Part shown: positions 1 to 64,000 of the stretch, piece by piece
How positions within the stretch are numbered: position 1 is the stretch's first letter
How the letters are laid out: every line of letters begins with the position of its first letter
Source: Bacteroidia bacterium
GTDB lineage: Bacteria; Bacteroidota; Bacteroidia; J057; JADKCL01
DNA length: 64,000 bases
Direction of reading: 5' to 3'
NCBI GenBank assembly: GCA_020635905.1
Contig: JACJYV010000004.1
Span: 243,142 to 307,141 of the forward strand
Position numbers and translations under genes: made by a program
The notes under the pieces: generated by a model
What the model saw: the letters and a program-made list of their open reading frames with translations, nothing else
The model's database searches: none
What the model was told of the DNA's origin: nothing

Positions 1-14
1 GCACAGCTCCTTAC

Positions 15-464
15 ATGATTGTTAAATTATTTTTGGTTTGTATATCCATTCCCATGGCAATTATAGGTATGCGCAAGAAAAAACTCGTCATGCTGGTGGT
101 TCCCCTTTTGCTTTTTGGTTACGTATTTGCCGTGGCCAAAACGGACGACCTCATGCTGCGTTCATCCGCCACCAAAGAGGCGGCTGCTGAGAAAGAACTG
201 GCCTCAGAAGGCACTGACCCTGATTTGGTTCGTGGCCAGGCTGTCTATTCCACCCGTTGCCAGCTGTGCCACGGAGCAGACGGCAAACTGGGCTTTCAGG
301 GGGCAAAAGACCTGAGCCAGTCAGAATTGACGGACGCTCAGATGAGCGAAATTGTCCGCAACGGAAAAGGCGTAATGCCGGCGGTTTCTGAGCGCGAACT
401 GAGCAACGAAGACATCGCCAAAGTGATCAAATATGTCAGAACCCTGGGCAAGAAACAGGAATAA
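15..464 (+). CDS. c-type cytochrome (class I, single haem)
   Basis: 149-aa ORF with an N-terminal hydrophobic segment, one CxxCH haem motif (CQLCHG) and a downstream GKGVMP Met-ligand region. Alternative start at ATG 69 (MRKKK). Confidence 0.8.
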   Translation: MIVKLFLVCISIPMAIIGMRKKKLVMLVVPLLLFGYVFAVAKTDDLMLRSSATKEAAAEKELASEGTDPDLVRGQAVYSTRCQLCHGADGKLGFQGAKDLSQSELTDAQMSEIVRNGKGVMPAVSERELSNEDIAKVIKYVRTLGKKQE

Positions 465-467
465 TTC

Positions 468-1532
468 ATGAAAAAAAGTATTGTTTTTTTGGGGTTGGGG
501 GGAATGCTTTTAGTGGGAATGCTGGGTCTCAGTGCCACTTCTAAAGCTCCTGATTCCGCGAAAAAGGGCAAATTTATCTCCCTGGGATTTTATAACGTGG
601 AGAATTTGTTTGATCTGGCCGACGACCCGAACAAAAACGACAACGAATTTCTGCCTGAAGGTACTTATAAATGGACTCCTGAGAATTATGTGGTCAAGCT
701 GGGCAATCTGGCGCGGGCCATTTCAGACCTGGGCGACCCCGACGGACCTGAATTGCTGGGTCTGGCCGAGGTGGAAAATCGTACTGTAATCGAAGATCTG
801 ATTGCCACTCCCGCCTTGGAAAAAGGAGGTTACGACATCGTACACGCAGAATCGCCCGACGACCGTGGCATTGATGTGGCCCTCATTTATAAGAAAAAGT
901 ACTTTCGCCCTTTGGTGCAAAAGAGCCTGCGGGTGGCCATGGCCGACGTGCCTGATTTCAAAACCCGCGACATTCTCATGGTAAAGGGCATTTTTGGGAA
1001 AAAGGACACAGTTCACATTTTTGTGAATCACTGGCCATCGCGCAGGGGTGGAGAGGCCGAATCTTCCCCCAAACGTGAATTGGCTGCTTCCGTGCTGAAA
1101 TCCGCGGTTGATTCCCTGCTTCAGATCAATTCCCAGGCGAAAATTGCTATCATGGGAGATTTCAACGACGATCCCAATAATAAAAGCTTAAATGAAGTGC
1201 TGCAGGCTGCTCCTTTGGAGAACCTGAAATCAGCCAGCCTGATCAATCTGATGTATAATATGGAAGCTGAAACTGGGATGGGAACCCTCATGTACCAGCG
1301 TCAGTGGAACCTTTTTGATCAGGTAATCCTGAGCAAGGCTTTTTTTGAGCCAAAGTCCAAAAGCAGCACTTGCATACCTCAATCGGCCGGGATACATCAT
1401 CCTGAGTGGATGGAAGTCGCCGACGGCGACTGGAAGGGAGCGCCCCGCAGGAGCTACATCCGCGGCGAGTTTCTGAAGGACGGCTGCAGCGATCATTTTC
1501 CCGTGTTCGTTCATCTAACTTTGCCCAAATAA
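468..1532 (+). CDS. endonuclease/exonuclease/phosphatase (EEP) family protein, secreted
   Basis: 354-aa ORF with a signal-like N-terminus. EEP-type motifs: FYNVENLFD near the N-terminus, GDFND, C-terminal SDHFPV. Starts 4 nt after the cytochrome c stop. Confidence 0.75.
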   Translation: MKKSIVFLGLGGMLLVGMLGLSATSKAPDSAKKGKFISLGFYNVENLFDLADDPNKNDNEFLPEGTYKWTPENYVVKLGNLARAISDLGDPDGPELLGLAEVENRTVIEDLIATPALEKGGYDIVHAESPDDRGIDVALIYKKKYFRPLVQKSLRVAMADVPDFKTRDILMVKGIFGKKDTVHIFVNHWPSRRGGEAESSPKRELAASVLKSAVDSLLQINSQAKIAIMGDFNDDPNNKSLNEVLQAAPLENLKSASLINLMYNMEAETGMGTLMYQRQWNLFDQVILSKAFFEPKSKSSTCIPQSAGIHHPEWMEVADGDWKGAPRRSYIRGEFLKDGCSDHFPVFVHLTLPK

Positions 1533-1534
1533 AC

Positions 1535-2002
1535 ATGAAAAGGTCTTTTCTGACTGTTTTTGCCTGCCTTTCCCTGGTGCTGATCCTTTCCTCCTGCGGT
1601 CAGATTCTGGAGCCGGTCATCAAGGAGGTATCTTCCTTCAAACTGAAGGGAAATGGAGGCTCAGGCCTTAATTTTGAAGTGGGAGTACAGGTTTTTAATC
1701 CCAACAAAATGAAAATTTCCATGGTCAGCTACGATCTGGACATTTTTGTAAACGGAGTAAATCTGGGAAGGGCCAATTCCAAAGAAAAGCAATCCCTCAA
1801 AGGGCAGGAGCAAAAAGAAATTATGGTAAATGTCTCCACCAGCCTGATGAAACTACTCACGGGCGGGTTGGGCATGCTGGCCAATTCCAGCGGAAACCGC
1901 GATCTGCAGGTCAGGGTGAAAGGAGATATTCAGGGTTCGGCCATGGGGGTGAAGAAGAAATTTTCTTTGGATGAAGAACTTCCCGTAACCTTAAACCTGT
2001 AA
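1535..2002 (+). CDS. lipoprotein, LEA type-2 / NDR1-HIN1-like fold (tentative)
   Basis: Track ORF 1406-2002 trimmed to ATG 1535 (MKRSFLTVFACLSLVLILSSCGQ = lipobox). Beta-rich body with the pattern VSYDLDIFVNGVNLG, typical of LEA_2. Confidence 0.55.
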   Translation: MKRSFLTVFACLSLVLILSSCGQILEPVIKEVSSFKLKGNGGSGLNFEVGVQVFNPNKMKISMVSYDLDIFVNGVNLGRANSKEKQSLKGQEQKEIMVNVSTSLMKLLTGGLGMLANSSGNRDLQVRVKGDIQGSAMGVKKKFSLDEELPVTLNL

Positions 2003-2053
2003 GCTTGAAATTCCCTTTTGCTATCATATTGCTGATTTTTCCTGTGGACGCCC

Positions 2054-3718
2054 ATGTCTGAACGGAACAGCATATACTTTCCCGATCTGGCCCTGATTCT
2101 GGTAGTTTCCCTGCTTTCTTTCTTGCCCTTTTTGGGCGCTGCCCCTCTTTTTGACTGGGACGAGATCAATTTTGCCGAGGCAGCCCGCGAAATGTTGGTG
2201 ACAGGTGATTATTTCAGGGTCAGGATCAATTATGAGGTGTTTTGGGAAAAACCACCTCTTTTCTTCTGGCTGCAGGTGATTTCCATGAAAATCTTTGGTA
2301 TCAATGCCTTTGCCGCCCGCCTGCCCAATGCGCTGGTGGGGGTAGTCACCCTGCTGAGCCTCTATGTGATTGGAACCCGCCTGCGAGACCGCATTTTCGG
2401 CCTGCTGGTGGCAGGATTTTACTTTTGCAGCCTGCTGCCTCATTTCTATTTCAAAAGCGGCATCATTGACCCGCTGTTCAATCTTTTCATTTTTCTGGGG
2501 ATTATTCAATTGCTTCAGGCAGAAATGCGCAGTGAAAGAGAGGGGAAAAGGAAACACCTGGATTTTGCCCTGGCGGGCCTGTTTTTGGGCCTCGCCACCC
2601 TCACCAAAGGCCCGGTGGGCCTGCTGGTGCCAGGATTGGTCTGGCTGACCTACAAATTGCTGTATGGTTGGTTTCCTTTCCCATGGAGATCTCTTTTAGT
2701 TGGTGTGGTCGTGGGCCTGCTGGTCATTCTGACCTGGTTTGGCTCCATGCTGGTCTTTACCGCTGAAGGGCCGGCCCTGATCATGAAATTCATTGAGTAT
2801 CAATTGAGTCTGGCTTCCAGTCCCGTGGGCAACCACGGGCAGCCCTTCTTTTATCACCCACTGGTATTTTTGATTGGTTGCTTTCCCCTGGCTGTTTTTG
2901 CCCTGCGCGGCATGACCCTGCGCTTTTCCACTTCCCGCGACCGGGCGTTGAAACGCATGATGCTGGTTTTTTTCTGGGTGGTGATGATCCTTTTCTCCCT
3001 GATTACCAATAAAATCATCCATTATTCCTCCCTGACTTATTTTCCAGGTGCTTTTTTGGCCGCACTCTTCTTTTATGAGATTCTGAAGGGGCGCAAAAAA
3101 TTCACCCCTGACATGGGGCTGCATTTTGTATTGAGTGTGGCACTTTTGGGTGGGGCGACCCTTGGGATAAATTATCTTGCCTCTCACCTGCAAAACTGGG
3201 CACCCCAGGTGGAGAATCCTTACGTGAAAGGCGCCATGCAGCTTTCTGTAAGTTGGTCAGGCTGGGAATTTATCTGGGGATTGATCTTTTTGTTGGGAAC
3301 CCTGGGTGGATTAATCCTGATTTTGAAAAAGAAATGGCTGGCCTTTCTGGCTCTTCAATGCCTCGTGACTATGATCTTCATGAATGGCCTGAACAAAACT
3401 GTGGCGCCCAAAGTGGCTGAGTATTCCCAAAAAACGGCTACAGATTTTTACCGTGAGATGAAGGACAAGGATGCTTACTTTTTGGTGGCGGGTTTTAAAA
3501 GCTATGCCCAGTATTATTACGCAGAAGTAATGCCTGAGGACCGCCGTGAAATGCCTGAAGAGGAGTGGAGAACCTGGTTGATTCGGGGAAATGTGGATAA
3601 GGACGTGTACATGGTGGCGCGGAAAGATGCGATCAGTTGGAGGTTTTTTCAATGGCACAGATATTTTATCCCCATGTACGAAAAAGGGGGTTTCGTTTTT
3701 TTACTTCGAAAAAAATAA
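2054..3718 (+). CDS. ArnT/PMT-like glycosyltransferase (GT39/GT83-type, polytopic membrane)
   Basis: 554 aa with many TM helices. N-terminal PLFDWDEINFAEAAREM...WEKPPLFFWLQ loop is typical of dolichyl/undecaprenyl-phosphate sugar transferases. Confidence 0.75.
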   Translation: MSERNSIYFPDLALILVVSLLSFLPFLGAAPLFDWDEINFAEAAREMLVTGDYFRVRINYEVFWEKPPLFFWLQVISMKIFGINAFAARLPNALVGVVTLLSLYVIGTRLRDRIFGLLVAGFYFCSLLPHFYFKSGIIDPLFNLFIFLGIIQLLQAEMRSEREGKRKHLDFALAGLFLGLATLTKGPVGLLVPGLVWLTYKLLYGWFPFPWRSLLVGVVVGLLVILTWFGSMLVFTAEGPALIMKFIEYQLSLASSPVGNHGQPFFYHPLVFLIGCFPLAVFALRGMTLRFSTSRDRALKRMMLVFFWVVMILFSLITNKIIHYSSLTYFPGAFLAALFFYEILKGRKKFTPDMGLHFVLSVALLGGATLGINYLASHLQNWAPQVENPYVKGAMQLSVSWSGWEFIWGLIFLLGTLGGLILILKKKWLAFLALQCLVTMIFMNGLNKTVAPKVAEYSQKTATDFYREMKDKDAYFLVAGFKSYAQYYYAEVMPEDRREMPEEEWRTWLIRGNVDKDVYMVARKDAISWRFFQWHRYFIPMYEKGGFVFLLRKK

Positions 3719-3900
3719 GTGTAACTTTAGCAGAGACACGGCGTAAGCCAACGATGGGATTTTTTGCATTTATTTTTCAGTCTGGTTTAAAAAATTAGCC
3801 GAAGAGAAAAGAGAAAAGCCGGACTGCAGTTTTGATTAATCCGTGCCGTGGATTGATCTCTAAGGTAACTTGCTGTGCAGGCTTTGCTCACGCAAAGCGA

Positions 3901-5142
3901 ATGAGTTCAACAAAACCGTTAGCGCCTACTTCGGCCGATAAGCAGAATAAATTACTGCAACAATTTACACCCCGCCGCATTATCTGGCCGGTGTTGATTG
4001 GCCTTTCAATTTCTGGTTTCCTCATTTGGAGAAATTTTGATCCCGCAGCCTTTGGCAGCGTTAACTGGTCATTGGGTACCTTTGGCTGGCTGTTTGTAGG
4101 CCTGCTGATGGTGGGAGTGAGGGAAACGGCCTACATTTACCGCATCCGTCTCCTTACTGATTTTCAACTCAGTTTCAAACGGGGTGCGATCGTCATCTTC
4201 TTGTGGGAATTTGCCTCCGCCGTGACTCCGTCCATTGTGGGCGGCACGGCCTTTGCCCTGTTCTTGCTGGCCAAAGAAAAGATCAATGCCGGGCGTTCCA
4301 CTGCGATTGTCCTCCTCACGGCCTTCCTCGACGAACTATTCTTTGTGCTCATGGTGCCCGTATTCCTGCTGGTGGTGGGTTACAGGCAAATGTTCGAATT
4401 CCTGGGCAACCTTTCAGATGATACTTCCTTCCTGGGAATGGGCCTGTCCTCCATTTTCTGGCTGGGATACATCTTTTTATTCGTTTACACGGTTTTTCTG
4501 GCCTACGGCCTGTTTATCAATCCCAAATCCCTCAGCAATTTCATCAAGGTGGTTTTCAGGATTGGCTTCCTGAAGCGCTGGCGCGAAGGCGCGGAGAAGG
4601 CAGGCGAGGACCTGATCGTGGCTTCCGCTGAAATGCGGGGTAAATCAATGGTCTTCTGGCTGAAAGCCTTTGGCTCCACCTTATTGACCTGGACAGGTCG
4701 CTACCTCATCATCAACGCCATTCTGGCTGCATTTGCCCATACCGTGACCATCGATCACCTGATAGTATATTCCCGCCAGATTTACATGTGGGTGATTCTG
4801 CTCATTCCTGTAAGTCCGGGTGGAGCGGGCATTGCTGAGTTTATTTTCGGTAAATTTCTGGGCGAATTCATTGAAAATAAGGGTATGATTGACCCCATTG
4901 GGTTGCTTTGGCGTCTGTATGGGTATTACCCATTTCTGATTGCGGGTGCTATTCTCCTGCCCCGCTGGATTCGTGATAAATTTGCCACCAGCGACGAAGA
5001 GACCGATCCCATCCCTGCTGAAGCTTTGCAGGACAAAGAAATCGAGGCAGCAATTGATCCTGAAATCCTTCTGGATACGGCTTACCACAATGGCCAGAAT
5101 GGCCACAGCAAGGAAAAGCACACAGGACCAACAGTTTATTAG
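3901..5142 (+). CDS. flippase-like / lysylphosphatidylglycerol-synthase TM-region family membrane protein (UPF0104-like)
   Basis: Track ORF trimmed to ATG 3901 (MSSTKPLAP). Polytopic, with the PVSPGGAGIAEF motif typical of this family. Acidic C-terminal tail. Confidence 0.6.
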   Translation: MSSTKPLAPTSADKQNKLLQQFTPRRIIWPVLIGLSISGFLIWRNFDPAAFGSVNWSLGTFGWLFVGLLMVGVRETAYIYRIRLLTDFQLSFKRGAIVIFLWEFASAVTPSIVGGTAFALFLLAKEKINAGRSTAIVLLTAFLDELFFVLMVPVFLLVVGYRQMFEFLGNLSDDTSFLGMGLSSIFWLGYIFLFVYTVFLAYGLFINPKSLSNFIKVVFRIGFLKRWREGAEKAGEDLIVASAEMRGKSMVFWLKAFGSTLLTWTGRYLIINAILAAFAHTVTIDHLIVYSRQIYMWVILLIPVSPGGAGIAEFIFGKFLGEFIENKGMIDPIGLLWRLYGYYPFLIAGAILLPRWIRDKFATSDEETDPIPAEALQDKEIEAAIDPEILLDTAYHNGQNGHSKEKHTGPTVY

Positions 5143-5256
5143 AAAATAGCCGTCAGCGATCAGCGTTCAGCCTAAACAGGAACTGGAAGATACTCACCCA
5201 AAATGGATCAGAATCCACAACGCAACCGTAAACCGTAAACCGTAAACTGGCTAAAA
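5143..5256. repeat. heptanucleotide-phased intergenic tract (R1)
   Basis: Fills the gap between convergent stops at 5142 and 5257. Parses as aaaatag ccgtcag cgatcag cgttcag cctaaac ... acgcaac cgtaaac cgtaaac cgtaaac tggctaa. Confidence 0.8.
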
Positions 5257-5874
5257 CTACTTAAAAAGCCCAAAAAGCTCACCTTTCACGCGGTTAACAA
5301 TGATGCCGAGGTGTTCGGGATTGTCGCGGAAATTGAGTTCGTCGATCACAACTTCGATCTTTTTGCCGAGGTTGTAACTTTCGTACCAGGCTTCGTAGCG
5401 CTCATTGAGGCGGCGCAGGTAGTCGAGACGGATGGAATCTTCGTATTCGCGGCCACGCTGTTGAATCTGATCCACCAGACTCGCAATAGAACCACGCAGG
5501 TAAATCAGCAAATCAGGAGGCTCAACCAGCCCATTGACCGTTTCAAACAGCGCACGGTAGGTTTCGTAGTCGCGTTTGGCCATGAGGCCCATGGCATGCA
5601 GGTTGGGGGCGAAGATTTGCGCATCTTCATAGATGGTCCGGTCCTGAATGATGTTGATTCCGTGGGTACGGATATCGATGATCTTGCGGAAACGGGTATT
5701 CAGAAAGTGAACCTGCAGGTTGAAAGACCAACGCTGCATATCCGAGTAGAAATCAAACAGATAGGGATTGGTTTCGGCGTCTTCGTAATGCGGTTCAAAT
5801 CCAAGATATTTGGACAATTGAGTGGTAAGGGTGGTTTTACCTGAGCCGATGTTTCCCGCTATGGCGATGTGCAT
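5257..5874 (-). CDS. deoxynucleoside kinase
   Basis: 205 aa with the P-loop AGNIGSGKTT at the N-terminus and dNK-family body motifs (ERSIYED-like RTIYEDAQIF, C-terminal LID region). Confidence 0.85.
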   Translation of the reverse strand: MHIAIAGNIGSGKTTLTTQLSKYLGFEPHYEDAETNPYLFDFYSDMQRWSFNLQVHFLNTRFRKIIDIRTHGINIIQDRTIYEDAQIFAPNLHAMGLMAKRDYETYRALFETVNGLVEPPDLLIYLRGSIASLVDQIQQRGREYEDSIRLDYLRRLNERYEAWYESYNLGKKIEVVIDELNFRDNPEHLGIIVNRVKGELFGLFK

Positions 5875-5889
5875 TGGTCGAAATTATAG

Positions 5890-6882
5890 TTATTGGGCGT
5901 AATAGGCAAATTTATTGTAACCGATCTTTTCGCGTACCCTGGCCAGGGTTTCATAAGCCACGATACCAGCTTTCTCTGCGCCGTCGTGCAAGAGGCTATC
6001 AATCAGGCGCTTGTCCGTCATTAATTCGTTGAATTTGACCCTTTCAGCAGCAAATTTTTCCTTCATCACCTCAAAAAGTCTGGCTTTTGCATGGCCAAAT
6101 CCAATGCTTCCAGCCTGGTAGTCTTTGCGCAATTCTTCCGTCTGATCCTGGTTGGCAATCAGGGAAAAAAGTGCAAACACGGTACAGGTATCCGGGTCAA
6201 TTGGGCTGCCCATGGGCACGGTACTGGTTTTTATCCCTTTGATCCGCTTGTAAAGGCGGTTGTCGTCTTCGAAAATGTCAATGGTATTGCCGTAGGACTT
6301 GCTCATTTTGCGGCCATCCGTGCCGGGCACGATGGCGACTTCTTTTTGAATTCTTGCCTCAGGCATGATCAGGGTTTCACCGTAGGTGCGGTTGAAATTT
6401 CCACAGATGTCCCGGGTATATTCAATGTGTTGCTTCTGGTCTTTTCCCACGGGAATTACCTGAGCGTCGTACAAAAGAATATCAGCGGCCATCAGCACAG
6501 GGTAGAAAAAGAGACCGCCATTGGCCTCAATTCCCTGCTCCTTCTTGTCTTTGAAAGAGTGAGCCAGTTCAAGCCTGGAATGATTGATGAAATTGGAAAG
6601 AAACCAGCTCAGTTCAGTAACCTCAGGAATATCTGACTGACGGTAAAAGAATCCGGTTTTGGTATCAAATCCGAAAGCCAGCCAGGCTGCAGCAGTGGAG
6701 TAGGTATTTTCCCTCAGGACCTGCGGATCGTGCACGGTGGTGAGGGAATGAAAGTCTGCAATGAAGAAAAAGCATTCGTTTTGGGGATCCCGGGATAATT
6801 GAATGCCCGGAACAATCGCACCCAGAATATTTCCCAGGTGGGGAATGCCAGTACTCTGTATGCCAGTAAGAATCCTTGCCAT
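5890..6882 (-). CDS. trpS: tryptophan--tRNA ligase
   Basis: Class I aaRS motifs: TGIPHLGN (HIGH-type) and KMSKS present verbatim. Start trimmed to ATG 6882 (MARILTGIQSTG) because the longer ORF runs into the TATATTTG box at 6908-6915. Confidence 0.93.
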   Translation of the reverse strand: MARILTGIQSTGIPHLGNILGAIVPGIQLSRDPQNECFFFIADFHSLTTVHDPQVLRENTYSTAAAWLAFGFDTKTGFFYRQSDIPEVTELSWFLSNFINHSRLELAHSFKDKKEQGIEANGGLFFYPVLMAADILLYDAQVIPVGKDQKQHIEYTRDICGNFNRTYGETLIMPEARIQKEVAIVPGTDGRKMSKSYGNTIDIFEDDNRLYKRIKGIKTSTVPMGSPIDPDTCTVFALFSLIANQDQTEELRKDYQAGSIGFGHAKARLFEVMKEKFAAERVKFNELMTDKRLIDSLLHDGAEKAGIVAYETLARVREKIGYNKFAYYAQ

Positions 6883-6907
6883 GATTGGGGTTTCGTTTTT
6901 GGGGACG

Positions 6908-6915
6908 CAAATATA
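6908..6915 (-). promoter_or_regulatory. Bacteroidota-type -7 promoter box (TATATTTG) for trpS
   Basis: Perfect TAnnTTTG on the minus strand, 25 nt upstream of ATG 6882. Confidence 0.55.
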
Positions 6916-7062
6916 AATCTTATTTGGGGACAAACCTAAGTTAGAGGGGCGATTGTCGGGGTTGGATAAATTTTCTTTTCGAAATCGGAATAAATAATTA
7001 AATTTTGCCTGAAATATTTATAATTTCACACTATTGTTTAATAATTCTGATCACACGCCATT

Positions 7063-7485
7063 ATGGAACGAGCTGCCGGAGTGATATTTCTCCTGATCTT
7101 TATGATCCTGATCTTTGGAGTTCTGATACTTACCTTTGCGGGTATGTGGAAGACCTTTCAAAAGGCTGGAAAGCCTGGTTGGGGGGCAATTGTTCCCATT
7201 TACAACATCGTTTTGATGACTGAAATCGTTGGCAAACCCACCTGGTGGGTGGTTTTGTGCCTGATTCCTTATGTAAGCGTGGTATTCCAGATTATCATTG
7301 CCATCGAAATGGGCAAAGCCTACGGCAAAGGCGCTGGATTTGGCGTGGGCCTGGCGTTTTTACCCATGATTTTCTACCCGATCCTCGGATTTGGTGATGC
7401 TGAGTATGTAGGTCCCGGCGGAGTGCCTGTGGGTGGATTCCAGGGCCAGCAAGGTCAGGGTGGGGGATTCGATGAGCAATTCTGA
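7063..7485 (+). CDS. DUF5684-like small membrane protein, paralog 1
   Basis: 140 aa. Conserved FQKAGKPGWGAIVPIYNIVLMTEIVGKPTWWVVL core and a Gly/Gln-rich tail. Confidence 0.6.
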   Translation: MERAAGVIFLLIFMILIFGVLILTFAGMWKTFQKAGKPGWGAIVPIYNIVLMTEIVGKPTWWVVLCLIPYVSVVFQIIIAIEMGKAYGKGAGFGVGLAFLPMIFYPILGFGDAEYVGPGGVPVGGFQGQQGQGGGFDEQF

Positions 7486-7555
7486 TTCCGAAATTCAAAT
7501 GTTTTTTATCCTGAATGTTTGTCAAATAAATTAACAATTTAAAACTCAAATCACT

Positions 7556-7918
7556 ATGAAAGTCATTTTTTCTATTATCTACTTAGCCGTGATTATTGGT
7601 GCAATAGTCGCGCAATGGAAGATTTTTACCAAGGCTGGTAAACCCGGTTGGGCATGCCTCGTACCTATCTACAACATTATCGTACTGCTCGAAATTGTTG
7701 GACGTCCTGTATGGTGGATCGTACTCTTCCTGATCCCGATCGCCAACTTCATCGCCCTGATCCTGATCCAGCTCGATCTGGCCAAGTCTTTTGGCAAGAG
7801 CACTGGTTTCGGTCTCGGTCTGGTTTTCCTGGCCCCAATCTTCATCCTCATCCTCGGATTTGGTGATGCGACCTATGTAGGCCCCGCTGCTGCTGGTGGA
7901 GCTCAAGGTGGTCAATAA
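7556..7918 (+). CDS. DUF5684-like small membrane protein, paralog 2
   Basis: 120 aa. Same core (FTKAGKPGWACLVPIYNIIVLLEIVGRPVWWIVL), in tandem with paralog 1. Confidence 0.6.
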   Translation: MKVIFSIIYLAVIIGAIVAQWKIFTKAGKPGWACLVPIYNIIVLLEIVGRPVWWIVLFLIPIANFIALILIQLDLAKSFGKSTGFGLGLVFLAPIFILILGFGDATYVGPAAAGGAQGGQ

Positions 7919-7934
7919 TCACTGATGGAACAAT

Positions 7935-7969
7935 AAAAAAGGCGTCCTCTTGCGGGGACGCCTTTTTTT
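7935..7969. terminator. bidirectional intrinsic terminator
   Basis: A-run, GGCGTCC(TC)/(GG)GGACGCC stem, then T7-run. Lies between the convergent gene ends at 7918 and 7987. Confidence 0.75.
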
Positions 7970-7986
7970 ATGCCTTGATTTTCCGG

Positions 7987-8457
7987 TCAGAAACTGTGAT
8001 CTACATTTTGGTAAACCTGCTGTTCTCTGTATTCACCCAGCTGATTCTTGTAGTTATTGATCTTCACCCAATAAACAATCCAGCAAATAAAGCCACCCAA
8101 ACTGGTAAACCAGCCAATGAATGGAATGATGGAACAGCAATACAGGATGCAATAGGTAAGACCGATTCCGTGTCCGGGGCGCTCTTCCTGAGGCACCATA
8201 CCGCGGTCGCGGAACTCAGCAGCCAGTGAATCTGCAATGCCCGAAACCATGATAAATTGCCAAACCAGGCCAAAGAGCGGGATAAAGGTCAGCCAGACCT
8301 GGCCGGGAGTAATCTTCCTGAATTCCGGCCGGATCCGCAAAAGCGTGTTTTGCATGGTCAGCAGAAAGAAGATCATGGGAAGCAGTACGATCACGAGCAT
8401 AAAGATCAGTACAAACGCAATCATCACCCCGGAGGGTTCGCTTGAATAGGAGTCCAT
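7987..8457 (-). CDS. hypothetical membrane protein
   Basis: Track ORF trimmed to ATG 8457 (MDSYSSEPSG); the longer version reads into the MITE copy. About four hydrophobic helices. No motif I can name. Confidence 0.5.
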   Translation of the reverse strand: MDSYSSEPSGVMIAFVLIFMLVIVLLPMIFFLLTMQNTLLRIRPEFRKITPGQVWLTFIPLFGLVWQFIMVSGIADSLAAEFRDRGMVPQEERPGHGIGLTYCILYCCSIIPFIGWFTSLGGFICWIVYWVKINNYKNQLGEYREQQVYQNVDHSF

Positions 8458-8492
8458 AAGCGTTAATTTTGGTTTATGAGGTTTTAAATTAT

Positions 8493-8614
8493 GGGGACCT
8501 CTAAAAACGATGAAGATCAAGGCGGACGCAGGTGAGGAAAGCGGAGTTTACTAAGGTAAATGAGCATTTCCGAACCAAGTCCAACGCAGAGATTCGAAGT
8601 TTTTTGAGGTTCCC
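8493..8614 (+). mobile_element. MITE-like 122-bp element, copy 1
   Basis: Ends are GGGGACCTCTAAAAAC ... GTTTTTTGAGGTTCCC, which are inverted. Flanked by the direct duplication TTAT (8489-8492 and 8615-8618). Homologous to the copies at 27868 and 33034. Confidence 0.7.
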
Positions 8615-8855
8615 TTATGCAAAATTATCAATCCCTGTCTTTCCGAACAAACCATTTCTTTCTGCATTCATATTGGGACCTCCAAATATTTCTGAAAACC
8701 CGATGTTTTAGCCTCCCTTCTCACTGTTTTTCCCCTGACAAAACTTTTTTCAGGAAAAAACAGGGCCTATCCAGTTTAAACCCAGATCGGATTTTTTGGG
8801 GTTGACTATCTGAAGGAAATGTTAGAATTTGCTTCAAAATCAACGTTTTAAAGGC

Positions 8856-10091
8856 ATGATAAAAGAAAAAATGGGAATTTCCTCTGCAGAAGCCATCAGG
8901 CTGGAAGATCAGTACGGCGCTCACAATTATCATCCCCTGCCTGTGGTTTTATCCCGGGGTGAAGGGGTGTTTCTCTGGGATCCTGAAGGAAATCGCTATT
9001 TCGACTTTTTGTCTGCCTACAGTGCCGTAAACCAGGGGCATTGCCACCCCAGAATTATCAAAGCCCTGGTCGAACAGGCCTGCCAGCTCACCCTAACTTC
9101 CCGGGCCTTCCACAGCGATCAACTCGGGCAGGCTGAAAAATACCTGGCCGAAACTTTTGGCTACGACAAGGTTCTGATGATGAATTCCGGGGCAGAAGGG
9201 GTGGAAACGGCTTTGAAAGTGGTGCGCAAATGGGGCTATGAGGTGAAGGGCGTGGCTGAGAATCAGGCCAAAATCATCGTCTGTGAGAAAAATTTTCATG
9301 GACGAACCATTGGCATTGTTTCTTTTTCATCTGATCCCGAATCCAGGGGTGGATTTGGGCCGTTTTTGCCCGGATTTGAAATGATTCCCTATAATAATCT
9401 GCCGGCTTTGGAAAAGGCTCTGCAAGACCCTAACGTAGTTGGGTTTCTGGTAGAACCCATTCAGGGTGAGGCAGGTATCATGGTTCCTGATGAAGGATTC
9501 CTCAAGTCAGCTTATGATTTGTGCAAGGCTCAAAATGTGCTTTTCATCGCCGATGAAATTCAGACGGGCATCGCCCGTACTGGTAAAATGCTGGCCTGCG
9601 ACCACGAAGGCGTTCACCCGGATGTGCTCATTCTGGGCAAGGCCGTTTCAGGCGGGGTTTACCCCGTTTCTGTGGTTCTGACCCGCAACGAGGTCATGAA
9701 CGTGATCAAACCCGGTCAGCACGGTTCCACCTACGGTGGAAATCCATTGGCCTGCGCAGTGGCCAGAGCAGCCCTGGATGTGGTGAAGGAGGAAAATCTG
9801 GCTGAAAATGCTGAACGGTTGGGTAAAATTTTCCGGGACCGTATGCGGGCCATCAACCATCCCATGGTGAGCCTGGTACGGGGAAAAGGCCTACTCAATG
9901 CCGTGGTTATCCATCCTACCAACGGTTTTGAAGCCTGGGACGTTTGTCTGAAGCTCAAGGAACTCGGCCTGCTTGCCAAGCCCACCCACCGCCATATCAT
10001 CCGTTTTGCCCCGCCGCTGGTGATCACAGAGGAGCAAATTCACGAATGTTGCGACCTGATCGAGGCCGCCATCACTTCATTTAAGGTGTAG
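8856..10091 (+). CDS. rocD: ornithine aminotransferase
   Basis: Class III aminotransferase. [14 protein letters not shown]-terminus typical of OAT, DEIQTG, and a PLP-lysine context (ILGKAVSGG). Start placed at ATG 8856. Confidence 0.88.
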
Positions 10092-11826
10092 TCAGGGAGG
10101 GAAACTTCTCCAGTTCAGCTTCCATTTCTTCCATCAGTTGGGCGGAAAAGGCAGCAATTTCCTGTAAATCATTTTCCTGAAAAGGGGAAGAGAGACCTGC
10201 TTTTTGCAATAATTCAGGAAAGGAGCAACTTCCGCCTACCACGGCCATGCTTTGATAGGTCTGCCAGGCCTTTTCGGGATCTTCCTTGCTCTTGCGCAAA
10301 ATGTCCAAAGCCGCAATCGTAGCCAGGCCGTAGGAAAGAATGTACAGGGGAGATTGGTAAAAATGCCCGAATTCCCGCCAGGCTTTTCCTGAAGTCAGGT
10401 AGGGATGGCCCTCAAAATCCACTTCACGGCCATATTCGGCCTCCAGTTGCAGCCATTTGGCGTCCACCAATCCCAGATCGCAGCCCGGGTGGGAATAGAC
10501 AAAGTCTTCCAGCTCAAATCCCTGGGAGCATCTGAGGATGCGGATGATGGATTGCGCCAGGTGAATCAGTTTGAATAAAACCAGATCCCGCCCACTGAAA
10601 AGGTGATTTAAGCCCTTCCAGGCCAGAAATTCCATGGCGTGGGAAAATACTTCTGAGGAATCTGTAGCCCCGTGAATGTAGTCGTAAATGTCCCAATGGA
10701 AGCTCTGTTCGTTCTGGTAGGCATGGCCGATCTCGTGGAACAGGGTGAGCAGCGACTGCGGGTTGTCGAGCTGGGTGACCACATGCACGAACGATTGCCG
10801 GACTTCGGGCAGGGAAACTGAAAAGCTGAAACCCGTGTTTTTGCCGGCAAAAACCATGAGTTCATTTTCACGCAGGCGCTGGGTGAATTGATGGACCTGG
10901 GGTGAGATCTCACCCAGGCACCGTTCGAGCGACCGCTCGATTTCATCCTGGCCCAGGGTCATGGACGAAGCCCAGTCATACTCGGAAAAAGTGGCCCGGT
11001 CATAATAAGCCAGGGTTTTTACCCCGATCATCTTTTCCTGCAAATGGGTGATTTTGCGGCCCAATTCGGCAAAATGAGTTTTGATGCCGCGGGCAAAATC
11101 GTGCAGTTGGGCATAGGAAACTCCCTGCCGTTTGTGCACCAGGTGACCAAGTTGCAGATAATTTTCAAATCCCGCTGCCCGGGCCATTTCATGACGGTTG
11201 GCCACCATTTTCTGAAAAATATCCGCCAGAAACTCATCCTTGAGCATGGCAAAATCGAGAATCCCGTCAGAAATGGTTTTCCGTTTGGGGCGTTCTGCCA
11301 CCTTCATCCAGTGCAGCCATTGAGAGAAATTTCCCTCCTTGTCCCCGATTTTGAAAGATTTACCCTGAAAATTCTGCCTGAACTCGTTGACCAGTTCTGT
11401 TTCCCTCAGCTTAAAAGCCGTCAGTTGGGGCTGATCTTGTCGCACAAAGCTCTCGGCCAGGTGGGTGATTTGCCGGCCGAATCCTTCTTCCAGTTGGGGT
11501 AAAAAGGGTGAATCCAGCAGATTTTGGTAGAAAATGCCCATTTTCTCCCCCAATTTCGGCCCGATGGCGTTATTGATCTGGTATTCTGCCTTATAGTCAA
11601 GTCCTTCGTCGCCTGCGAGCATGCGCAGAAAGCTCAGGGTCCAGTGGGTTTGAAATCTGATTTGAAATTCCTGCACCTCCACGAAAGCTTTGCGGGCCTG
11701 GGCAAAGGTTTTGGCGGCCGAAAAATTATCCACCAATCGTTGCAACTCCGTTCCCAGGGAGTTTTCTGTCAGGGGTTGGTATGGAATTTCCGCAAATTTC
11801 ACTGCACGTCCTTTTTGGGAAACCAC
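10081..11826 (-). CDS. M3-family oligoendopeptidase (PepF-like)
   Basis: 581 aa with the zinc motif HEIGH (FHEIGHAYQ) and downstream Glu. GTG start. The 3' end overlaps the convergent rocD by 11 nt. Confidence 0.8.
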
Positions 11827-12599
11827 GGAAAAAATGCACTCGTTCTGCGCTTATAAGCGTCAAACTCAGCATTCCCCTTATAAGGTGCCTCCAGCATGGG
11901 AATGCCCGATACCTTGAGCAGCAAAAAGCCAATGATCAGCGGACTGACAATAGTGAAAATTCCATTTTCACTACCCAAGGCCACCAGGAAAAATCCCCAC
12001 CAAAGCAAAGCCTCCCCAAAATAGTTGGGATGACGGGTCAGGGCCCAAAGGCCGGTGGTAAGAAAGCGCGGTTTGGGCTGAGGTTTTTGGATGAAAAGCA
12101 TAAGTTGCAGATCGCCAATGGCTTCAAACAAAAAGCCAATCAGCCAGATGGCAACGCCGGGAATGGTCAGCCAATCCAGGGAGGAGGGTGGGGGAGTCTG
12201 CTCAGCGACTACAAACTGAATGGGTAGGGAAACAACCCACATGATGATGCCCTGCAGCATGAAAACCTGCAAAAAGGAACGCCAAACCACGGTTTTGCCC
12301 CATTCTTCCCGCCATTTGGCATAGCGCGGGTCTTCGCCTCTTCCCCAGTTTCGGGCTCCAATGTGCCAGGCCAGCCTGATGCCCCAAGCCCAGGTCATCA
12401 AAAGCGCCAGCGAAGGCCGGGTCGGAAATTCAACCTGCTGAGTGAAAAATGTATAAGTTGCCACCAGCACAAAGCCGATTCCCCATCCAATATCCACGAT
12501 ACTGTTGTTTTTGAGCACCTGAGCCAGCAGGAACATCAAAACCATGAAGGCTCCAATCAGGAGAGCGCTATGTAATAAGGCTTCGGCCAGGTTTCCCAT
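11799..12599 (-). CDS. DUF1295 / steroid 5-alpha-reductase-like membrane protein
   Basis: 266 aa, polytopic. C-terminal LxTxGLWALTRHPNYFGE motif typical of this family. Confidence 0.7.
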   Translation of the reverse strand: MGNLAEALLHSALLIGAFMVLMFLLAQVLKNNSIVDIGWGIGFVLVATYTFFTQQVEFPTRPSLALLMTWAWGIRLAWHIGARNWGRGEDPRYAKWREEWGKTVVWRSFLQVFMLQGIIMWVVSLPIQFVVAEQTPPPSSLDWLTIPGVAIWLIGFLFEAIGDLQLMLFIQKPQPKPRFLTTGLWALTRHPNYFGEALLWWGFFLVALGSENGIFTIVSPLIIGFLLLKVSGIPMLEAPYKGNAEFDAYKRRTSAFFPWFPKKDVQ

Positions 12600-12617
12600 T
12601 CGTAATTCATTAAACCC

Positions 12618-12639
12618 GGAAAACCACCTCTGGTTTTCC
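12618..12639. other. perfect 9-bp hairpin (GGAAAACCA cctc TGGTTTTCC)
   Basis: Seen directly. Lies between the OmpA-family gene end (12774) and the DUF1295 start (12599). Terminator or 5'-UTR structure; no clear U-tract. Confidence 0.35.
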
Positions 12640-12773
12640 CTTGCTCAGACCCCTTATTCCCGAAAGTTGATTGCGAATGACCGGAAAATATTCCCAATAA
12701 TGGATTTTCCCCGGCCACGATTGACTGGGCTAATTTGTGAAAAACCTTGCGGATTTCAAACCGCGATTTTTCC

Positions 12774-14717
12774 TCACTCGAATCCTGTGATCCTGATTTC
12801 CACCCGGCGGTTGGCAGCCCGGCCTTCTTCTGTATCGTTTTCAGCCACGGGCTGCTCCATCCCGTAGCCCATGACCGACATTCTGCGGCCTGATATGCCC
12901 TGTAGGAGCAGGTAGTCGCGCACTGACTCTGCCCGGCGCTGGGATAGCTCTTTTTTGTGGCTGATATTTCCGGTATTGTCCGTAAATCCTGCAATTTCAA
13001 ATTTCACGTTGGGATTCAATTTGAGGAAATACAGCAAACGGGCCAGGCCTGGGCCCGATTCCGCATGCTGCAGGTCCCATTCGCCCGTTACGAAATGAAG
13101 GTTATTGCAAATGGCCTTGGAACCTACCCTGATGGGCTCCAGTTGCACATCCAGATGGATTTCAGGGCTTTTGGTCAAGAGATCCAGATCCACGTCCTGC
13201 CCATAAAACATGTAACCGGGAGCGATAAAATTGACGCTCACTTTCTGGCTGCCCGAGGGCAATTCCAGCAAATACAGCCCGTCCGTCTCATTGGCGTAGA
13301 TTTTGTCGATTTCATCCAGGTTGTGGTTATTGGTCAGGGTAATCTCGGCTTTGATGGGAAAACCGTTGGTTTTGTCCAAAACCCGCCCGGCCATGTAATT
13401 CATGGATTCGTAAGGCTGGCCTTCCGTAAAGGAAATCTTGGTAAACCACATATCATTGCCCATGTCTTTGCCTGTGTTTCTCAGGTCACCGTCCACAGAT
13501 TCAGCATATCCAGCGGCCAGAAAATCGCCCGTAGGCAGGGCAATGGCATTATAAAATGCTTCATAATCCTCGCCCCCTGCGGTCATGGCCCACTCTTTTT
13601 TGCCCGTGGAGTCAATTTTGATCAGGATGGCGTCGTAATGGCCGCGGTTTTTGGCTGCAATGCCATCCTCTGAGGTCGTGGTACCCGAAATCAGGTAGCC
13701 CCCGTCCGGGGTTTGGCGGATGTTATTGGCGCCGTCTGACTTGCTGCCGCCGTAATTGCGGCTCCACAGCAACTGGCCCCACTGATTGAATTCAAAAGCC
13801 CAGATATCGCCGCGGCCATATTGCCGGGCCAGGTCTCCGTTGCCGGAAAAAGAGGTTCCCACTCCCACAAAATTACCCTGACGGTTGGGAATTACTGCGG
13901 CAAGCTCTTCATAATCACTGCCTCCATAATTTTTATTCCAGATAAAATCGAGATTCCGCGACATCATAAAAACCCAGGCGTCTTTCTTCCCTTTGGGATC
14001 TTTGATATCGTGGCTTTCAGAGGTGGAAGTGGCACATACCAGAATCTGGCGGTTGGGCAATTGAATAATGTCCTTCACCTGCTCATTTTCGGGTCCGCCA
14101 AAAGACTTGGTCCAGACCACCTCTCCCTTTTCGTCGAGTTTGGCAAACCAGGCGTCGAGGCCGCCGCGGGAGTAGGTCATATCGCCATCCAGGGAGCCCG
14201 ATTCGCCGCCAACCAGGTAGGTGCCGTCAGGATTGGGCCAGATGCAGTAGCCCTTGTCATTGCCGTTGCCGCCGTAGGTTTTCACCCACTCTTTCTTACC
14301 CATGGCATCCAGTTTGATCACCAGAATCTCGAACCCACGGTGTTTTTTATTGATGTCTCCGTCGGGAGAAGTCGTGGTACCTACCACCACCACGCCCTGG
14401 TCGGGCGTGACCTTCATCTGGGCGAATGTTTCGCGGCCTGTACCACCCACAATGGTGCGCCAGATCACCCGGCCATTGGCCGAAACCTTGGCCACCACAA
14501 TGTCTTCAATCCCTGCCAGGTGGTTGCCTTCCCCGATTCCGTCTGTGGATTGGGTTTCGCCCCCGATCAAAAAAGTCCGGCCGGGCATCTCGATCAGCTC
14601 GCAGGCCTGATCATACATTAGGCCGCCATACAGCTTTTGCCACACGATTTTTTGCGCCTGAACGGAAGTGAAAAGGAGGAAGAAAATTCCCAGAAATGAG
14701 TAAATGCGGGTCGTCAT
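12774..14717 (-). CDS. OmpA-family protein with N-terminal beta-propeller-like repeats
   Basis: 647 aa with a signal peptide. At least 7 repeats of the W.K.YGG...D...PDGGY...G.T.S type. C-terminal OmpA_C domain (GFTDNTG...LSQRRAESV...NRRVEI). Confidence 0.8.
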   Translation of the reverse strand: MTTRIYSFLGIFFLLFTSVQAQKIVWQKLYGGLMYDQACELIEMPGRTFLIGGETQSTDGIGEGNHLAGIEDIVVAKVSANGRVIWRTIVGGTGRETFAQMKVTPDQGVVVVGTTTSPDGDINKKHRGFEILVIKLDAMGKKEWVKTYGGNGNDKGYCIWPNPDGTYLVGGESGSLDGDMTYSRGGLDAWFAKLDEKGEVVWTKSFGGPENEQVKDIIQLPNRQILVCATSTSESHDIKDPKGKKDAWVFMMSRNLDFIWNKNYGGSDYEELAAVIPNRQGNFVGVGTSFSGNGDLARQYGRGDIWAFEFNQWGQLLWSRNYGGSKSDGANNIRQTPDGGYLISGTTTSEDGIAAKNRGHYDAILIKIDSTGKKEWAMTAGGEDYEAFYNAIALPTGDFLAAGYAESVDGDLRNTGKDMGNDMWFTKISFTEGQPYESMNYMAGRVLDKTNGFPIKAEITLTNNHNLDEIDKIYANETDGLYLLELPSGSQKVSVNFIAPGYMFYGQDVDLDLLTKSPEIHLDVQLEPIRVGSKAICNNLHFVTGEWDLQHAESGPGLARLLYFLKLNPNVKFEIAGFTDNTGNISHKKELSQRRAESVRDYLLLQGISGRRMSVMGYGMEQPVAENDTEEGRAANRRVEIRITGFE

Positions 14718-14963
14718 ATCTTATCGATCAATAGAAAAACCACCTGCCTTCGCAGGATAAACGTCTCAAAACTCCATTTATTTGATCGCAAACGGAAATC
14801 ACTAATTGTGTATAAGTGAAGCGATTGTAGCCAGTGAGAGACAGTTTTGCCAGCATAACGTTTACCCGAGTAACCTTTTGGGATTACAGTTTGGATACTG
14901 CTTAATAACCGTTCATCTTATTTGCCTTGATTGAAATTATGATAAAATCCACCTTATCAGGAA

Positions 14964-14998
14964 GTTCGCAGCTAGAAGCCTGTTGCTCGCAGCTAAAA
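14964..14998. repeat. short heptanucleotide-phased tract
   Basis: Parses as gttcgca gctagaa gcctgtt gctcgca gctaaaa. Same GCTNNNN word family as the tracts at 27008, 33936 and 54772. Confidence 0.5.
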
Positions 14999-15056
14999 AA
15001 AATCCCCCAGCCGAAGCCAGGGAACTGAAATTGAACTTCCTGAAATATTTTTTTAA

Positions 15057-15117
15057 GGGGTAAGTGAGCATTTCTGAAACAAGTTCAACGCTGATATTCA
15101 AAGGTTTAGGGGTTCCC
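15057..15117 (+). mobile_element. MITE-like element, truncated/degenerate copy 4 (right half)
   Basis: ggggtaagtgagcatttctgaaacaagttcaacgctgatattcaaaggtttaggggttccc aligns to the right half of the full copies. No matching left end and no flanking duplication. Confidence 0.55.
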
Positions 15118-15705
15118 AATTGCAGCGATGAAATCCATTTGCAGAGCCGGAATATCCATGGCAATGGCTTCAGCTTCCGTCAGTTGAGCAATGGAAGGAT
15201 TTGCCCCGGGCAAAATCTGGGTCAGCATCAGCGCCCCGTTTTGCCGCTCGATCAGGTCATATCTGACCACCACTTCCCGACCCGTAATGGTGCCCCGAAA
15301 CAGGGCCGACCACATGCCAGGGGCCGTTTCCCGCACTTCCTGATCCGACCAGAGCAGGGTGCCATCTCCACCCGACTGGGTGAAATCGAGGTCTTTCAAC
15401 TCCTCTTTCATGGTTTTCTCATCCAGCGCTACCAGCAGGATGAGCCCGCCCGTCTTTTCATTTCTGAAAAGCCCTTCAGCTTCTCCCAGGGAGGCCTGCT
15501 CCAAAAACCAGATGGGATTCGACTGAATTCCCATGCAATATTGCCAGCCCTGAAGCCAGCTTGCTTCAGGTTGATAATGCGCAGGCAGCACGATCCTTTG
15601 CTCCATGCTTTGTCCAGATTGAGCCTGAGACTGAGCGAAAAGATTTCCCGTGTTGCACAGGGCGAGCACCATCAGGAGGGCGGAGATTTGGGCGAGTCGT
15701 TTCAT
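15106..15705 (-). CDS. hypothetical secreted protein
   Basis: Track ORF trimmed to ATG 15705 (MKRLAQISALLMVLALCNTGNLFAQ signal peptide). The last three codons and the stop lie inside the truncated MITE. Confidence 0.5.
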   Translation of the reverse strand: MKRLAQISALLMVLALCNTGNLFAQSQAQSGQSMEQRIVLPAHYQPEASWLQGWQYCMGIQSNPIWFLEQASLGEAEGLFRNEKTGGLILLVALDEKTMKEELKDLDFTQSGGDGTLLWSDQEVRETAPGMWSALFRGTITGREVVVRYDLIERQNGALMLTQILPGANPSIAQLTEAEAIAMDIPALQMDFIAAIGNP

Positions 15706-15969
15706 GGGATTATTTTTTTGTTGTATGGGTTTGTTGAACAATTCAAAGATCGCAGCCCCGGCCTGCAAAAATTAACAACCCCCGGCGCATTAATATCAAC
15801 TTTGATGCAATTTTAGGCGGATTTGAGCCATTTTCAACCAAAATGTAAGCTGTGTTTCAGATCCTGTCAATCCAGTTTCCCGGTCAGCATGCATCAGAAA
15901 GGGTTAGTTATGAATAATCTCACCTGCAAAGCGGTCTCTCTCAGGAAGCGGGCCCATGGCCCGTTTACA

Positions 15970-16006
15970 CCTTCGGGGGCTGTGGCCGCTGTCCCGCCCC
16001 CGAAGG
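15970..16006 (+). other. GC-rich perfect 11-bp hairpin
   Basis: CCTTCGGGGGC, 15-nt loop, GCCCCCGAAGG. Preceded by the palindrome GGGCCCATGGCCC (15950-15962). Lies in the purK upstream region. Confidence 0.5.
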
Positions 16007-16024
16007 GATTCGGGGCCACCCTCC

Positions 16025-16059
16025 AAAAATGCCAGCCATATACCAGGGCTGGCATTTTT
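16025..16059 (+). terminator. intrinsic-terminator-like hairpin upstream of purK
   Basis: AAAAATGCCAGCC, 9-nt loop, GGCTGGCATTTTT: a perfect 13-bp inverted repeat with a T5 tail on plus and an A5 run on the other side. About 90 nt upstream of ATG 16148. Confidence 0.55.
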
Positions 16060-16147
16060 CTCCCACACCGGCCAAGGCCCGGGAACTTGCGGCCTCCAGC
16101 CGCCAGAAAAATTTCCCTGTCAAACCATTTTTTCTCATTTTTGCCCC

Positions 16148-17290
16148 ATGAACAAAAACAGTTCTTCCCCCAGAACTCTGGGAATCCTGGGTGGCGGCCA
16201 ACTTGGCCTCATGCTTCTGCCTGCTGCCCGCGAATTTGGCCTTCTGGTGGCCATGCTCGATCCCGCGGCTGATGCCCCCTGTGCCCACCTCGCCGACCGC
16301 TTCGCGGTCGGAAATCTCATGGATTATGATACCGTTATGGCCTTTGGCCGGTCAGTGGATCTGGTCACGATTGAAATCGAGCACGTGAATGTGAAGGCCC
16401 TGGCCGACCTGGCCCGGGAGGGAAAAACAGTGTATCCCACCGCACCACACCTCAAAACCATTCAGAATAAATGCTGGCAAAAGGAATTTTACCGCGAAAA
16501 CAACATTCCCACTGCTGATTTCTTCATCTTTTCGCAAAAGCCAGCCTTCGCCGAAATTGATTTTCCCCTTCCCTTCGTCCACAAACTGGCCACAGGTGGC
16601 TACGACGGCCGCGGAGTGAACATTATCCGCACCCGCGAGGACTGGACCTCAGTTCCCGACCAGCCCGGACTGATTGAGGCATTTGTGCCCAATGCAAAGG
16701 AGATTTCCGTCATGGTGGCCCGCAACCCTTCGGGTCAGGTCAGTTGCTTTCCTGCGGTGGAAATGGAGTTTCATCCCACCGCCAACCTGGTCGAGTTTCT
16801 GTTTTGTCCCTCCACGCTGACCGCAGCACAGGCCCATCGGGCCGAAGAAATCGCCCGCAAAACTGCGGAAGCCTTTGCCCAGGTGGGTATCATGGCCGTG
16901 GAAATGTTCCTCACTGCTGGAGGCGATCTGCTGGTCAACGAATGTGCGCCCCGACCCCACAACAGCGGCCACCAGACCATTGAAGGCAATATTACCTCCC
17001 AGTACCAGCAACACATCCGTGCCATCCTCGACCTTGACCTGGGTAATACAGACCTGATTTCGCCCTCAGTGATGGTCAATCTGCTGGGGGAGGAGGGCTA
17101 CGCAGGCCCGGCCCGCTACCAGGGGCTTGACGAAGTGAAAAAAATCCCCGGCGTTTTTGTCCACCTCTATGGCAAGGCTGAAACCCGTCCCTTTCGCAAA
17201 ATGGGGCATGTTACCATTCTGGGAGAAACAGTTGAAGCGGCCCGCGAAAAAGCTATCTTTGTAAAACAAACCCTGAAAGTTGTCTCATGA
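16148..17290 (+). CDS. purK: 5-(carboxyamino)imidazole ribonucleotide synthase
   Basis: ATP-grasp protein with the LGILGGGQLG N-terminus and typical PurK body. Track ORF trimmed from 15956 to ATG 16148. The stop overlaps the purE start (ATGA). Confidence 0.9.
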   Translation: MNKNSSSPRTLGILGGGQLGLMLLPAAREFGLLVAMLDPAADAPCAHLADRFAVGNLMDYDTVMAFGRSVDLVTIEIEHVNVKALADLAREGKTVYPTAPHLKTIQNKCWQKEFYRENNIPTADFFIFSQKPAFAEIDFPLPFVHKLATGGYDGRGVNIIRTREDWTSVPDQPGLIEAFVPNAKEISVMVARNPSGQVSCFPAVEMEFHPTANLVEFLFCPSTLTAAQAHRAEEIARKTAEAFAQVGIMAVEMFLTAGGDLLVNECAPRPHNSGHQTIEGNITSQYQQHIRAILDLDLGNTDLISPSVMVNLLGEEGYAGPARYQGLDEVKKIPGVFVHLYGKAETRPFRKMGHVTILGETVEAAREKAIFVKQTLKVVS

Positions 17291-17808
17291 AAAAAGCCCG
17301 CGTAGGTATCATCATGGGCAGCACTTCAGACCTGAGGGTCATGGAAGCCGCTGCCATAATCCTGGAAGACTTACAGATTGGCTTCGAACTGACTGTGGTG
17401 TCGGCCCATCGCACCCCTGAGCGCTTGTTTGATTACGCCCGCACCGCGGTGGACCGCGGCCTGAGTGTGATCATTGCCGGCGCAGGCGGTGCCGCGCATC
17501 TGCCCGGCATGGTGGCCGCCCTGACCCCGCTTCCCGTGATCGGGGTGCCGGTCAAAGCCTCCATTTCCATGGATGGCTGGGATTCTGTTTTGTCCATTTT
17601 GCAAATGCCTCCCGGGGTGCCTGTCGCCACCGTGGCCCTGGACGCGGGTCAGAATGCAGGCATTCTGGCCGCTCAGATTCTGGGTGCTTCCGATCCTGAA
17701 ATTCTGGCCAAAGTGGCCAAATTCAAGGAGGATCTGAAAATCAAAGTTCAGAAGGGAATCAAAGAATTGAGCCGCGGAAGGTTCGGTCCCAGTTCACTGG
17801 ATGCCTAA
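17287..17808 (+). CDS. purE: 5-(carboxyamino)imidazole ribonucleotide mutase
   Basis: 173 aa. Motifs IIMGSTSD, SAHRTP, AGGAAHLPG and PVIGVPV are classical class I PurE. Confidence 0.93.
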   Translation: MKKARVGIIMGSTSDLRVMEAAAIILEDLQIGFELTVVSAHRTPERLFDYARTAVDRGLSVIIAGAGGAAHLPGMVAALTPLPVIGVPVKASISMDGWDSVLSILQMPPGVPVATVALDAGQNAGILAAQILGASDPEILAKVAKFKEDLKIKVQKGIKELSRGRFGPSSLDA

Positions 17809-17899
17809 AAAAACAATCAGCAGGGTTAAAACACAGGAAAATTCCTGTTATATTGAATCTGAAAAGATTTAGACAGCAAAAACCCTAAAGCCACATACC

Positions 17900-19345
17900 A
17901 TGTTCGGAATTGAAATCATTGAAGTAGCCCTCGGCCTGGCCCTGGTATATTTTGCCGTGAGCACCATTTGCTCGGGCATTTACGAAGCTTTTGCCCAGCT
18001 GACCGACAAACGCTCCAAGCACCTGGAAGACGGTATTCGCAAGTTTCTTAACGACGAAGCCACTTCCTCCAACCCCAGCGGACTGGCCACTGCACTCTAT
18101 TCAAATCCCGAAATCTGGTCGCGCCTGGAAGGAAAAATCGGCAAAAAAGACTGGATTGAAGCCTCTAAGTTCTCGGGGGTTCTATTCGATATTCTCGTGC
18201 CCAAAGACGAGGCCCAGGAATCAGATTTTGTGAAAAATCTGAAGTCAGAGATCAACAAAACCATGACTGATCCTGGTATTCAGAAAACGCTCAACCGCAT
18301 TGTGGGCGTGTTGGAAACCCCGATTGTGGGCACCCTAAAGGGCATTCTGGAGGATTATTACAAGGATTCGCCTCTCGCGGGCCAAATCATGGAGATTTTT
18401 CAGGGCATTGATCCTGCCACCCAGTGCAAAGACTGTTACGACGAATTGCTGGGCCGACTGCGCGCCCTGAATCTGCCTGATGGAGAGTTTGCTGCCGCAA
18501 AGGAAACCCTGGATGCCCTGGTGCGGGAAGGGGATAAGTTTGCCAATGTGAAAGAATTGATTCGCCTGCGCTTCTCCAATGACAAAATCGAGGAAGCGGC
18601 CCTCAATCTGGTGAGCAAATGGGAGGAAAGCGAAAAAATCATCAAATTCCGTACCCGGCTCGCCGACCGCCTGCGCGACAATAAAATACAAAAGACCCTG
18701 CTGGCCAAGATTGACGCCGCCGAGGGCAAAATCGCTGATGTACGCAAAACCATGGAATCCGTCTTTGATGAGGCCATGGGAGATGTGGGCAAATGGTATC
18801 GTGCCAATGTGCGCATGGTGATCCTGGTCCTCTCGGTGATCATCACTGTGGGTTTCAACGTAGATACCCTCGAACTGGGGCGTGAACTCTGGAACGACAA
18901 CGACCTGCGGGCCGCAACCCTGGTCACGGTGCAGCAGGTGGTGGAGAAAAAATCTGAGGTTTGGTCCCCCAAGCAAGACCCCAATGCAGTGGAAACTGCC
19001 CCTGGGGTGGAAGTAGCAGAGGCCGATACCAGTGGCGGTCAAACTGTTTCCGAACTTCCCGAACCTACTCCCGCGGACACCAGTGGAAAATCCATTGGTG
19101 AAATTCTCCAGGAAGCACAGGTGGCCGTGGATAAAATGGAAACCCTGCCCGTCGGCTGGAATTTTAATGGCAATTTCTGGGACCTCAACTTCAGCAAAGG
19201 TAAAACGGGCAATAAACTCTGGGCTTCCATTCTGCTGAAAATTCTGGGCTTTGTAATGACCATCGCCGCAGCGTCTCTTGGTGCACCCTTCTGGTATAAT
19301 CTGCTCAAAAGCCTCACCAGCCTGAAGGACAAGATAGCCAAGTAA
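17900..19345 (+). CDS. hypothetical membrane protein
   Basis: 481 aa. One N-terminal TM, a long charged helical middle, then two further TM segments (MVILVLSVIITVGF; ILLKILGFVMTIAAASLGAPFWY). No motif I can name. Confidence 0.5.
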   Translation: MFGIEIIEVALGLALVYFAVSTICSGIYEAFAQLTDKRSKHLEDGIRKFLNDEATSSNPSGLATALYSNPEIWSRLEGKIGKKDWIEASKFSGVLFDILVPKDEAQESDFVKNLKSEINKTMTDPGIQKTLNRIVGVLETPIVGTLKGILEDYYKDSPLAGQIMEIFQGIDPATQCKDCYDELLGRLRALNLPDGEFAAAKETLDALVREGDKFANVKELIRLRFSNDKIEEAALNLVSKWEESEKIIKFRTRLADRLRDNKIQKTLLAKIDAAEGKIADVRKTMESVFDEAMGDVGKWYRANVRMVILVLSVIITVGFNVDTLELGRELWNDNDLRAATLVTVQQVVEKKSEVWSPKQDPNAVETAPGVEVAEADTSGGQTVSELPEPTPADTSGKSIGEILQEAQVAVDKMETLPVGWNFNGNFWDLNFSKGKTGNKLWASILLKILGFVMTIAAASLGAPFWYNLLKSLTSLKDKIAK

Positions 19346-19490
19346 TCAATTAACAATTAGCAGAGAGCAATGAACGGAAATCAATTGTCAATTAGCAGAG
19401 AGCAATGAACCTTTGCTTCTTCTCTTACATCTGATATCTAACTGTCTAAAATCTAATTGTCTGACATCTAAAATCTAATTCTCTAAAATC
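19346..19490. repeat. heptanucleotide-phased intergenic tract (R2) with 35-bp higher-order repeat
   Basis: Runs stop-to-stop between convergent genes. tcaatta acaatta gcagaga gcaatga acggaaa is repeated 35 nt later; then come tctaaaa/tctaatt-type units. Confidence 0.8.
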
Positions 19491-20789
19491 TTATTTAAAA
19501 TAATTGATATGAGCAATCCCCACCAACTGGTGGTTGCGGTCGGTGAAGTTTTTGTAATAAACCAGGATAGAATAGACGTTTTCCGTCTCATAATGGGACC
19601 CTTCCAGGCGTGATTCGTCGAGGTGGCCTGTTTTTCCGTCTTTGACTACGTATTGGTAATCGTACACGCCCTGCTTGAGCAGGACGCCCGTTTCGTAGCG
19701 GCGGGTATCTGCATTGAAAACACACTCAAATTCATCCTGAGCCCGCCAATCCGTCATTTTACTGAAGAGATACACCTTGTCATTGCCCATGGATTCGGGA
19801 AAATTGAGGGAAAATTTCACCAGCAGGTAATCAGCTTCGTAGTCGGCATTGGGCCATTCCTGCACCCCCACAAAGTAGCTGCCATTGAAATCGTACTGAC
19901 TCAGGTAGCGATTGGTGAGGCGGGGTTCCTCGGGCCAGAGACGCACGTAAAAGATGGAATCGAGGTCGCGCACGCTTTCCATGCGCTGAGAATGGAAGCG
20001 GGTGCTGCGCAGGTCCACCATGCGGTATTCGTTGCCTCCTTTGAATTCCGTGGCTGCATCAAAAACATACTGTAAACGATCGCCCTGCACAAACTGAGGT
20101 TGCACGTGAGTGGCGGCATTATCCCAACGAAAATTCTGCAGAATCACCACTTCAAGGTCCTGGTAGGGGTTATTGATCTGCATGCCGCTGGTAAAGAGGT
20201 CAAAGGAAACTGTTTGCAGGCGCATGCGCTGCGATACGTCAATGGTCTGACCCACATTGGGTTTGATCCCCACCTTATTATCTGCCACGATCATCCTGCG
20301 GCTGAAGGTGATATCTTCCTCGTCGCCCGCACGGTACACATACAACAGGTAATTTCCACTTTGGGTGAAGGCGATTCGCTCGGGATCCAGGATGTATTCG
20401 TAGTGAAAATAAGGCACTTTGGTGTTCTGTGATCGCTGCCAGTTGTAGATGCGGTCGTAGGTGACCCCGTCCAGAAATTCAATGGGAAGCACGTTTACGG
20501 GCTCCCAGTTGGCATCGGCAGGCAGAAAACCCACGTAGAAATCCTCGGGATCCTGGTCCCAGGGCACCAGTTCGTCGAATTCGAGGATGAGACGACCGGG
20601 CGAGCGCAGGGGAATGATGGGATAGCCCATTTCATTGCCTTCCACATAAAACTGAATGGTACGAATAGCCGGGTCGTACACCATGTCGCGGTATTCCAGG
20701 GTCGCATTTTGGGCGAAATTGAAGCCGGGGAGGAGGGAGGCGATCAGGAGAACGCTCCAAAGGGGAAGGATTTTGAATAAATTTTGCAT
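19491..20789 (-). CDS. secreted protein, DUF5103-like (T9SS-associated family; family name tentative)
   Basis: Track ORF trimmed to ATG 20789 (MQNLFKILPLWSVLLIASLLPGFNFAQ). Beta-rich, with C-terminal GVYDYQYVV and a YKNF..R tail resembling that family. Confidence 0.55.
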   Translation of the reverse strand: MQNLFKILPLWSVLLIASLLPGFNFAQNATLEYRDMVYDPAIRTIQFYVEGNEMGYPIIPLRSPGRLILEFDELVPWDQDPEDFYVGFLPADANWEPVNVLPIEFLDGVTYDRIYNWQRSQNTKVPYFHYEYILDPERIAFTQSGNYLLYVYRAGDEEDITFSRRMIVADNKVGIKPNVGQTIDVSQRMRLQTVSFDLFTSGMQINNPYQDLEVVILQNFRWDNAATHVQPQFVQGDRLQYVFDAATEFKGGNEYRMVDLRSTRFHSQRMESVRDLDSIFYVRLWPEEPRLTNRYLSQYDFNGSYFVGVQEWPNADYEADYLLVKFSLNFPESMGNDKVYLFSKMTDWRAQDEFECVFNADTRRYETGVLLKQGVYDYQYVVKDGKTGHLDESRLEGSHYETENVYSILVYYKNFTDRNHQLVGIAHINYFK

Positions 20790-20869
20790 GCCTGGGGGCC
20801 AATTTCCATGGATTAAACCAGGAAAACAAGGCAAATATTGTACCTGAATTTGAATTGCAACCTGGAAAA

Positions 20870-22786
20870 TCAGTTTTCGAGTTCTTCGAGCTCTTCGGCC
20901 AGTTTTTCCCATTCAGGATTGAGGGCTTCCAGGCGGAGGTCGATGGCATCCACTTCTTTCTGGATATTGGCCAGCCCTTCAAAATCACGCGCCATGTCGG
21001 GACTGCTCATTTTTTCCATCAGGGCTTCCTTTTTCTCCTCCAGTTCCATGATTTCCGCTTCCACCTTCTCAAACTGATTGCGCACCCGCTTCTCCTTTTT
21101 CCGCTTTTCCTTGTCTGCCCAGTAGTCGTGTTTTTCCTTGGGTTCCTCCGCCGTTTTCACGGATTGTACGGGCGCAGCGGCAGGAATTCCGGACTTCAGT
21201 TTGCGGTGATATTCAAATTCCTCGTAGGTGCCGGGGTATTCTTTGAGAATATGATTTTCAATGTACCAAATCTTATTGGCCACTTTGCCCAGGAAATAAC
21301 GGTCGTGAGATACCACCACATAGGTGCCTTCATAGCCATTGAGCGCCTGAATCAGGATTTCAATGCTGCCAATGTCGAGGTGGTTGGTGGGCTCGTCAAG
21401 CAGGAGAAAATTGGCTTCCAGCATGAGGGTTTTGGCCAAAGCAACCCGGCTTTTTTCCCCACCTGAAAGCACACTAATCTTTTTCTCCACATCGTCACCT
21501 GAAAAGAGAAATCCCCCCAGAATATTCCGCACATAGGTTTCGCCTTTTTTCATCACAAAACCGCGCATTTCCTGCAGGATGGTGTCGGTCTGGGTGAGGG
21601 ATTCGAGTTGGTGCTGGGCAAAAAAGGAGGGCTGCACGTTGGTCCCATAGGAGACCTGTCCGTCAAAAGGCTCAATCTCCCCGATCATGCGCAACAGCGT
21701 GGATTTTCCCATTCCGTTGGCTCCAATAAAAGCGATTTTGTCGCCCCGCACAATGGAGGCTTTGCAGGGGGTGAAAATGAGTTTATCCCCGTAACGTTTT
21801 CCCTTGATATCTATTTCCAGAATCTGCTTCCCGGGCTGAACAGAAGGCGAGAATTTGATTCTCACATCACTTCCCTCGGACTCTGGCGCACCAATTCGTT
21901 CCACTTTATCCAGCAGTTTGATCTTGCTTTGCACCTGACGGGCCTTGGTGGCTTTGGCGCGGAAACGATTGATAAATCGCTCCGTGTCCTTGATCATTTT
22001 TTGCTGGTTGTCGTACTCGCGTTTCAGTTGTTCTTCGCGAATCTCCTTCTCCTCGAGGTAAAAAGTATAGTTACCCTTATAAAAATGGAAGCGCTGATGC
22101 GCCACTTCAAGCGTACTTGTAACCAGACGATCCAGGATAAAACGGTCGTGGGAAATGATCACGTAGGCGCCTTTGAAGGAAGCCAGATACCCTTCCAGCC
22201 ACTCAATGGAGGGCAGGTCGAGGTGGTTGGTGGGCTCATCGAGCAGGAGCACATCGGGTTGGGTGAGGAGCAGTTTGGCCAGCATCACCCGCATGCGCCA
22301 ACCTCCTGAAAGGTTGTGATAAGGCGCTTTTTGCACTTCTTCGGGAAAACCCAGTCCGCCCAGAATCTCGTGCACACTGGTTTCCATGTTGTAGCCGCCC
22401 ATGGCCTCAAAAAGATGCTGCTTGTCTGAAAGGCGGCTGATCAGCTGCGGATCGGGATTTCCTTCCAAATCAACCAGCAATTGGTCAATTTCCTCCTTCA
22501 GTTTGAGCGCGGGGGCAAAGGCCTCCATGGCTACTTCGATCACAGAATCGCCTGATTCAAAGGAAAGTAACTCCTGGTGCAGATAGCCAATGCGGCAATC
22601 TTTGGCCATACTCACCTTGCCCGCGGTGGGGGTGAGGTCGCCTACAATCAGTTTGAGCAGGGTAGTTTTTCCTGTCCCATTACGGCCAATCAGTCCTACG
22701 CGGTCGCCGGGCTTGATCTGCCAGGTCGAATCCTTGTACAGGAAGCGACCGCTGAACTCAAACGATATGTTATCTAAGGTAATCAG
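20870..22786 (-). CDS. ABC-F family ATPase (Uup/YbiT-like, two ABC domains plus C-terminal coiled coil)
   Basis: Two Walker A / LSGG signature / Walker B sets and a charged C-terminal coiled coil. The first Walker A (GRNGTGKTT, 22661-22687) lies upstream of the first ATG/GTG/TTG (22615). The start is therefore set at in-frame CTG 22786 (or ATT 22783), giving an (M)ITLDNISF N-terminus. Confidence 0.8.
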   Translation of the reverse strand: MITLDNISFEFSGRFLYKDSTWQIKPGDRVGLIGRNGTGKTTLLKLIVGDLTPTAGKVSMAKDCRIGYLHQELLSFESGDSVIEVAMEAFAPALKLKEEIDQLLVDLEGNPDPQLISRLSDKQHLFEAMGGYNMETSVHEILGGLGFPEEVQKAPYHNLSGGWRMRVMLAKLLLTQPDVLLLDEPTNHLDLPSIEWLEGYLASFKGAYVIISHDRFILDRLVTSTLEVAHQRFHFYKGNYTFYLEEKEIREEQLKREYDNQQKMIKDTERFINRFRAKATKARQVQSKIKLLDKVERIGAPESEGSDVRIKFSPSVQPGKQILEIDIKGKRYGDKLIFTPCKASIVRGDKIAFIGANGMGKSTLLRMIGEIEPFDGQVSYGTNVQPSFFAQHQLESLTQTDTILQEMRGFVMKKGETYVRNILGGFLFSGDDVEKKISVLSGGEKSRVALAKTLMLEANFLLLDEPTNHLDIGSIEILIQALNGYEGTYVVVSHDRYFLGKVANKIWYIENHILKEYPGTYEEFEYHRKLKSGIPAAAPVQSVKTAEEPKEKHDYWADKEKRKKEKRVRNQFEKVEAEIMELEEKKEALMEKMSSPDMARDFEGLANIQKEVDAIDLRLEALNPEWEKLAEELEELEN

Positions 22787-22795
22787 TGGATTTGC

Positions 22796-23296
22796 TTATC
22801 CCAGGTCAACCACGTCGAAAATTACAAGCAAACCAAAGATCAAACCTCCAAAGTAAACGGCAATCAGCCAGAGGATCAGGTCGATCCAGAAGTTGGTGGA
22901 GGCGGTGCCATCGTAGAGATATACGCCCAGTGGGGGCAGGAGGATGGTCAGGATTACGATCAGGACGAAGTCCACTTCTTTGGTTTTCCCGGGGGAAAAC
23001 ATCTTTTTCCACATGAGTTTGCTGGCCTGACGACGCATTTGCTTGCGGGCCTGCTTGTCGGCTTTGGCGGCTACGGGAGCTTTCATTTCTGAGGCAGCAG
23101 GAGTGGTGGCGAGCTCACTGGCAGATTGGGGAAGGGCTTCCAGACTTTCGTTTTGCATTCTTTCTGCGCCGCTCACCCGGCCATTGCGGGCAGTGGTTTG
23201 CTGATTTGTTTCATTGCCTGAAACGGCAAATGCCTGGGCAAAGGAAAATATCAGTGCCAGGCCCAGGATCAGTGAGGTATAGCTGAGTTTTTTCAT
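22796..23296 (-). CDS. Pmp3/YqaE-family small-membrane-protein domain fused to a secreted low-complexity N-terminal region
   Basis: Trimmed to ATG 23296 (MKKLSYTSLILGLALIFSFAQAFA). C-terminal LIVILTILLPPLGVYLY...NFWIDLILWL matches the Pmp3/UPF0057 pattern. Confidence 0.6.
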   Translation of the reverse strand: MKKLSYTSLILGLALIFSFAQAFAVSGNETNQQTTARNGRVSGAERMQNESLEALPQSASELATTPAASEMKAPVAAKADKQARKQMRRQASKLMWKKMFSPGKTKEVDFVLIVILTILLPPLGVYLYDGTASTNFWIDLILWLIAVYFGGLIFGLLVIFDVVDLG

Positions 23297-23407
23297 GTTA
23301 ATTTTGATTTTTATCAGAGACCGAATTTCTCTATTTCCGTGCAATTGTCAAACCCGATTTGCAAATAAGATTTCATCCACCCGCGGATTTCTCTATTTTT
23401 GCTGGAA

Positions 23408-23917
23408 ATGATCCCCAATCTGAGCATTCGAAACTGGATTTCACTGGCCCTCACGGTCCTTTCCCTGGCTTTTTTGTATCCGGGCCTGACTACACCCGTG
23501 CTGACTCTGGATATTTCCCTTGATCTGCTTTTCACCCGTTCCACGGTGATGCACGAAACCCAAAGTGTGGTTTCCTCCATTGAAAGCCTGTTTGAGAATA
23601 AAAACGGATTTGTGGCTTTTCTGATTCTTCTTTTCAGCATCGTGGTGCCCATTTCCAAAGCCATGCTCATGCTGTGCCTGTTCCTGATCAAAGCGCTGCG
23701 CCCCAGGGCGGAAATCCTGCACAAAGTGGTGTATATCATTGGGAAATGGTCCATGGCCGACGTTTTTGTGATAGCCATTCTGATTGCCTTTATGGCGATC
23801 AGGGCTAATGAAAACGTCCATGCGACCCTCCACAATGGCTTTTATTACTTTCTGAGTTACTGTCTGATTTCCCTGGCCGCCATTTCCGTGGCCGACTTCA
23901 AAAGCCTGGAAAAATAA
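23408..23917 (+). CDS. paraquat-inducible protein A (PqiA)-like membrane protein, single module
   Basis: PqiA-type motifs: FLILLFSIVVPISK and IGKWSMADVFVIAILIAF. Start at ATG 23408 (TTG 23399 is an alternative). Confidence 0.65.
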   Translation: MIPNLSIRNWISLALTVLSLAFLYPGLTTPVLTLDISLDLLFTRSTVMHETQSVVSSIESLFENKNGFVAFLILLFSIVVPISKAMLMLCLFLIKALRPRAEILHKVVYIIGKWSMADVFVIAILIAFMAIRANENVHATLHNGFYYFLSYCLISLAAISVADFKSLEK

Positions 23918-23925
23918 TCCCATCC

Positions 23926-24930
23926 ATGGAAAAGTTTACTGGAATTGCCTTTCCCCGAGCTGCCCTGGTGGGAAATCCTTCTGACGGTTATCACGGCAAG
24001 ACCATTGCGTTTGTGTTCAGCAATTTTCAGGCAGAAGTGGAAATTGAGCCCTCAGATTTGCTGGAAATCGTGCCTGGAGAGCGGGATAATTTGACTTTTA
24101 GCAGCCTGGGGGAATTGGTTCAGGGAATTGATCTGTATGGATATTACGGGGGAATTCGCCTGATCAAAGCCGCTTTGAAGGTGTTTTACACCTATTTTAC
24201 CCGCGAAGGCTTCAAAGTTCCTGCGGCCAATTTTCGCATCAGCTATCGCTCCAATATTCCCAATCGCCTGGGCCTGGCTGGCTCCAGCGCCATTATTACG
24301 GCCACATTTCGGGCGCTGATGGGTTTTTATAAAGTGGAATTACCCCCGCCTTTGCTGGCTATGCTGGTTCTTTCCGTGGAAACCAAAGAATTGAGGATTC
24401 CAGCAGGTTTGCAGGATCGGGTGGCTCAGGCCTATGAGCAGCCCGTTTTCATGAATTTTTCCCGGGAAAAATTCGATCCTGTATTGGGTGGTCAATATGA
24501 GCCCTTTCCCAAAAGCTGGTTGCCTGATATTTATCTGGCTTTCGACCGCGGGGCGGCCCTGGGCTCAGAAGTGAGTCATGCTGATTTACGGGAGCGTTTT
24601 GAGCAGGGCCAGGGTGGAGTGAGGCAGGCCATGCATGGCTTTGCCCAGCTCACAGATCAGGCCATGGGCCTGATGCGGCAGGGGAGAGGCCGGGAAATCG
24701 GGCCTCTGCTGGATCAGAATTTTGAACTTCGCAAAACGATCATGGCCCTGAATCCGCGGGATGTCCGCATGGTGGAACTGGCCCGCGGATGCGGGGTGAG
24801 CGCTAAGTTTACGGGGTCAGGAGGAGCGATAATTGGCACGTATGAAGGTGAAAATCAATTTAATCACCTGAAAACTGAAATGAAAAAATCGGGCATTGAG
24901 GTGATCAAACCTGCTGTTATGGGGAATTAG
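23926..24930 (+). CDS. GHMP kinase, glucuronokinase-like
   Basis: GHMP motif NIPNRLGLAGSSAI. Also a motif set I recall from plant glucuronokinase: GNPSDGYHGKTI, GYYGGIRL, AGLQDRVAQAY, MVELAR...KFTGSGGA. Confidence 0.72.
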   Translation: MEKFTGIAFPRAALVGNPSDGYHGKTIAFVFSNFQAEVEIEPSDLLEIVPGERDNLTFSSLGELVQGIDLYGYYGGIRLIKAALKVFYTYFTREGFKVPAANFRISYRSNIPNRLGLAGSSAIITATFRALMGFYKVELPPPLLAMLVLSVETKELRIPAGLQDRVAQAYEQPVFMNFSREKFDPVLGGQYEPFPKSWLPDIYLAFDRGAALGSEVSHADLRERFEQGQGGVRQAMHGFAQLTDQAMGLMRQGRGREIGPLLDQNFELRKTIMALNPRDVRMVELARGCGVSAKFTGSGGAIIGTYEGENQFNHLKTEMKKSGIEVIKPAVMGN

Positions 24931-24949
24931 AAATTGGTAAATTGCAGAC

Positions 24950-25327
24950 ATGAGTGAGGAAAATCAGCCTTTACTGCAAATCGTCAACTACTGGAATGTC
25001 AGCTCAGTGGGGTTGATTGTGGAGTTGTATGCACCCGCAGAAGGCCCGTTGACGGATTTGATCCTGTGGTCGCATGAATTGCAGAAGCAGTGGATGGTGC
25101 GTTCCAGGCTGATTTACAATCATGCTTTGGATGAGCAAACCCGCTTTCCAGGTGAGCGGGAGCAGATGCTTTTCCTTTCCTTTGAAGATGCAGAGAAAGC
25201 CGATCATTCCCGTTCCAAATTGCTGTTGAATGAGGCCAAGGGCATTTTTCAATACCTTTTTCAGCCCCTGGGCCATTCCACTGATCCGTTGGTGGGCGAC
25301 AGGTTGATTTCAATTAAGGAAGATTAA
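24950..25327 (+). CDS. hypothetical protein
   Basis: 125-aa ORF 19 nt downstream of the GHMP kinase on the same strand. No recognisable motif. Confidence 0.45.
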   Translation: MSEENQPLLQIVNYWNVSSVGLIVELYAPAEGPLTDLILWSHELQKQWMVRSRLIYNHALDEQTRFPGEREQMLFLSFEDAEKADHSRSKLLLNEAKGIFQYLFQPLGHSTDPLVGDRLISIKED

Positions 25328-25336
25328 ACTTTAGCT

Positions 25337-25924
25337 ATGAGAGGTTTTAGCAATCCCGACGAATATTTTGCCAATCAGGATCATTTTGCTGCTGAACAAT
25401 TGCGGCTACGCGAGATTTTCCTGAAGACAGAACTCAAGGAAGAAATGAAATGGGGAGGCCCCATTTATACCCTCAAAGGCAAGAATGTGGCCGCTATGGG
25501 CGCTTTCAAATCTTATGTGGGCATCTGGTTTCACCAGGGAGTTTTTCTGAAAGATCCTGCCAAAGTGCTGATCAATGCCCAGGAAGGTGTGACCAAAGCC
25601 TTGCGGCAATGGAGATTTGATTCCATGGCTGAGATTGACGAAAAATTGATTTTGGAATATCTGGCAGAAGCCATTCAAAACATGAAGGAGGGCAAGGTAA
25701 TGAAACCCCAGCCCAAACCTCTCCTTATTCCCTTAGAACTGGAAAATGCGCTCAAAAAAGATGCTGTTTTGAACGAAAGTTTTGAGTCACTGAGCCAGGG
25801 TTGCAAGAAGGAATATGCGGGCTACATCCTCGAAGCCAAACGCGAAGAAACCCGTCTTGCCCGGGTGGAAAAGATCATTCCCATGATCCTGAAAAAAGTG
25901 GGTTTGAATGACAGGTATAAATAA
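25337..25924 (+). CDS. DUF1801 plus YdeI/OmpD-associated family protein
   Basis: 195 aa. N-terminal YdhG-like region (EEMKWGGPIYT...VAAMGAFKSYVGIWF). C-terminal YdeI-type region (KKEYAGYILEAKREETRLARVEKII). Confidence 0.7.
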   Translation: MRGFSNPDEYFANQDHFAAEQLRLREIFLKTELKEEMKWGGPIYTLKGKNVAAMGAFKSYVGIWFHQGVFLKDPAKVLINAQEGVTKALRQWRFDSMAEIDEKLILEYLAEAIQNMKEGKVMKPQPKPLLIPLELENALKKDAVLNESFESLSQGCKKEYAGYILEAKREETRLARVEKIIPMILKKVGLNDRYK

Positions 25925-25997
25925 GCTTCGGGCTGCCCCAGGCTTCAAGCCAATTGAGGAACTTACAACTCACAACTTACAACTAATCCCCAACCAA
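25925..25997. repeat. heptanucleotide-phased intergenic tract (R3)
   Basis: Runs stop-to-stop. Parses as gcttcgg gctgccc caggctt caagcca attgagg aacttac aactcac aacttac aactaat. Confidence 0.75.
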
Positions 25998-26864
25998 CTA
26001 TTCCAAATCTAAACTCCTCAACCATTCCCGCAAGGCAGGACCTGTGCCTTCCTTTTTCAGGCCGAAGTGAACGTTGGCTTTGATGAAATCAAGGGTGTTG
26101 CCCACGTCGTGCCGTCGGCCTTCGAAACGAAGGCCGTACATGGCCCGGTCACGGAGCATGGCCCGCATGGCGTCGGCCAGTTGGATTTCCTGGTGAAGAC
26201 CAGGTTGGGTTTGGTCCAGATAATCAAAGATTTCTGCAGTAAAAATATAGCGCCCGGCAATCGCCAGGCGCGATGGGGCTACCTCCTGACTGGGTTTTTC
26301 AACCCAGTCTTCCGCCAGCCAGAGATTTTCAGAAATCTCTTTTCCTTTCAATATTCCATAACGACTGACCATTTCCATAGGAACTTCCTCCAGGGCAATT
26401 ACCGGGTCCTGGTAACGGTCAAAAACCTTCATCAGTTGGGCGGTGACAGGGGTGGAATCTGATTCAACAATTGAATCACCCAGGAGTACAGCAAAAGCCT
26501 CATTGCCAACATGATAACGGGCGTAACGTATAGCATCACCCAAGCCGTTCAGCTCCTTTTGCCAGACAAAATGAATGTCTGCCAGATTGGAAATCCTGCG
26601 GATTCTTTTCAGCAATTTTTCCTTGCCCTGTTCGGCCAGTTGTTGCTCCAGTTCCCAGTTGCGGTCAAAATGTTCCTCAATGGCGCGCTTGCCCTTGCCA
26701 ATGATCATCAGAATGTCCGTAATGCCCGAAGCCACTGCCTCCTCCACCACATATTCGATCACAGGCGTATCCACCACTGGCAACATTTCCTTGGGCTGCG
26801 ACTTCGTCGCAGGCAGCATCCGCGTTCCAAATCCCGCAGCAGGTATGACGGCTTTTTTGATCAA
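25998..26864 (-). CDS. galU: UTP--glucose-1-phosphate uridylyltransferase (GalU-type sugar-1-phosphate nucleotidyltransferase)
   Basis: 288 aa. The N-terminus KAVIPAAGFGTRMLPATKSQPKEMLPVVD is the classical GalU signature. TTG start at 26864. Confidence 0.88.
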   Translation of the reverse strand: MIKKAVIPAAGFGTRMLPATKSQPKEMLPVVDTPVIEYVVEEAVASGITDILMIIGKGKRAIEEHFDRNWELEQQLAEQGKEKLLKRIRRISNLADIHFVWQKELNGLGDAIRYARYHVGNEAFAVLLGDSIVESDSTPVTAQLMKVFDRYQDPVIALEEVPMEMVSRYGILKGKEISENLWLAEDWVEKPSQEVAPSRLAIAGRYIFTAEIFDYLDQTQPGLHQEIQLADAMRAMLRDRAMYGLRFEGRRHDVGNTLDFIKANVHFGLKKEGTGPALREWLRSLDLE

Positions 26865-27037
26865 GTTCAGATTTTAGATTTTAGATGGATAGATTTTAGA
26901 GGTTAGTCTTGAGTCCTTAGTCCTTAGAGGTAAGATAAAAGACAGTTCAAGTTTCGCCACTCGCCACTCGCCACTCGCCACTTGAAACTCTGAACTTACA
27001 ACCACCCGCTCGCAGCTCGAAGCCAGCAGCTTGAAGC
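26865..27037. repeat. heptanucleotide-phased intergenic tract (R4)
   Basis: 23 consecutive units between the galU start and the MIOX stop. 11 end in AG, 7 in AC (including TCGCCAC x4) and 5 in GC. Only 3 units are not exactly 7 nt. Confidence 0.85.
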
Positions 27038-27850
27038 CTAAAAATAAACGGGGGCTTTGCCGAGATATTTCTCAATGATGGGCTGATAATACTCCATCAG
27101 TTGGTCGAGGTTGTAGGTGACGGGAGCTTTGGTGTACAGATCAAACAGGTTGAATTCGCGCACCCACTCTTTGTACTGCTCGTCGCGGTCATCATCGAGG
27201 AGGGAATAGGCTCCGTGGCTGTGCCAGGGGTAAAATGAGTGGTAACGGACCATGATCATGCCCGCTTCAGGGATGCGGTTTTCTGGATGGTGGCTCAGCA
27301 CCTGAAACAGATATTCGTCGTGTCCCCAGGCTTTGAGGCAATTGTCAATGCCGCAATTGGCTTCGTACATGCCCAGGGGGGTAAAATAATCCGGGTTTTC
27401 CATGTCGGGATTCAACTCATTGAATTCGGGAAAAACCACGCCCTGCGGCAGCTGACATCCCACCAGAAAAATATCGCCCACCAGGCCCCATTGCTCTTTG
27501 AGCGAGGTGCCGTCCTCGTCGCAACCCCACAGGTACATGACCTTGCCCAGGTCATGGATGAGGGCCACCAACTGAAACCAATCGGGTTTTCCGGCACGTC
27601 TGGCGCCTTCTGCGGCCTGCAAAAGGTGCTGTACATTGGGCAGGTCCATGTCGGGATCGCTGAGATCCACGAAGTCATTCAGGCCCTCCAGGGCCTGACG
27701 GATGGTCATGGGATGGTCGAAGGTCAGGTATTTGGCCTGCATCCTTCTGACGTAGGCAACCGTCTGATTTTGGCGCATTTTGCGGTAATTTTCGCGCACA
27801 GCGGGCAGCAAATGCCCGGTTTCGTAATTGCGGAATTGGGTCTTTTCCAT
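27038..27850 (-). CDS. myo-inositol oxygenase
   Basis: About 270 aa with MIOX/HD-type di-iron motifs: LIHDLGKV, AWGHDEY, RYHSFYPWH, and C-terminal DLYTK. Trimmed to ATG 27850; the longer ORF reads into the MITE. Confidence 0.85.
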   Translation of the reverse strand: MEKTQFRNYETGHLLPAVRENYRKMRQNQTVAYVRRMQAKYLTFDHPMTIRQALEGLNDFVDLSDPDMDLPNVQHLLQAAEGARRAGKPDWFQLVALIHDLGKVMYLWGCDEDGTSLKEQWGLVGDIFLVGCQLPQGVVFPEFNELNPDMENPDYFTPLGMYEANCGIDNCLKAWGHDEYLFQVLSHHPENRIPEAGMIMVRYHSFYPWHSHGAYSLLDDDRDEQYKEWVREFNLFDLYTKAPVTYNLDQLMEYYQPIIEKYLGKAPVYF

Positions 27851-27867
27851 GGGGTGAAGATAATAAA

Positions 27868-27989
27868 GGGAACCTCTAAAAACAAAGAAGATCAAGGCGG
27901 ACGCAGGTGAAGAAAGCGGAGTTTACTACCGTAAATGAGCATTTCTGAGCCAAGTCCAACGCAGAGATTCGAAGTTTGTAGAGGTTCCC
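27868..27989 (+). mobile_element. MITE-like 122-bp element, copy 2
   Basis: GGGAACCTCTAAAAAC ... GTTTGTAGAGGTTCCC, with 15 of 16 TIR positions matching. Flanked by the direct duplication TAAA (27864-27867 and 27990-27993). Confidence 0.72.
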
Positions 27990-28093
27990 TAAATTTTGCG
28001 GCCTTCCCCAAGGCGTGCTTTCTCATTTGAATAAATGTGAATATGCTTTAGCTTTGCCTCAACGATGCACGCAAAAAACACATACCCAGCCGT

Positions 28094-29452
28094 TTGGCTA
28101 AGCAGATGATGGTTTGGCTTTTGATCAAAGTACCCTGGTATTTTTTACGGGCCATGTGGGCTTTCCTGCTTGGTTTGGGCAAGGGGAAAGGTCAGACCTG
28201 GTATGCAGGGGAATTTCTGGTTGCGCGGGATGATTTTCGCCTTTCTGCACCCGAAAAAGAAAGCCGTTTGGTGGGGTTGAAGATTTATGTGCGGACTTTG
28301 AGAGCCATTTTCAAAAATTCCAAACCCTCCCTGGAAAAGCTGGCTGACGCGTCCGTGGGAATTTATGATTCGCGCATGGCCAACCTCAAACTGCGCACGG
28401 AGTACGTGGAAGCCCAAAGTGGAGAAAAAGTAGGTACTTTTATCAGCAGTTCGGGCTTGTTGTATGGGGAGGGATTTTTGCAAAAAATCCTGCTTTTCTG
28501 CATGCTGAGTGGATTTTTCTCCTTTCTCTGGCCCTTCACGATTTTGAGCAAATACAGGGCCAATCTGGCTCAGATCATGCCCGATACGGTGCGGGTAATC
28601 AATCTGTTGCGCATCCTCAGAAAGCATAAAATCAGCAGGCTGTATTACTTTTTCATTTTTGAAATTTATGCCAATGTGGCCGCTCAGGTACTGATGAGCG
28701 AAGGAATCACCCTCCTGAAAGTCACGTCCATGTCGCCCCTCACTTTCCATGCGAGGGTGGTGATTGCCAGTGAATTATGCGTGAATACGGCTTACCAGAT
28801 GGAGGAAACCCGCATCTTTAAAGACACTTTGTTTGTAGGGAAATTTCACCTCTGGGCTCCTGAAATGTACATGGATCACATTGAAAAGTACCGCGAGGCT
28901 GATCCTGAAGCTACTCCAAAACATGTATTGGGGTATTATTCAAGTGGTTATGAATTGAGGTTCAGCCTGGGCGAATCACATACGGGTTTTTTCGGCGATC
29001 CAGAATCTGACGACATGTTGCGGGAATATCTGCGGGAATATCTTTTGAGCCATCCTGAAGTCAAACTGAAAATCTTTTTGCATCCCTTTGAAAAGCGCTC
29101 AGATGAGCGCTATGCTCAGGCCACGAAGTATTATTTTGACCATTTTCAGGGCTGTAATATTGAGATTATGGGTCGGGATATTTCCACCGTGGGCAGTCTG
29201 GAATTGGTGGATGTAGCGCTTTCTGTTTTGTCCAATTCTCTGGCTGACCGCCTCTATTTTGGTTACAAAGGTCTTTTTACTCCGTTCACCGTGGATCGCC
29301 TGCCTGCGCCCGGCACTTCGCTGGAGGCCATTTGTGCCAAATCCAAAGCGCATTTATTTGAGTTACTTGACCGCAGTATGGCCCAGAGCACGGATGAGTT
29401 TTTCAGGGAAAATAAGATTGATAATTACCGTTTCAGGCGAAATAAAACCTGA
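28094..29452 (+). CDS. hypothetical protein (N-terminal TM; C-terminal half vaguely GT-B/TagF-like)
   Basis: 452-aa ORF with a TTG start; ATG 28106 is an alternative. No firm motif. The C-terminal pattern KIFLHPFEKR...VDVALSVLSNSLADRLYFGYKGLF resembles the HP...SS..-E core of GT-B transferases. Confidence 0.5.
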   Translation: MAKQMMVWLLIKVPWYFLRAMWAFLLGLGKGKGQTWYAGEFLVARDDFRLSAPEKESRLVGLKIYVRTLRAIFKNSKPSLEKLADASVGIYDSRMANLKLRTEYVEAQSGEKVGTFISSSGLLYGEGFLQKILLFCMLSGFFSFLWPFTILSKYRANLAQIMPDTVRVINLLRILRKHKISRLYYFFIFEIYANVAAQVLMSEGITLLKVTSMSPLTFHARVVIASELCVNTAYQMEETRIFKDTLFVGKFHLWAPEMYMDHIEKYREADPEATPKHVLGYYSSGYELRFSLGESHTGFFGDPESDDMLREYLREYLLSHPEVKLKIFLHPFEKRSDERYAQATKYYFDHFQGCNIEIMGRDISTVGSLELVDVALSVLSNSLADRLYFGYKGLFTPFTVDRLPAPGTSLEAICAKSKAHLFELLDRSMAQSTDEFFRENKIDNYRFRRNKT

Positions 29453-31891
29453 TCAGATCAATTCCACCCAAACTTCTTCCTTCACCCAGCCCAAATCCAC
29501 CCAGGGTAGATTTTCCATGAATAATTCCGTTCCAGAAGGGATTCCAAGGGGATCAAAAGAACTGATTGGCGCCACAAATTCGAAGCGGTCACGTTCCACT
29601 TTCACAGGCACGCCATTCACCCTGACCGTTTCACCCAATTGATTGAATCCGTGCAGATAGATCCTCAGGTAGCGGAAATGGGTGGGAAAAGGACCTTCTG
29701 CGCCCTGAATGTGGATTTTCTGAGTCTTGCTGTCCAGTTGGATTATTCTGCGGTAAAATTCTCCCCGCTCGAAAGCGTAGCTTTCTCCATCGTCTTCGTA
29801 GTAGAGAAATTCAGAATCCCCCTTTCCTTTGTAAACATGCAGATTGAGGCGGGTTTCAGGTTTCATACCTGCATGCAAAACTGCCGATTGCATGGGTATG
29901 ATTGCTCCACCTTTGACAAAGAGCGGCAAAGTGGTTTTAGGACAATCTGTGACGATTTCCTGATCGCCTTCAAAGGGAGTATCACGGAATAATTCATACC
30001 AGTTGCCTTCGGGCAAATATACTTTGGTCAGTTCCTTGTGACTTTCCACAGGCGCAACCAGTATGGAAGGACCAAACAGGTACTGATTCTGGTAGGCGGG
30101 ATGGTAAATTTTTTCGTTGTGGGGATGCTCAATTGCGAGGGAACGGGCAACGGGAATTCCTGATTGAGAGGATTCATAAAAGCTTGAATAGAGATAGGGC
30201 ATCAGCTTGTATCTCAGGCGAATATAGTTGCGGGAAATCTCTTCAACCTCCTCCCCAAAACCCCAGGGTTCCGCGTCGCGGCTGTTGATCATGCTGTGTC
30301 CGCGGAAAAAGGGAGAGAAGGCCGCCAGGCAAATCCAGCGGGCAAAAAGATTCACATTGGCGGTACCAATAAATCCACCCGCGTCGTAGCCAGCAAAGGG
30401 GATTCCAGTCAGGCCCAGGCTGTTGACCAGGCGCACCCCGGCCATCATGTGAGCATCTGAGGCCGTATTATCGCCCGTCCAGACCGCGCTGAAACGCTGG
30501 GTACCTGCATAGCCCGCCCGGGTCAGGATGAAAGGCCGTTTGCCCCCCAGGTGCTTTTGTGCTCCTTCGTACGTGGCACGGGCCATTTCCATGCCATACA
30601 CATTCCGGGCTTCACGGTGACTGGCTCCCCGTCCTTCCAGGTCAAATTCGATCAGATTGGGCATAAACTGACCCCAGGTGGCGGGCTCATTCATGTCGTT
30701 CCAAAAGCCCTGAATGCCCTTTTCCGTGTAGAAACTGAATTTATCCCCCCACCAATCGCGGGTTTGGGGATTGGTGAAATCGGGAAAATGGCTCCAGCCC
30801 GGCCAGACAGCGCCTTCATAATCGCTTCCGTCGGGATATTTGAGGAAAAGATCCTGCTTTTTGCCTTCTTCGTAGGGTGCATATCCGGGTTCCACTTTGA
30901 TACCCGGATCAATGATAACCACCACTTTGAAGCCCATTTTTTCCAGTTCGGCCACCATTTCCGCGGGTTGGGAAAACCGCTCAGGATGAAAGGTAAAGAC
31001 CTTGTAGGCATCCATGTAGTGAATGTCGAGGTAAATCACATCTGCGGGAATGTCTTTTTCGCGAAAAGTTCGGGCAATGGTAAGAACTTCGGTATCAGGA
31101 TAATAGCTGTAGCGGCATTGCTGGTAGCCCAGGGCCCATTTGGGCGGCAGGGGCATGCGTCCGGTCAGTTGGCTGTATTCGTAGAGAATTTCGGCGACCG
31201 AATCAGCGGAGATGAAGTAGTAACCCATATTGCCGCCGTCGGCGGCAAAGGAGGAAAAGCGATTATTGGAGGCCCCGAAATTGAAATAGCTTTTGCTGGA
31301 ATTGTCGAAAAAGATGCCATACTGACGCCCAGAGTGGACTCCCAGATAAAACGGAGCGGTAAAATAGATTGGATCAGCATCGTCTGGATAGCCAAAATGG
31401 TCGGTGTTCCAGTTGGTGTAACCACTGCCGCGACGATCCAGATTGCCCGTTTTTTCACCCAAACCCAGAAAACGTTCCCCGGGCTGAAGTTTTTTATAGG
31501 TGCTTACTTCGTCTCCAATCCAGGAAGTGCCAAATGCAGCGTCATCCTCATTCAGCAATTCGCCTCTGGAATTATAAAAATTCAGACGCAGGGGAGATTT
31601 TTGCAGGCGAAGTTCCAGGTCAGCGGTCTGAATTTGCAGAAATTCGCCCTGATCAGAAACGAGGCAGAGATTTTCGGCTGGTTCGGCAATCACGGCGTAG
31701 GAGTGAGGCGTAAAATCCTCAATCAGGCGGCGAATGCGGATACGAATGGTCTTTTCAGAATAGGTTAGCACCTCCATTTCGGCTTCTGCAGTCTGCAAAC
31801 GAATTCCTGAAGGGATTTTTTCCCAGGAAAGCATTTCGCTCAGAGACTGATTCATATTGGACCGACGGGCGCGTATGGGTTTTTCCGGCAT
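29453..31891 (-). CDS. glycoside hydrolase family 31 alpha-glucosidase
   Basis: 812 aa. GH31 catalytic signature GFWNDMNEP plus a FTRAGYAG..R..AVWTGDN region. ATG 31855 is an alternative start. Confidence 0.9.
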   Translation of the reverse strand: MPEKPIRARRSNMNQSLSEMLSWEKIPSGIRLQTAEAEMEVLTYSEKTIRIRIRRLIEDFTPHSYAVIAEPAENLCLVSDQGEFLQIQTADLELRLQKSPLRLNFYNSRGELLNEDDAAFGTSWIGDEVSTYKKLQPGERFLGLGEKTGNLDRRGSGYTNWNTDHFGYPDDADPIYFTAPFYLGVHSGRQYGIFFDNSSKSYFNFGASNNRFSSFAADGGNMGYYFISADSVAEILYEYSQLTGRMPLPPKWALGYQQCRYSYYPDTEVLTIARTFREKDIPADVIYLDIHYMDAYKVFTFHPERFSQPAEMVAELEKMGFKVVVIIDPGIKVEPGYAPYEEGKKQDLFLKYPDGSDYEGAVWPGWSHFPDFTNPQTRDWWGDKFSFYTEKGIQGFWNDMNEPATWGQFMPNLIEFDLEGRGASHREARNVYGMEMARATYEGAQKHLGGKRPFILTRAGYAGTQRFSAVWTGDNTASDAHMMAGVRLVNSLGLTGIPFAGYDAGGFIGTANVNLFARWICLAAFSPFFRGHSMINSRDAEPWGFGEEVEEISRNYIRLRYKLMPYLYSSFYESSQSGIPVARSLAIEHPHNEKIYHPAYQNQYLFGPSILVAPVESHKELTKVYLPEGNWYELFRDTPFEGDQEIVTDCPKTTLPLFVKGGAIIPMQSAVLHAGMKPETRLNLHVYKGKGDSEFLYYEDDGESYAFERGEFYRRIIQLDSKTQKIHIQGAEGPFPTHFRYLRIYLHGFNQLGETVRVNGVPVKVERDRFEFVAPISSFDPLGIPSGTELFMENLPWVDLGWVKEEVWVELI

Positions 31892-31921
31892 GGAATTTTA
31901 TTCAAAAGGGAAAAAAGCAGG

Positions 31922-32908
31922 TTAAATGGAAAGGATTTTGGAGATCCGCAGGATGTCGGGGTCAACTCCCGAACCTTTGCGAATGGCCTCTGTAATAGGC
32001 GAGTAGGTGATTTTATCATAAAGCAAGCCCACCATCTGACCTTCCCTGCCTTCCATCAATCCTTCCACTGCAGCCACACCCAAACGGCTGGCTATCACCC
32101 GGTCATAGCTGCTGGGGCTTCCGCCCCTTTGCAAATGCCCCAGAATGGTAACTTTGGCATCGTAATTGGGGAGAATTTCCTTGACTTTGGCCGCCACCTC
32201 AATTGCAGAACCCAGGGTGCCTCCCTCAGCTACGATCACCAGGCTGCTGCTTTTGCCGCTCAATTCCCCGGCTTCAAGAATTTTGACAATATCATCTATG
32301 GTGGTTTCTTCCTCAGGAATGATGGTAGCCACTGCACCCGTGGAAATACCTGCCCGCAGGGCGATAAATCCTGCGTCGCGTCCCATTACCTCAATGAAAA
32401 ACAGGCGGTTGTGGCTGGAAGCCGTATCCCTGATCTGGTCAATGGCCTCTACTGCCGTATTGCAGGCCGTATCAAAGCCAATGGTAGCCTCCGTGCCGCG
32501 CAAATCGTTGTCAATGGTGGCAGGTACGCCCATCACGGGTATGCCAAAGTTTTGGTGAAAGGCATTGGCTCCGGCAAATGTACCGTCACCTCCAATGGTC
32601 ACCAGGGCGTCCACACCTGCTTTTTGCAGGTTTTCAAAGGCCTTCTCCTGACCTTCCCGGATTTTGAATTCGAGGCAGCGGGAAGATTTGAGTACGGTGC
32701 CTCCACGATCGAGAATCCAGGCCACTGAACGGGCGTTCAATTCCTCCATTTCGTTCTGAATGATCCCCGCATAACCCCGTTTGATGCCCGTAACCTTTAT
32801 TCCGTAGTAGATGCAGGTCCTGACCACCGCCCGGATGCAGGCATTCATGCCCGGCGCATCGCCGCCAGAGGTAAGTACCCCGATGTGTTTTACCTTAGAT
32901 TCCAACAT
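31922..32908 (-). CDS. pfkA: ATP-dependent 6-phosphofructokinase
   Basis: 328 aa. Motifs IGVLTSGGDAPGMNA, IGGDGT, PATIDND and MGR are all present. Confidence 0.93.
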   Translation of the reverse strand: MLESKVKHIGVLTSGGDAPGMNACIRAVVRTCIYYGIKVTGIKRGYAGIIQNEMEELNARSVAWILDRGGTVLKSSRCLEFKIREGQEKAFENLQKAGVDALVTIGGDGTFAGANAFHQNFGIPVMGVPATIDNDLRGTEATIGFDTACNTAVEAIDQIRDTASSHNRLFFIEVMGRDAGFIALRAGISTGAVATIIPEEETTIDDIVKILEAGELSGKSSSLVIVAEGGTLGSAIEVAAKVKEILPNYDAKVTILGHLQRGGSPSSYDRVIASRLGVAAVEGLMEGREGQMVGLLYDKITYSPITEAIRKGSGVDPDILRISKILSI

Positions 32909-32982
32909 TTTATTAACTTCGCACTAAATCCTTCCTTTTTACGGCAAGTTAGTGTCAATTTTACACTTACGCAATAGTTTCC

Positions 32983-32990
32983 TATATTTG
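32983..32990 (+). promoter_or_regulatory. Bacteroidota-type -7 promoter box (TATATTTG), plus strand
   Basis: Perfect TAnnTTTG, 43 nt upstream of MITE copy 3 and 183 nt upstream of ATG 33174. Confidence 0.45.
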
Positions 32991-33033
32991 CAACCAGACT
33001 TTTTAAAGGTCTGAATTTTTGCCGTTAAATAAA

Positions 33034-33154
33034 GGGGACCTCTAAAAACAAAGAAGGTCAGGGCGGACGCAGTTCCAGAAAGCGAAGTTTACCGGGGTAA
33101 ATGAGCATTTCTGAAACAAATCCAACCCAGAGATTCAAAGATTTTGGAGTTCCC
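33034..33154 (+). mobile_element. MITE-like 121-bp element, copy 3
   Basis: Homologous along its length to copies 1 and 2. Flanked by the direct duplication TAAA (33030-33033 and 33155-33158). Ends 19 nt before ATG 33174. Confidence 0.7.
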
Positions 33155-33173
33155 TAAAGAAAATAAGCTAAAA

Positions 33174-33935
33174 ATGGTTACAAAACCTGCCCATACATCG
33201 CATGTCAACCCGAACGTTTCCGTGGACTGCGTCATATTTGGATTTGATTCTGAGGATTTGAAAGTGTTGCTGATTGAGCGGGGATCGCCAGAAAACGGGG
33301 ATCAAAATTCAACTGCTGGTAAATATGTTTTACCCGGCGACCTGATTCGCAACGACGAAAATCTGGACCAGGCTGCAGAGCGGGTTCTCAACGAATTGAC
33401 GGGCCTGAAACGCATTTTTCTGGATCAGTTTCATGCCTTTGGAGACCCTGAAAGGGTGCGTCGGCCCGAGGATCAGCAGTGGCTTTCCACTGTGCGGGCA
33501 GAGCCCGACGCCCGGGTAATCACCGTGGCTTACTATTCTTTGGTTAAAATTGATGATTATCAGCCCCAGCCTTCTTCTTTTGCCCGCAAGGCAGAATGGG
33601 TACTGGTCAATGAGATTCCTCAGTTGGGATTTGACCATAATGAAATTCTCAACCGCGGAATTTACGCTCTGCGTTCCAAACTGCGGACTCAGCCTGTGGG
33701 TTTTGAGTTGTTGCCTCTCAAGTTTACCCTGGGGCAATTGCAGAATTTGTATGAAAAGATTCTGGGCAATGAACTGGATAAGCGGAATTTCCGTCGTAAA
33801 ATGCTGAAACTGGGGGTTTTGATTCCCCTGGAAGAGCGTCAGCAGGGAGTGCCCCACAAGCCTGCCCAGTATTTTGAATTCGACAAGGAGAAATACGAAC
33901 AGGTGTCGAAGGAGGATTTAAGCTTCGTTTTTTAA
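33174..33935 (+). CDS. NrtR-family regulator (degenerate Nudix domain plus C-terminal winged HTH)
   Basis: The Nudix box is degenerate (GDLIRNDENLDQAAERVLNELTG). C-terminal FTLGQLQNLYEKILGNELDKRNFRRKM is the NrtR-type wHTH signature. Start trimmed out of the MITE. Confidence 0.8.
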   Translation: MVTKPAHTSHVNPNVSVDCVIFGFDSEDLKVLLIERGSPENGDQNSTAGKYVLPGDLIRNDENLDQAAERVLNELTGLKRIFLDQFHAFGDPERVRRPEDQQWLSTVRAEPDARVITVAYYSLVKIDDYQPQPSSFARKAEWVLVNEIPQLGFDHNEILNRGIYALRSKLRTQPVGFELLPLKFTLGQLQNLYEKILGNELDKRNFRRKMLKLGVLIPLEERQQGVPHKPAQYFEFDKEKYEQVSKEDLSFVF

Positions 33936-34021
33936 GTTGCGAGCCTTTAGCTGCGAGCTGCAAGCAAAATTCTCGCCACTCGAAACTCGCCACTCGAACC
34001 TCACTACTCGAACCTCGCTAC
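33936..34021. repeat. heptanucleotide-phased intergenic tract (R5)
   Basis: 12 units in perfect phase with no indel, running stop-to-stop: gttgcga gccttta gctgcga gctgcaa gcaaaat tctcgcc actcgaa actcgcc actcgaa cctcact actcgaa cctcgct. Confidence 0.85.
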
Positions 34022-35389
34022 TCAAGAAAATACTTCTTTAAAGACTTCCTCCAGTCTTGAAAATCCTTTGATTTTAATGTTTTTGAATTTGCCTTCCAGG
34101 CCTTTGAGTTGGCGGGAGGAAAGGTAAATTTCCTTGAAACCCAGCTTTTCAGCTTCGCTGATACGCTGTTCAATGCGTTGCACGGCTCTCAATTCGCCGG
34201 CCAGGCCCACTTCAGCGGCAAAAACCCGCGTTTTGTCAATTGGCAGGTCGTGGGCCGAACTGATCACTGCGAGAATCAGCCCCAGGTCCAGGGCTGGGTC
34301 ATCGACCCGAATGCCGCCCGCCATGTTGATAAACACGTCTTTGGTGCCCATTTTGAAGCCGCAGCGCTTTTCCAGCACGGCCAGCAGCATATTCAGTCTG
34401 CGCAGATCAAAGCCAGTGGCAGACCGTTGGGCAACCCCATAGGCCATGGGCGTGACCAGGGCCTGGGTTTCGATCAAAAGGGGCCGCAGGCCCTCCATAG
34501 TGGCGCTGATGGCCACCCCACTGAATTCCTCGTCGCCCGTGGAAAGGAAGATTTCTGAAGGATTATTCACTTCCCGCAAACCGCCGCTGTGCATTTCATA
34601 AATACCCAGCTCGAGGGTGGAGCCAAAGCGGTTTTTTACCGTGCGCACCACCCGAAAATTGTGGTGGCGATCGCCTTCAAAAGTCAGAACGGCATCCACC
34701 GTGTGTTCCAGCACCTTGGGACCAGCCAGGTGACCTTCCTTGGTGATGTGTCCTACCAGAAAGACGGGCACCTGGCTTTGCTTGGCCAGCCGCATGAAGC
34801 GGGAAGCGCATTCGCGGACCTGGGAAACGCTGCCCGGGGCTGAGTCAAGTTCCTCGGTATAAACGGTTTGGATGGAATCAATGATCAGTAGTTCGGGCTT
34901 GAGTTCGTGGAAAGAATGGATGATTTTCTCCATGCTGGTTTCGGCCACGATGTACAGGTCGGGATTGACGGAAGCAATGCGGTCGGCCCGCATTTTGATC
35001 TGTCGCTCAGATTCCTCGCCAGATACGTACAGGGTTTTCAACCCGTTGAGCTGAAGGGCCACCTGAAGCAGGAGGGTTGATTTTCCTATTCCTGGTTCGC
35101 CGCCCAGCAGAATGATCGATCCCAACACAATTCCCCCGCCCAGCACACGGTTCATCTCAGCATCAGGCACCAGAATCCGTTTCTCCTCAATGGAATCGAT
35201 TTCCACTAATGGTCTCGGCTTGCTGGCTGGCGTGACGGGCATGGCAGACTGGCTGGCTGTTGCCGCACGTTTGTCCACGATTTCTTCCGTCAGGGTATTC
35301 CATTCACCACAAACCGAACACTGACCCTGCCATTTTCCATGATTGGCCCCACAACTGCTGCAGATGAATACGGTTTTTAATTTTGACAT
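34022..35389 (-). CDS. radA: DNA repair protein RadA/Sms
   Basis: N-terminal C4 zinc finger (CSSCG...CSVCGEW), Walker A GEPGIGKST, KNRFG motif and a Lon-like C-terminal domain. Confidence 0.95.
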   Translation of the reverse strand: MSKLKTVFICSSCGANHGKWQGQCSVCGEWNTLTEEIVDKRAATASQSAMPVTPASKPRPLVEIDSIEEKRILVPDAEMNRVLGGGIVLGSIILLGGEPGIGKSTLLLQVALQLNGLKTLYVSGEESERQIKMRADRIASVNPDLYIVAETSMEKIIHSFHELKPELLIIDSIQTVYTEELDSAPGSVSQVRECASRFMRLAKQSQVPVFLVGHITKEGHLAGPKVLEHTVDAVLTFEGDRHHNFRVVRTVKNRFGSTLELGIYEMHSGGLREVNNPSEIFLSTGDEEFSGVAISATMEGLRPLLIETQALVTPMAYGVAQRSATGFDLRRLNMLLAVLEKRCGFKMGTKDVFINMAGGIRVDDPALDLGLILAVISSAHDLPIDKTRVFAAEVGLAGELRAVQRIEQRISEAEKLGFKEIYLSSRQLKGLEGKFKNIKIKGFSRLEEVFKEVFS

Positions 35390-35509
35390 AACGTTTTACG
35401 GTTTACGGTTTACGGTTTACGGTTTACGGTTCTATGTTGTAAGTTCCCACAAGGTGGTGCCTTTGGCATGAGTTGTAAGTTGATAGGTAATTTCTCTAAT
35501 CTCTAATCT
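35390..35509. repeat. heptanucleotide-phased intergenic tract (R6)
   Basis: TACGGTT x5 (35397-35431), then gtaagtt / tgtaagt units, then tctaatc tctaatc. Runs from the radA start codon to the upstream gene's stop. Confidence 0.85.
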
Positions 35510-36250
35510 CTAAATCCCAAAACTCCGGCTGCGGGACAAAAATTCCTGAATTACGGGTTCATTTGCGCTGAACAGTTCTTCGGCAGTGCCCCAAAAATGA
35601 AGTTTTTTCTCGTGAATGAGAGCCACTTTGGTGGCGATTTTTCGTACGGTGGCCAGGTCATGGGTGATCACCACGGAGGTGCGGTCTTTTTCCAGGCTGA
35701 GTTGCTGGATCAGGTTGTCGATCACTTCTGAATTGACCGGGTCAAGACCCGTGGTGGGTTCGTCGTAGAAAATATAGGGAGGTTTGAGAATCACGGCCCG
35801 TGCAATGCCCACCCGTTTGCGCATCCCGCCTGAAAGTTCGGCGGGAAATTTATGCAGGATACTTTCATTCAACCCCACCTGTTCCAGCGATTCAATTACT
35901 TTTTCCCGAATCAGTTCCCTGGGCAATTTCCTTTCCTCAAATAATTTGATCCCCACATTCTGCAACACATTCAGCGAATCAAATAAGGCAGCACCCTGAA
36001 AAACCACCCCAAATTTGGTCAGAACAGGAGAAAGCTGGCTTTCCCGCAACCGCGAAATTTCGACTTCGTCCACATAAATTTTTCCAGTTTCAGGCTGAAG
36101 CAAGCCAGTGATCAGTTTCATCAAAACTGATTTCCCTGATCCACTTTTGCCAATGATGCACAACTTTTCTCCCTTCGCAATTGAAAACCCAATCTCCTGC
36201 AGCACCTCCAGGTCGGCAAAAGATTTGGATACATTTTCAAGAACGATCAT
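35510..36250 (-). CDS. ABC transporter ATP-binding protein (MlaF-like)
   Basis: 246 aa. Walker A GKSGSGKS, signature LSGGMRKR, Walker B IFYDEPT. Confidence 0.85.
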   Translation of the reverse strand: MIVLENVSKSFADLEVLQEIGFSIAKGEKLCIIGKSGSGKSVLMKLITGLLQPETGKIYVDEVEISRLRESQLSPVLTKFGVVFQGAALFDSLNVLQNVGIKLFEERKLPRELIREKVIESLEQVGLNESILHKFPAELSGGMRKRVGIARAVILKPPYIFYDEPTTGLDPVNSEVIDNLIQQLSLEKDRTSVVITHDLATVRKIATKVALIHEKKLHFWGTAEELFSANEPVIQEFLSRSRSFGI

Positions 36251-36279
36251 GGGAAATGTGATTCAACAAACGGAAAAAA

Positions 36280-37446
36280 TCAATGCAGTTTATTGTGCGT
36301 GATCCACCAACGGTCGGGAATTTCGTCGTGACGAGCCTTTTGGAAATCCGTCTCAGAGCAGGCCACCAGTTTGTACTTTCCGTCGGGTTTGCCAATGGCA
36401 TTTGCGTAAGGCACTTTCATCCACCAGCGGTCGGTGAGGTCGTTGCGGAAAAATTCGATTTCATAGGCGCCACCCAGCAGCGAAACCGTGTGTTTGGCCA
36501 TGGCTTCCTCGTTGGGAGGCATTTCGTCCTTGCGATTGTACACCCCGTCGATGAAGTACCAGATCATGAGGCTGGTAAGCAGGGTGGTTTGCTCGTTGAA
36601 GTCTTTCATGGGATGGGCTTCGCAAAAGCTGATGGAAGATACGCTGTCAGACATGCCCGCATACCAACTCAACTGGCAGATTTCTTCTGTGGTAAAGCCC
36701 GCAGGAGATGGATTGCTGGAACCCGGGGCATCTGAGGACCGCACGGCAGACATATCAATGCTGACCATGTCAGAGGTGCGGAGATATGGCTCAGCCTCGC
36801 GCAGATCTTCCCGCAATTTGCCCAGCCTGACCGCTGGAAAATTGAGATTTTTCAGCTTTTTGAGGTCGTTGGCAGAGACAAAATGCCCCTGGTTGCCCAG
36901 ATTGGTAAAATTGAACAGATAATTGGGGCTGTGCACAAAAATTTTGTGGTTGTAACTGTGGTTATTGATCCCAAAATCAGAATCCTCCACGTCGAGGCGC
37001 GAGTCAATGCAGGTGTATTCCACTTTGCGCTGGGAATGGCGGTAGCCCAGATACTGGCCGTAGGCGATGTCCTGCGAGCCTCCCAGGATGATCAGGGTCT
37101 TGCCGCGGCGGGTGATTTCCCACACGATTTCAGCGATGGCGTCGTAGTAATTTACCATGCGTTCGGCATGGCGCATGTTGCCCAGATCGGCGATGCGCAC
37201 ATCTCCCCGTGGTACCGCCAGCTTGTACAGGTGGCGGCGGATGAGGTTGGGGGCCATGGCACAGCCGTTGATTTCTTTGGCGCCTTTGTCCTCGGGGCAG
37301 CCCATGATGATGATATCAGCTTCGCTAATCAGGGGAAATTCATCAAAATGGCCTTTGGTATAATCGCCAAGGGTATAGGGATCCAGGGGGCGGCGAACAG
37401 GTTCGAGTTCCTGGGGAAGGGGAGTAAAATACAGGGAAATATCCAT
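36280..37446 (-). CDS. arginase/ureohydrolase-fold protein with substituted metal ligands (often annotated formimidoylglutamase)
   Basis: 388 aa. Family-like blocks are LGGSQD (canonical GGDHS), CIDSRLD (canonical DAHxD) and SIDMSAVRSSDAPG (canonical SxDxDxxDP). Confidence 0.65.
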   Translation of the reverse strand: MDISLYFTPLPQELEPVRRPLDPYTLGDYTKGHFDEFPLISEADIIIMGCPEDKGAKEINGCAMAPNLIRRHLYKLAVPRGDVRIADLGNMRHAERMVNYYDAIAEIVWEITRRGKTLIILGGSQDIAYGQYLGYRHSQRKVEYTCIDSRLDVEDSDFGINNHSYNHKIFVHSPNYLFNFTNLGNQGHFVSANDLKKLKNLNFPAVRLGKLREDLREAEPYLRTSDMVSIDMSAVRSSDAPGSSNPSPAGFTTEEICQLSWYAGMSDSVSSISFCEAHPMKDFNEQTTLLTSLMIWYFIDGVYNRKDEMPPNEEAMAKHTVSLLGGAYEIEFFRNDLTDRWWMKVPYANAIGKPDGKYKLVACSETDFQKARHDEIPDRWWITHNKLH

Positions 37447-37485
37447 GTAGAATCTGCTTAACGGATTATTGTGTTAAATTTGGGC

Positions 37486-37493
37486 CAAATATA
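37486..37493 (-). promoter_or_regulatory. Bacteroidota-type -7 promoter box (TATATTTG)
   Basis: Perfect TAnnTTTG on the minus strand, 39 nt upstream of ATG 37446. Confidence 0.5.
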
Positions 37494-37516
37494 TAAAAAG
37501 GATCAAGTCCAATATC

Positions 37517-38497
37517 ATGATCTTACTCACAGGTGGTTCCGGTTTTCTGGGCAAGCATATTTTGAAAGAACTGTTGCTTCAGGGGGAGCAGGTGCGGGTG
37601 ATGTGCCGGCATCCTGAGGCGGTGGACTGGTCGCCCTTTGAGGCCCTGGGAAGTGGGAAGTATGAGGTTTTTCAGGGGGATATTCTTGATCCCTATGCCA
37701 TTCAGGAAGCCCTGGAAGGGGTAAAACAGGTGATTCATTGTGCTGCTTTGGTGAGCTTTGTGAAGAAGGAACGGCCCCTGATGTACCGCATCAATGTGGA
37801 GGGAACGGCCAATCTGGTGGATGCCTGTTTGCTGTCTCAGGTGGAAAAGTTTGTCCACATTAGTTCCATTGCCGCAGTTGGAAATTCACAGGATGATTCC
37901 CCTGCCGACGAAAAAACAAGATGGAAAAAAGACAGGCAAACCACCCATTATTCCATTACCAAGTATCAGGCTGAAAAGGAGGTTTACCGGGGAATTGCTG
38001 AGGGACTGAATGCCGTCATTTGTAATCCAGGCGTGATAATCGGGCCTGGAGCAGATAATAAGACCACTTTTAAGCTGTTTGCCCGCATTAAGAAAGGATT
38101 GAAATACTATCCAGAAGGCACCAACAGCTATGTAAGCGTTTCTGATTGTGCCAAAGCTGTATTTTTATTGCTGAAAAAAGACCTGAAAAGCGGGGAAAGG
38201 TACATTCTCGTGAGTGAAATTATTCCCTACAAGGATTACGTAGGTCTGATTGCCAAAGTGGTGGGTGGAAAAGCTCCTGCCACTCGTATTCCTAAGCTTT
38301 TGCTCAGGATTGCTGGTCCATTGGCAGAAATTTTCTCTTCCAAAAGCCAGGGGCCGCCGATCATTTCAGCAGAGACTTCCCGGCTGGTGGGGGCGAAATT
38401 CATTTTTTCAGGGCAGAAAATCACCCGGGAACTGGGGTTTTCTTATACCTCAATTGAGGATACGTTGAGGGAAATCGCGAAGGAATTTAAGGGGTGA
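37517..38497 (+). CDS. NAD-dependent epimerase/dehydratase (extended SDR)
   Basis: N-terminal LLTGGSGFLGKH Rossmann motif and a YxxxK active site (YSITKYQAEK). Confidence 0.85.
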   Translation: MILLTGGSGFLGKHILKELLLQGEQVRVMCRHPEAVDWSPFEALGSGKYEVFQGDILDPYAIQEALEGVKQVIHCAALVSFVKKERPLMYRINVEGTANLVDACLLSQVEKFVHISSIAAVGNSQDDSPADEKTRWKKDRQTTHYSITKYQAEKEVYRGIAEGLNAVICNPGVIIGPGADNKTTFKLFARIKKGLKYYPEGTNSYVSVSDCAKAVFLLLKKDLKSGERYILVSEIIPYKDYVGLIAKVVGGKAPATRIPKLLLRIAGPLAEIFSSKSQGPPIISAETSRLVGAKFIFSGQKITRELGFSYTSIEDTLREIAKEFKG

Positions 38498-38508
38498 TGT
38501 TGGTGCTA

Positions 38509-38735
38509 TTCAACACAAAGACACGAAGTTCGCAAAGTTTTTTTGGGGGAAAGCTTCAGATTGTGGGTATTAAATGGAGCGGTTTTTTTAACACAGAGAA
38601 CCACAGAGCCCAGTTTAGTGGTCAGAAGATTTTTTATTTGAAGCTTCCGCTTTTTGGTGGTTTTTAACACAAAGACACAAATAGTTCACAGAGATTGTTT
38701 TGATTGAAAAACTTCGTTTTTGAGTTTACAGAGAC
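38509..38735. repeat. dispersed short repeats in a convergent intergenic region
   Basis: AACACAAAGACAC occurs at 38512 and 38666 (154 nt apart), with the variant AACACAGAGAACC at 38590. CACAGAG occurs at 38602 and 38687; AAGCTTC at 38551 and 38641. T-runs lie in between. Confidence 0.5.
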
Positions 38736-38765
38736 TGGTTTTATAAGATTCAGGGGAATTCTCCT

Positions 38766-39842
38766 TTAAATCCTGTCTGCTTTGCTGCGTAGCCACAGAT
38801 CGGCCATGACCAGGGCGGCCATGGCTTCCACGATTGGAACTGCACGGGGCACCACGCAGGGATCATGGCGGCCTTTTCCTTTGGCAATGGCTTCATTTCC
38901 AGCAGTATCCACGCTGCGCTGGTCCTGCATGATGGTGGAAGTGGGCTTGAAGGCCGTTTTGAAAAGGATGTCTTCCCCGTTCGAAATTCCCCCCTGCATA
39001 CCGCCCGAATGATTGGTGCGGGTACGGACCCGTTCACCTTCCATGTAAAATTCGTCGTTGTGCTCAGAGCCTTTCAGCCGCGAGCCCTCAAAGCCTGAGC
39101 CAAATTCAATGCCTTTCACGGCATTGATGCTGAGCACGGCATGCCCAAGCAGGGCATGGACTTTGTCAAAGACGGGGGCTCCCAGGCCGGGCGGCACATG
39201 CTGGATGCGGCAGCCAATCACCCCGCCCAGGGAGTCGCCCGCCTGGCGGGCATTTTCAATGGCGTCTGCCATTTGCTGGGCCAGGTTTGCATCCGGACAA
39301 CGGGTCCATTGCTGGGCCTGGGTTTCGAGCAGGAGAGAGGCTGGCCAGTTGGGTAATTCCAGGGTATGAATGGCATGAACCCAGGCTTCGATTTGCAGGC
39401 CGCAGGCCGTTTGCAGCAGTTGCTTCGCCACTGCTCCTCCAATCACCCGGGCCAGGGTTTCCCTGGCCGAACTGCGACCGCCGCCGCGGTGGTCGCGCAG
39501 GCCGTATTTGGCAAACCAGCCGTAATCTGCGTGGGAAGGCCGAAAAACATGCTCGATGTGATCGTAATCAGCTGATTTTTGGTCCTCATTGCGCACCAGA
39601 AAAGCCAGGGGAGCTCCCGTGGTTACTGCCCCCGCCATACCTGAAAGTAATTCAAATGTATCCGACTCTTTGCGCTGGGTCGTAAGGGGATTTTGCCCGG
39701 GTTTACGACGATCCAGTTCATGTTGAATGGCCTCCAGATCCAGCTTCAGGCCCGCAGGGCAGCCATCCACCACCACGCCAAGTCCTGCTCCATGGGATTC
39801 TCCAAAGGAGGTGATGCGGAATATGTGGCCGAAGGAATTCAT
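38766..39842 (-). CDS. aroC: chorismate synthase
   Basis: 358 aa. The FRITSFGESHG N-terminus, RPGHADY-like SHADY and GRHDPCV motifs are classical AroC. Confidence 0.95.
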   Translation of the reverse strand: MNSFGHIFRITSFGESHGAGLGVVVDGCPAGLKLDLEAIQHELDRRKPGQNPLTTQRKESDTFELLSGMAGAVTTGAPLAFLVRNEDQKSADYDHIEHVFRPSHADYGWFAKYGLRDHRGGGRSSARETLARVIGGAVAKQLLQTACGLQIEAWVHAIHTLELPNWPASLLLETQAQQWTRCPDANLAQQMADAIENARQAGDSLGGVIGCRIQHVPPGLGAPVFDKVHALLGHAVLSINAVKGIEFGSGFEGSRLKGSEHNDEFYMEGERVRTRTNHSGGMQGGISNGEDILFKTAFKPTSTIMQDQRSVDTAGNEAIAKGKGRHDPCVVPRAVPIVEAMAALVMADLWLRSKADRI

Positions 39843-39931
39843 TTTTTCAGATAGGAGATTTTCAGAGGCTAGTCCTTAGTCGTTAGTCCTTAGTCGTTAG
39901 TCGTTGGGGATGGCTCGTCGCTCGCAACTCG
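39843..39931. repeat. heptanucleotide-phased intergenic tract (R7)
   Basis: Parses as agtcctt agtcgtt agtcctt agtcgtt agtcgtt ggggatg gctcgtc gctcgca. Runs from the aroC start codon to the MlaD-like stop. Confidence 0.8.
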
Positions 39932-40906
39932 TTACTCCTCCTCATACAATTTCTGTTTGCCGCTGAGGGTCATGGAAACGTGGATACGTTTGGTTCGCAG
40001 ATGCTCCAGGGTTTTGTTCAGGTTTTTGACGGTTTCGTCCAGATCACTGGCAAATTTTTCGTCATAAAGCACTTTTCCCATGAGGGTATTTTTGTCCTTG
40101 CTTTGCGCCAGCAACTCTTCCACAGAAACCATCAGTCCTTCTGTTTGTTTGAGCATTTCAGCCAGACTTCCCATCAGGCTATCTGCTTTGGGTAGGGAAT
40201 TTTCCTTTACCCCCTGACTGATCGATCGCACGTCCTCCATGGTCAGTTTGGCTTCGTCGGCCAGGTCGTTCATTTTCACCAATGCGCTGTCCACCTTGGT
40301 AACCAGCCTTTTTTGTTCCACCTGACCCAGAATGCGATTGAGTTTGTCAGCTGCGCCTGAAAGGTCAGAAACCGTGCCGGCCAGTTCGCCCGTATTGATT
40401 TCGCGGCTCAGTTCGCCCACCGCGCGGGTTACGTCCTTCACACTTTGAAAAAGGCTGTCCATGGCGCCTGGCGAAATTCCCTGCATCATGCCGCCAAACT
40501 GAGAAAAAGCTGTGCTGAAATCCATGGCCGTATTTCCCCTGATACGGGCGCCAGGATTGAGCTTATTGCCCTGATTTCCAGGATATAGTTCAATCATTTT
40601 ACCCCCAGTCAGTTCTTTGATGCGGATTTCTGCGCTGGCATTTTCAAACAGACTTACCTCTTCATTGAGGGCAATTTCCACCAACGCGCCATCCTGTGCC
40701 AGGGAAATGGACTTCACTTTGCCAGATGGGAGCCCGAAAACATTGATTTTATCATTGGTTTTGAGGCCGGCCACATTGTCGAACAGAATGGTATAGGTCT
40801 GGGCTGATTCCGCAAAAAAATGGATGCCCTTTCCCCAGGCAATGAACAGATAGAGGGCGAGGATACCGCCAAGGACGGTCATACCTATTTTTGTTTCCCG
40901 TTTCAA
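39932..40906 (-). CDS. MlaD/MCE-family protein
   Basis: 324 aa. N-terminal KRETKIGMTVLGGILAL anchor, MCE beta-barrel region (GLKTNDKINVFGLPSGKV) and a long helical C-terminus. TTG start 1 nt after the upstream stop. Confidence 0.75.
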   Translation of the reverse strand: MKRETKIGMTVLGGILALYLFIAWGKGIHFFAESAQTYTILFDNVAGLKTNDKINVFGLPSGKVKSISLAQDGALVEIALNEEVSLFENASAEIRIKELTGGKMIELYPGNQGNKLNPGARIRGNTAMDFSTAFSQFGGMMQGISPGAMDSLFQSVKDVTRAVGELSREINTGELAGTVSDLSGAADKLNRILGQVEQKRLVTKVDSALVKMNDLADEAKLTMEDVRSISQGVKENSLPKADSLMGSLAEMLKQTEGLMVSVEELLAQSKDKNTLMGKVLYDEKFASDLDETVKNLNKTLEHLRTKRIHVSMTLSGKQKLYEEE

Positions 40907-40907
40907 T

Positions 40908-41891
40908 TTATTGTTTGGCGAGTTCTTCCTTCAGAAAGTCAATGACTTTCACAGGATTGGGGTCTTCTTCGTTGATGTAGGCGAGATAAAGTGAAACCCA
41001 GTCACCCAGATGCAGCCAGTAAAAAAGCTGGGCCAGGCGGGATTTTCCACGCGGTTTCAGGGTAATGATATTCTCAGTGCAGTTGGCAATCAGGTCCTTG
41101 CTGATGCCCATGCGCACGAGGTTGCGGGGCAGGTCGAGGTCGCTTTCAAAGAAAATGACGGTCGAATTTTTTAAAATTCCTTCAGGATTTTTCCATCCAA
41201 CCAACTCATTATGGTTCATTTCAGGCACCACGTGATGGCTGCAGATGTGTTTCCCGTTTTCTTCAATTTGCTGCCTCCAGCGGATGGCCACAGATTCAAA
41301 ATCGGGGGAACTGTAGAGAATGGGGAAATTTCCCCTAATCTCTGCTGCGATATTTTTGGCCAGTTCGTGGTCGCCAAAATTTTCCACCTCGGAAACGGCT
41401 TCCTGAAAATCAGCCTCAAAATCGCCAATCAGGCCAAAATGGCGGAATATGTAAAGCAATTGGGTGATGGAAAATCCGGCTGCAGAACGGGGAGGATTGC
41501 CGCCAGGCACCTGAATCAGGTCGAGTCCATTACTCTGGGCGATTTCCCTGACTTTTCCATTGGATGAAACGCATACAAAGGTGGCGCCCCGTTCACGCGC
41601 CTCTGCAAAAGCAGCCAGCGTCTCCTCAGTATTGCCCGAATAAGAGGAAATGATTACCAGTGAGTTTTTTCCCACATAAGCAGGAACGGAATAATCGCGG
41701 TTGATCAGAAAGGGGACGGGGCATTGATCTGAAACGTAATTTTTGATGACCTCCCCGCCAAAAGCTGAGCCTCCCATCCCGAACAGGGTCACATTTTCAA
41801 TTTTTGTCCCTGAGGGACTCAAAACTGCTGCCTTTCCAATTTCGTCCGCAAGTTTCATTTGGGCAGCAAATGATTTAATCAATTGTTCCAT
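40908..41891 (-). CDS. bifunctional phosphoglucose/phosphomannose isomerase (SIS domain)
   Basis: 327 aa. SIS motifs FGMGGSAFGG and ISSYSGNTEET. The C-terminal half is typical of archaeal/bacterial PGI/PMI. Confidence 0.8.
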   Translation of the reverse strand: MEQLIKSFAAQMKLADEIGKAAVLSPSGTKIENVTLFGMGGSAFGGEVIKNYVSDQCPVPFLINRDYSVPAYVGKNSLVIISSYSGNTEETLAAFAEARERGATFVCVSSNGKVREIAQSNGLDLIQVPGGNPPRSAAGFSITQLLYIFRHFGLIGDFEADFQEAVSEVENFGDHELAKNIAAEIRGNFPILYSSPDFESVAIRWRQQIEENGKHICSHHVVPEMNHNELVGWKNPEGILKNSTVIFFESDLDLPRNLVRMGISKDLIANCTENIITLKPRGKSRLAQLFYWLHLGDWVSLYLAYINEEDPNPVKVIDFLKEELAKQ

Positions 41892-41895
41892 GTCG

Positions 41896-41903
41896 CAAAT
41901 ATA
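41896..41903 (-). promoter_or_regulatory. Bacteroidota-type -7 promoter box (TATATTTG) only 4 nt from the start codon
   Basis: The minus strand reads TATATTTG CGAC ATG. Confidence 0.5.
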
Positions 41904-42282
41904 GTTCAGTTATCCTGAAATCATACGAAAACCGCAATCTGTCAGCTGCAATTTCAGGAGAAAAGTAACGGTTGATATGTGGTTTAATTGAATTTTTTTA
42001 CAAGAATAAATTAATTAAATTTGAAATGCCTGAGTGTTTGTCAATTACTGAATGAGGAAGTTTCCAGTCCAAATTAACCTGAAGAGGGAATAGCACTTCC
42101 AATTCTAAAGAAAAATCGAGTCAAATAATTTTTCTGCGGATCGCGTTGAAAGTTAATGAAGCCGGACATTTCAAATTTTGAAAAATCCTTTTAAATTACG
42201 GTTGCAAAGAGACAATACTGACAGTTAGAAGTTATTAATGATTACGCCAACAATTCTATTCTAAATATTTATACCAACTAAA

Positions 42283-42786
42283 ATGATACTAAGCACTGTG
42301 AAACAAGAAAACGACCAACTGCCTGAAAACGAGAACTTTGAGCAATTTGATGTAGTTCAGGACGAGCAGCTTGCTCTCCTCGAGCAAAGTCTGATTGAGT
42401 TGCGGGAGGTTTTCAGGAACCATCAAAAGTACATCAAGGATCATTTCAAGATTTCAGAGCTTGAGATGGAGATTGTGCAGTATGTGGCGCGAAATGGTCG
42501 AAAAAAAATGAAGGACATTGGAGAAGCTTTTAACATTAAGCTCTCTACATTGACCAGCATTGTGGACAAAATTGAGCGACAGAAATTCGTGAAGCGGGTC
42601 AATTCCAAAACTGACCGCAGAGCAGTTTATCTTGACCTCACGCCAAAAGGAAAAAATCTGTACTCCAAGTACAGCCACTATATTTCCGTCATGGCGAAAT
42701 TGATGAAACGCAGAATTGCCGACGAGCATTTTGACGTATTTGTTTCTGAGCTGGCCAACATTACCAAAAATTTCAGCACGTTGTAA
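42283..42786 (+). CDS. MarR-family transcriptional regulator
   Basis: 167 aa. wHTH region MKDIGEAFNIKLSTLTSIVDKIERQKFVKRVNSKTDRRAVYLDLTPKG is the classical MarR pattern. Confidence 0.8.
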   Translation: MILSTVKQENDQLPENENFEQFDVVQDEQLALLEQSLIELREVFRNHQKYIKDHFKISELEMEIVQYVARNGRKKMKDIGEAFNIKLSTLTSIVDKIERQKFVKRVNSKTDRRAVYLDLTPKGKNLYSKYSHYISVMAKLMKRRIADEHFDVFVSELANITKNFSTL

Positions 42787-42797
42787 TTCAGCCAGGG

Positions 42798-43553
42798 ATG
42801 GGAAAGGAGTGGTTTGATTCCTGGTTTGATTCGCCGTATTACCCACTGGTTTATGCACACCGCGATTACGATGAAGCCGAACGCTTTGTCAAAGCGCTCC
42901 TGAATTTCCTCCAGCCCGGTCCGGGTGACCGGGTGCTGGATTTGGCCTGCGGGCGGGGGAGGCACTCCCTCTTTCTCCACAGCCAGAATTTGAAAGTTGT
43001 CGGGATGGACCTTTCTGAGGAAAGCATCCGCGACGCCAAAAGGGCCGCCAGTCATGACCTGACCGGCGGCCCTGATTTTTATGTCAAAGACATGCGACAA
43101 CCTTTTGGCCTGGGCAAATTCAACCTCATTTTCAATTTGTTTACCAGCTTTGGCTATTTCAGTCACAGCGACGAAAATCAGCAGGTTTTTTCCAATGTAA
43201 AAGATGCGCTGGAGCCTGACGGGACCTTTGTCCTTGATTTTTTGAATTCAAAAAAAGCCATGCGGGAAATGATTCCCCATCAGACCCGCGATTTGGGCAG
43301 GGGGATCAGCGCAGAATTCAATAAAAAAATTGAGAATGGAAAGGTGGTCAAAGACATTTTGATTCGGGATGGAGGAAAGGAATTTTGCTTCCAGGAGCGG
43401 GTCCAGTTGCTGGAACTGGCAGATTTTCAGGCTTTTGCCCGGCGGGCGGGCTTCAAAATTGAAAATACCTGGGGTGATTATGAGGGAAATCCCTTCCATG
43501 AGCACAATTCGCCAAGACTGATCCTGTTTATGAAAATGGTGGAATTAGCCTGA
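42798..43553 (+). CDS. class I SAM-dependent methyltransferase
   Basis: Motif I VLDLACGRGRHS and post-I GMDLS. About 250 aa. Confidence 0.85.
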   Translation: MGKEWFDSWFDSPYYPLVYAHRDYDEAERFVKALLNFLQPGPGDRVLDLACGRGRHSLFLHSQNLKVVGMDLSEESIRDAKRAASHDLTGGPDFYVKDMRQPFGLGKFNLIFNLFTSFGYFSHSDENQQVFSNVKDALEPDGTFVLDFLNSKKAMREMIPHQTRDLGRGISAEFNKKIENGKVVKDILIRDGGKEFCFQERVQLLELADFQAFARRAGFKIENTWGDYEGNPFHEHNSPRLILFMKMVELA

Positions 43554-43587
43554 TTCCTGAATCCAATTCCCCGTTATTCTTCCTAAC

Positions 43588-44175
43588 TTGCGGCCCATGC
43601 TGGACGCCATTTACAATTTTGATATCCGTCTGTATCTGTGGCTCAGAGGGGCTTTGTTTTCGCCGTTTATGGAGTCGTTTGCAAAGATTTTGGGCAATCC
43701 TTACGGCTGGATGCCCGTTTTTGCCATGGTGGCGGCTCTGTTGTATGTGCACCGTCCGCAGAAACTGGGACGTGACCTTTTCTTTGGTCTGGTTGCCTTT
43801 GTGCTCAGCTACCAGGTGAGCCAGGTGCTGGGTTATTTTGTGCAAAGAAAATCACCCGCTTCCCTCGAGAGTATCATTCGGGCGGCAGACGGGGAGGAGA
43901 TCCTCCTGCAACTGGACGATTTCAGTTTTCCTGATTGGGCCGTGGCCGCCATGGCAGGAGTTTTGATTTTTGTGCGCCTGCGCATGGAAGAGAAAAGACG
44001 CTTTCTGGTGCTTTTGGCTGGGTTTTCACTGGGCTTGCTTATTCTTTGCCGGGTTTACTCGGGTCAGTGTTTTCCGCTGGACGCCGTAGGCGGCCTGCTG
44101 GTGGGGATGCTGATGGGCATCCTTTCTGCCCGGGTTGCCGCAGGCATGGACCGCTTTTCCGTGAAGGTAAGCTGA
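43588..44175 (+). CDS. PAP2-fold membrane protein with substituted catalytic residues
   Basis: Six-TM layout. PAP2-like blocks are RKSP (C1), FPDW (canonical PSGH) and CRVYSGQCFPLD (canonical SRxxxxxHxxxD). TTG start; ATG 43597 is an alternative. Confidence 0.5.
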   Translation: MRPMLDAIYNFDIRLYLWLRGALFSPFMESFAKILGNPYGWMPVFAMVAALLYVHRPQKLGRDLFFGLVAFVLSYQVSQVLGYFVQRKSPASLESIIRAADGEEILLQLDDFSFPDWAVAAMAGVLIFVRLRMEEKRRFLVLLAGFSLGLLILCRVYSGQCFPLDAVGGLLVGMLMGILSARVAAGMDRFSVKVS

Positions 44176-44252
44176 AGGTAGCGGTCAGCTTTTAGCAGTC
44201 AGCGGTCAGCGGTCAGCAATCAGCAATCAGCAATCAGCAGTCAGCGTTCAGG
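44176..44252. repeat. heptanucleotide-phased tract (R8)
   Basis: 11 in-phase units starting at the base after the stop: aggtagc ggtcagc ttttagc agtcagc ggtcagc ggtcagc aatcagc aatcagc aatcagc agtcagc gttcagg. Confidence 0.85.
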
Positions 44253-44353
44253 CATCACCCCAATTAATGTTTCTTACTATCTGGAAGACATCAATTTGCA
44301 ATCCTGATTTATCCCCCTAATTTTACATCGTTCAATAATTTCGCAAATAACTT

Positions 44354-44935
44354 ATGGCAGTATTGGTTGGCAAAAAGGCGCCTGCATTTGTGGAAACGGC
44401 GGTGGTAAATGGGGGAGAGGTTGACACAAATTTCACCCTTTCGCAGTTTGAAGGGAGGAAATACGTGCTGTTTTTCTTCTATCCTTTGGATTTTACTTCT
44501 GTTTGCAACTCAGAATTGGTGGCTTTTCAGCAAAGTCTGTCTGACTTTGAAGTCCGTGATGTACAGGTGGTGGGCTGCTCCGTGGATTCGCATTATTCTC
44601 ACCAGGCATGGCTGAAAATGCCGCTGGCTCAGGGGGGAATCCAGGGGATTACTTATCCTTTGGTGGCCGATTTCAGCAAGTCCATTGCAAATAATTATGG
44701 TGTGCTGGCCGGGGACTGGGATTATAACGAGCAGGGCGAACTGGCTTTTGAGGGTAAACCCATGGCTTACAGAGGGTCGTTTTTGATCGATCTGGAGGGG
44801 ATTGTGCGTCACCAGGTGGTGAATGATCTGCCCCTCGGGCGCAGCGTGGGGGAGGCCCTGCGTATGGTGGATGCTTTGCAGCATTTCGACCAAAATGGGG
44901 AAGATTGCCCGGCCAACTGGAAAAGGGAGATTTAA
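44354..44935 (+). CDS. 2-Cys peroxiredoxin (AhpC/Prx1 type)
   Basis: FFFYPLDFTSVCNSE carries the peroxidatic Cys. C-terminal GEDCPANW carries the resolving Cys. Confidence 0.9.
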   Translation: MAVLVGKKAPAFVETAVVNGGEVDTNFTLSQFEGRKYVLFFFYPLDFTSVCNSELVAFQQSLSDFEVRDVQVVGCSVDSHYSHQAWLKMPLAQGGIQGITYPLVADFSKSIANNYGVLAGDWDYNEQGELAFEGKPMAYRGSFLIDLEGIVRHQVVNDLPLGRSVGEALRMVDALQHFDQNGEDCPANWKREI

Positions 44936-45170
44936 TACGACTTTCAGATTATCAGCAGGAATTAGACCAGTATTTTGGATGCATTCTACAAGTGATTGAA
45001 AATGAATGATATCCATGCTGCCAATAATCACCATGATTTATTTTGTGGACCCTGGTTGAAAAAATTGGCCATTAAATTTTGATGGATAGAACCTGATTGC
45101 TTATCTTTAATTCGATTTTCCGAACTAAACTAAACTATTTTTTAAATCTAAACTTCAAGGGTGGAAACAC

Positions 45171-45560
45171 ATGGCATATAATCTGATCATGCTTGTGGAC
45201 GAAGATGAGATTGACAACATCATCAATCAAAAGATCATCGAGTCCAACAGCTTTGCTGATGAAATATTGGTTTACCAAACGGGTCAGGAGGCCCTCGAAT
45301 ACCTTTCAAGTAACTCCAAAGACAATGCTGCATTGCCCGATTTGATTTTTCTGGACATCAACATGCCCATCATGGACGGGTTTCAGTTTCTGGAAGAATT
45401 TGAGAAAATGCCCGATTCCGTGAAAACCAAGTGTAAAATCATCATGCTTTCCTCGTCTATCAGTCCACGGGACATCGACCGGGCGGCAAGTAATAAGTAT
45501 GTGATTAAGTATCTGAACAAGCCACTGAATTCCAGATACCTGCAAGCCATCAACGTTTAA
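45171..45560 (+). CDS. stand-alone response regulator receiver domain
   Basis: 129 aa. Acidic pair DEDE, phospho-acceptor context LIFLDINMP, and conserved S..K (MLSSS...KPL). Confidence 0.85.
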   Translation: MAYNLIMLVDEDEIDNIINQKIIESNSFADEILVYQTGQEALEYLSSNSKDNAALPDLIFLDINMPIMDGFQFLEEFEKMPDSVKTKCKIIMLSSSISPRDIDRAASNKYVIKYLNKPLNSRYLQAINV

Positions 45561-45577
45561 TAATAATCAACAGAAAT

Positions 45578-45610
45578 AAAAAACCCGGCAGTGATCCTGC
45601 CGGGTTTTTC
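45578..45610. terminator. bidirectional intrinsic terminator
   Basis: A6, CCCGGCAG tgatc CTGCCGGG, T5. Lies between the convergent ends at 45560 and 45638. Confidence 0.8.
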
Positions 45611-45637
45611 TTTGCGTAGATTTTTCAATCTCCGGGT

Positions 45638-47080
45638 TTACATTCCTTCCGTGAAAGTCTCAAACGACAGTTTGAGATAGGGGAGAATGGCGTTGGTACC
45701 CTTATTGCTTTCCTCAAATTCCTCCAGCAGTTTTTTGAGTTGCTGCAGTTTCTTGGTGGTCCGTCCGCCCTGGCGGTTGGTCAGGATTTTTAGGAAAATA
45801 CGTCCATTTTCGTAATTCGAGAAGGTGGACTTTTTCAACTGCCTTTGCAGACTGAGGATCAATTGGTTGGCCAGGTCACTTTCGCCCAGCAGCACGTAGG
45901 AAAGAGCCAGGAACATTTTGACTTCCACATCCACATGCGGGTTTTTGCGCAGGCTCACCTCGTTGCGCACCCGGTAAAGGATACGGGAGGAATTTTCAAA
46001 ATCCTTCTTATAAAAGGAGGCGTAAGCCTTGAAAAGGTTGAAATTGATGTAGGTAACCAGACGGTAGGAATCAATTTCGATTTTATCAATGTACTCAGCG
46101 ATATCCTGTTGCAGGAGGTCGAGTGTGCCATATTCCTGGTGACGCAGCAGTTTGAAAAACAGGATGGAAGAGCAATCCATGCCAAAGTTGAAGCCCTTGA
46201 GCAGGTCTTCAATCTTATAGTCCAAAAGTTCGAAGTAGATCTGCTCGCGGTCGCGGTCTCCGTTTCTGCGGTAGTAGGTATAGCGCAAAAAGTCGAAAAT
46301 CAGGTTGAGGTTTTTGAAAAGAATGTCGTCAGGATTTTTTTCCAGGATTTCGAAAGACTTCTCAAACAACTCATTATCAGATTCCATGATCACGCTCATG
46401 CGGTCGGGCAGTTCCACAAACTGACTGGAAAAGAGGTGGATGATGGCCATGGAAATAAACAGCCTCTGCGAGGTGTAGAGGTTGTTTTGGTTGTGAATTT
46501 TCTCAACCGTGCGAATCAACTCGTTATAGTCGCGTTCACGGCGGGCCAGGTAATAGCGGTCGTAAATGCGGAAAAAAGTCATCACGGTCTCCATGGCCTT
46601 GTCATTGGCCAGGTAAAAGGCGACCGCCTGATTATACTTCTGGTCGTACTCCACCCGATGGTTGTCATCGTGGCTGTGCAGCATTTTCAGCGCCCTGTAC
46701 ACCACCATCAGCACGAGGGAGTTGTCCTCGTCCAGCATGGTTTTTTCCAGCCTTTTGAGGGTGGTAACGGCGATTTCGCGGGGACTTTGAAAGATCAGGT
46801 CATATACTTTGAACACCTTCTGGATGGCCTCCATTTTGGGGTCTCCCAAACGGTTCAACAAAAAATCCTCAACTTTCTGGTTGAGGCGTGATTTGAGTAC
46901 ATAAAAGGCGGATGCAGAAATTTCCTGTTTTTCCAGGAAGTCCTCGACGGGATTATCGCTTTCCCGAATGGTTTTCAGGAAGAGCGCGCTCTTCTCAGCT
47001 TTGTTTGATGTAAGGTTTTGGTAAATATCAAGAAACTCCTCGTCAGAAAGTTGTTTGATGATCGTGTACAGTGCATCCAT
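45638..47080 (-). CDS. hypothetical protein, all-helical (TPR-like?)
   Basis: 480-aa ORF with good coding appearance. Rich in K/E/L/Y/F, with no TM segment or signal peptide. No motif I can name. Confidence 0.5.
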   Translation of the reverse strand: MDALYTIIKQLSDEEFLDIYQNLTSNKAEKSALFLKTIRESDNPVEDFLEKQEISASAFYVLKSRLNQKVEDFLLNRLGDPKMEAIQKVFKVYDLIFQSPREIAVTTLKRLEKTMLDEDNSLVLMVVYRALKMLHSHDDNHRVEYDQKYNQAVAFYLANDKAMETVMTFFRIYDRYYLARRERDYNELIRTVEKIHNQNNLYTSQRLFISMAIIHLFSSQFVELPDRMSVIMESDNELFEKSFEILEKNPDDILFKNLNLIFDFLRYTYYRRNGDRDREQIYFELLDYKIEDLLKGFNFGMDCSSILFFKLLRHQEYGTLDLLQQDIAEYIDKIEIDSYRLVTYINFNLFKAYASFYKKDFENSSRILYRVRNEVSLRKNPHVDVEVKMFLALSYVLLGESDLANQLILSLQRQLKKSTFSNYENGRIFLKILTNRQGGRTTKKLQQLKKLLEEFEESNKGTNAILPYLKLSFETFTEGM

Positions 47081-47286
47081 ATATCTTGAACCGATTTCCT
47101 AATTATCCGTACTTCGTTACTTTTCCAAATTATTGCATCTGAAATGCTACATGAATCAGACACTAATTAAACTATAATTTTTCACCAATCGTAGCCTCCG
47201 AATTACTATGTAAGAATTTTATTTCTTTTGTTATTTAAAATATATGGGGGGATATGCATATTTGTATAGGATTGAAGTTAAGATAC

Positions 47287-47334
47287 TTTAGTTTAGTTAG
47301 TTTAGTTGGTTTGTTAGTTTAGTTAGTTGGTTGG
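47287..47334. repeat. low-complexity TTTAG/TTAG/TTGG tract
   Basis: tttagtttagttagtttagttggtttgttagtttagttagttggttgg. Less regular than the heptad tracts. Confidence 0.6.
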
Positions 47335-47358
47335 CCTGTTCTTTTCGAAGTTCAGGCC
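47333..47358. other. hairpin abutting the mazG stop
   Basis: GGCCTG..CTTttcgAAG..CAGGCC, followed by T8 on the plus strand. On the minus strand (mazG sense) there is no U-tract. Confidence 0.3.
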
Positions 47359-47365
47359 TCTTTTT

Positions 47366-48154
47366 TTAGCGGGCATTTTTCTTGGCCTGCTCCCAGTACA
47401 CATCCATCTCTTTCAGGTTCAAATCCTTCAGATTTTTCCCCTCCTTTTCAATGGCTTCCTCAATGAATTCAAAACGCTTTTTGAATTTGTGGTTGGTGCG
47501 GTTGAGGGCGTCGTCGGGATTGATGCCAATGAAGCGGGCATAATTCACAAGGGAAAAAAGAATATCCCCAAATTCGTCTTCCAGCTTTTCCTTTGCGGCA
47601 CCCTTTTCGGCTTCTTCCTTGAATTCGCCCAGTTCTTCCTGCACCTTCAGCCACACATCCTGAGGATTATCCCAATCAAAACCCACATTCCTCACTTTCT
47701 CCTGAATGCGCAGGGCCTTGATCAGGGAAGGCATGCTGTTGGGCACTCCATCGAGCACCCGTTTCTTCTTCTGATTCTTCTTTTCGGCCATTTTGATCTC
47801 CTCCCAATTACGCAAAACCTTGTCTGTGGAGTCGGCCTGCACATCGCCGTAGATATGAGGGTGACGGCGAATCAGCTTTTCTGTGAGGGTGGTGATCATC
47901 TCTTCCGTGGAAAATTTGTTTTCTTCCTCCCCAATGCGGCTGTAAAACAAGACATGCAGGAGAATATCCCCCAATTCCACCTTCATTTCGTCCCAGTCGT
48001 CGTCCAGGATAGAATCTGAAAGCTCGTAAACCTCTTCAATGGTGAGGTGACGGAGACTTTCGCGGGTTTGCTCCTTGTCCCAGGGGCATTTTTCCCTGAG
48101 TTCGTGGACCACTTCAAAAAGACGGGAGAAGGCAGGAAGGAGCTGTTCATTCAT
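47366..48154 (-). CDS. mazG: nucleoside triphosphate pyrophosphohydrolase MazG
   Basis: 262 aa with two MazG repeats: EEVYEL...E.GD.L and LQEELGEFKEE...EFGDILFSLVN. Confidence 0.9.
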   Translation of the reverse strand: MNEQLLPAFSRLFEVVHELREKCPWDKEQTRESLRHLTIEEVYELSDSILDDDWDEMKVELGDILLHVLFYSRIGEEENKFSTEEMITTLTEKLIRRHPHIYGDVQADSTDKVLRNWEEIKMAEKKNQKKKRVLDGVPNSMPSLIKALRIQEKVRNVGFDWDNPQDVWLKVQEELGEFKEEAEKGAAKEKLEDEFGDILFSLVNYARFIGINPDDALNRTNHKFKKRFEFIEEAIEKEGKNLKDLNLKEMDVYWEQAKKNAR

Positions 48155-48173
48155 AATATTCTGCGATTTGCGG

Positions 48174-48181
48174 CAAATATA
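48174..48181 (-). promoter_or_regulatory. Bacteroidota-type -7 promoter box (TATATTTG) for mazG
   Basis: Perfect TAnnTTTG on the minus strand, 19 nt upstream of ATG 48154. Confidence 0.55.
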
Positions 48182-48564
48182 TAAAAAAAAAGCCCCTGGT
48201 TAAGGATTCCCGGGGCATGTCTGAAAGTGATTTGGTGAAAAAAAGGAAGGTACTACTATGAAAAAGGCGTGTTTGTAAACTGAAAAAAAGTGGTTCGAAA
48301 TAACTTCTAAAGTGGAGGTTCGGGTTCAATTTGGGTAAAATTTTTCTTCATACCCTTGCTTTTGGCCTGAACGGTCAGTTTTGGGGTGACAATGGAAATA
48401 ATCATTTCATGAAAGGAAATATTACTCAACAGAAATCGTTAGCAATGTCACAACCACGCTTGAATTTCCCCGTTTAAGATTTTCCCGCATTATTTTCCCG
48501 CATTAAATTTCGCGCAATTTGTTTTCTGACTCCTGAAAACTGCTTTCCTTCATTGAATTATTCA

Positions 48565-51500
48565 ATGAAAAGGAGGAAATTCAACTTCAAATACTACGAA
48601 ATGTCACACCTCAGCCGTCTCTTTCTCACTGTTTTAGGAGCAGCCACCCTGCTGATTCTTATTTCCGCATTTCAACCCAAACCCCACAAACACAAGCCCA
48701 TGCTTACTTTTCAGCCCGGGGACACCTACGAAGACCTTTGGAAAAAGGTGGATTCCCTCAAAAATCAGGGCTTGCCCGAGTCGGCCCTGGAAGTGGTCAA
48801 CCTGATTTACGGCAAGGCCAGCCAGGATCACAACGACGCCCAGGTGGCCAAATCTTTGATTCACGTGATGCTTTTTACCGCGGCGAAGGAGGAGGAATCC
48901 ATTGTGAAAAATATTGGTCGCATGGAGGAAGAGATCAAGAAGGCACATTTTCCCCTGAAACCCGTGCTGCAATCCATGCTGGCTGAAAGCTATTATTCCT
49001 ATTACAGCAATAATTACTGGCGATTTCAAAATCGCTCAGAGACGGTCAGTTTTGACAATCTGGACATCCGTACCTGGGACCTGACCAAGGTCAGGAATGA
49101 GATTTACGCCCTGCACCAGGCCGCTTTGGAAAACAGGGACAGCCTCAAAAGAACCCCTCTTTCCCTTTTCAACGACATTCTCCAGTTGCAAACTGGCAGC
49201 CAGGATTACCGCGGCACCCTGTTCGATTTTCTGGCTCACCGCGCCATTTCCTTCTATTCCAACGACTTATTGCAGGTGAATCAGCCTGCCTGGAAATTTG
49301 ATCTGGACCAGGAAGAGGTGTTTTTGCCCGCCAAACAGTTTGCCAAACTGCAAATAACCACCCGCGACACTGGCTCCAATAAGTATAATGCCTTTTTGCT
49401 GTATCAGGATCTGGTTGATTTCCATTTAGGAGACACGGATCCCATGGCCCTGATTGATCTGGAGCGAAATCGCCTGACCTGGATGCGGTCCCATTCCGTG
49501 CTGGGTTATGCAGACAGTCTTTACCTGCAGGCTCTGGTCAGTCTGGAGAAAACCTATCCCAATCATCCTGAGATTGCCCAGGTGGGCTACGACATTGCCC
49601 GTCATTTAAACGAGCAGGGTGGCCAGTACACCCCAGGTTCTGAGCACCCCAACCGTTGGAAAATCCGCGATGCCTGGCAAAAATGTGCCGAGGTAATCAA
49701 AACCTGGAAAGCAGAAAATCCCGGGGTAATCAATTGTAAATCCCTGCAAATCGAGATTGAAACCACTTCCATTTCCGTTACCCATGAGGAGGTAAATCTG
49801 CCCGGTCAACCTTGTCGTGCACTGGTGACCTATGATAATGTGCCCAAATTATACCTGAAACTGGCCCGCCTGGAGCCTCAGCAATGGGACAACCTCAGTA
49901 ATATCTACGACGAGCAAAAGCTGGAAGCCCTCAAAAAACTGCCCGTGGTGAAGGAATGGAGCCAGGATCTGCCATTGGAAGGCGATTACCAGAGCCACCT
50001 GGCCGAGATTGAGATTCCCGGCCTGGAACTGGGTGAGTACGTTTTGCTGGCTTCCTCCTCCAATGAATTCGTTTTCAATGAGCACCAGATTTCCTTTTCG
50101 CGCATCTGGTATTCCAATCTTTCCTACAGCGCCCGCCTCGACAATAAATACGATATGTCTGTGCTGGTGCAGGACCGCGAATCGGGCGAACCCCTGAAAG
50201 GGGCCAAAGTAAGGCTGCTCAACCGCGAATACGATTACAACAGCCGTTTGTATCGCTTCATTGAAAAGGGGAATTACACCACAGACGATCAGGGTTGGGT
50301 CAAAATTCCTGCTCCATCCTCAGGCAGCCGCTACTTTAATCTGGAAGTGCGCAATGGAAAAGATCGTCTCAGCCTGAACGACAGCTACAGCCAGTATTAT
50401 TCTTCGAATAATTCTCCTCAATCTGTCCTGAGAACCACCTTTTTTATGGATCGCATGATCTATCGCCCGGGGCAGACCATTTATTTCAAAGGTCTGGTGC
50501 TGGAATTCAAGGGCGAAAATGCTTCCCTGAAAACCAATTACAAAACCACGGTTTATTTCATAGATCCCAATTATCAAACTGTTTCCACCCTCGAAGTGAC
50601 CACCAATGAATATGGAACATTCAGTGGCACTTTTACCGCTCCCCTGGGCCAGCTCAACGGGCAGTTTCACCTGCAGGACGGCAACAGTTCCCAGTATTTC
50701 AGGGTGGAAGATTATAAGCGACCCAAATTTGAAGTGAAATTCGAGCCTGTAAAAGGGAGTTTTGCCCTGGGCGGGCTGGTCAAAGTGAAGGGAAATGCCC
50801 TGGCTTACGCGGGTTCTACCATTGACGACGCCAAAGTGGCTTACCGCGTGGTGCGTCAGACCCGTTTTCCTTGGTGCTGGGGCTGGAGATGGTATCCCAG
50901 CACGGCCGACATGGAAATCACTTCAGGAGAGGTGAAAACAGACGCTGCGGGTGATTTTGAAATCGAATTCAATGCCATTCCCGACAAATCTGTGAGCAGC
51001 AAATACCTGCCTCAGTTCAATTTCATCGTCTATGCAGACGTGACGGACGTTTCAGGCGAAACCCATTCCACCCAAACTTACGTGAATGTGGGCTACGTAG
51101 CCCTGAATGCAGATTTGGTCCTGCCTGCCCAACTCGACAAGGACACAAAGTATAAAGGATTTGCCATTCGCACCACCAACCTGAACGGACAGTTCGAGCC
51201 CGCCAAAGGCAGCATTTCCCTGCAAAAACTCCGTTCTCCCAATCGTCTCATGCGCAATCGCCTGTGGGCCAAACCCGACATGTTTGTAATGAAGAAAGAG
51301 GAATTTTTGCAGAAATTTCCCCTGGATATCTACGATAATGAGGCCGATCACACACAATGGGAAGTGGAAAAGGAGGTATTCAAAACCCAGTTTGACACAG
51401 AAAAGGACGACTCACTGCAAATTCCAGGGCTGAAAGACTTTGCCGAAGGCATGTACAAAGCCATCCTGAAAACGAAGGATAAATTCGGCAAGGAAGTGAG

Positions 51501-54500
51501 CAAGGAATACTTTGTGCAGGTCTTTCAGGCCTCAGGTAAGAAGGTGGCTTTGCCCGTCATGAGCACGTTTGTGGACCGCAAAGTGATGGCTGAGCCTGGC
51601 GAAAAAGCTTCCATTCAGGTGGGAACTGCAGCTCAAAAAGTGAAGGTATTGTGCGAGGTGGAATGGAAGGGAACCGTGGTTAAACAGGAATGGATCACCC
51701 TCAACAATGAAAAAATCAATTACGAGCAATTGATTCCTGAAAATTATCGCGGGAACTTCAGTCTGAATTTTCATTTTGTACGCCATGGCCGCCGTGAAAG
51801 CCACCAGCGGGTGGTCACTGTACCCTGGACCAATAAACAGTTGAAACTGGAATTTGAAACCTTCCGCGACAAACTGGAGCCAGGTGCCAAAGAGGAATGG
51901 AAAGTGAAAATTGCAGGCCCGGGCGGTGAAATGGCCGCTGCAGAAATGGTGGCTGCCATGTATGACGCCTCTCTGGACGCATTCGCCCCCAATTATTTCA
52001 GCTTTTCCTGCTATCCCATCCATTATTCCTATCTCAACTGGCAGCACAGCAGTGGATTTTCCAGTGAGACGGGCTCAATTCTGAACCATTATTACAACCG
52101 TGGCATTGGGTACAGAAATCAGTCTTATGATTATCTGAACTGGTTTGGCTATACCCTGGGATACAATTATTTCAACTATCGCTACAAAAGCGTTTCCCGC
52201 AGCGGGGCCGTTTTTGATGCAGAGGGGGATTTTGGTGGTGCTGAATTGGAGGAATCTGGTAATGCTGACGGCTGGGCGGATGATATGGACAAAGATGCAC
52301 CTGCACCCATGGAAAAAAGTGTCCTTTCCAAGGAATCTGCAGAGGACGAGACCCTGTCTGCAGGAGAGAATCGCAGGGAAGTTCAGCAGAAGAATCTGGA
52401 TGGTAAATTGGGAGGAGATCAGGGTGAAGTGAGCATCCGTACCAATCTCAATGAAACAGCCTTTTTCTTCCCTCATTTGCGAACCAATGAAAAAGGGGAA
52501 GTCATTTTCTCCTTTACCATGCCCGAAGCCCTTACCCGCTGGAAATTTTTGGGTTTTGCCCACACCAAAGACCTGAAATACGGTCAGATGAGCGGGGAAA
52601 CCGTCACCCAGAAAGAACTGATGGTGATGCCTCACCGTCCTCGTTTTTTCCGGGAAAATGACCGCATTGTCTTTACTGCAAAAGTTTCAAATCTGGCCGA
52701 AAATGCCCTCAATGGTACTGCCAAACTGGAATTGTACAACGCCCTGAACATGGAGCCCGTGGATGCCATTTTCGGCAACAGCAATTCAAGCCGTAATTTT
52801 TCCGTGGAAAAAGGCCGCAGCACGGGTCTGGAATGGGAACTGACCATTCCAGAAGGGGTTCAGGCCGTGACCTATCGTGTGATTGCCCGTGCGGGCAATC
52901 ATTCAGACGGGGAGGAAGATGCCCTTCCCGTACTCACCAACCGCATGTTGGTGACTGAGGGACTGCCGCTACCCTTGCGCCCCCGACAGAAAAAGGATTT
53001 CACCTTTACCAAACTGGTGGAAAATAAATCCACCACCCTCAAACACCAGAAAATTACTCTGGAATTTACCTCCAATCCTGCCTGGTACGCGGTGCAGGCC
53101 CTGCCTTACCTCATGGAATACCCCTATGAGTGCGCAGAACAGACCTTCTCCCGTTTCTACGCCAACAGTCTGGCTACCCACGTGGCCAATTCTCATCCCC
53201 GCATCAAGCAGGTGTTTGAAAGCTGGAAAAACACAGATAAGGAAGCCCTGCTCTCCAACCTGGAGAAAAATCAGGAACTCAAATACCTCTTGCTGGAGGA
53301 AATGCCCTGGGTGTTGAATGCCCAGGATGAAACTGAGCGCAAGAAAAGGGTGGGACTGCTCTTTGATCTCAATAAAATGGCCTCAGAACTGGAATCAGCG
53401 CTGAAAAAGCTGCAGAAATCCCAGGCCTCCAACGGAGGCTGGCCCTGGTTTCCGGGCATGCCCGACAATCGCTACATCACCCAGCATATTGCAACGGGGC
53501 TTGGGCACCTGGATCACCTCGGGGTAAAAAATGTACGCGAAGACAGCAAAACCTGGACCATGACCCAAAGTGCGCTTCGTTACCTGGATGACCGCATCCG
53601 CGAAGATTATGAATTATTGCTGAGGTATAAGGCAGATTTGAGCAAAAACCACCTGGGACAGCTTCAGTGCCAATATTTGTATGCCCGTTCCTATTTCAAA
53701 GATGTACCTGTGAGTAAGCAAAATCAGGTGGCATTTGATTACTACCTGAAGCAGGCAGAAACCTACTGGCTCGATCAGGGCAAATACACCCAGGGGATGA
53801 TTGCGCTGGCCCTGCATCGTTATGAAAAGCCGCAAACTCCTGCCAAAATCATCAAATCCCTGAAGGAACATTCCCTCAAAAACGAGGAAATGGGCATGTA
53901 CTGGGCCGACAACACAGGCGGCTGGTACTGGTACCAGGCCCCCATAGAAACCCAGGCCCTCCTGATCGAGGCCTTTGATGAGGTCGCCAATGACCAGGCT
54001 TCCGTGGAAGAAATGAAACTCTGGTTGCTCAAACAAAAGCAGACCACTGACTGGAAAACCACCAAGGCCACGGCTGAAGCCTGCTATGCCTTGCTGCTGC
54101 GCGGCACTGATCTGCTGGCTGAATCCAAACTTGCTGAAATCACCATGGGAGGTCAGAAAATCGATCCCACGACCATGGAAGATGTGAAAGTGGAGGCGGG
54201 CACAGGCTATTTCAAAACCTCCTGGACTGGCAAGGAGATCACGCAGGATTTGGGTAAAATTTCGGTGAATAATCCCAATAATGTGGCAGCCTGGGGCGCG
54301 GTTTACTGGCAATATTTCGAGCAACTGGATAAAATTACTTTTGCAGAAACGCCCCTGAAGTTGTCCAAAGAGCTGTTTCGGGAGGAAATGACCGACCGTG
54401 GACCCATTTTGCGTCCGCTGAAAGCGGGCGCAGTGCTCACCCCGGGTGACAAAGTCAAGGTGCGCATTGAGATTCGCACTGACCGCGATCTGGAGTACGT

Positions 54501-54771
54501 GCACCTGAAAGACATGCGGGCCAGCGGATTTGAGCCCATCAACGTGCTGTCACAGTACAAGTACCAGGATGGGCTGGGCTATTATGAAAGCACCCGGGAC
54601 GCGGCCACCAACTTCTTCATCTCCTGGTTGGGAAAAGGGACCTACGTGTTTGAGTACCCCCTGCGGGTCAGCCACAAAGGTGACTTCTCCAACGGCATCA
54701 CCACCATTCAGTGCATGTATGCACCCGAATTCACCGCCCACTCAGAAGGAGTGCGGGTAGTGGTAAAGTAG
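48565..54771 (+). CDS. alpha-2-macroglobulin family protein with thioester motif
   Basis: About 2,068 aa. Repeated MG-type beta domains, the thioester site YPYECAEQT (CAEQ at 53131-53142), and a C-terminal receptor-binding-like domain. The start could be TTG 48553, ATG 48565 or ATG 48601. Confidence 0.9.
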   Translation: MKRRKFNFKYYEMSHLSRLFLTVLGAATLLILISAFQPKPHKHKPMLTFQPGDTYEDLWKKVDSLKNQGLPESALEVVNLIYGKASQDHNDAQVAKSLIHVMLFTAAKEEESIVKNIGRMEEEIKKAHFPLKPVLQSMLAESYYSYYSNNYWRFQNRSETVSFDNLDIRTWDLTKVRNEIYALHQAALENRDSLKRTPLSLFNDILQLQTGSQDYRGTLFDFLAHRAISFYSNDLLQVNQPAWKFDLDQEEVFLPAKQFAKLQITTRDTGSNKYNAFLLYQDLVDFHLGDTDPMALIDLERNRLTWMRSHSVLGYADSLYLQALVSLEKTYPNHPEIAQVGYDIARHLNEQGGQYTPGSEHPNRWKIRDAWQKCAEVIKTWKAENPGVINCKSLQIEIETTSISVTHEEVNLPGQPCRALVTYDNVPKLYLKLARLEPQQWDNLSNIYDEQKLEALKKLPVVKEWSQDLPLEGDYQSHLAEIEIPGLELGEYVLLASSSNEFVFNEHQISFSRIWYSNLSYSARLDNKYDMSVLVQDRESGEPLKGAKVRLLNREYDYNSRLYRFIEKGNYTTDDQGWVKIPAPSSGSRYFNLEVRNGKDRLSLNDSYSQYYSSNNSPQSVLRTTFFMDRMIYRPGQTIYFKGLVLEFKGENASLKTNYKTTVYFIDPNYQTVSTLEVTTNEYGTFSGTFTAPLGQLNGQFHLQDGNSSQYFRVEDYKRPKFEVKFEPVKGSFALGGLVKVKGNALAYAGSTIDDAKVAYRVVRQTRFPWCWGWRWYPSTADMEITSGEVKTDAAGDFEIEFNAIPDKSVSSKYLPQFNFIVYADVTDVSGETHSTQTYVNVGYVALNADLVLPAQLDKDTKYKGFAIRTTNLNGQFEPAKGSISLQKLRSPNRLMRNRLWAKPDMFVMKKEEFLQKFPLDIYDNEADHTQWEVEKEVFKTQFDTEKDDSLQIPGLKDFAEGMYKAILKTKDKFGKEVSKEYFVQVFQASGKKVALPVMSTFVDRKVMAEPGEKASIQVGTAAQKVKVLCEVEWKGTVVKQEWITLNNEKINYEQLIPENYRGNFSLNFHFVRHGRRESHQRVVTVPWTNKQLKLEFETFRDKLEPGAKEEWKVKIAGPGGEMAAAEMVAAMYDASLDAFAPNYFSFSCYPIHYSYLNWQHSSGFSSETGSILNHYYNRGIGYRNQSYDYLNWFGYTLGYNYFNYRYKSVSRSGAVFDAEGDFGGAELEESGNADGWADDMDKDAPAPMEKSVLSKESAEDETLSAGENRREVQQKNLDGKLGGDQGEVSIRTNLNETAFFFPHLRTNEKGEVIFSFTMPEALTRWKFLGFAHTKDLKYGQMSGETVTQKELMVMPHRPRFFRENDRIVFTAKVSNLAENALNGTAKLELYNALNMEPVDAIFGNSNSSRNFSVEKGRSTGLEWELTIPEGVQAVTYRVIARAGNHSDGEEDALPVLTNRMLVTEGLPLPLRPRQKKDFTFTKLVENKSTTLKHQKITLEFTSNPAWYAVQALPYLMEYPYECAEQTFSRFYANSLATHVANSHPRIKQVFESWKNTDKEALLSNLEKNQELKYLLLEEMPWVLNAQDETERKKRVGLLFDLNKMASELESALKKLQKSQASNGGWPWFPGMPDNRYITQHIATGLGHLDHLGVKNVREDSKTWTMTQSALRYLDDRIREDYELLLRYKADLSKNHLGQLQCQYLYARSYFKDVPVSKQNQVAFDYYLKQAETYWLDQGKYTQGMIALALHRYEKPQTPAKIIKSLKEHSLKNEEMGMYWADNTGGWYWYQAPIETQALLIEAFDEVANDQASVEEMKLWLLKQKQTTDWKTTKATAEACYALLLRGTDLLAESKLAEITMGGQKIDPTTMEDVKVEAGTGYFKTSWTGKEITQDLGKISVNNPNNVAAWGAVYWQYFEQLDKITFAETPLKLSKELFREEMTDRGPILRPLKAGAVLTPGDKVKVRIEIRTDRDLEYVHLKDMRASGFEPINVLSQYKYQDGLGYYESTRDAATNFFISWLGKGTYVFEYPLRVSHKGDFSNGITTIQCMYAPEFTAHSEGVRVVVK

Positions 54772-54947
54772 CTGCAAGCTACGAGCTGGGGGCTGCCTGC
54801 TTCGGGCATCTGGCTGGAAGCTATTATCGGCCAGCGGTCAGTTGGCAAAGTAAAGCAAATGGGTTTTGCTAATCCATTCAATACTAAGGACTCAGGACTC
54901 CCGACTAAGGACTATTCTCTAAAATCTGACATCTAAAAATCTAACAT
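54772..54947. repeat. heptanucleotide-phased intergenic tract (R9)
   Basis: Exactly 25 units (24 x 7 nt plus one 8-nt unit = 176 nt) fill the gap from the stop at 54771 to the convergent stop at 54948. 16 units start with CT. Confidence 0.9.
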
Positions 54948-55454
54948 CTAAATCTTTACAAATCCCGACCTCAGATACTGATTTCCTTTGGAAATGAGGA
55001 TGCGATAATCGCCTTCGCGCAGGGATTCCACGTCGAGCAGGAGCAGGTTTTTGCCTTCGCGGGCGCTGTAAACCTCAGAGTGGCGGACGCGGTTGCGCTT
55101 ATTGATGATGTTGACGTGCAGGGGCGCACGCATTTTGGATTCAAAGGTGATGGTGACCAGGTAAGCCTGCTTGCCGGGATTCTGGGAAACATTGACCAAC
55201 AGGTCACTAAACAGGTCTGAGTTGGTGCGCACCCGCTTCAACTGACGGGAATTCAGGTGGCTTACGGGGTTGGAAACAGCCTCAGTGGGCTGATATTTAG
55301 GGGTTTGCAGCAGGCAGGGATGGTTGGCTTCTCCTTCGCAGGCATAGGGTGATTGGGCAAAAAGGCCGAAACCCATGCTGATAAAAATCGCACCAAACAG
55401 AAAAATACGAAGATTTGCCCCAAAAGCGGGCCAGAAAGGGGTCGAAGGAATCAT
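54948..55454 (-). CDS. small secreted protein, possible T9SS C-terminal sorting domain
   Basis: 168 aa with a hydrophobic N-terminus. The C-terminal beta-rich segment (LHVNIINKRNRV...LLLLDVESLREGDYRILISKGNQYLRSGFVKI) resembles Por secretion tails. Confidence 0.45.
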   Translation of the reverse strand: MIPSTPFWPAFGANLRIFLFGAIFISMGFGLFAQSPYACEGEANHPCLLQTPKYQPTEAVSNPVSHLNSRQLKRVRTNSDLFSDLLVNVSQNPGKQAYLVTITFESKMRAPLHVNIINKRNRVRHSEVYSAREGKNLLLLDVESLREGDYRILISKGNQYLRSGFVKI

Positions 55455-55580
55455 ACTTAATAAAACAGCCTAAAACTGAGGCTAAATTTCGCGAATATTT
55501 CAATAAAAGGAAATTCCTCCTTGACCAAAGACAGGGATTGTGGATAAATGGTGGAAAAAGGGGAGGGGAAAAGAAGGCAC

Positions 55581-55607
55581 AAAAAAACCTCATGCTTGCA
55601 TGAGGTT
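55581..55607 (-). terminator. intrinsic terminator downstream of tRNA-His
   Basis: AACCTCATGC tt GCATGAGGTT inverted repeat, followed on the minus strand by a T7 run. Starts 7 nt after the tRNA 3' end. Confidence 0.75.
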
Positions 55608-55613
55608 TCATTT

Positions 55614-55691
55614 TGGGGTGGGAGACGGGATTCGAACCCGCGACCTTCGGAACCACAATCCGACGCTCTAACCGACTGAGCTACAACCACC
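55614..55691 (-). tRNA. tRNA-His (anticodon GUG) with encoded G-1 and CCA
   Basis: Manual fold: G-1, acceptor GUGGUUG, D arm GCUC/GAGC, anticodon loop UUGUGGU, T arm GCGGG-UUCGAAU-CCCGU, then 3' CUCCCAC-C-CCA. Pairs 5:68 (U-C) and 6:67 (U-U) are mismatched. Confidence 0.8.
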
Positions 55692-55763
55692 AGTTATTTG
55701 GGAAGCCAAAAATAGTAAAAAATCTATTTTGTGAAACGCCCCTGAGAAAAATTTTAATAATTT

Positions 55764-56549
55764 TTAGTCGGTCAGGAATTTTTTCAGCAATTCTTCTGCC
55801 TCTTTCAATTCCATTTTGTCCTCCAGCAACAAATCCTTGCGGGGCTTCTTGCCGATCACTTTTTGCAGAATCTTGATTGCCAGACTTTTCTCCCCCGTTC
55901 CATAGAGTACTTCAGCGTAAGCCACCTGGTTGCCCGGATTTTCAGGAGCCACTTCCGTGGATTGCTTCAGCACCTGCAGCGCCTTCTGCTTGTCTGGCCA
56001 GCTCATGATCAGGGGGATATTGGGAGCACGGAAGTGCAAAATTCCCAGGGCGCGGTAAGCGCCAGCTTCTTCATTATTGGGGTCCAGGGCAATTACCCTT
56101 TCGCTCAATTCCTTCATTTTGCCCGCCACTCCACTCGTGGCAGCCGAAAAGCCACTCTTCAGATTTGCCCATTTACCCAGGTTCACCATGTACCACATCG
56201 TGATTTTTGCGCTGTTGGGATATTTTTTGAGCATATATTCACCCAGGTCAATTCCCCGCTGAAAGATAGCCAGTTGCTCATTCTTTTTGGTCAGCACAAA
56301 CGTGCCTTTATAAAAGAAGCACTTCATCAGGTAGGTGGAGGCCAGTTCCTCATTGGTGGGCTCATTCAGGGCCTTTTCAAAGTAGAAAATGGCCTTATTG
56401 ATGGGCTCCTCCTGGGCCTGAAGTCCGTACGAACCCTGATCACGCTTTTTGTACCAGTCTAATCCTAAATCCATAAAGTTTTGACAGAAAGCAGTTCCTG
56501 AAAGGAAAACCAGCAAGGCAGTCAGCAGGATAATTTTCTTCGTTTTCAT
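55764..56549 (-). CDS. secreted TPR-like repeat protein
   Basis: Trimmed to ATG 56549 (MKTKKIILLTALLVFLSGTAFCQ). Helical-repeat composition with A..Y..G spacing. Confidence 0.55.
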   Translation of the reverse strand: MKTKKIILLTALLVFLSGTAFCQNFMDLGLDWYKKRDQGSYGLQAQEEPINKAIFYFEKALNEPTNEELASTYLMKCFFYKGTFVLTKKNEQLAIFQRGIDLGEYMLKKYPNSAKITMWYMVNLGKWANLKSGFSAATSGVAGKMKELSERVIALDPNNEEAGAYRALGILHFRAPNIPLIMSWPDKQKALQVLKQSTEVAPENPGNQVAYAEVLYGTGEKSLAIKILQKVIGKKPRKDLLLEDKMELKEAEELLKKFLTD

Positions 56550-56596
56550 CTGGCTAAACGTAATCAATAATTTCATCAACTAGAGGGTCAAATAAA

Positions 56597-57436
56597 TTAC
56601 CCATTTTTATTTCTGTTTACAATCCAATTCCACTCAAAATCCAACACTTCCTTTTGCTCTGGCTCATTGTGGAGTTCATGGAAAAATCCGTCCCACAGCT
56701 TCAGGGTCGCCTTGGGGCCCACTTTTTTGGCAAATTCAACCGTACCGTCCGGGTGGGTGAGTTTATCCTGGGTACCGTGAATCAGCAGAATGGGGAAAGC
56801 AGGTTCATGGGCCTTTTCCAGGGCATTGAGACCAGCTTCGTAGCAGGAAACAAACATGCGGGCCGAAATTTTGTCGTGCACCAAAGGATCCTTGATGTAG
56901 GCTTCCACCACTTTTTTGTCCCGGGAAAGGGCACTCGTATCCAGTTCGCTGGACTGGGTCAATCCGGGAAAAATTCCATTCATCAATCTGCCCAAAAACA
57001 CCTTGAATTTTGGGGGCTCAAAAGCCAGCCGCAGCCAGGGGGCCGAAATAATGGCGCCCGCCAGATCAGGATTGCGGTGCAAAATGAAATTGGTCACCAC
57101 ATTGCCACCCATGGAATGTCCGTAAAGAATCACGGGAGCGCCAGGAAATTTACCTGCAATGATCTCAAGCAATTGCTTTACATCGTCCAGCAGGCAATCG
57201 TAGGAGGGAGTATGTCCCCTGGGGCCGCCAGATTTGCCATGCCCACGGTGATCAAATCCCAAAACGGCCCAACCTTTTTCCACGAAATAGGCAGCCACAT
57301 GAGCATAGCGCCAGATATGCTCGCCCATGCCATGCACCAGCGCAATCACGCCCTCCACCTCGCCCTCAGGACGCCATTCCTGATAATACAACTCAACGCC
57401 ATCCTTCGCCGGCTTCCTGAATTCGTTTGATTTCAT
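56597..57436 (-). CDS. alpha/beta hydrolase (lysophospholipase / monoacylglycerol lipase-like)
   Basis: 279 aa. HGMGEH oxyanion region, nucleophile elbow GHSMGG, and C-terminal His context (FFHELHNE). Confidence 0.8.
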   Translation of the reverse strand: MKSNEFRKPAKDGVELYYQEWRPEGEVEGVIALVHGMGEHIWRYAHVAAYFVEKGWAVLGFDHRGHGKSGGPRGHTPSYDCLLDDVKQLLEIIAGKFPGAPVILYGHSMGGNVVTNFILHRNPDLAGAIISAPWLRLAFEPPKFKVFLGRLMNGIFPGLTQSSELDTSALSRDKKVVEAYIKDPLVHDKISARMFVSCYEAGLNALEKAHEPAFPILLIHGTQDKLTHPDGTVEFAKKVGPKATLKLWDGFFHELHNEPEQKEVLDFEWNWIVNRNKNG

Positions 57437-57534
57437 AAATTGGACCGCACGAAATAGTATTCATGCATAACAAATCTAATAAATTTCTATAAATTCACGC
57501 TTAGTTTTATATCCTGTTTTTTTCCACAATTTCC

Positions 57535-60136
<2,602 letters not shown>

Positions 60137-60175
60137 GCGGGGGATTGAGGGAAAATTGGAAAGGAAATTGCAGGC

Positions 60176-61831
60176 ATGGCGCTGAATTCACTCCATCGGG
60201 AGCAAATCATTGAAGCCTTACAGGAGGAAAACTTTGACCTTTTGGTCATTGGAGGAGGAATTACCGGGGCGGGCATCGCCCTGGATGCTGCTTCCCGCGG
60301 TTTGAAAACCGCGCTGGTGGAAATGCAGGATTATGCCGCAGGCACCTCCAGTCGTTCCACCAAACTGATCCATGGCGGCCTTCGTTACCTGAAAAATTAC
60401 GAATTTGGTCTGGTGCGGGAAGTGGGACGGGAGCGGGCCATTCTCCATCGCAATGCACCCCACATCGTGCTCGCCGAACCCATGGTACTGCCGTTGATTA
60501 CTGGAGGAACCTTCAGCCGCGGCGCTACTTCCCTGGGTTTATGGCTGTACGACCGCCTCGCAGGAGTCAAAAAGGCCGAACGCAGGAAAATGCTCAATAC
60601 CAAAGCCGCGCTGGAAAAAGAACCCATGCTGCGCAGGGATGGTCTGAAAGGAGCTGGCTATTACTGGGAGTACCGCACAGATGATGCCCGCCTGACGGTG
60701 GAAATTCTTAAAACTGCGGCCGCAAATGGGGTGAAAATACTCAATTATGCCCGGGTGACGGAGTTAAATTATTCTGAAGAAGGTCACCAGTTGATTTCAG
60801 TAAAGGTGAAAGATGGACTTTCTGACCGGGAATTTCAGGTCAAAGCTACCCATTTTGTAAATGCTGCGGGTCCCTGGGTGGATACCCTGCGCACCCAGGA
60901 TAAATCTCTCTCAGAGAAGCGATTACATCACACCAAAGGTGTGCATCTTGTTTTTCCGCATGCCCGCCTGCCCTTGAAGCAATCCGTTTATTTTGATGTG
61001 CCGGGCGGACGCATGATTTTTGCCATTCCCCGCGACAATACGACTTACGTAGGTACTACAGATACCAATTTTTCAGGCAGACTGGAAAATCCGGGGGTAA
61101 CTCAGGATGATGTGGAATATTTGCTCAAAGGGGCAAATTTTATGTTTCCTGACGCCCGCCTGGAGGAAAAGGATATCCTTTCCAGTTGGTCGGGCATTCG
61201 CCCGCTGATTCACGAAGAAGGCAAATCGCCTTCTGAATTGTCCCGCAAAGATGAAATCTTCCTCTCGCCCAGCGGCCTGGTGACCATTGCGGGTGGCAAA
61301 CTCACGGGTTACCGTAAAATGGCCGAGCGCACGGTGGATGTGATCATGAAGCGGATCAGTTCAGCCTCAGAGCGGCCCAATGTGGTTTGTCAGACGGAAA
61401 AACTCACCCTGAGTGGAGGCGACCTGGAAGGCGCTGCAGGAGTGGCCCAAAAGGGTGAGGAACTGGCGGCCAGGTTGGAAGAAGCTGGATTGGATTCAGC
61501 CAATGGCCCCATCTGGGCCAATCGTTATGGAAGCAACGCTTCTCTGGTGGCCGATCTGGCGATTGAAATGCTGGGCACAGCTTTGAGTCCTGCGCATGCG
61601 GCCATCCTGGGCGAATTGCAGTATTGCCTGGAAAATGAAGGCGTATGCACCCCGTCTGATTTTCTGGTCCGCAGGACGGGTAAGCTTTGGTTTGACCGGG
61701 AAAGTATTGGTCCCTTTTTGCCCGATGTGCTTGATTTTCTGGCAGATAAATTTTCCTGGGAGCCCGAAGAAAAACAAGCCAGGCGCTCAGAATTCATGGA
61801 AGAATTTTCAGGAGTCCTCAAATTTGATTGA
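60176..61831 (+). CDS. glpD: FAD-dependent glycerol-3-phosphate dehydrogenase/oxidase
   Basis: 551 aa. N-terminal DLLVIGGGITGAG FAD motif, SSRSTKLIHGGLRYL and GGKLTGYR. Confidence 0.9.
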   Translation: MALNSLHREQIIEALQEENFDLLVIGGGITGAGIALDAASRGLKTALVEMQDYAAGTSSRSTKLIHGGLRYLKNYEFGLVREVGRERAILHRNAPHIVLAEPMVLPLITGGTFSRGATSLGLWLYDRLAGVKKAERRKMLNTKAALEKEPMLRRDGLKGAGYYWEYRTDDARLTVEILKTAAANGVKILNYARVTELNYSEEGHQLISVKVKDGLSDREFQVKATHFVNAAGPWVDTLRTQDKSLSEKRLHHTKGVHLVFPHARLPLKQSVYFDVPGGRMIFAIPRDNTTYVGTTDTNFSGRLENPGVTQDDVEYLLKGANFMFPDARLEEKDILSSWSGIRPLIHEEGKSPSELSRKDEIFLSPSGLVTIAGGKLTGYRKMAERTVDVIMKRISSASERPNVVCQTEKLTLSGGDLEGAAGVAQKGEELAARLEEAGLDSANGPIWANRYGSNASLVADLAIEMLGTALSPAHAAILGELQYCLENEGVCTPSDFLVRRTGKLWFDRESIGPFLPDVLDFLADKFSWEPEEKQARRSEFMEEFSGVLKFD

Positions 61832-61918
61832 GGGATTCCTTATTTTTATAACCAAATCGGATTTTTGGAACGTTTTTTGTCCTGATCAGGCAATTGACAC
61901 TTACAGTTTAATGCATAC

Positions 61919-62776
61919 ATGAAATCTATTACCCGAATTTCGATTTTTTCCCTCGCCCTCATTTTTCTCATTTCCGGCTTTACCGCTCCCCGTCCCCAGG
62001 AGGATATGCGCGCCATTGTGGACAAAATGGTGGTGGCCATTTACAGCTATAACACCCTCACCTTTACCATGAAGCGCAAGGAAAGGTTTGGCACAGGTTA
62101 TAACGAGGGAAAACTCGTGGGTAAGGTGCAGGAGTCGCCCCGCAAAATTTACTGTAAGAACGAATATCCTGACGAAGGATCTGAAGTATTGCTGGTGGGA
62201 ACCACTGGAAAGGCTTTGGTCAATCCCGGCAAATTCCCCTGGGTCAATCTCAATCTGGATCCCCACGGCGAGATTATGATGAAAAAACAGCACCATTCTG
62301 TGCACGAAATGGGATTTCACATCACGGGGCGCATCATCAAATCAGCTCTCAAGGAGCACGGACATGATTTTGAGAAATACGTTTCCTATCAGGGACAGAA
62401 AAACTGGGACGGACGCCCTTGTCACGTGCTGGTGATCGATTATCCCAAATGGCAATATGAATCTTATACCGTGAAAGCAGGGGAGGACCTTTGGAAAATT
62501 GCCCTCGACAAAACCCTGAGCGAATTTCTGATCATGGCAAAAAATCCCGGCATCAGCGATTATTCAGATGTCAAAGCGGGTCAGGTTATCCAGATACCCA
62601 ATGTTTATTCCAAAAAATCCATCCTTTACATTGACGTGCAAAATCACCTGCCCGTGGTACAGGAAGTGCATGACGAGAAAGGCATGTTTGAGCGCTACGA
62701 ATACACCAATCTGAAAGTAAATCCTCCCCTGAAAGCCGCTGAATTTACTGAGGACTATGATGGTTACGGGTTCTGA
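61919..62776 (+). CDS. secreted LolA-like/DUF1571-like protein with embedded LysM domain
   Basis: Signal peptide. LysM block YTVKAGEDLWKIA...VKAGQVIQIP. The assignment of the remaining fold is tentative. Confidence 0.6.
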   Translation: MKSITRISIFSLALIFLISGFTAPRPQEDMRAIVDKMVVAIYSYNTLTFTMKRKERFGTGYNEGKLVGKVQESPRKIYCKNEYPDEGSEVLLVGTTGKALVNPGKFPWVNLNLDPHGEIMMKKQHHSVHEMGFHITGRIIKSALKEHGHDFEKYVSYQGQKNWDGRPCHVLVIDYPKWQYESYTVKAGEDLWKIALDKTLSEFLIMAKNPGISDYSDVKAGQVIQIPNVYSKKSILYIDVQNHLPVVQEVHDEKGMFERYEYTNLKVNPPLKAAEFTEDYDGYGF

Positions 62777-62851
62777 GCAATTGGGCGAATTCCTTATTTA
62801 TATACAATTAAGTACGATTTTTCAGACTTAGTGTCATAAAGACATTTTGCT

Positions 62852-62859
62852 TATATTTG
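62852..62859 (+). promoter_or_regulatory. Bacteroidota-type -7 promoter box (TATATTTG) for the GH13 gene
   Basis: Perfect TAnnTTTG, 18 nt upstream of ATG 62878. Confidence 0.55.
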
Positions 62860-62877
62860 CGCATAAATCATAATCTT

Positions 62878-64000
62878 ATGCCCAAATATCCCTTTCTGCT
62901 GCTCATCGTAGGTTTGTTGCTGTTTTCCTGCAAACCCAAGCCCGAACCAGAAACAGATGCTTTGCCCCAAACCGTGGGCGTAGTCCATCCTGAGTGGAGC
63001 AAAAATGCCAACATTTACGAAGTAAACGTTCGTCAGTACACTCCTGAAGGAACATTGAAGGCATTTGAGGCGCATTTGCCCCGTTTGAAGGAAATGGGGG
63101 TGGATATTCTCTGGCTGATGCCCATTTTCCCGATTGGGGAAGAAAAACGCAAAGGCGATCTGGGCAGTTATTATGCGGTAAAGGATTACCGTGGAGTAAA
63201 CCCGGATATGGGAACCATGCAGGACCTGCAGGATCTGATCAAAAAAGCCCATGAAATGGGCATGAAGGTGATCCTCGATTGGGTAGCCAATCACACGGCC
63301 TGGGACAATCCCCTGATTACCCAGCATCCCGACTGGTACACCCGCGATTCGGCGGGCAATTTTCAGCCCCCCGTGGCCGACTGGTCAGATGTGGTGGACC
63401 TGAACTACGACAGCCAGGGCTTACGCGATTACATGATCGAATCCATGCGTTTCTGGATCAGGGAGGCCGATATTGATGGCTATCGCTGCGATGTGGCAGG
63501 TATGGTTCCCACTGATTTCTGGGATACCTGCCGGGTGGAACTGGACAAGCTGAAACCTGTTTTCATGCTGGCCGAAGACGAAGGTCCCCAACTGCACGAC
63601 CATGCCTTTGACATGACCTATGGCTGGGAATTTCACCACCTGATGAACCAGATTGCCCAGGGAAAAGAAAGTCCCGCCAAGATTCACGATTACCTCAAAA
63701 ACGCCAAAACCAAGTTCCCTGCCTCTGCTTACCGCATGAATTTTACTTCCAACCACGATGAAAATTCCTGGAATGGAACCGAGTTTGAGCGCATGGGCGA
63801 CGCCTACAAGGTCATGGCCGTTCTGGCCTTTACCGTGGAAGGTATGCCCCTGATTTACAGTGGACAAGAAGCTGGTCTGGACCGTCGTTTGTCCTTTTTT
63901 GGCAAGGATGAAATCGACTGGAAGGAGAATGAAATGGCAGAGATGTACAAGACTCTGCTCAAATTGAAACACGAAAATCAGGCTATCTGGAACGGTGAAT
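62878..64000 (+). CDS. GH13 alpha-amylase family lipoprotein (3' end outside the window)
   Basis: Not in the ORF track because the frame is open to the window end. My translation: MPKYPFLLLIVGLLLFSC (lipobox) ... VILDWVANHT, GYRCDVAG, FMLAEDE, FTSNHDE, which are GH13 conserved regions I-IV. Confidence 0.85.
   Translation, partial: MPKYPFLLLIVGLLLFSCKPKPEPETDALPQTVGVVHPEWSKNANIYEVNVRQYTPEGTLKAFEAHLPRLKEMGVDILWLMPIFPIGEEKRKGDLGSYYAVKDYRGVNPDMGTMQDLQDLIKKAHEMGMKVILDWVANHTAWDNPLITQHPDWYTRDSAGNFQPPVADWSDVVDLNYDSQGLRDYMIESMRFWIREADIDGYRCDVAGMVPTDFWDTCRVELDKLKPVFMLAEDEGPQLHDHAFDMTYGWEFHHLMNQIAQGKESPAKIHDYLKNAKTKFPASAYRMNFTSNHDENSWNGTEFERMGDAYKVMAVLAFTVEGMPLIYSGQEAGLDRRLSFFGKDEIDWKENEMAEMYKTLLKLKHENQAIWNGE

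Follow-up and report, generated by a model that had tools for sequence, protein, structure and literature searches.

Nine of the 38 gaps between genes in the 64-kb stretch of DNA that we analysed (hereafter the window) are largely made of tandem 7-nt repeats, and the host, an uncultured member of the Bacteroidia, is unusually rich in such heptanucleotide arrays. The arrays belong to a described class of heptanucleotide simple sequence repeats (SSRs) and are 'STRR-like' rather than a new kind of element. We favor, with a probability of roughly 60%, the idea that they arose through DNA-level slippage or unequal recombination together with copying between loci, and that they are tolerated at 3′ and intercistronic junctions.

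Self-match by lag was computed for the nine gaps and for a short tract at 14964–14998. In these ten tracts the lag-7 self-match is 0.46–0.77, compared with about 0.05–0.36 at adjacent lags. Pooled intergenic DNA of the window has a lag-7 self-match of 0.313 versus 0.266 ± 0.0055 in dinucleotide shuffles (z 8.7), with further excesses at lag 14 (z 7.9) and lag 21 (z 4.5), whereas the coding DNA of the window (lag-7 0.239) has no period-7 signal; the original prediction had called for such a periodicity check and, run within the window, it gave the expected intergenic peak. When each gap was compared with 300 dinucleotide shuffles, nine gaps had z values of 4.4–10.8 (p ≤ 0.003, the floor of the test) and the other 29 gaps of the window gave z ≤ 1.7 throughout, and thus no period-7 signal in this test; these nine are exactly the gaps that had been listed from inspection of the sequence. 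A segment scan of the window returned 11 lag-7 segments (542 nt in total), every one of them intergenic, versus 0–2 segments per lag at control lags of 4–6 and 8–13. TRF, an independent method, found arrays of period 7, 14, 21 and 35 at the tract sites, with period-7 arrays at 14 places in the window.

The arrays are degenerate to differing degrees. Similarity decays from lag 7 to 14 to 21 in six of the nine gaps, strict lag-7 segments cover only about half of the 1053 nt of tract, and three tracts contain aperiodic cores of 47–68 nt (5172–5223, 54815–54882 and 35446–35492). Thus, the claim that the spacers parse nearly end to end into 7-nt units holds insofar as tandem units are present in all nine, but 'almost entirely' was an overstatement. 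The proposal that units keep a 2–3-nt anchor while the remaining positions drift agrees with a test by column, in which lag-7 matches cluster in certain columns of 8 among 19 sub-arrays (p < 0.05). Note that uniform neutral decay would not predict conserved columns in degenerate arrays, and that higher-order duplication accounts for only part of them. That the phase starts at the base after a stop codon is partly a matter of definition because the tract edges were ORF edges, and the periodicity extends 2–6 nt into ORF ends, stop codon included, at four places (27038–27042, 39932–39937, 54770–54771 and 54948–54951). Some runs are perfect or nearly so (TCGCCAC ×4.1 and AACCGTA ×3.4, both 100%; ACGGTTT ×5.9, 97%), and TRF detects higher-order repeats whose lengths are exact multiples of 7, namely 14 nt at 33972 and 39870, 21 nt at 44180 and 35 nt at 19344. 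These perfect runs and higher-order repeats, like the decay of similarity with lag, are signs of recent amplification.

All nine gaps are convergent (five) or tail-to-head (four). The convergent gap at 5143..5256 (lag-7 0.46, z 4.4) carries GCNNTCA units (5149–5176) after the stop of the plus-strand gene, a core (5172–5223, lag-7 0.29) and then (AACCGTA)×3.4 (5224–5247), which adjoins the stop of the minus-strand gene; TRF arrays within it lie at 5153–5171 and 5224–5247. The gap at 19346..19490 (plus strand; lag-7 0.46, z 5.0; TRF periods 35, 7, 15, 22 and 37) has a duplicated 35-nt (5 × 7) block at 19344–19410 and TCTAAAA-type units, some of them 8-nt variants, at 19423–19495, which extend as far as the stop codon of the T9SS plug gene. 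Between the stops of a DUF1801 gene and galU, the gap at 25925..25997 (plus strand; lag-7 0.50, z 4.5) consists of GCTNNNN units followed by (AACTTAC)×4, with a TRF array at 25960–25984; between the stops of a Nudix-type regulator gene and radA, the gap at 33936..34021 (lag-7 0.51, lag-14 0.65, z 4.7) consists of AGCTNNN units and then a 14-nt super-unit, CTCGCCACTCGAAC ×3.7 (TRF 33972–34023). The remaining convergent gap, 54770..54951 (plus strand, after a gene of 2072 aa; lag-7 0.50, z 6.9; two strict segments), has AGCTNNN units (54770–54814), a weakly periodic core (54815–54882, lag-7 0.33) and (CTAAGGA)n followed by (CTAAAAT)n (54883–54951).

Two of the tail-to-head gaps are filled throughout. 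Between the stop of MIOX and the start of galU, 26865..27037 (minus strand; lag-7 0.61, z 10.8; 158 of 173 nt in strict segments) reads on the minus strand GCTNNNN, GTTNNAA, (GTGGCGA)×4, (CTAAGGA)n, (CTAAAAT)n and start codon. Between the stop of MlaD and the start of aroC, 39843..39937 (minus strand; lag-7 0.56, z 6.1; strict segment 39870–39937) reads on the minus strand CGAGNNN (MlaD stop codon included), (AAGGACT/AACGACT)×5, CTGAAAAT-type units and start codon. The gap between the ABC-ATPase stop and the radA start, 35390..35509 (minus strand; lag-7 0.61, z 8.0), contains (TCTCTAA)×3 at the ABC-ATPase stop, a core with a small hairpin (35446–35492, lag-7 0.40) and (ACGGTTT)×5.9 abutting the radA start (TRF 35391–35431, 97% matches). 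In the fourth, (GCNNTCA)×11 at 44176..44252 (plus strand; lag-7 0.77; TRF periods 7, 14 and 21) stands straight after the stop of a PAP2 gene, and the next 101 nt up to the AhpC start (44253–44353) are aperiodic (lag-7 0.26) and contain a promoter-like TAATTTCG. Arrays abut the start codons of galU, radA and aroC, as had been noted; family models of these proteins begin at residues 2, 1 and 8, respectively. Moreover, the polarity of module order is consistent, with GC-rich anchors beside the stop and A-rich units beside the following gene. The short AGCTNNN-type tract at 14964..14998 (minus strand), which had been described as similar, does resemble the others in self-match (lag-7 0.50, lag-21 0.86; column heterogeneity p 0.03) but is weak, its gap as a whole not being significant (z 0.5).

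Unit families and a collinear block are common to between two and four loci within the 64 kb. The composite block (AGATTTT)n-AGAG-(TAGTCCT)n is collinear at 26865 (copy at 26866–26930), 39843 and 54772 (p 0.003 each versus a unit-permuted null); the third copy, at 54883–54951, has the opposite orientation on the window, and the alignments involving 54770..54951 score 59 and 53. In addition, AAACCGT runs occur at two loci of the window, and the AACCGTA run of 5143..5256 matches the 35390 tract in reverse complement; with respect to the nearest gene, this family is found both ways round (5224 and 35391). Sharing of heptamer vocabulary across distant genomes was set aside as evidence, the overlap being about that expected by chance. 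Seemingly familiar units do occur elsewhere (ACTCGCC in locus L147; AAGACTC-type units in L120, L123 and L125). Exact tandem units in 2.29 Mb fall into 137 canonical classes, only ~21 of which are common to more than one locus, which we estimate to be about the level of chance collision among roughly 1170 classes.

We consider it extremely improbable that the tracts are an artefact of assembly or sequencing. The source is a metagenome-assembled genome, and an independent Logan contig from run SRR12358675, identical from 44216, ends inside the 44176..44252 array, so the arrays are hard to assemble. However, the presence of the tracts in independent assemblies is confirmed over the parts covered: Logan contigs from two different runs, SRR12358676 and SRR12358675, are base-for-base identical (100%) to the window over 33273–35424, which takes in all of the 33936 tract and the beginning of that at 35390, and over 44216–47935, and the 33936..34021 tract is identical in Logan contig L081. 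Furthermore, similar arrays are present in many unrelated assemblies and, according to the literature, in finished genomes.

Comparison with other Bacteroidota loci suggests how the gaps came about. The galU and RadA relatives among the matches listed have at most 67% identity and serve as background sets rather than as orthologous spacers; the nearest other RadA is 72% identical to that of the window, and exact-protein look-ups for aroC and MIOX returned no match. In the RadA-anchored metagenomic loci among the matches listed (0.91 Mb) there are 59 lag-7 segments versus 0–22 at other lags. Arrays are nonetheless denser in the window, where they occupy 9 of 38 gaps (24%) versus 40 of 1184 (3.4%) elsewhere (p 9e-6). 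In the syntenic, array-free locus L170, the MlaD-aroC, ABC-radA and radA-downstream junctions are 2, 11 and 2 nt long, and in L084 the ABC and radA genes overlap; the matching junctions of the window, with their arrays, are 89, 120 and 86 nt long. Because these junctions are so short where arrays are missing, the arrays are insertions that made the gaps.

Another array-bearing locus, L085 (21 kb), is closer to the array-free genomes than to the window. All three of its arrays are at junctions that are also arrayed in the window, the units being unrelated; they include arrays upstream of radA and aroC, as in the window, and a (CAATTCT)n array in a 60-nt ABC-radA junction. This coincidence has a rough chance probability of ~1% and hints at a site-specific propensity or at selection. 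In the only close genome pair available, L085 and L086 (98.7% identical over 20 kb), the arrays differ by clustered substitutions and by no 7-nt indel. A loop of RadA contains in-frame heptamer repeats in one clade; RadA lengths there are 471, 478, 483, 486, 487 and 492 aa, and those of 471, 478 and 492 aa differ by multiples of 7 aa, that is, of 21 nt or three units.

The array gaps have no folding excess on either strand (MFE z −1.6 to +1.9 over the nine gaps), in agreement with the earlier remark that the tracts have almost no self-complementarity; since, moreover, their period is 7, they are not hairpin terminators and not coding sequence in decay, as had been argued. The genuine hairpin gaps (7919, 45561, 17809 and 15001–15026) are sites separate from the array gaps, in which no GC-rich hairpin with a U-run was found. 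A scan for sigma-70-type promoters and terminators was uninformative (34 terminator-like sites in the window versus 28.5 expected), and Rfam 15 has no match in the tracts at gathering score, the sole match in the window being tRNA-His at 55614–55690.

Could the arrays instead replace intrinsic terminators, serving as putative unstructured loading zones for Rho or another factor at 3′ ends? A gene 3′ end is present in all nine array gaps, arrays occupy none of the ten divergent gaps and five of the eight convergent ones, and two of the remaining convergent gaps have strong bidirectional hairpins (7919–7986 and 45561–45637, MFE z −4 to −5). The tracts are, in addition, unstructured, and most gaps have slightly more C than G when read in the direction of the upstream gene (C>G skew). 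A Rho-utilisation (rut) region is some 70–80 nt of unfolded RNA 3′ of a gene, rich in C and poor in G, at which transcripts end in a Rho-dependent manner. We nevertheless regard this hairpin-independent termination as quite unlikely. The enrichments are not significant (Fisher p 0.08 for divergent gaps; p 0.07) and neither is the mutual exclusivity of arrays and hairpins (p 0.27), and we did not retain them as support; the gap-type bias in 2.2 Mb of other loci is only ~3-fold per kb and not significant. The skew is weak and mixed, with G-rich modules like GTGGCGA lying close to stops, and was likewise dropped as a Rho-like feature, and the array at 14964–14998 stands directly downstream of a classical minus-strand hairpin and T-run (15026–15001). 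Finally, three array-filled gaps correspond to tight operon junctions in relatives, and the Bacteroidota −7 box is absent from the array-filled gaps. Both observations argue that galU, radA and aroC are probably transcribed through the arrays, which weakens the termination idea for the tail-to-head gaps.

A rival reading is a role at the RNA level, in which transcribed arrays would be structure-free, A-rich intercistronic leaders for Shine-Dalgarno-independent initiation or candidate multivalent sites for a protein with a footprint of ~7 nt. Candidates would be single-strand-binding proteins of the cold-shock domain, S1 or RRM type, with a putative effect on translation coupling or mRNA stability. 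The A-rich last units abut the start codons of galU, radA and aroC, as they do upstream of radA and aroC in L085, anchors recur with a period of 7, there is no folding excess, and arrays occupy the same junctions in the distant genome represented by L085. Moreover, binding by S1, Csp or CsrA has been proposed for TAACTGA repeats just upstream of start codons, CspB binds heptamers (both PMC4679880), and an effect of STRR between cistrons on transcript stability or translational coupling has been suggested (PMC2670836). We consider such a role unlikely all the same: five of the nine gaps are convergent and lack a following start codon, the units differ widely within and between genomes, with exact sharing between genomes near chance and no single binding motif, the AACCGTA family points either way with respect to its nearest gene, and array-free relatives cope with junctions of 2–11 nt. 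The in-frame arrays inside RadA genes, too, indicate a mutational rather than a functional origin. A more specific version, for which we see only a rather slim chance, is that in some SD-less Bacteroidota the arrays are a junction element, modular and with a polarity, kept at particular junctions as a candidate multivalent RNA-protein platform that couples or insulates cistrons. In such an element, units with GC anchors would follow the stop, GACT-type units would come next and A-rich units would lead up to the next gene; its junctions would be the MlaD 3′ end, the aroC 5′ end and ABC-radA, across ~30% protein divergence and with the sequence turning over; and the platform would be structure-free and read by an RNA-binding protein of CSD, S1 or RRM type with a footprint of roughly 7 nt.

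At the level of double-stranded DNA, palindromic AGCT anchors at 7-bp spacing (modules at 33936, 54772, 27003 and 14964) and the occurrence of some families in both orientations would suit a putative binding array for a nucleoid protein or another DNA-binding protein, or else an element that curves the helix, about two turns of which correspond to three units. Such an element is very improbable, given that no motif is common to all families, that no 10–11-bp phasing of A-tracts was seen, and that arrays are missing from divergent promoter gaps, the usual place of DNA-binding regulators.

Of the roles offered in the original prediction, a by-product of slippage fits best. Under the slippage and recombination account, slipped-strand mispairing or unequal recombination, working in steps of 7 nt or of a multiple of it (14, 21 and 35), would amplify a short seed at a gene junction. 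Units would diverge by point mutation and mutated units would be re-amplified locally, which would produce a mosaic of related 'modules', and blocks would be copied from locus to locus, which would account for the units in common and for the composite block with its collinear copies at three loci. The arrays, presumably near neutral, would be kept only where structure-free, stop-rich extra sequence does little harm, that is, 3′ of genes and between cistrons. Points that we count against a slippage origin, besides the conserved columns, are the coincidence of junctions between L085 and the window, the consistent module polarity and the lack of 7-nt indels between L085 and L086. Of note, the 7-nt unit size is unexplained under this account.

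Known repeats offer several points of comparison. The REP/BIME elements of enterobacteria are extragenic mosaics of modules that cluster 3′ of genes and in intercistronic gaps, and consist of imperfect palindromes that fold; the window tracts are like them in being mosaic, modular, dispersed and at 3′ ends and intercistronic positions, but are direct repeats with no stem-loop palindrome and no folding excess. Reports of heptanucleotide arrays go back 35 years for cyanobacteria, and several phyla have been added since. The STRR of filamentous cyanobacteria were reportedly described by Mazel and colleagues in 1990. STRR are 7-bp tandem units of few families at many dispersed non-coding loci, often intercistronic or after genes (PMC2670836), and the window likewise has few heptamer families over many non-coding loci of one genome. 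However, a cyanobacterial origin, which the likeness to STRR had first suggested, was rejected: the host belongs to the Bacteroidota, as attested by the T9SS plug protein and by a RadA that is identical to one from the metagenome-assembled genome of a 'Bacteroidia bacterium'. Moreover, the STRR units CCCCAGT, TTGGTCA and CAACAGT have no tandem copy in the window, and some STRR form hairpins whereas the window tracts do not fold.

Closer to home, TAACTGA and 'other heptamer repeats' have been reported from Beggiatoaceae, cyanobacteria and five Bacteroidetes (MacGregor 2015, PMC4679880), and TAACTGA-type arrays are present in the related locus L095. The heptamer assemblages of Bacteroidetes are missing in close relatives of the same gene order, where the gaps are shorter (PMC4679880), the same contrast as between the window and L170, and TAACTGA arrays are intergenic and often end a few nt before a start codon. 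Most window arrays, in contrast, follow stop codons, and TAACTGA occurs in the window as a single copy and never in tandem. The G-rich GGGAATC/GGGGAYT heptamers of Xanthomonas and Nostoc (Rehm 2015, PMC4692102) and the GGACCGG and MTYCTGA heptanucleotide elements of Geobacter metallireducens (PMC2700814) are dispersed tandem heptamers with conserved and variable columns, too, and vary in length and sequence at the same intergenic sites of related genomes; they are built from other units, and the window arrays are not G-rich and lack quadruplex potential.

The broadest match is LSSR5-11 (Mrazek, Guo and Shah 2007), a survey that, as related in PMC4679880 and PMC4692102, found heptanucleotides to be the most abundant category of long SSRs and proposed polymerase slippage for their origin. 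As so described, these are tandem 7-nt units beyond chance length, mostly intergenic, patchy by phylum and found in free-living bacteria. The window tracts likewise consist of head-to-tail 7-nt units (TRF at 14 places; lag-7 0.46–0.77) in excess over composition (z 4.4–10.8 per gap; 8.7 pooled); highly degenerate multi-family mosaics within single gaps, collinear blocks between loci and the filling of junction gaps set the window apart from the survey as summarized in those sources. The original prediction had found no named repeat class to match, and this claim to novelty falls because tandem intergenic heptamer arrays are already described as LSSR5-11, STRR, TAACTGA assemblages and Geobacter heptamers, a known class being the very outcome that it had set against itself. 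Thus, the window by itself adds no new kind of element, but it is a clean, dense Bacteroidia example of heptanucleotide arrays and it offers a useful contrast, with arrays that made gaps, a distant relative whose arrays at these junctions are unrelated, and relatives with and without arrays side by side, which makes it testable what drives 7-nt expansion and whether the arrays affect expression.

The original prediction held that nine intergenic gaps of the window (5143-5256, 19346-19490, 25925-25997, 26865-27037, 33936-34021, 35390-35509, 39843-39931, 44176-44252, and 54772-54947) are built from phase-locked 7-nt units. When each gap was tested separately for period 7, exactly these nine gave z scores of 4.4-10.8, and none of the other 29 gaps exceeded 1.7. 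In ten tracts compared with themselves at every lag, lag-7 identity (the self-match of DNA shifted by 7 nt) was 0.46-0.77, as against roughly 0.05-0.36 at neighbouring lags, with harmonics at lags 14 and 21. In particular, we used a greedy ORF map to divide the window into 6.2 kb of intergenic and 57.8 kb of coding DNA, with 200 dinucleotide-preserving shuffles of the pooled intergenic DNA as the null. Consistent with the prediction that the period-7 peak is intergenic only, the pooled lag-7 identity was 0.313 compared to 0.266 +/- 0.0055 in the shuffles (z 8.7; z 7.9 at lag 14 and 4.5 at lag 21), and the 57.8 kb of coding DNA displayed only a period-3 pattern, with a lag-7 identity of 0.239. 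A maximal-segment scan of the window found 11 lag-7 segments (542 nt), all of them intergenic, and just 0-2 segments per lag at lags 4-6 and 8-13; an independent run of Tandem Repeats Finder called repeats of period 7, 14, 21, and 35 at the array sites. The window is, moreover, identical to Logan contigs (independent assemblies) of two sequencing runs, SRR12358676 and SRR12358675, over 33273-35424 and 44216-47935, which argues against an assembly artefact. (The contig of run SRR12358675 stops at 44216, within a (GCAATCA)3 run of the array at 44176. Assembly of short reads thus breaks down at these arrays, and repeat counts taken from MAGs may be unreliable.)

Certain details of the description must be qualified. 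The gaps are periodic, but to call them filled almost entirely by 7-nt units overstates the case: about half of their 1053 nt lies within strict segments, and aperiodic cores interrupt three of the tracts, at 5172-5223, 54815-54882, and 35446-35492. That the phase starts after a stop codon is partly a matter of definition, since tract edges are ORF edges, and some of the periodicity spans the stop codon and the final 2-6 nt of the ORF. Note that because most tracts hold stop codons in all three frames of at least one strand, ORFs tend to finish at tract edges. The described combination of anchored and drifting positions was recovered, in that 8 of 19 sub-arrays have their lag-7 matches clustered in certain columns; super-units of 14 and 21 nt account for part of this anchoring. 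The short tract at 14964-14998 is weak and is preceded by a classical minus-strand hairpin and T-run. (This strong hairpin with T8, at 15026-15001 within 15001-15110, suggests that the minus-strand ORF 15106-15768 is a real gene in preference to the overlapping plus-strand ORF 15064-15816; neither ORF had a match in Pfam.)

The genes flanking the gaps are well supported (galU, radA, ABC ATPase, T9SS plug protein, aroC, MlaD, MIOX, PAP2, and AhpC). Of the nine array gaps, five lie between convergent genes and the other four are tail-to-head; arrays occur in none of the 10 divergent gaps of the window (Fisher p 0.08). Neither strand of the array gaps folds in excess of expectation (MFE z -1.6 to +1.9). 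The convergent gaps that lack an array include two, at 7919-7986 and 45561-45637, that are strong bidirectional hairpins. An Rfam scan of the window detected a single RNA gene, tRNA-His (GTG) on the minus strand at 55614-55690, and returned no match at the arrays. Every array gap is a mosaic of modules. Those adjoining the stop codon consist of AGCTNNN / GCNNNNA, GCNNTCA, or CGAGNNN units and are followed by GACT-containing units (AAGGACT) or AACTTAC, and A-rich modules (TCTAAAA, AACCGTA) adjoin the next gene. Runs of AAACCGT are common to 5224 and 35391, and GTGGCGA units to 26954 and 33972. In addition, a collinear block of ~58 nt, (AGATTTT)n-AGAG-(TAGTCCT)n, is present at 26865, at 39843, and, inverted, at 54772, and exceeds a null of permuted 7-nt units with p 0.003 per pair.

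Two repeats of other kinds were also seen in the window. The gap at 47081-47365 contains a TTAG/TTTAG-type repeat (47287-47332; periods 4, 5, and 9, ~10 copies, with indels) that differs in type from the heptamers. A candidate operator or promoter element is a 13-nt direct repeat, ATTTTCCCGCATT x2.7, at 48479-48516; a 2072-aa ORF (48553-54771) starts ~40 nt downstream of it.

The window's RadA has an identical counterpart in a Bacteroidia MAG; the second-best RadA match in the collections searched was only 72% identical, and thus these collections hold no close relative. Relatives at 68-72% keep the gene order MlaD-aroC ... arginase-(DAO)-ABC-radA. At the comparison locus L170 the MlaD-aroC, ABC-radA, and radA-downstream junctions are array-free and measure 2, 11, and 2 nt, and at L084 ABC and radA overlap, whereas the window's corresponding junctions measure 89, 120, and 86 nt and are made of arrays. 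Hence, the window's arrays are insertions, which produce the gaps. Two further loci, L085 and L086, carry three arrays per 21 kb (370-407, 2607-2637, and 9957-9995 in L085), all three at junctions that hold arrays in the window (compare 39843-39931 and 35390-35509), with units (AAAGTGA, ACTGCTA, and CAATTCT) unrelated to those of the window. The array-free loci L170, L171, and L082 are nearer to L085, at 76-77%, than the window is (69% for RadA); arrays at these shared junctions were either gained independently or lost repeatedly. No 7-nt indel separates L085 from L086 in this one pair (98.7% identical). (At 3971-5703, L086 has an insert that differs from that of L085, with many REP-like palindromes, GCTTTGCCAACTC...GAGTTGGCAAAGC, around an ORF of ~206 aa that is possibly a REP-associated transposase.)

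Arrays were also sought, among the matches listed, in galU-anchored loci from many phyla (1.26 Mb) and in RadA-anchored Bacteroidota metagenomic loci (0.91 Mb). The former held 27 lag-7 segments and the latter 59, compared to 0-22 at other lags. Gaps with an array make up 24% in the window versus 3.4% across the comparison sets, and sharing of exact units between genomes is close to chance level. Within one metagenomic Bacteroidota clade, the radA gene itself has a variable insertion of in-frame heptamer DNA repeats directly 3' of a conserved SERQIKMRAERL motif (L102 485-523, L111 2739-2774, L112 5409-5455, L115 814-847, L119 10425-10469, L123 7626-7705, L106 10466-10506, L124 10432-10468, and L127 10437-10467), encoding loop peptides such as SEVGSQKSEVGS and KSEIEHSKSEI. 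RadA lengths in this clade are 471, 478, 483, 486, 487, and 492 aa, three of which (471, 478, and 492) are apart by multiples of 7 aa, that is, of 21 nt; the window's RadA is without the insertion. These in-frame repeats show that heptamer expansion works on DNA wherever it is tolerated. (Elsewhere, the convergent gap directly after radA in L120, 11483-11682, consists of (GTGAAAG)x15, a central hairpin, and then reverse-complement CCTTTCA-type units, a large inverted arrangement that brings heptamer arrays and a hairpin together in one genome. On L095, a low-GC Bacteroidota contig, GTCGGCA units pass into TAACTGA-type units within a mosaic of 172 nt, at 8751-8922 and 4974-5114.)

Thus, the observation behind the original prediction was confirmed, and its interpretation was supported in part. 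The best supported mechanism, to which we assign a probability of about 0.6, would be amplification at the DNA level in register 7, with mutated units re-amplified locally, repeat sequence copied between loci, and arrays retained where a structure-free, stop-rich filler does no harm. We infer register-7 amplification from the perfect runs, the super-repeats in multiples of 7, the junction expansions, and the in-frame RadA inserts. Neutral slippage accounts neither for the recurrence of arrays at the same positions, nor for the anchored columns, nor for the polarity in module order. A role in termination is unlikely at the tail-to-head gaps. The promoter -7 box of Bacteroidota is TAnnTTTG; because the window's tail-to-head array gaps lack such a box and correspond to operon junctions in relatives, galU, radA, and aroC are probably transcribed through the arrays. 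An RNA-level role, in which the array would provide a leader free of structure or a binding platform for some protein with a footprint of about 7 nt, is a less likely alternative to DNA-level amplification.

The repeats had been assigned to no named class, yet intergenic heptanucleotide arrays are already described (PMC4679880, PMC4692102, PMC2670836, PMC2700814). As relayed in PMC4679880 and PMC4692102, heptanucleotides were the commonest category of long SSRs in the survey by Mrazek et al. 2007, who put forward polymerase slippage as the origin of long SSRs. Cyanobacterial STRR are 7-bp repeats, often intercistronic and of unknown function (PMC2670836), and Xanthomonas, Nostoc, and Geobacter have heptamer families of their own (PMC4692102; PMC2700814). 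Beggiatoaceae, 15 cyanobacteria, and five Bacteroidetes carry arrays of TAACTGA, the unit reported by MacGregor 2015, together with further heptamer repeats; in close relatives of those Bacteroidetes that share their gene order, the gaps lack repeats and are shorter (PMC4679880). Among the species named there, the culturable Gramella forsetii KT0803 and Flexibacter litoralis are rich in arrays. Since none of the named units of the STRR, TAACTGA, Xanthomonas/Nostoc, and Geobacter families is found in tandem in the window, its arrays are a new member of the class rather than of any named unit family, and the window represents a dense and informative Bacteroidia case of a known kind of repeat.

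Follow-up and report, generated by a model that had tools for sequence, protein, structure and literature searches.

A Bacteroidota repeat with IS5-type transposon ends and a probable ERIC-like hairpin interior

Three intergenic repeats of 121–122 bp in a Bacteroidota genome raise the question of what kind of element they are, what could have moved them and where their hairpin-forming interior comes from. We analysed them in the window, the whole 64-kb stretch of DNA presented above, which also encodes a T9SS plug protein, pointing to Bacteroidota. The features are as follows.

8493–8614, plus strand: full MITE copy 1 (122 bp); TIRs 8493–8508 and 8599–8614; apical module 8537–8570
8489–8492 (left) and 8615–8618 (right): TSD TTAT of copy 1, flanking 4-mers identical
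15057–15117, plus strand: right-half remnant; nhmmer E=2e-11, model positions 61–121
27868–27989, plus strand: full MITE copy 2 (122 bp); TIRs 27868–27883 and 27974–27989; apical module 27912–27945
27864–27867 (left) and 27990–27993 (right): TSD TAAA of copy 2, flanking 4-mers identical
33034–33154, plus strand: full MITE copy 3 (121 bp); TIRs 33034–33049 and 33140–33154; apical module 33078–33111
33030–33033 (left) and 33155–33158 (right): TSD TAAA of copy 3, flanking 4-mers identical

The three full copies are 81–91% identical in pairwise comparison (129 nt compared). Each carries 16-bp terminal inverted repeats (TIRs), on the left GGGGACCTCTAAAAAC in copies 1 and 3 and GGGAACCTCTAAAAAC in copy 2, on the right GTTTTTTGAGGTTCCC, GTTTGTAGAGGTTCCC and GATTTTGGAGTTCCC in copies 1, 2 and 3, respectively. 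A random pair of window 4-mers is identical with probability 0.005 per copy. Three full repeats with such TIRs and perfect 4-bp duplications, as well as a central hairpin and CAAGGCG and AACGCAG boxes, had been described in the original prediction, and all of them are present. Its count of three holds for full copies but overlooked the right-half copy found by nhmmer, which begins at the apical loop and retains the right TIR GGTTTAGGGGTTCCC; the window total is thus three full copies and one partial, spaced 5–19 kb apart among housekeeping genes. An ORF on the minus strand (15106–15768, no Pfam match) has its stop inside the right end of this remnant. The common orientation that had been remarked on is real, since all four copies lie on the plus strand, but as a pattern it is not significant (p about 0.125).

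The flanking 4-mers had been interpreted as target-site duplications (TSDs) lying outside the element. Scanning metagenome contigs with the TIR alone as query, we found about 50 near-identical sister copies, 48 of them full copies with flanks. Perfect 4-bp TSDs flank 34 of 44 sister copies versus 0–1 of 44 at shifted offsets, and they comprise 23 different, AT-rich 4-mers, which bears that interpretation out. ORFs in the family are short and not conserved, and the window copies are well below the 300 bp taken as the upper size of a MITE. No empty sites were obtained: the window and the metagenome contigs have no DNA in common, and exact-protein look-ups of the flanking genes returned no match. 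We conclude that the repeats are a genuine non-autonomous MITE family with TIRs and TSDs, and that the sister family in Bacteroidota is young and has intact TSDs.

As predicted, the window holds no transposase: a tblastn search for the IS5 type found none there, and this type was likewise absent from 512 kb of MITE-bearing metagenome contigs and from 86 genome loci (the host being covered by its 64 kb only). The search for an insertion sequence (IS) with matching TIRs that had been suggested did succeed. The GGGsAyCTCTAAAAAC TIR with 4-bp TSDs also delimits IS5-family ISs of 1.26 kb. One of them, L098, spans 1278 bp between the ends GGGGACCTCTAAAAAC and GTTTTTAGAGGTGCCC, and its 351-aa ORF matches PF05598 and PF01609 and scores 286 bits against NF033581, 'IS5 family transposase' (cutoff 140). 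ISs related to L098 (about 70% protein identity) are bounded by TIRs GGGCATCTCTAAAAAC and flanked by TSDs TCAA and TTTT; in L098 and L166–L171 alike, GGGsAyCTCTAAAAAC ends surround a transposase with matches to NF033581, PF05598 and PF01609. The TSDs at the ISs (TCAA, TTTT and TTAA/TCAA) are 4 bp long, as are those of the MITE. Sequence comparison establishes that the MITE and these ISs agree in TIR and TSD, and on this basis the ends of 16 bp, GGGRACCTCTAAAAAC on one side and its inverse on the other, are assigned to an IS5-family clade (DUF772 plus DDE_Tnp_1 transposase, ~1.26 kb). The ISs with matching ends bear Nitrospirota labels and have a higher GC, and for this host they are only a candidate partner type. 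The TSD statistics and the IS5-family ISs with the same TIRs together support the MITE reading proposed originally, with TIRs, true TSDs, no coding capacity and a partner located elsewhere.

An IS5-type transposase encoded elsewhere in the genome would, we infer, be supplied in trans and bind both ends of the element. The target, 4 bp of AT-rich sequence, would be cut in a staggered fashion and the element joined into it, the TSD arising when the cut is repaired. The IS is not the source of the interior. Nor is this interior needed for transposition by these ends, because they also move unrelated interiors: 17 elements combine the same TIRs with unrelated interiors, and 14 of these 17 have 4-bp TSDs.

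Each window copy folds into one long hairpin (–38 to –50 kcal/mol, z-scores –3.8 to –7.0), and for copies 1 and 2 the plus strand folds better than the opposite strand. The apical module, GAAAGCGGAG-TTTAC-N4-GTAAA-TGAGCATTTC, is found again in hairpin elements from Pseudomonas and other Gammaproteobacteria, from Desulfobacterota and from Bacteroidota, and the outer stems vary between these elements with pairing kept by compensatory changes. A covariation test had been proposed for conserved structure beyond the TIRs, and its outcome is affirmative: stem positions pair in 94.5% of cells versus 29–43% with the partner slid, and double changes occur in 187 cells versus 51 in shuffles. This stem covariation shows that the hairpin is under selection. 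Judging by the recurrence of its sequence, the central hairpin is a module conserved across phyla and not restricted to this lineage. Viral contigs gave no match to the core, and literature string searches with core and TIR sequences returned unrelated primers only.

Which known repeat does this interior resemble? The candidate is ERIC (IRU), and it escapes sequence-only methods: an ERIC HMM run with nhmmer against the family found nothing significant (best E=0.39–0.52), and pairwise local alignments of ERIC with the family average only about 1.6 sd over shuffles. We used two covariance models, R1 for the family and R2 for ERIC only. Both are single long-hairpin models with rough calibration, and their E-values should be read accordingly. 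Against 50 kb of E. coli DNA, R1 matches nothing but one ERIC copy (18.2 bits, E=0.014); it matches 5 of 8 ERICs over their full length at 14–24 bits. Conversely, R2 run over 718 kb matches family elements only, in the correct orientation. Its top score (56.5 bits, E=9e-11) belongs to L024, an intermediate form with ERIC-like termini, and in the window it matches copy 1 (30.7 bits, E=3e-4) and copy 2 (28.7 bits, E=1e-3). ERIC and the family also have in common, in the same order and spacing, the motifs CTCTAAAnAA, AAGGCGrC, GAG-yTTAC-N4-GTAAr-TGA, CCAACGCA and GAAGT. Finally, the right end abuts a stop codon in one orientation both at annotated ERIC loci and in Gammaproteobacteria family members; a stop-codon and orientation rule for ERIC was reportedly set out by De Gregorio in 2005.

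At the level of these models, homology of the interior to ERIC is demonstrated, and we class the interior as a distant relative of the ERIC/IRU family. It forms a rod-like imperfect hairpin of ~90 nt, probably homologous to ERIC/IRU, and its apical module is almost invariant. Overall, we suggest that the window element, in itself an ordinary one, belongs with the ERIC-type MITEs as a Bacteroidota variant that has IS5 ends and a 4-bp TSD (probability about 0.8). The likeness might instead be convergent or accidental, the element being an IS5-type MITE and the two palindromes of 120–130 nt being unrelated and sharing short motifs and hairpin geometry. The silence of the sequence-only searches and the roughness of two one-hairpin models speak for such a coincidence, as do termini and a TSD length unlike those of ERIC. 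We nevertheless consider it unlikely, given covariance matches that are reciprocal, orientation-specific and confined to elements, the shared motif order, intermediates such as L024 and the identical stop-codon geometry.

Much less probable is that the copies are immobile structured ncRNA genes or cis-regulatory RNAs whose 'TIRs' are a basal helix. Stems that covary strongly and an apical module that does not vary would suit an RNA, and so would the better plus-strand folds of copies 1 and 2 and the promoter-proximal position of the window copies. The TSDs of varying sequence in 34 of 44 copies largely refute it, and the basal helix coincides with the TIR found on IS5-family ISs and on MITEs whose interiors differ. 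Membership of a known family of structured RNAs had been named as evidence that would tell against the MITE; Rfam gathering scans of the window and 10 related loci yielded no family for the element (only a tRNA in the window), and an Rfam E-value scan of copy 1 gave only junk C/D-box matches below threshold. Moreover, G:U pairs outside the core show no plus-strand excess (148/2243 versus 198/2282), the apical loops are variable without a recurrent tetraloop motif, and insertion sites show no relation to gene function.

A REP/REPIN palindrome moved by RAYT (HUH, single-strand), or an IS200/IS605-type palindromic element, is scarcely plausible: the long hairpin, the GTAG beside the basal stem in Pseudomonas relatives and the stop codons that frequently adjoin copies recall such elements, but here the copies as a rule have 4-bp TSDs, in many different sequences, whereas HUH elements make none; GTAG is absent from the window copies, and the ends agree with those of DDE (IS5) insertion sequences. 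Conservation of the core as a micro-ORF (GGAG, 13 nt, ATG AGC ATT TC.., encoding MSIS...) is hardly credible either, for although GGAG and ATG (GTG in ERIC) are conserved and ORFs are most often 15 aa long (23/87 copies), lengths range from 5 to >100 aa, the peptide past MSIS just reflects conserved nucleotides, compensatory stem substitutions rewrite it and a 13-nt SD-ATG spacing is long.

Several other identities were considered and dropped. For an integron attC, defined by 5'-RYYYAAC ... GTTRRRY-3' boxes in cassette-spaced arrays, GTCCAAC, the sole motif resembling a box, occupies the wrong arm and the copies lie 5–19 kb apart among housekeeping genes. A K-turn or C/D-box core has an unsuitable loop geometry and Rfam snoRNA matches far below threshold. 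In some Pseudomonas copies with a replaced left arm, the suspected inserted IS turned out to be a short repeat adjoining housekeeping genes, and an IS630 beside the P. amygdali plasmid copy, considered as partner, is a separate insertion at TA. Chunjie is a distinct MITE of 178–235 bp, and MITEPsy1 has similar ends and TSD and an unrelated interior.

The prediction had placed the copies in promoter-proximal DNA, and indeed the three full copies occupy divergent 5' regions, 17–35 nt from the nearest start codon (the 35-nt distance refers to an unconfirmed ORF). For copy 2, the distance from its start to the start codon of a MIOX gene (27038–27850, minus strand) is 17 nt. Copy 3 ends 19 nt ahead of the ATG (33174) of a gene for an NrtR-like NUDIX regulator, with PFK (31922–32908, minus strand) as its opposite neighbour. 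A read-through transcript of a copy could fold into the –38 to –50 kcal/mol hairpin, and by analogy with Yersinia ERIC such an RNA hairpin might, according to its orientation, alter how the mRNA is processed or how stable it is. Since the window copies lie in divergent 5' regions, any effect would fall on promoters or 5' UTRs. The insertions may alter how the genes for MIOX and the NrtR-like regulator, and the unnamed ORF, are expressed; the practical consequence is modest.

We find the conservation of the core across phyla moderately interesting. The apical part (GRG, 5-bp stem, N4, stem, TGA, flanks GAAAGC/GCATTTC) may be under strong purifying selection, and the module may be combined with no fewer than three or four different kinds of termini, IS5-type ends with 4-bp TSDs among them. 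Since the ends can do without the module, it would have a conserved partner or a function of its own, perhaps a host factor that binds RNA or DNA, or a role at mRNA 3' ends. The roles separate cleanly: transposition depends on the ends, and something else holds the apical hairpin near-invariant. ERIC has been a typing target for 35 years, and its described range is Enterobacteriaceae and Vibrionaceae only. The Bacteroidota relative with its IS5-type ends, and further relatives in Pseudomonas, Oceanospirillales, Methylococcales and Desulfobacterota, point to a much older interior that can be swapped between ends. More tentatively, at somewhat less than even odds, ERIC would represent a single branch of a hairpin module that is ancient and pan-bacterial (Bacteroidota, Gammaproteobacteria, Desulfobacterota) and is selected independently of transposon ends. 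The young Bacteroidota family and its IS5-type partner offer a test system for the function of the module and for the transposase of ERIC-like elements.

Among known systems, ERIC (IRU, RU-1) is similar in length (127 bp versus 121–122 bp here), and both are one long imperfect palindrome with a shared motif order, intergenic, non-coding and without a transposase. They differ in their termini (TATACyCTAAATAAT, TATAC...GTATA, in ERIC versus GGGRACCTCTAAAAAC, GGG...CCC), in the flanks of the apical stem (CCCCAG/CTGGGG versus GAAAGC/GCATTTC here) and in location, the window copies lying in divergent 5' regions and not at 3' ends. According to reviews, ERIC duplicates TA at its target, whereas the window family duplicates a variable 4 bp; it is restricted to Enterobacteriaceae and Vibrionaceae, in contrast to the Bacteroidota host here; and its effect via RNase E depends on orientation. 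Being co-transcribed with its neighbours is a further trait of ERIC. MITEPsy1 of Pseudomonas syringae (100 nt) derives from the IS5-family ISPsy2, and its transposition was shown experimentally; its authors considered relatives possibly widespread among bacteria. Like the window element it is a MITE of the IS5 family whose target duplication is 4 nt long, and the TIRs are of a similar type (GGAAGGTCTGAAAAAGCC versus GGGGACCTCTAAAAAC here), but it targets CTAG/YTAA and not diverse AT-rich 4-mers, and its interior lacks the ERIC-like apical module. Correia/NEMIS of Neisseria, RUP and BOX of pneumococcus and other bacterial MITEs are likewise small, non-coding, TIR-bounded and intergenic; they also form long RNA hairpins able to affect adjacent mRNAs, but they are unrelated in sequence, duplicate TA and depend on other transposase families. 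REP/REPIN elements (RAYT) are likewise palindromic, intergenic and near stop codons, with stems kept by compensatory change, but they combine an HUH transposase and a GTAG/CGTC tag with the absence of a TSD, whereas the window element has DDE-type ends and TSDs.

The three full copies of the element (terminal inverted repeats of 16 bp, TIRs) were recovered exactly where the original prediction had placed them, and promoter-proximal intergenic siting holds for each; all three are found between divergently transcribed genes. A fourth piece, the right half of a copy broken at the apical loop, had been overlooked and was detected by a profile search (E = 2e–11).

8493–8614, plus strand: copy 1, flanked by TTAT/TTAT, between an ORF at 7987–8457 (minus) and the ornithine aminotransferase gene (plus)
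27868–27989, plus strand: copy 2, flanked by TAAA/TAAA, between MIOX (minus) and an unnamed gene (plus)
33034–33154, plus strand: copy 3, flanked by TAAA/TAAA, between PFK (minus) and the gene of an NrtR-like regulator (plus)
15057–15117: right-half remnant

The full copies align over their whole length at 81–91% identity, with GGGRACCTCTAAAAAC at the start and an imperfect inverse of it at the end, as described. Two random 4-mers of the window match with a probability of 0.005; hence, identical flanks at three of three copies are not due to chance. Each full copy folds into a single long imperfect hairpin (–38 to –50 kcal/mol, z-scores –3.8 to –7.0). The alternative raised earlier, a known structured RNA, found no matching family when the window copies were compared with Rfam. 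A solo TIR-like sequence, GGGACCTCCAAATATTTCTGAAAAC, is located at 8675–8699, 60 nt beyond the right end of copy 1, and could be the decayed terminus of a related element.

The window encodes a type IX secretion system plug protein (19491–20912, minus strand; NF052315, 355 bits, cutoff 100), which assigns it to Bacteroidota. Elsewhere, its sequence was matched only in short Logan contigs. The window also contains many intergenic tandem-repeat arrays with a 7-bp period and differing units (TCGCCAC, ACGGTTT, TAGTCGT, AGCAGTC, TCTAAAA-like), mostly directly beyond gene ends and some of them mutually related in inverted orientation (19423–19495, 26954–26982, 33972–34023, 35391–35431, 39870–39905, 44194–44245, 54921–54952).

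Evidence for transposition comes from a sister family. A scan of metagenome contigs with the left end alone, GGGRACCTCTAAAAACNNNGAAG, returned 65 loci, the majority from a single metagenome, including 48 full copies with flanks that are near-identical to each other. When elements were delimited by their TIRs alone, a perfect 4-bp target-site duplication (TSD) was found in 34 of 44, versus 0–1 of 44 at shifted offsets. The duplicated 4-mers comprise 23 different AT-rich words (e.g. TAAA, ATAA, TTAT, TTAA, TCAA, TTGA). The repeats are therefore a real transposable element, a MITE, as originally proposed. The window and the metagenome MITE contigs have no DNA in common; the contigs thus come from a different organism and supply no empty sites.

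Insertion sequences with matching TIRs exist, outside this host. One left-end match (L098) is a 1278-bp element with ends GGGGACCTCTAAAAAC and GTTTTTAGAGGTGCCC, whose 351-aa ORF matches PF05598 and PF01609 and scores 286 bits against the NCBIfam equivalog 'IS5 family transposase' (cutoff 140). Proteins ~70% identical to this transposase are common, and the contigs encoding them carry elements of ~1257 bp with TIRs GGGCATCTCTAAAAAC / GTTTTTAGAGGTGCCC and TSDs TCAA and TTTT. A further 17 small elements, with interiors unrelated to that of the window element, are delimited by the identical TIR pair; 14 of them have 4-bp TSDs. Hence, the transposase uses the ends and not the interior. These other-interior MITEs (131–155 bp) include:

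L104, 2002–2156
L107, 7076–7206 and 9946–10089
L111, L132, L136, L139, L140 and L156: further members

In a 243-bp chimera (L124, 752–994), the ERIC-like ends of the interior are retained around a replaced centre. In agreement with the reported lack of a transposase, the window encodes no homologue of the L098 type, and a search of 512 kb of MITE-bearing contigs and of 86 genome loci found none either. The named IS relatives of L098 are labelled Nitrospirota. A partner transposase in the window's host is thus inferred from IS5-family elements with matching ends elsewhere.

The interior has a distribution of its own. We scanned one genome per species for the apical pattern AGTTTACNNNNGTAARTGAGCATTTC (22 specified bases), for which ~0.1 matches are expected by chance as a rough estimate, and found at least 86 loci. 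Among the matches listed, hosts include Pseudomonas/Ectopseudomonas, Thalassolituus, Oceanospirillaceae, Halomonas, Methylococcales, Methylophagaceae, Yersinia rohdei, Desulfobacterales, Geopsychrobacteraceae, and Bacteroidota (Tidjanibacter, Alistipes, Lentimicrobium, Prevotellaceae). No plasmid record carrying such elements annotates them as such, and the module had no match in IMG/VR viral contigs. Homology among the loci spans element positions ~20–100. In an alignment of 46 sequences the outer stems have almost no common sequence, with pairing kept: 94.5% of cells are paired (29–43% for slid partners), both sides have changed in 187 cells (51 in shuffles), and compensatory change is seen at 14 of 26 pairs, so the stems covary. 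The conserved parts are the apical module and the internal-loop motifs CAAGGCG / AACGCAG, which are the two direct-repeat-like boxes noticed originally. Extra copies from a model search without the pattern requirement keep the module with a few changes, some compensatory (GTGTAC/GTACAT, GTTTGC/GCAAAT). A few relatives with intact ends have termini CAGsssGTTGAAAAAC and 4-bp TSDs TTGA, CTAT and CTAA; AATA and CTAG were added by eye.

In gut Rikenellaceae (Tidjanibacter), several copies occur per 8 kb and have ends of a fourth type (GCGGsTGATTTmTGTG...); in place of the GAAAGC/GCATTTC flank, the apical stem is bordered by another paired sequence, and only GCAG-TTTAC-N5-GTAAA-TGAG is retained. In Pseudomonas-type copies a second repeat of ~50 nt (..GTAACAGCnnnnGGCTGGCCCGnAGGGCGAGCG..) substitutes the left or right arm, always at the same internal positions. 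CCCC...GGGG hairpins of ~20–45 nt, nested in the right arm of several copies, look like another tiny insertion element.

Gut Rikenellaceae copies: L064, 4519–4653 and 6019–6154; L031, L058, L079
Arm-replacing repeat: L003 (7850–7983), L018, L027, L035, L053, L057, L070, L076
Nested hairpins: L001, L013/L044, L020 (5257–5387), L045, L059

On plasmid pCOR2250 of P. amygdali pv. aesculi (L090, 1200–2470), two tandem IS630-family copies, inserted at TA, abut an ERIC-like element that lies upstream of the coronafacate ligase gene and has its own flanks, CTAG/CTAG. Module matches at ~99.85 kb and 239.5 kb of NZ_CP077935.1 (L087; 256 kb, labelled a Staphylococcus aureus plasmid) are odd for a Firmicute, and this sequence may be mis-assigned or a contaminant.

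The lead to ERIC came from the ERIC-PCR primers, which contain GGAGCTTAC-ATAA-GTAAGTGA. The ERIC centre was found in 5426 of 5426 E. coli genomes, with a median of nine sites in each. In one E. coli copy, TATACTCTAAATAATTCGAGTTGCAGGAAGGCGACAAGTGAGTGAATCCCCAGGAGCTTACATAAGTAAGTGACTGGGGTGAGCGAACGCAAACGCAGCACATGCAACTTGAAGTATGACGAGTATA, several motifs of the window copies recur in unchanged order: CTCTAAAnAA, AAGGCGrC, GTGAG, GAG-yTTAC-N4-GTAAr-TGA, AACGCAG and GAAGT. A covariance model of the window-element family, run over 50 kb of E. coli DNA, had this ERIC copy as its sole non-window match (18.2 bits, E = 0.014), and matched five of eight enterobacterial ERICs full-length (14–24 bits), in the same orientation throughout. 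Conversely, a model built from the eight ERICs only gave 14 matches over the window and the 86 loci (718 kb in total), all of them family elements in matching orientation (among them L024, 56.5 bits, E = 9e–11; L078, 40.7 bits; copy 1, 30.7 bits, E = 3e–4; copy 2, 28.7 bits, E = 1e–3). Sequence-only tests of ERIC against the family were not significant, and we therefore consider the relationship probable (roughly 0.75–0.8) rather than certain.

The data show that the hairpin is selected and are silent on whether this occurs at the DNA or RNA level: outside the core, the plus strand has no excess of G:U pairs (148/2243 versus 198/2282 on the minus strand), the apical tetraloops vary with no recurrent motif, and next to the apical stem the conserved GAG/TGA would yield tandem G.A mismatches together with a G.U or G.T pair, stable in RNA and DNA alike. 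After orthologous loci of gammaproteobacterial and other relatives were merged (62 clusters among the matches listed), the right end adjoins or includes an opposite-strand gene's stop codon at 19 independent loci, versus five for the left-end mirror arrangement (binomial test, P-value = 0.007; approximate, ORF-based counts). Annotated ERIC loci at ybhI (E. coli) and at ABC-transporter genes (Rahnella, Klebsiella) have the same geometry, and it fits a rule for ERICs beside stop codons reportedly described in a Yersinia study. Among the young Bacteroidota copies no arrangement clearly predominates (+E+ 10, –E– 3, convergent 10, divergent 11), and hence selection after insertion is a more likely source of the bias in the older families than target choice.

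Overall, the observation is genuine and was correctly interpreted as a MITE. As a MITE the element is ordinary; moderately surprising is a near-invariant apical module common to several phyla and independent of the ends. The element can be described more precisely as a Bacteroidota MITE with an ERIC-like interior, IS5-type ends and 4-bp TSDs. Reviews describe ERIC as a MITE of 127 bp, found in Enterobacteriaceae and Vibrionaceae, that duplicates TA, is co-transcribed with its neighbours and affects mRNA stability via RNase E in an orientation-dependent manner. The window element differs in two defining features, its 4-bp TSD and a host outside that range, and is therefore a variant rather than ERIC proper. 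MITEPsy1 of Pseudomonas syringae, an IS5-derived element shown to transpose, is a published precedent with a 4-nt TSD (TIR GGAAGGTCTGAAAAAGCC), but its interior is unrelated to that of the window element.

Follow-up and report, generated by a model that had tools for sequence, protein, structure and literature searches.

A glucuronokinase-family GHMP kinase and a GalU-family uridylyltransferase are encoded side by side in bacteria of five phyla, and this conserved gene linkage is the main new result of the present analysis. In one Bacteroidota lineage, which includes the genome analysed here, a myo-inositol oxygenase (MIOX) gene appears to have been brought next to this kinase-GalU operon. The resulting locus may encode the conversion of myo-inositol to UDP-glucuronate in three steps, with a specialised GalU as the last enzyme, a reading to which we assign a probability of about 0.55. 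MIOX would use O2 to convert myo-inositol to D-glucuronate, the kinase would phosphorylate D-glucuronate at the anomeric carbon with ATP to give GlcA-1-phosphate, and GalU would join the latter to UTP to form UDP-GlcA. Such a bacterial route had been suggested by an earlier sequence-only reading of the locus and is supported by every computational test then proposed, the second and third steps being predicted from family membership and gene context. In the literature we found no paper that describes a bacterial kinase-GalU/MIOX operon.

Genes and enzymes of the locus

The window, that is, the whole 64-kb stretch of DNA analysed, contains the three enzyme genes as open reading frames exactly as first described (Table 1). 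The TTG start of galU is required to take in the catalytic GxGTR loop, and the gene follows MIOX on the same strand after 173 bp. The NCBI gene model for MIOX is identical and is labelled 'Myo-inositol oxygenase'. Kinase and galU are convergent, 1.07 kb apart and not co-transcribed. Two small genes had also been noted between them, and both are present. The 125-aa ORF, which had no match in Pfam or NCBIfam, forms a 90% cluster of its own, with the annotation 'hypothetical protein H6581_15440', and had a homologue in none of about 90 related loci. The YdeI-like protein matched PF08818 (E 9.5e-18) and PF13376 (E 4.9e-16), and its gene was found in none of the related kinase and MIOX loci. Each is probably an insertion outside the pathway.

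Table 1. Features of the locus (positions within the window).
Feature	Position	Strand	Length	Remarks
GHMP kinase, glucuronokinase family	23926-24930	+	334 aa	N- and C-terminal GHMP domains
ORF without family match	24950-25327	+	125 aa	between kinase and galU
YdeI-like protein	25337-25924	+	195 aa	DUF1801 + OmdA/YdeI
GalU-family sugar-1-phosphate uridylyltransferase, kinase-associated clade	25998-26864	-	288 aa	TTG start
MIOX	27038-27850	-	270 aa	ATG start

MIOX had been recognised by the motifs HDLGK, WGHDEY and RYHSFYPWH, all of which were found, and the Pfam profile search agrees with this identity (PF05153, E 8.4e-89). It shares 48% identity with the mouse enzyme (2huo; E 2e-72); H75, H99, D100, K103, H177, H204 and D237 are invariant between the two, and all di-iron ligands are kept. 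A Bacteroidota homologue, that of Flavobacterium johnsoniae, yields glucuronate when expressed in Escherichia coli (PMC10294642).

The kinase groups with glucuronokinase and not with other GHMP kinases, as the E value of 5e-67 to the Arabidopsis thaliana enzyme (P0122; 38% identity over 327 aa) compares with 2e-12 for the best other GHMP kinase in a PDB search, a mevalonate kinase; it reaches no NCBIfam equivalog of another kinase. All the motifs previously quoted as typical of plant glucuronokinase are present (GNPSDGYHGKTI, GYYGGIRL, AGLQDRVAQAY and KFTGSGGA), and in an alignment with the Arabidopsis and Vitis enzymes their defined residues do not vary, save that the last Ala of AGLQDRVAQ is nearly rather than fully invariant. 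The four motifs are among 69 invariant columns common to the window kinase and the two plant enzymes. Homologues 50-56% identical to the window kinase carry the JGI name 'glucuronokinase', and plant and zebrafish glucuronokinases at a comparable sequence distance are glucuronate-specific (PMC2823444, PMC3938481), which points to D-glucuronate as the probable substrate. The notion that these families are uncommon in bacteria holds in that MIOX and the kinase are a minority, but they are not very rare: the kinase family comprises 406 clusters at 50% identity (E<=1e-30) and was found in at least 558 GTDB species. That bacteria have homologues of the kinase was pointed out as early as 2009 (PMC2823444).

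Linkage of the kinase to a distinct GalU clade

The proposed check of co-occurrence gave a clear result for kinase and GalU, as 65 of the 80 related genomes (GTDB loci) have a GalU homologue immediately downstream of the kinase and in the same orientation, distributed over Bacteroidota, Verrucomicrobiota, Planctomycetota, Lentisphaerota and Spirochaetota. Among the loci whose ORFs are complete (59), the two genes were co-directional without exception, the median gap was 16 bp, and the pair had no further conserved neighbour. A search of 72,556 plasmids revealed a kinase homologue on one only, in Rufibacter tibetensis, with galU immediately downstream, and this galU product was also the best plasmid match to the window GalU. 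One natural fusion was found, the metagenomic protein P0368 (626 aa), in which the kinase is joined to a GalU-like domain (37% identical, with a 'GLGDA' motif). Pairwise identities of kinases and GalUs were correlated (r 0.68, a value reached in 0 of 999 Mantel permutations). We propose a two-gene operon for glucuronate salvage, with the kinase gene first and galU second, as the evolutionary core.

The assignment of the window protein as a GalU-type uridylyltransferase stands, since it scores just above the TIGR01099 cutoff (349.6 versus 326.8 bits) and retains the catalytic residues G11-x-G13-T14-R15, K25/E26, Q102, D130 and E189-K190. Its identity is 50-68% to the GalUs that immediately follow the kinase in the 65 genomes and 40-49% to proven UGPases. 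On TIGR01099 the kinase-associated GalUs score 302-369 bits and characterised enzymes 386-425. At positions 101, 110 and 131 the window GalU has W, D and S in place of the canonical R, H and D. In a neighbour-joining tree the 67 kinase-associated GalUs were monophyletic with respect to 16 unlinked GalUs; Arg101 is found in none of the former and in 15 of the latter, and Thr (or, as in the window, Ser) at 131 in 65 of the former and one of the latter, comparisons in which clade and linkage are partly confounded because the unlinked controls contain no Bacteroidota or PVC GalU. In PaUGP, the enzyme of Pseudomonas aeruginosa, the glucose moiety is coordinated by Asp131, and the D131A variant retains almost no activity (PMC11796359); R101A/K loses both activity and the tetramer (PMC11005391). 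It is not evident that these substitutions would favour a carboxylate, as H110D adds a negative charge and R101W removes a positive one. Nor are D110 and T131 diagnostic of GlcA-1-P use, since both occur in an archaeal GalU from Halolamina encoded between the genes for UDP-glucose dehydrogenase and UDP-GlcA decarboxylase. The idea that a GalU-type enzyme stands in for the eukaryotic USP gains independent support from the conserved operon, the fusion protein and the distinct clade, and on these grounds the window GalU may accept GlcA-1-P.

It seems rather unlikely that this GalU is a plain UDP-glucose pyrophosphorylase and that the kinase acts on another sugar, such as galacturonate, or with another partner, so that the pair would yield no UDP-GlcA. 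The equivalog score, the full set of catalytic residues, the NCBI name GalU, the identity to proven UGPases and the Halolamina residues would all accord with that, and in 14 Prolixibacteraceae-type loci the pair has Leloir genes at a distance of 2-5 kb, which could indicate an ordinary UDP-glucose role. However, one would hardly expect to find a housekeeping gene head-to-tail with one accessory kinase in five phyla, on a plasmid and in one fusion, and all 67 associated enzymes lack an arginine, Arg101, that is essential in PaUGP. The kinase, moreover, resembles proven glucuronokinases far more closely than it does any other kinase, and its linkage to MIOX specifically indicates glucuronate.

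MIOX beside the kinase-GalU pair

Of 11 MIOX loci sampled, five have kinase and galU within 4 kb of MIOX, and a sodium:solute symporter (SSF) is often close by. The genes that intervene vary from locus to locus: the YdeI-like gene and the ORF of 125 aa in the window, PPK2 and a trypsin-like protease in L147, a GH1 gene in L149, and GH1 with a 230-aa ORF in L153; L151 has none, but a gap of 4 bp and an overlapping SSF-MIOX pair. The three-gene link is lineage-restricted, as MIOX occurred within 10 kb of the kinase in 0 of 80 kinase-retrieved genomes and six of the 11 MIOX loci were without the pair. Co-occurrence of all three genes, which the earlier reading had proposed to check, was seen in these five loci, but MIOX joins the conserved core in one Bacteroidota lineage only.

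A chance gathering of three unrelated genes within 4 kb would fit the opposite strands of the window kinase and galU and the two unrelated genes between them, but the trio is found together again in other genomes and the arrangement is therefore not fortuitous; this explanation is effectively refuted by recurrence in 65/80 and 5/11 independent loci, by the plasmid copy and by the fusion protein. Two separate functions, with glucuronate as their sole common theme, are improbable to about the same degree as a plain UDP-glucose role for GalU. The pair would then salvage glucuronate from polysaccharides, MIOX and the transporter would serve myo-inositol catabolism, and the glucuronate from MIOX would mainly enter uronate isomerase/dehydrogenase routes encoded elsewhere, proximity reflecting loose co-regulation rather than a flux dedicated to making UDP-GlcA from inositol. 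The kinase-retrieved loci, which are devoid of MIOX, are consistent with such a division, as are the six MIOX loci with only a transporter or regulator nearby, the alpha-glucuronidase that SSF-MIOX adjoins in Chondrinema litorale, and the GH1 and GH31 glycosidases that adjoin clusters. MIOX nevertheless lies close to the pair in five independent arrangements, once almost abutting it, and neither the window nor the annotated cluster neighbours showed a gene for uronate isomerase or dehydrogenase. Even a division into two functions still admits the second and third steps.

Relation to known pathways

The conservation of the kinase-GalU pair across phyla makes the locus resemble a bacterial form of the plant pathway (MIOX, GlcAK, USP), with the same proposed chemistry and order of steps. 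The locus kinase has 38% of its residues, and the motifs, in common with Arabidopsis GlcAK1, and the locus MIOX shares 48% identity with its animal counterpart. The third enzyme differs, being a eukaryotic USP of about 600 aa in plants and a prokaryotic GalU-family protein of about 290 aa here; a Pfam search of the window gave no UDPGP (PF01704) match. The bacterial genes are also clustered and, in relatives, have an SSF transporter attached, and the bacterial route is predicted from genes. Canonical GalU/UGP enzymes (E. coli, P. aeruginosa, Helicobacter pylori, Bacillus subtilis YngB) share fold family, length and catalytic residues with the window GalU, which differs in belonging to a separate, lower-scoring clade that is genomically bound to a glucuronokinase homologue and in the changes Arg101 to Trp, His110 to Asp and Asp131 to Ser (Ser/Thr in the clade).

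In zebrafish and Xenopus, DrGKUP is a nucleotidyltransferase::glucuronokinase fusion whose pyrophosphorylase activity could not be demonstrated (PMC3938481). It resembles the bacterial system in the physical coupling of a glucuronokinase to a short, bacterial-type nucleotidyltransferase, the presumed UDP-GlcA maker. The animal N-terminal domain, however, is of another nucleotidyltransferase lineage (P0390 type, not GalU, in the compared fusions), and the bacterial partners are separate genes, P0368 excepted.

AmgK-MurU and Bacteroides Fkp are salvage systems that combine an anomeric kinase with a nucleotidyltransferase. In Solitalea canadensis, also a member of the Bacteroidota, the GHMP kinase GalK and the Glc-1-P uridylyltransferase GPUT salvage xylose (PMC11267548). 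The logic of all these pairs, a sugar-1-kinase followed by an NTP transferase that bypasses de novo nucleotide-sugar synthesis, is that proposed here, and Bacteroidota are known hosts of them; the differences lie in the sugar, in the kinase subfamily, and in the upstream oxygenase by which the locus would make its sugar from a cyclitol. The iol pathway (IolG route) has the same starting substrate, myo-inositol, which it takes to central metabolism by NAD-dependent dehydrogenation and ring hydrolysis, without O2-dependent ring cleavage and with no nucleotide sugar formed; no iol genes were seen within the window. The symporter often found beside the MIOX cluster is probably an inositol importer, and the UDP-GlcA produced would feed glycan synthesis without need for UDP-glucose dehydrogenase.

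The gene cluster and its inositol oxygenase

The sequence-only reading had placed a GHMP kinase, a GalU homologue and a myo-inositol oxygenase (MIOX) in this part of the window, with two small genes, one without a family and one YdeI-like, between kinase and galU. The ORF map and the Pfam and NCBIfam matches agree with it on all of these genes and their positions (see the table below). The window itself is part of an 830-kb contig of a 'Bacteroidia bacterium' MAG. MIOX lies 173 bp upstream of GalU on the same strand. Three neighbours, the small ORF of 125 aa, the YdeI-like gene and a 452-aa ORF, were considered as conserved pathway members and rejected, as their homologues are absent from all related loci inspected.

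Genes of the cluster and its flanks, in window coordinates
Feature	Position	Strand	Family, name or arrangement
PqiA-like membrane protein, half-size	23399-23917	+	PF04403, E 1.6e-19
Kinase, 334 aa	23926-24930	+	GHMP kinase by Pfam/NCBIfam; NCBI name 'GHMP kinase'
Small ORF, 125 aa	24950-25327	+	no Pfam/NCBIfam family match
YdeI-like protein	25337-25924	+	DUF1801+OmdA
GalU, 288 aa	25998-26864	-	TIGR01099; convergent with the kinase and the two small ORFs; NCBI name 'GalU'
MIOX, 270 aa	27038-27850	-	PF05153; NCBI name 'Myo-inositol oxygenase'
452-aa ORF	28094-29452	+	divergent from MIOX; singleton cluster 'hypothetical protein H6581_15460'; no Pfam/NCBIfam match
GH31 alpha-glucosidase-like enzyme	29453-32908	-	next to the cluster
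PfkA-like protein	33144-33935	+	next to the cluster; named by eye from sequence

Between the PqiA-like gene and the start of the kinase there are 8 bp, so that the two may be co-transcribed; just upstream of the former, on the opposite strand, is a gene for a Pmp3-domain protein. An NrtR-type Nudix regulator comes after the GH31-like and PfkA-like genes. The spacer between MIOX and galU (26940-27000, minus strand) carries the heptamer GTGGCGA four times in tandem, then CTAAGGA twice and, shortly before the TTG start of galU, a number of AAAATCT-like repeats; together they may form a regulatory or slippage-prone element. A scan of 23300-28200 for sigma-70 promoters and terminators, with a tool whose models do not extend to Bacteroidota promoters, gave no more matches than expected from shuffled sequence and none in the relevant spacers. 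No gene for UDP-glucose dehydrogenase (Ugd), UXS, a sodium:solute symporter (SSF), inositol-phosphate synthase or uronate catabolism was found across the 64-kb window.

The PF05153 match of the window MIOX covers positions 3-245 of 249 and scores 297.9 bits (E 8.4e-89; cutoff 25), and identity to mouse MIOX is 48% (2huo, E 2e-72). In the alignment H75, H99, D100, H177, H204, D237 and K103 are invariant with the mouse enzyme. The di-iron ligands of the latter we take to be H98, H123, D124, H194, H220 and D253, with Lys127 as the substrate lysine (2HUO); the six residues aligned with the iron ligands are all kept in the window MIOX, and so is the lysine. We propose that the enzyme converts myo-inositol to D-glucuronate. 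Bacterial MIOX is already known and active, an example being the Flavobacterium johnsoniae enzyme, which is active in E. coli (PMC10294642).

The glucuronokinase family and its GalU partner

The kinase contains both GHMP domains (PF00288, N-terminal, E 1.7e-11; PF08544, C-terminal, E 1.9e-5) and the motifs GLAGSSAI and KFTGSGGA in the alignment. Its likeness to plant glucuronokinase, first seen in four shared motifs, holds up in database comparison: the match to P0122, the record 'putative glucuronokinase [Arabidopsis thaliana]', extends over 327 residues with 38% identity (E 5e-67), against E 2e-12 for the best PDB match, a mevalonate kinase. All four motifs lie within the 69 invariant columns of a 13-sequence kinase alignment that includes two plant enzymes. 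P0122 was retrieved with an Arabidopsis sequence that served as a probe only and to which the database record is 99% identical. Among the NCBIfam kinase equivalogs the protein scores far under every cutoff; glucuronokinase has no library model and no structure in the PDB. Homologues at 50-56% identity are named 'glucuronokinase' by JGI, and at NCBI such kinases go under 'GHMP kinase' or 'mevalonate kinase', their partner under 'GalU'. We infer that the kinase phosphorylates D-glucuronate at position 1 with ATP; no assay of any bacterial member of the family was found in the searchable literature.

Homologues in 'a few bacteria' were noted by Pieslinger et al. 2009 (PMC2823444). A word-indexed search now gives at least 8000 proteins, the family comprises 406 clusters at 50% identity (E<=1e-30), and it is carried by at least 558 GTDB species, so that it is larger than the 2009 paper suggests. 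A recent transfer from eukaryotes is unlikely given these many clusters, their spread over at least five phyla and the low identity of 36-38% to the plant enzymes.

Among 80 GTDB loci retrieved with the kinase alignment, from a family present in at least 558 species, 65 have a GalU homologue right after the kinase stop codon on the same strand, with 50-68% identity to the GalU of the window. The phyla represented among these linked loci are Bacteroidota, Verrucomicrobiota, Planctomycetota, Lentisphaerota and Spirochaetota. Where the GalU ORF is complete (59 loci) the median gap to the kinase is 16 bp, and the two genes are co-directional in 59/59. Clustering of all neighbouring ORFs in the 80 loci found only the kinase and GalU families to be conserved; the conserved unit is thus kinase plus GalU. 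The remaining 15 loci are without GalU, three or four of them ending within about 1.1 kb of the kinase, and no alternative nucleotidyltransferase was found beside the kinase in these 15; phosphoesterases, PQQ-propeller proteins and others occur there. The two GTDB loci whose kinases come closest to that of the window among the matches listed (L003:287-5819 and L004:7954-10812) both have a Metallophos+CBM9 phosphoesterase gene right beside the kinase gene, joined in L003 by one for a PhoD-like phosphatase; neither GalU nor MIOX was seen within reach. These neighbours hint at a link with the scavenging of phosphate esters, perhaps inositol phosphate.

The link between kinase and GalU has three independent lines of support. 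A kinase homologue, DC20_RS21850, occurs on exactly one of 72,556 plasmids, Rufibacter tibetensis plasmid 1, with galU, DC20_RS21845, directly downstream; of all plasmid matches to the window GalU, the product of this galU ranks first (55% identity, against at most 51% for the other 574). In P0368, a metagenomic protein of 626 aa, the kinase is fused to a GalU-like domain with 37% identity to the GalU of the window. Finally, pairwise identities of kinase and GalU co-vary (r 0.68), and none of 999 Mantel permutations reaches this r. The remaining long kinase matches bear the N-terminal domain of the zebrafish type; in the zebrafish protein a nucleotidyltransferase is fused to the kinase, and its transferase activity was never shown (PMC3938481).

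Two further neighbourhoods recur beside the pair. About seven Bacteroidales loci (including L005, L009 and L044) have a PAP2 phosphatase, a PMT_2/ArnT-like transferase and a GT2 co-directional and 0-3 kb upstream of the kinase, which could constitute a polyprenyl-phosphate-sugar route consuming the UDP-sugar product of the pair. In 14 Prolixibacteraceae-type loci (including L047, L060, L075 and L078) the stretch 2-5 kb upstream of the pair contains genes for galactokinase, GalT, aldose 1-epimerase and a regulator of the GntR/LacI type, and directly before the pair comes an AMP-binding ligase gene.

Linkage of MIOX to the pair

That the genes co-occur in other genomes is confirmed in two ways, by the adjacency of kinase and GalU in 65/80 loci and by the pair lying at most 4 kb from MIOX in 5 of 11 MIOX contexts, sampled from the proteins closest to the window MIOX (the window, L147, L149, L151 and L153). 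At the other six sampled contexts (L150, L152, L155, L156, L157 and L158) the pair is absent, and no MIOX lies within 10 kb of the kinase in any of the 80 kinase-retrieved GTDB loci. A metagenome scan gave 64 MIOX loci, none with kinase or GalU; being mostly contigs shorter than 5 kb or intron-containing eukaryotic contigs, they are uninformative on linkage.

The four linked relatives are well diverged from the window (kinases 50-58% and MIOX proteins 66-69% identical to its own), and in each an intact operon faces MIOX in convergent orientation. Between operon and MIOX stand PPK2 and a protease, a GH1, a GH1 with an unknown ORF, or nothing, the last in L151 with a gap of 4 bp. The window differs in that two unrelated genes interrupt the operon itself and GalU has come to follow MIOX. 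This proximity, kept through different rearrangements, argues for selection that keeps MIOX near the pair.

Transporter genes accompany MIOX as well. An SSF gene directly precedes it in L151, L156, L157 and Chondrinema litorale and is nearby in L149 and L153; at other loci an MFS or GRP transporter is near. This fits inositol import followed by ring cleavage. On the Chondrinema litorale plasmid (L172, 6294-11096) genes for the SSF symporter, MIOX and an alpha-glucuronidase stand in a row, which brings together two different ways of supplying free glucuronate.

The associated GalU clade and the proposed route to UDP-glucuronate

The window GalU passes TIGR01099 narrowly (349.6 bits, cutoff 326.8) and two GalUs of the kinase-associated clade fall under the cutoff (314.7 and 302.5), the whole set scoring 302-369 bits against 386-425 for characterised enzymes. 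The catalytic and nucleotide-binding residues, in the numbering of the P. aeruginosa enzyme PaUGP, are intact in the window GalU (GxGTR loop, K25/E26, Q102, D130, E189-K190) and kept in all 67 associated GalUs, except for the variable x of GxGTR. The window protein has no match to UDPGP (PF01704) and matches NTP_transferase-type families only; it is not a eukaryotic-type UDP-sugar pyrophosphorylase (USP).

In a neighbour-joining tree the 67 associated GalUs form one clade, which includes the window GalU with its signature W101/D110/S131, against 16 unlinked GalUs, a set of four characterised and 12 plasmid-borne enzymes (Bacillota, Pseudomonadota, Thermodesulfobacteriota, Actinomycetota and an archaeon) that includes no GalU from Bacteroidota or PVC. 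Arg101 is kept in 15/16 unlinked and 0/67 associated enzymes, the latter having W, Y, H, F or P. His110 is Asp in 56/67 of them. Position 131 is Thr or Ser in 65/67 (Thr in 64/67); in the unlinked set it is Asp in 11/16 and Thr in 1/16, an acidic residue here not being universal, since E. coli and Klebsiella GalUs have Val. In PaUGP, D131 takes part in coordinating glucose and the D131A variant has almost no activity (PMC11796359), and R101A and R101K lose both activity and tetramerisation, Arg101 linking the tetramer interface to the active site (PMC11005391). If a C6 carboxylate must fit into the sugar pocket, loss of an acidic side chain there would be expected; against the carboxylate reading, neither H110D nor R101W plainly helps an anion to bind.

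On the Halolamina sp. CBA1230 plasmid pCBA1230-02 (L162) an archaeal galU lies between the UDP-glucose 6-dehydrogenase gene aglM and a UDP-glucuronate decarboxylase gene. Its product keeps R101 and shares D110 and T131 with the associated clade, and we have therefore downgraded H110D and D131T as direct markers of specificity for glucuronate-1-phosphate (GlcA-1-P). The associated GalU is no ordinary GalU, and its proposed reaction is the conversion of GlcA-1-P into UDP-GlcA.

The identity of the genes, their families, their linkage and the residues that mark the clade are established. For the substrates of kinase and GalU, that of the transporter and the fate of the product we infer the following route. 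Inositol would be imported, in the relatives by the SSF transporter, and MIOX would cleave myo-inositol to D-glucuronate; the kinase would turn this into GlcA-1-P and the associated GalU would yield UDP-GlcA, which would feed glycan synthesis. With a probability of about 0.4, the associated GalUs are an unrecognised bacterial family of UDP-glucuronate pyrophosphorylases, forming with glucuronokinase a widespread and horizontally mobile operon that makes UDP-GlcA without UDP-glucose dehydrogenase. On the same reading one Bacteroidota lineage feeds this operon imported myo-inositol via MIOX, as a complete bacterial counterpart of the 'plant' inositol oxygenation pathway and perhaps its evolutionary origin.

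Chance co-location of the three genes is effectively excluded, the pair recurring across phyla and MIOX staying near it through rearrangement. MIOX and the pair may share a metabolite only, the pair then serving general glucuronate salvage and MIOX being mainly catabolic; most sampled pairs stand without MIOX, and selection appears to hold the two together in the linked relatives. GalU may also be an ordinary housekeeping UDP-glucose enzyme and the kinase act on another substrate. The Leloir genes near the pair in the 14 Prolixibacteraceae-type loci could speak for this; they are probably a matter of lineage synteny, and the associated GalUs form a clade of their own with altered pocket residues.

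A pair of comparable make-up, GalK with a Glc-1-P uridylyltransferase, salvages xylose in Bacteroidota (PMC11267548). In the full-text literature found on glucuronokinase with GalU, bacteria or MIOX, neither a bacterial kinase-GalU operon nor the three-gene cluster nor a GlcA-1-P uridylyltransferase of the GalU type is described. We read the locus as a variation on a known pathway, a reading whose support is comparative.

One-pot synthesis of UDP-GlcA now depends on plant GlcAK and a USP, and a soluble bacterial glucuronokinase with a small GlcA-1-P uridylyltransferase would serve it. Cultured strains with the pair are available for a direct test: Rufibacter tibetensis 1351 (plasmid), Mariniphaga sediminis SY21, Maribellus maritimus 5E3 and Draconibacterium sp. 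IB214405. Capsules, glycosaminoglycan-like polymers, UDP-xylose and lipid A modifications all derive from UDP-glucuronate, which in the textbook view, to our knowledge, arises in bacteria only by oxidation of UDP-glucose. If the proposal is true, the kinase/uridylyltransferase bypass would be a second route to it in at least hundreds of species of polysaccharide-degrading phyla, and the synthesis of surface glycans would be tied directly to glucuronate from the environment and to myo-inositol (from phytate, inositol lipids and plant or algal exudates).

Follow-up and report, generated by a model that had tools for sequence, protein, structure and literature searches.

The 173-nt spacer that separates the minus-strand genes for myo-inositol oxygenase (MIOX) and UTP-glucose-1-phosphate uridylyltransferase (galU) in this Bacteroidia genome belongs to the STRR-like class of heptanucleotide repeats known from earlier work on cyanobacteria, on Xanthomonas and on a small number of Bacteroidetes. 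It was analysed together with the whole stretch of DNA around it, 64,000 nt in length and referred to below as the window. To the earlier descriptions this locus adds that the polarity rule also covers non-G4 words in Bacteroidota, that multi-word modules recur in the same order, that heptad arrays and hairpins appear to alternate at gene ends, and that genes led by heptads have very open initiation regions. The explanation that we favour, and that we hold to be probable by a modest measure, is a joint one, in which the spacer is a slippage-generated and polarity-filtered STRR-like array, forms an intercistronic spacer in which no promoter or terminator was detected and across which MIOX and galU are probably co-transcribed, and provides galU with a passive leader.

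The features of the locus and the related tracts elsewhere in the window are collected in Table 1. The MIOX stop codon is TAG (27038-27040) and the spacer abuts it directly. The TTG start of galU is considered sound because it follows an in-frame TAA by 12 nt and because use of the next ATG would remove the conserved GxGTR motif. Two small open reading frames within the tract (43 and 42 aa) were taken to be artefacts of the repeat.

Table 1. Coordinates (positions in the window) of the MIOX-galU locus, the sub-arrays of its spacer, and sister heptad tracts
Feature	Position	Strand	Description
galU (UTP-glucose-1-phosphate uridylyltransferase)	25998..26864	-	TTG start 26862-26864; 349.6 bits vs TIGR01099 (cutoff 326.8)
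MIOX (myo-inositol oxygenase) gene	27038..27850	-	270 aa from ATG at 27850; protein 100% identical to NCBI MAG protein with PF05153
Whole MIOX-galU intergenic spacer	26865..27037	.	173 nt; heptad-periodic throughout
galU-proximal array	26869..26941	-	sense units CTAAAAT / CTAAGGA-type; A/C-rich, G-poor; copy of dispersed composite module
Junction (acagttcaagtt)	26942..26953	.	10- and 9-nt units; register +5; GC skew sign change
Perfect (TCGCCAC)x4.1 array	26954..26982	+	sense (GTGGCGA)4; TRF 100% matches; related array 33973-34023 (family D3)
Diverged AC-ending units TTGAAAC TCTGAAC TTACAAC	26983..27004	+	in phase with perfect array; contain GAACTTACAAC
MIOX-stop-proximal units	27005..27037	-	sense GCTTCAA GCTGCTG GCTTCGA GCTGCGA GCGGGTG; G-rich
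Sister tract, AACTTAC-type	25949..26004	+	galU 3' end
Sister composite tract	39843..39931	-	spacer's module order: G-rich words, CTAAGGA/CTAACGA, CTGAAAAT; pairs I1, I2
Sister composite tract	54772..54952	+	same module order as spacer; downstream of 2072-aa ORF; pair I4
Sister tract	33936..34023	+	GCTGCGA-type words, then CTCGCCA/CTCGAAA array; family D3
Sister tract	19415..19495	+	TCTAAAA / TCTAACT / TCTGACA array; pair I3
Sister tract	35390..35513	.	(TACGGTT)x5, GTTGTAAGTT, (TCTCTAA)x3
Sister tract	44176..44256	+	(AGCRRTC)x11
Sister tract	5143..5256	+	TCAGCGN x3, (AACCGTA)x3.4 = exact reverse complement of 35395 array; pairs I5-I8

The spacer matches itself at period 7 with a score of 0.608, as against 0.22-0.28 at the other periods among 3-12, and none of 5000 base shuffles gave more than 0.39 at its best period between 2 and 14. 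Tandem Repeats Finder (TRF) resolves five sub-arrays in it, one of them the perfect TCGCCAC run, and the spacer thus shows the tandem head-to-tail 7-nt units that mark intergenic heptanucleotide SSRs or STRR-like arrays. A sequence-only reading of this DNA had divided 26871-27037 into 23 units, and that division is exact: the units concatenate to the interval with lengths of 7, 7, 8, 7, 7, 7, 7, 7, 7, 7, 10 and 9 nt followed by eleven of 7 nt, 20 of the 23 are heptamers, the endings are AG in 11, AC in 7 and GC in 5 units, and the tract fills the entire gap, reaching the MIOX stop on one side and beginning 6 nt from the galU TTG on the other. The same reading placed all units in a single register, which does not hold, as with the 8-nt unit the phase moves by +1 (26885-26892) and with the 10- and 9-nt units by +5 (26942-26953); strict phase is kept only in 26893-26941 (7 units) and in 26954-27037 (12 units, the AC-to-GC change included). 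Nor did the dinucleotide proposed as the anchor of each unit prove to be special, its conservation being not significantly above that of the other columns once repeated units were collapsed (p=0.19 and p=0.47). A selectively conserved anchor was rejected as a candidate, being only marginal in pooled arrays (p=0.03) that had themselves come from an anchored pattern search.

The spacer is better read as two back-to-back arrays of opposite strand polarity that meet at 26942-26953, the point at which the register and the GC skew both switch. The skew of the plus strand is +0.43 in the first half of the spacer and -0.37 in the second half. In terms of the sense strand, the 88 nt adjoining the MIOX stop contain 35 G and 16 C, and the 85 nt adjoining galU contain 8 G and 20 C, and in both halves it is the G-poor strand that reads into the neighbouring gene.

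The tract had been treated as singular, yet the 64 kb contain about ten tracts of this kind. A sliding scan of the window found 11 tracts of period 7, compared with 2 of period 6 and 1 of period 8, and all of them are intergenic except one weak tract inside a gene (51818-51859). Exact tandem duplications of a heptamer number 15 in the window, where our own arithmetic (64,000 x 4^-7) gives a chance expectation near 4, and those of period 8 number 0. The tracts draw on a small set of words: all 6 occurrences of CTAAGGA are intergenic and fall in 3 regions, 9 of the 11 occurrences of TCTAAAA are intergenic and the word falls in 4 regions, AACTTAC and GTTGTAA occur in 3 regions each, and AACCGTA occurs in 3 regions, in an exact array at 5224 that reappears as the reverse complement at 35395. 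Within the window, therefore, many non-coding arrays reuse few genome-specific words. The 11-nt GAACTTACAAC is found at 25959, on the far side of galU, and twice at 35436-35482 as well as in the spacer, with 5 matches in all against 0.58 expected.

The sharing extends to the order of the units. A unit-by-unit alignment places the AG part of the spacer (26865-26934) alongside 39843-39912 and the reverse complement of 54880-54952, in a common pattern of attttag x2, atgNNag, attttag, agNNtag and tccttag x n, and shuffles of unit order show that the order at the three loci is conserved beyond the sharing of words (p=0.004, 0.004 and <0.002). The AC part matches 33973-34023 at 70-76%. Words of the GCT type stand in sense orientation directly after the stops of five genes, namely MIOX and the genes ending at 25924, 33935, 39932 and 54771, the words outside the spacer lying at 25925, 33936, 39931 (minus strand) and 54772. 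The small shared vocabulary and the common unit order at three loci point to dispersed modules and therefore not to three local expansions. Of the earlier proposal that three decayed expansions of different words lie concatenated in the spacer, the concatenation of heptad sub-arrays stands, and the local origin of each falls, as the AG and AC parts match other loci; the stepwise change of the unit endings comes for the most part from the order in which the dispersed modules follow one another. The composite module was present at 0 of 160 other Bacteroidota loci.

Heptanucleotide STRRs were reportedly described in Calothrix and Anabaena by Mazel and co-workers in 1990. The STRRs consist of a few genome-specific heptamers that are repeated in tandem in many intergenic regions, operon-internal spacers included. 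The arrays of the window resemble them in being genome-specific tandem heptamers in many intergenic regions and differ from them in phylum and in words. Tandem copies of the STRR words CCCCAGT, TTGGTCA and CAACAGT, and of TAACTGA, GGGAATC and GGGGAYT from other heptamer families, number 0 in the window. Closest in arrangement are the heptameric repeats of Xanthomonas (GGGAATC) and of Nostoc/Anabaena (GGGGAYT) studied by Rehm et al. (2015), which are about 90% intergenic, lie near the upstream ORF, are rare between divergent ORFs, vary in length, and carry their G-rich strand as the coding strand just after stops and as the non-coding strand just before starts (PMC4692102). The present arrays share with these the tandem 7-nt units, the intergenic location, the depletion between divergent genes and the same polarity rule, but their words are not G-tract motifs, many words occur per tract, and multi-word modules recur between loci. 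A further likeness is to the TAACTGA direct repeats of Beggiatoaceae, Cyanobacteria and five Bacteroidetes, which stand immediately upstream of start codons without Shine-Dalgarno sites and are accompanied in Bacteroidetes intergenic regions by multi-heptamer assemblages inside which assemblies often break (MacGregor 2015, PMC4679880). Heptamers before starts, multi-heptamer assemblages and an assembly break inside an array are all seen here, whereas most of the present arrays are downstream of stops and not upstream of starts. In the survey of LSSRs by Mrazek et al. (2007), as summarised in PMC4679880, heptanucleotides are the most abundant long-unit class in prokaryotes, and polymerase slippage, favoured at 7 nt, is the proposed origin; abundance is what that summary describes, not module order or polarity. 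Intrinsic terminators and REP/MITE palindromes are likewise found at gene 3' flanks, and in some relatives (L067, z=-14) inverted heptad arrays extend a terminator hairpin, but the spacer has neither inverted symmetry nor a stable fold.

In the window, heptad arrays are present in 9 of the 35 intergenic regions; the convergent ones account for 5 (of 9) and the co-directional ones for 4 (of 16), and the 10 divergent ones have none (divergent against the other 9/25, p=0.036). When the window was pooled with 160 loci (1.24 Mb) of other Bacteroidota fetched via MIOX and galU, arrays were present in 15/132 convergent, 13/306 co-directional and 3/138 divergent regions, and the depletion between divergent genes was again found (convergent against divergent, p=0.003). 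For strand polarity, 42-nt segments next to crudely called ORFs were scored, which yielded only 21 heptad-periodic segments, 17 of 554 stop-adjacent and 4 of 564 start-adjacent (p=0.004). The sense strand of the stop-adjacent ones has more G than C in 13 cases and the reverse in 2, with a mean skew of +0.28 as against -0.01 in non-heptad segments (p=6e-4), and C exceeds G in all 4 of the start-adjacent ones. This is the polarity of Rehm et al. (2015), with the G-rich strand coding after a stop and non-coding before a start, and both halves of the spacer conform to it. Several sources of the skew were considered and rejected: replication strand, as both polarities occur within 90 nt of one spacer; transcription-coupled deamination, as the start-adjacent skew is opposite and there is no stop-adjacent excess of T>A; and a supply of stop codons in all frames as the cause of G-rich stop-adjacent arrays, as (GTGGCGA)n has no stop triplet.

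Searches of the spacer for conventional signals were negative. There is no sigma-70-like site on the galU (minus) strand of the spacer, no terminator-like site (G+C-rich hairpin with T-run) in 26400-27500, and no Bacteroidota -7 box (TAnnTTTG) in 26865-27037 at up to 1 mismatch; the nearest TAnnTTTG match, TATTTTTA, overlaps the MIOX stop codon (27039-27046), and the box is present in several divergent regions of the window. The spacer contains no internal inverted repeats of the kind expected of MITE or REP-type palindromes, and its fold is no more stable than that of shuffled sequences (z=0.0 for the sense and +0.5 for the antisense strand). A 125-nt element upstream of MIOX, by contrast, has features of the MITE/REP type (terminal inverted repeats or a stable hairpin). 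Rfam gave no match at the gathering score in the whole window apart from one tRNA, and none at E<=5 in 26800-28100. A G3 x4 quadruplex motif is absent from both strands, the sole candidate being one GG-N5 x4 stretch in (GTGGCGA)4. No promoter or terminator having been detected in the spacer, a single MIOX-galU mRNA is the simplest reading; the two genes are probably co-transcribed, and it is only from missing motifs that we infer this. The spacer may hold a non-canonical promoter or a Rho-dependent stop.

None of the nine heptad regions in the window is structured, their z-scores lying between -1.8 and +1.8, and strong hairpins (z from -3.4 to -4.4) are found in 2 of the 4 heptad-free convergent regions, at 7919-7986 and 45561-45637, which suggests that heptad and hairpin regions are two alternative kinds of gene-end element. 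Motifs composed of a hairpin and a T-run occur only at background frequency in the 60 kb of the window that were scanned.

The region from -40 to +20 of galU folds at -0.8 kcal/mol, with a median of -6.0, and is the second least structured of 53 genes, and the three heptad-led genes of the window rank 2, 3 and 5 of 53 for openness of the initiation region (p=4e-4). The 85 nt that lead up to this start are free of ATG, GTG and TTG, and an A occupies position -3. Low structure, an A at -3 and depletion of nearby AUG tune those initiation events of Flavobacterium johnsoniae that do not use Shine-Dalgarno pairing (PMC6847099). The low structure of the galU leader shows suitability for initiation and is not evidence of selection, because any G-poor direct repeat comes out unstructured.

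No close relative of the locus was found. In GTDB genomes, JGI metagenomes and a set of 5.8 billion proteins, the closest homologues of MIOX and galU are 68-69% identical (69% for the next MIOX and 68% for the best metagenomic galU). Searches for other assemblies by exact protein, with both start choices of MIOX and with two genes flanking sister arrays, found none, and the sole other assembly of the locus is an identical Logan contig, which ends inside the (TCGCCAC)x4.1 / (GTGGCGA)4 run. Synteny from MIOX to galU is not conserved, as galU is nearby in 5 of 80 MIOX loci and in none of them arranged as here. A GHMP-kinase gene lies directly upstream of galU in 58 of 80 galU loci, and MIOX adjoins this kinase/galU pair in 5 of 80 loci of related genomes, once as a co-directional string (locus L005); the position of MIOX beside the pair in some relatives was counted as a functional link favouring an operon. 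In the present genome the pair is split, the GHMP-kinase gene lying on the opposite strand (23926-24930) with two small genes between, and on either side of galU lies a heptad array with the 11-nt repeat, in direct orientation (25959 and 26992). Immediately downstream of MIOX, heptad arrays with different words are also found in several distant Bacteroidota, including about 340 nt of GTCTAAC/GTCCAAC units (L063) and GGTTCAA x15 (L066). Two further loci, L067 and L078, have inverted arrays with strong folds (z=-14.3 and -6.2), and that of L067 wraps a canonical terminator hairpin.

Several other readings assign the arrays a role of their own. The heptads could be recognised specifically by a protein that binds single-stranded nucleic acid over about 7 nt (cold-shock-domain or S1), regulates galU translation and marks gene boundaries on RNA, which we consider unlikely. 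Such a binder was proposed by MacGregor (2015) for the TAACTGA repeats before start codons, with S1 and Csp as the candidates and CspB binding one heptamer per protein (PMC4679880), and the limited and reused vocabulary, the conservation of module order across loci, the strict orientation relative to genes and the occurrence of similar CT[A/G]A words (TCTAAMA, GTCTAAC, ATCTAAC, AACTGAA) in distant Bacteroidota would all agree with it; but the words vary so widely between lineages, and between arrays of one genome, that there is no single conserved motif, the anchor positions are not significantly conserved, and most arrays follow stops and do not precede starts. A reading of the arrays as Rho-dependent terminators or polarity elements seems to us a little less likely still. 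The G-poor array would then act as a rut site on transcripts entering genes and block convergent read-through and antisense transcription, and transcription of galU would depend on ribosome loading at galU. The distal 85 nt, next to galU, are indeed unstructured in the sense strand, with C/G = 2.5 and YC dinucleotides at a spacing of roughly 7 nt, and the division of gene ends between unstructured heptad regions and hairpins, together with the background frequency of hairpin-plus-T-run motifs, would suit a genome that terminates in this way. Against this, C makes up only 24% and A is dominant, which is poor for a rut site; with the C-rich half in the distal position, transcripts would end inside the next gene; and the inverted arrays of some relatives form long hairpins (z=-14, -6) incompatible with Rho loading. 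A more general proposal, no better placed in our judgement than the Rho reading, is that heptad arrays are a polar gene-boundary signal common to Cyanobacteria, Xanthomonas, Beggiatoaceae and Bacteroidota, which a factor covering 7 nt (an OB fold of the cold-shock/S1 type, or Rho) would recognise on single-stranded RNA or DNA; the stop and restart of transcript or ribosome would be written in the orientation and in the module order (GCT-type at the stop, CTAAGGA after it, CTAAAAT at the next gene), and the arrays would replace hairpin terminators in this genome.

Two further readings concern the repeats as DNA. The spacer could be a recombination scar, or portable homology, without a function of its own, recombination between arrays having moved galU beside MIOX. 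The splitting here of a kinase/galU adjacency kept in 58 of 80 related loci and the direct 11-nt repeats on both sides of galU would agree with such an event; the 11-nt repeat may, however, be just common vocabulary, as it is also present at 35436-35482, and in Xanthomonas the heptamer-repeat regions are more syntenic than controls (PMC4692102), and we regard this origin as very doubtful. Least probable, in our opinion, is a phase-variable contingency repeat, in which heptad copy number tunes galU through promoter spacing or leader length. The spacer does contain perfect short runs prone to slippage, (TCGCCAC)4.1 and (ATTTTAG)2, and the end of the Logan unitig inside the perfect run could reflect heterogeneity of copy number in the sample, but no promoter elements flank the repeats, the genes on both sides are metabolic, and the arrays are mostly at the 3' ends of ordinary metabolic genes. 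Rehm et al. judged phase variation unlikely for their repeats because the associated genes belong mostly to general metabolism and not to surface or adaptation functions (PMC4692102).

In the slippage-and-filtering explanation that we prefer, replication slippage would create and resize the runs of 7-nt units, and exchange between arrays, by recombination or gene conversion, would spread the vocabulary and the multi-word modules among intergenic regions; both processes are deduced from the perfect short runs and the common module order. The arrays persist at gene ends and not in divergent regions that bear promoters, and with the G-poor strand running 5' to 3' into the adjacent gene. At the present locus, a G-rich array after the MIOX stop and a G-poor, A/C-rich array before galU make up an unstructured spacer, which would most likely lie within one mRNA carrying MIOX and galU. 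The galU-proximal array, judged by its composition and folding, would be a passive, open leader free of start codons, suited to Shine-Dalgarno-independent initiation by the Bacteroidia ribosome at the weak galU TTG. A passive, filtered by-product does not obviously explain the G-richness of stop-adjacent arrays.

Heptanucleotide arrays are unusually dense in this Bacteroidia genome, and the polarity rule holds for words that are unable to form quadruplexes, which argues that the rule does not concern G4 structure. galU is probably carried on the MIOX transcript, which would fit a salvage route from myo-inositol to UDP-glucuronate, a connection whose practical consequence would be small.

The myo-inositol oxygenase gene (MIOX) and galU are separated by a 173-nt spacer built of tandem 7-nt units (a heptad tract), and a second heptad tract lies at the 3' end of galU. 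Both of these bracketing tracts contain the sequence GAACTTACAAC, which flanks galU in direct orientation and occurs twice more elsewhere in the window. When one mismatch or fewer was allowed, five matches were found in total versus 0.58 expected. The flanking copies of GAACTTACAAC may be a footprint of recombination or simply vocabulary that the tracts share. The sole other public assembly of the locus is an identical Logan contig (L081, from SRR12358675), in which positions 1-97 correspond to window positions 26865-26961. This contig ends within the perfect (GTGGCGA)4 array of the spacer, a break that is consistent with either copy-number heterogeneity or repeat-induced branching of the assembly graph.

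Positions of repeat features in the window and in other Bacteroidota loci (L-numbers)
Feature	Position	Context
GAACTTACAAC, flanking galU	25959-25969; 26992-27002	bracketing heptad tracts
GAACTTACAAC, two further occurrences	35436-35482	
Dispersed element, ~125 nt	8490-8618; 27865-27993; 33031-33159; partial copy 15057-15117	divergent intergenic regions, beside gene starts
TGCGGGAAWAT	29019-29043 (+)	within ORF 28094-29452
TGCGGGAAWAT	48479-48516 (reverse complement)	intergenic, upstream of 2072-aa ORF
Tandem duplication of AATCAATTAACAATTAGCAGAGAGCAATGAACGGA	19344-19410	stop codon immediately before, TCTAAAA heptad array after
TTAG/TTTAG array	47287-47332	intergenic region 47081-47365
Inverted heptad arrays (CAGTTTT-type and AACTGAA-type)	L067:6812-6935	3' of MIOX, Cytophagales MAG
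Very long heptad array, ~340 nt of GTCTAAC/GTCCAAC units	L063:6842-7183	immediately 3' of MIOX, Spirosoma-labelled MAG
Very long heptad array, GGTTCAA x15	L066:6808-6936	immediately 3' of MIOX, Sinomicrobium weinanense

Heptad arrays also follow MIOX in other Bacteroidota. In the Cytophagales locus the two inverted arrays pair as a stem of ~35 bp around a canonical GC-rich terminator hairpin (MFE of -92.9 kcal/mol, z = -14.3), and a comparable inverted heptad pair (z = -6.2) was found in an Aquirufa locus (L078).

At the other end of MIOX, the mechanical ORF start is a TTG located 45 nt 5' of the ATG from which NCBI annotates a 270-aa protein. The resulting N-terminal extension, MIFFVFRGSLYYLHP (27851-27895), overlaps the dispersed element, one copy of which lies immediately upstream of the ATG, and is probably not translated. 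The copies of this element in the window are 81-91% identical to each other and fold into a long imperfect hairpin of 42 pairs, two of them compensatory, with GGGRACCTCTAAAAAC and GTTTTTRGAGGTTCCC as the closing sequences; no match was found in Rfam. Possible identities for the element are a structured leader or a MITE-like repeat.

Among the other repeats, TGCGGGAAWAT is present as 2-3 direct repeats at each of two loci and may be a regulator binding site. The 2072-aa ORF (48553-54771) is followed, immediately after its stop codon, by eight GCT-anchored heptads (GCTGCAA GCTACGA GCTGGGG ...). The AATCAATTAACAATTAGCAGAGAGCAATGAACGGA duplication consists of 35-nt units with 93% identity, and the TTAG/TTTAG array (period 4, 5 or 9) is the only sizeable non-heptad simple repeat in the window.

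In the window, a GHMP-family kinase gene (23926-24930, +) lies apart from galU (25998-26864, -) and on the opposite strand; MIOX is at 27038-27850 (-). Among related loci (including L001, L005, L012, L024, L065 and L083-L156), galU is directly preceded by a GHMP-family kinase gene in 58 of 80, and MIOX adjoins the kinase-galU pair in 5 of 80 MIOX loci, with kinase, galU and MIOX all in one direction in L005. This pairing of kinase and galU, together with the adjacency of MIOX in related loci, suggests a salvage route from myo-inositol through glucuronate and glucuronate-1-P to UDP-glucuronate.
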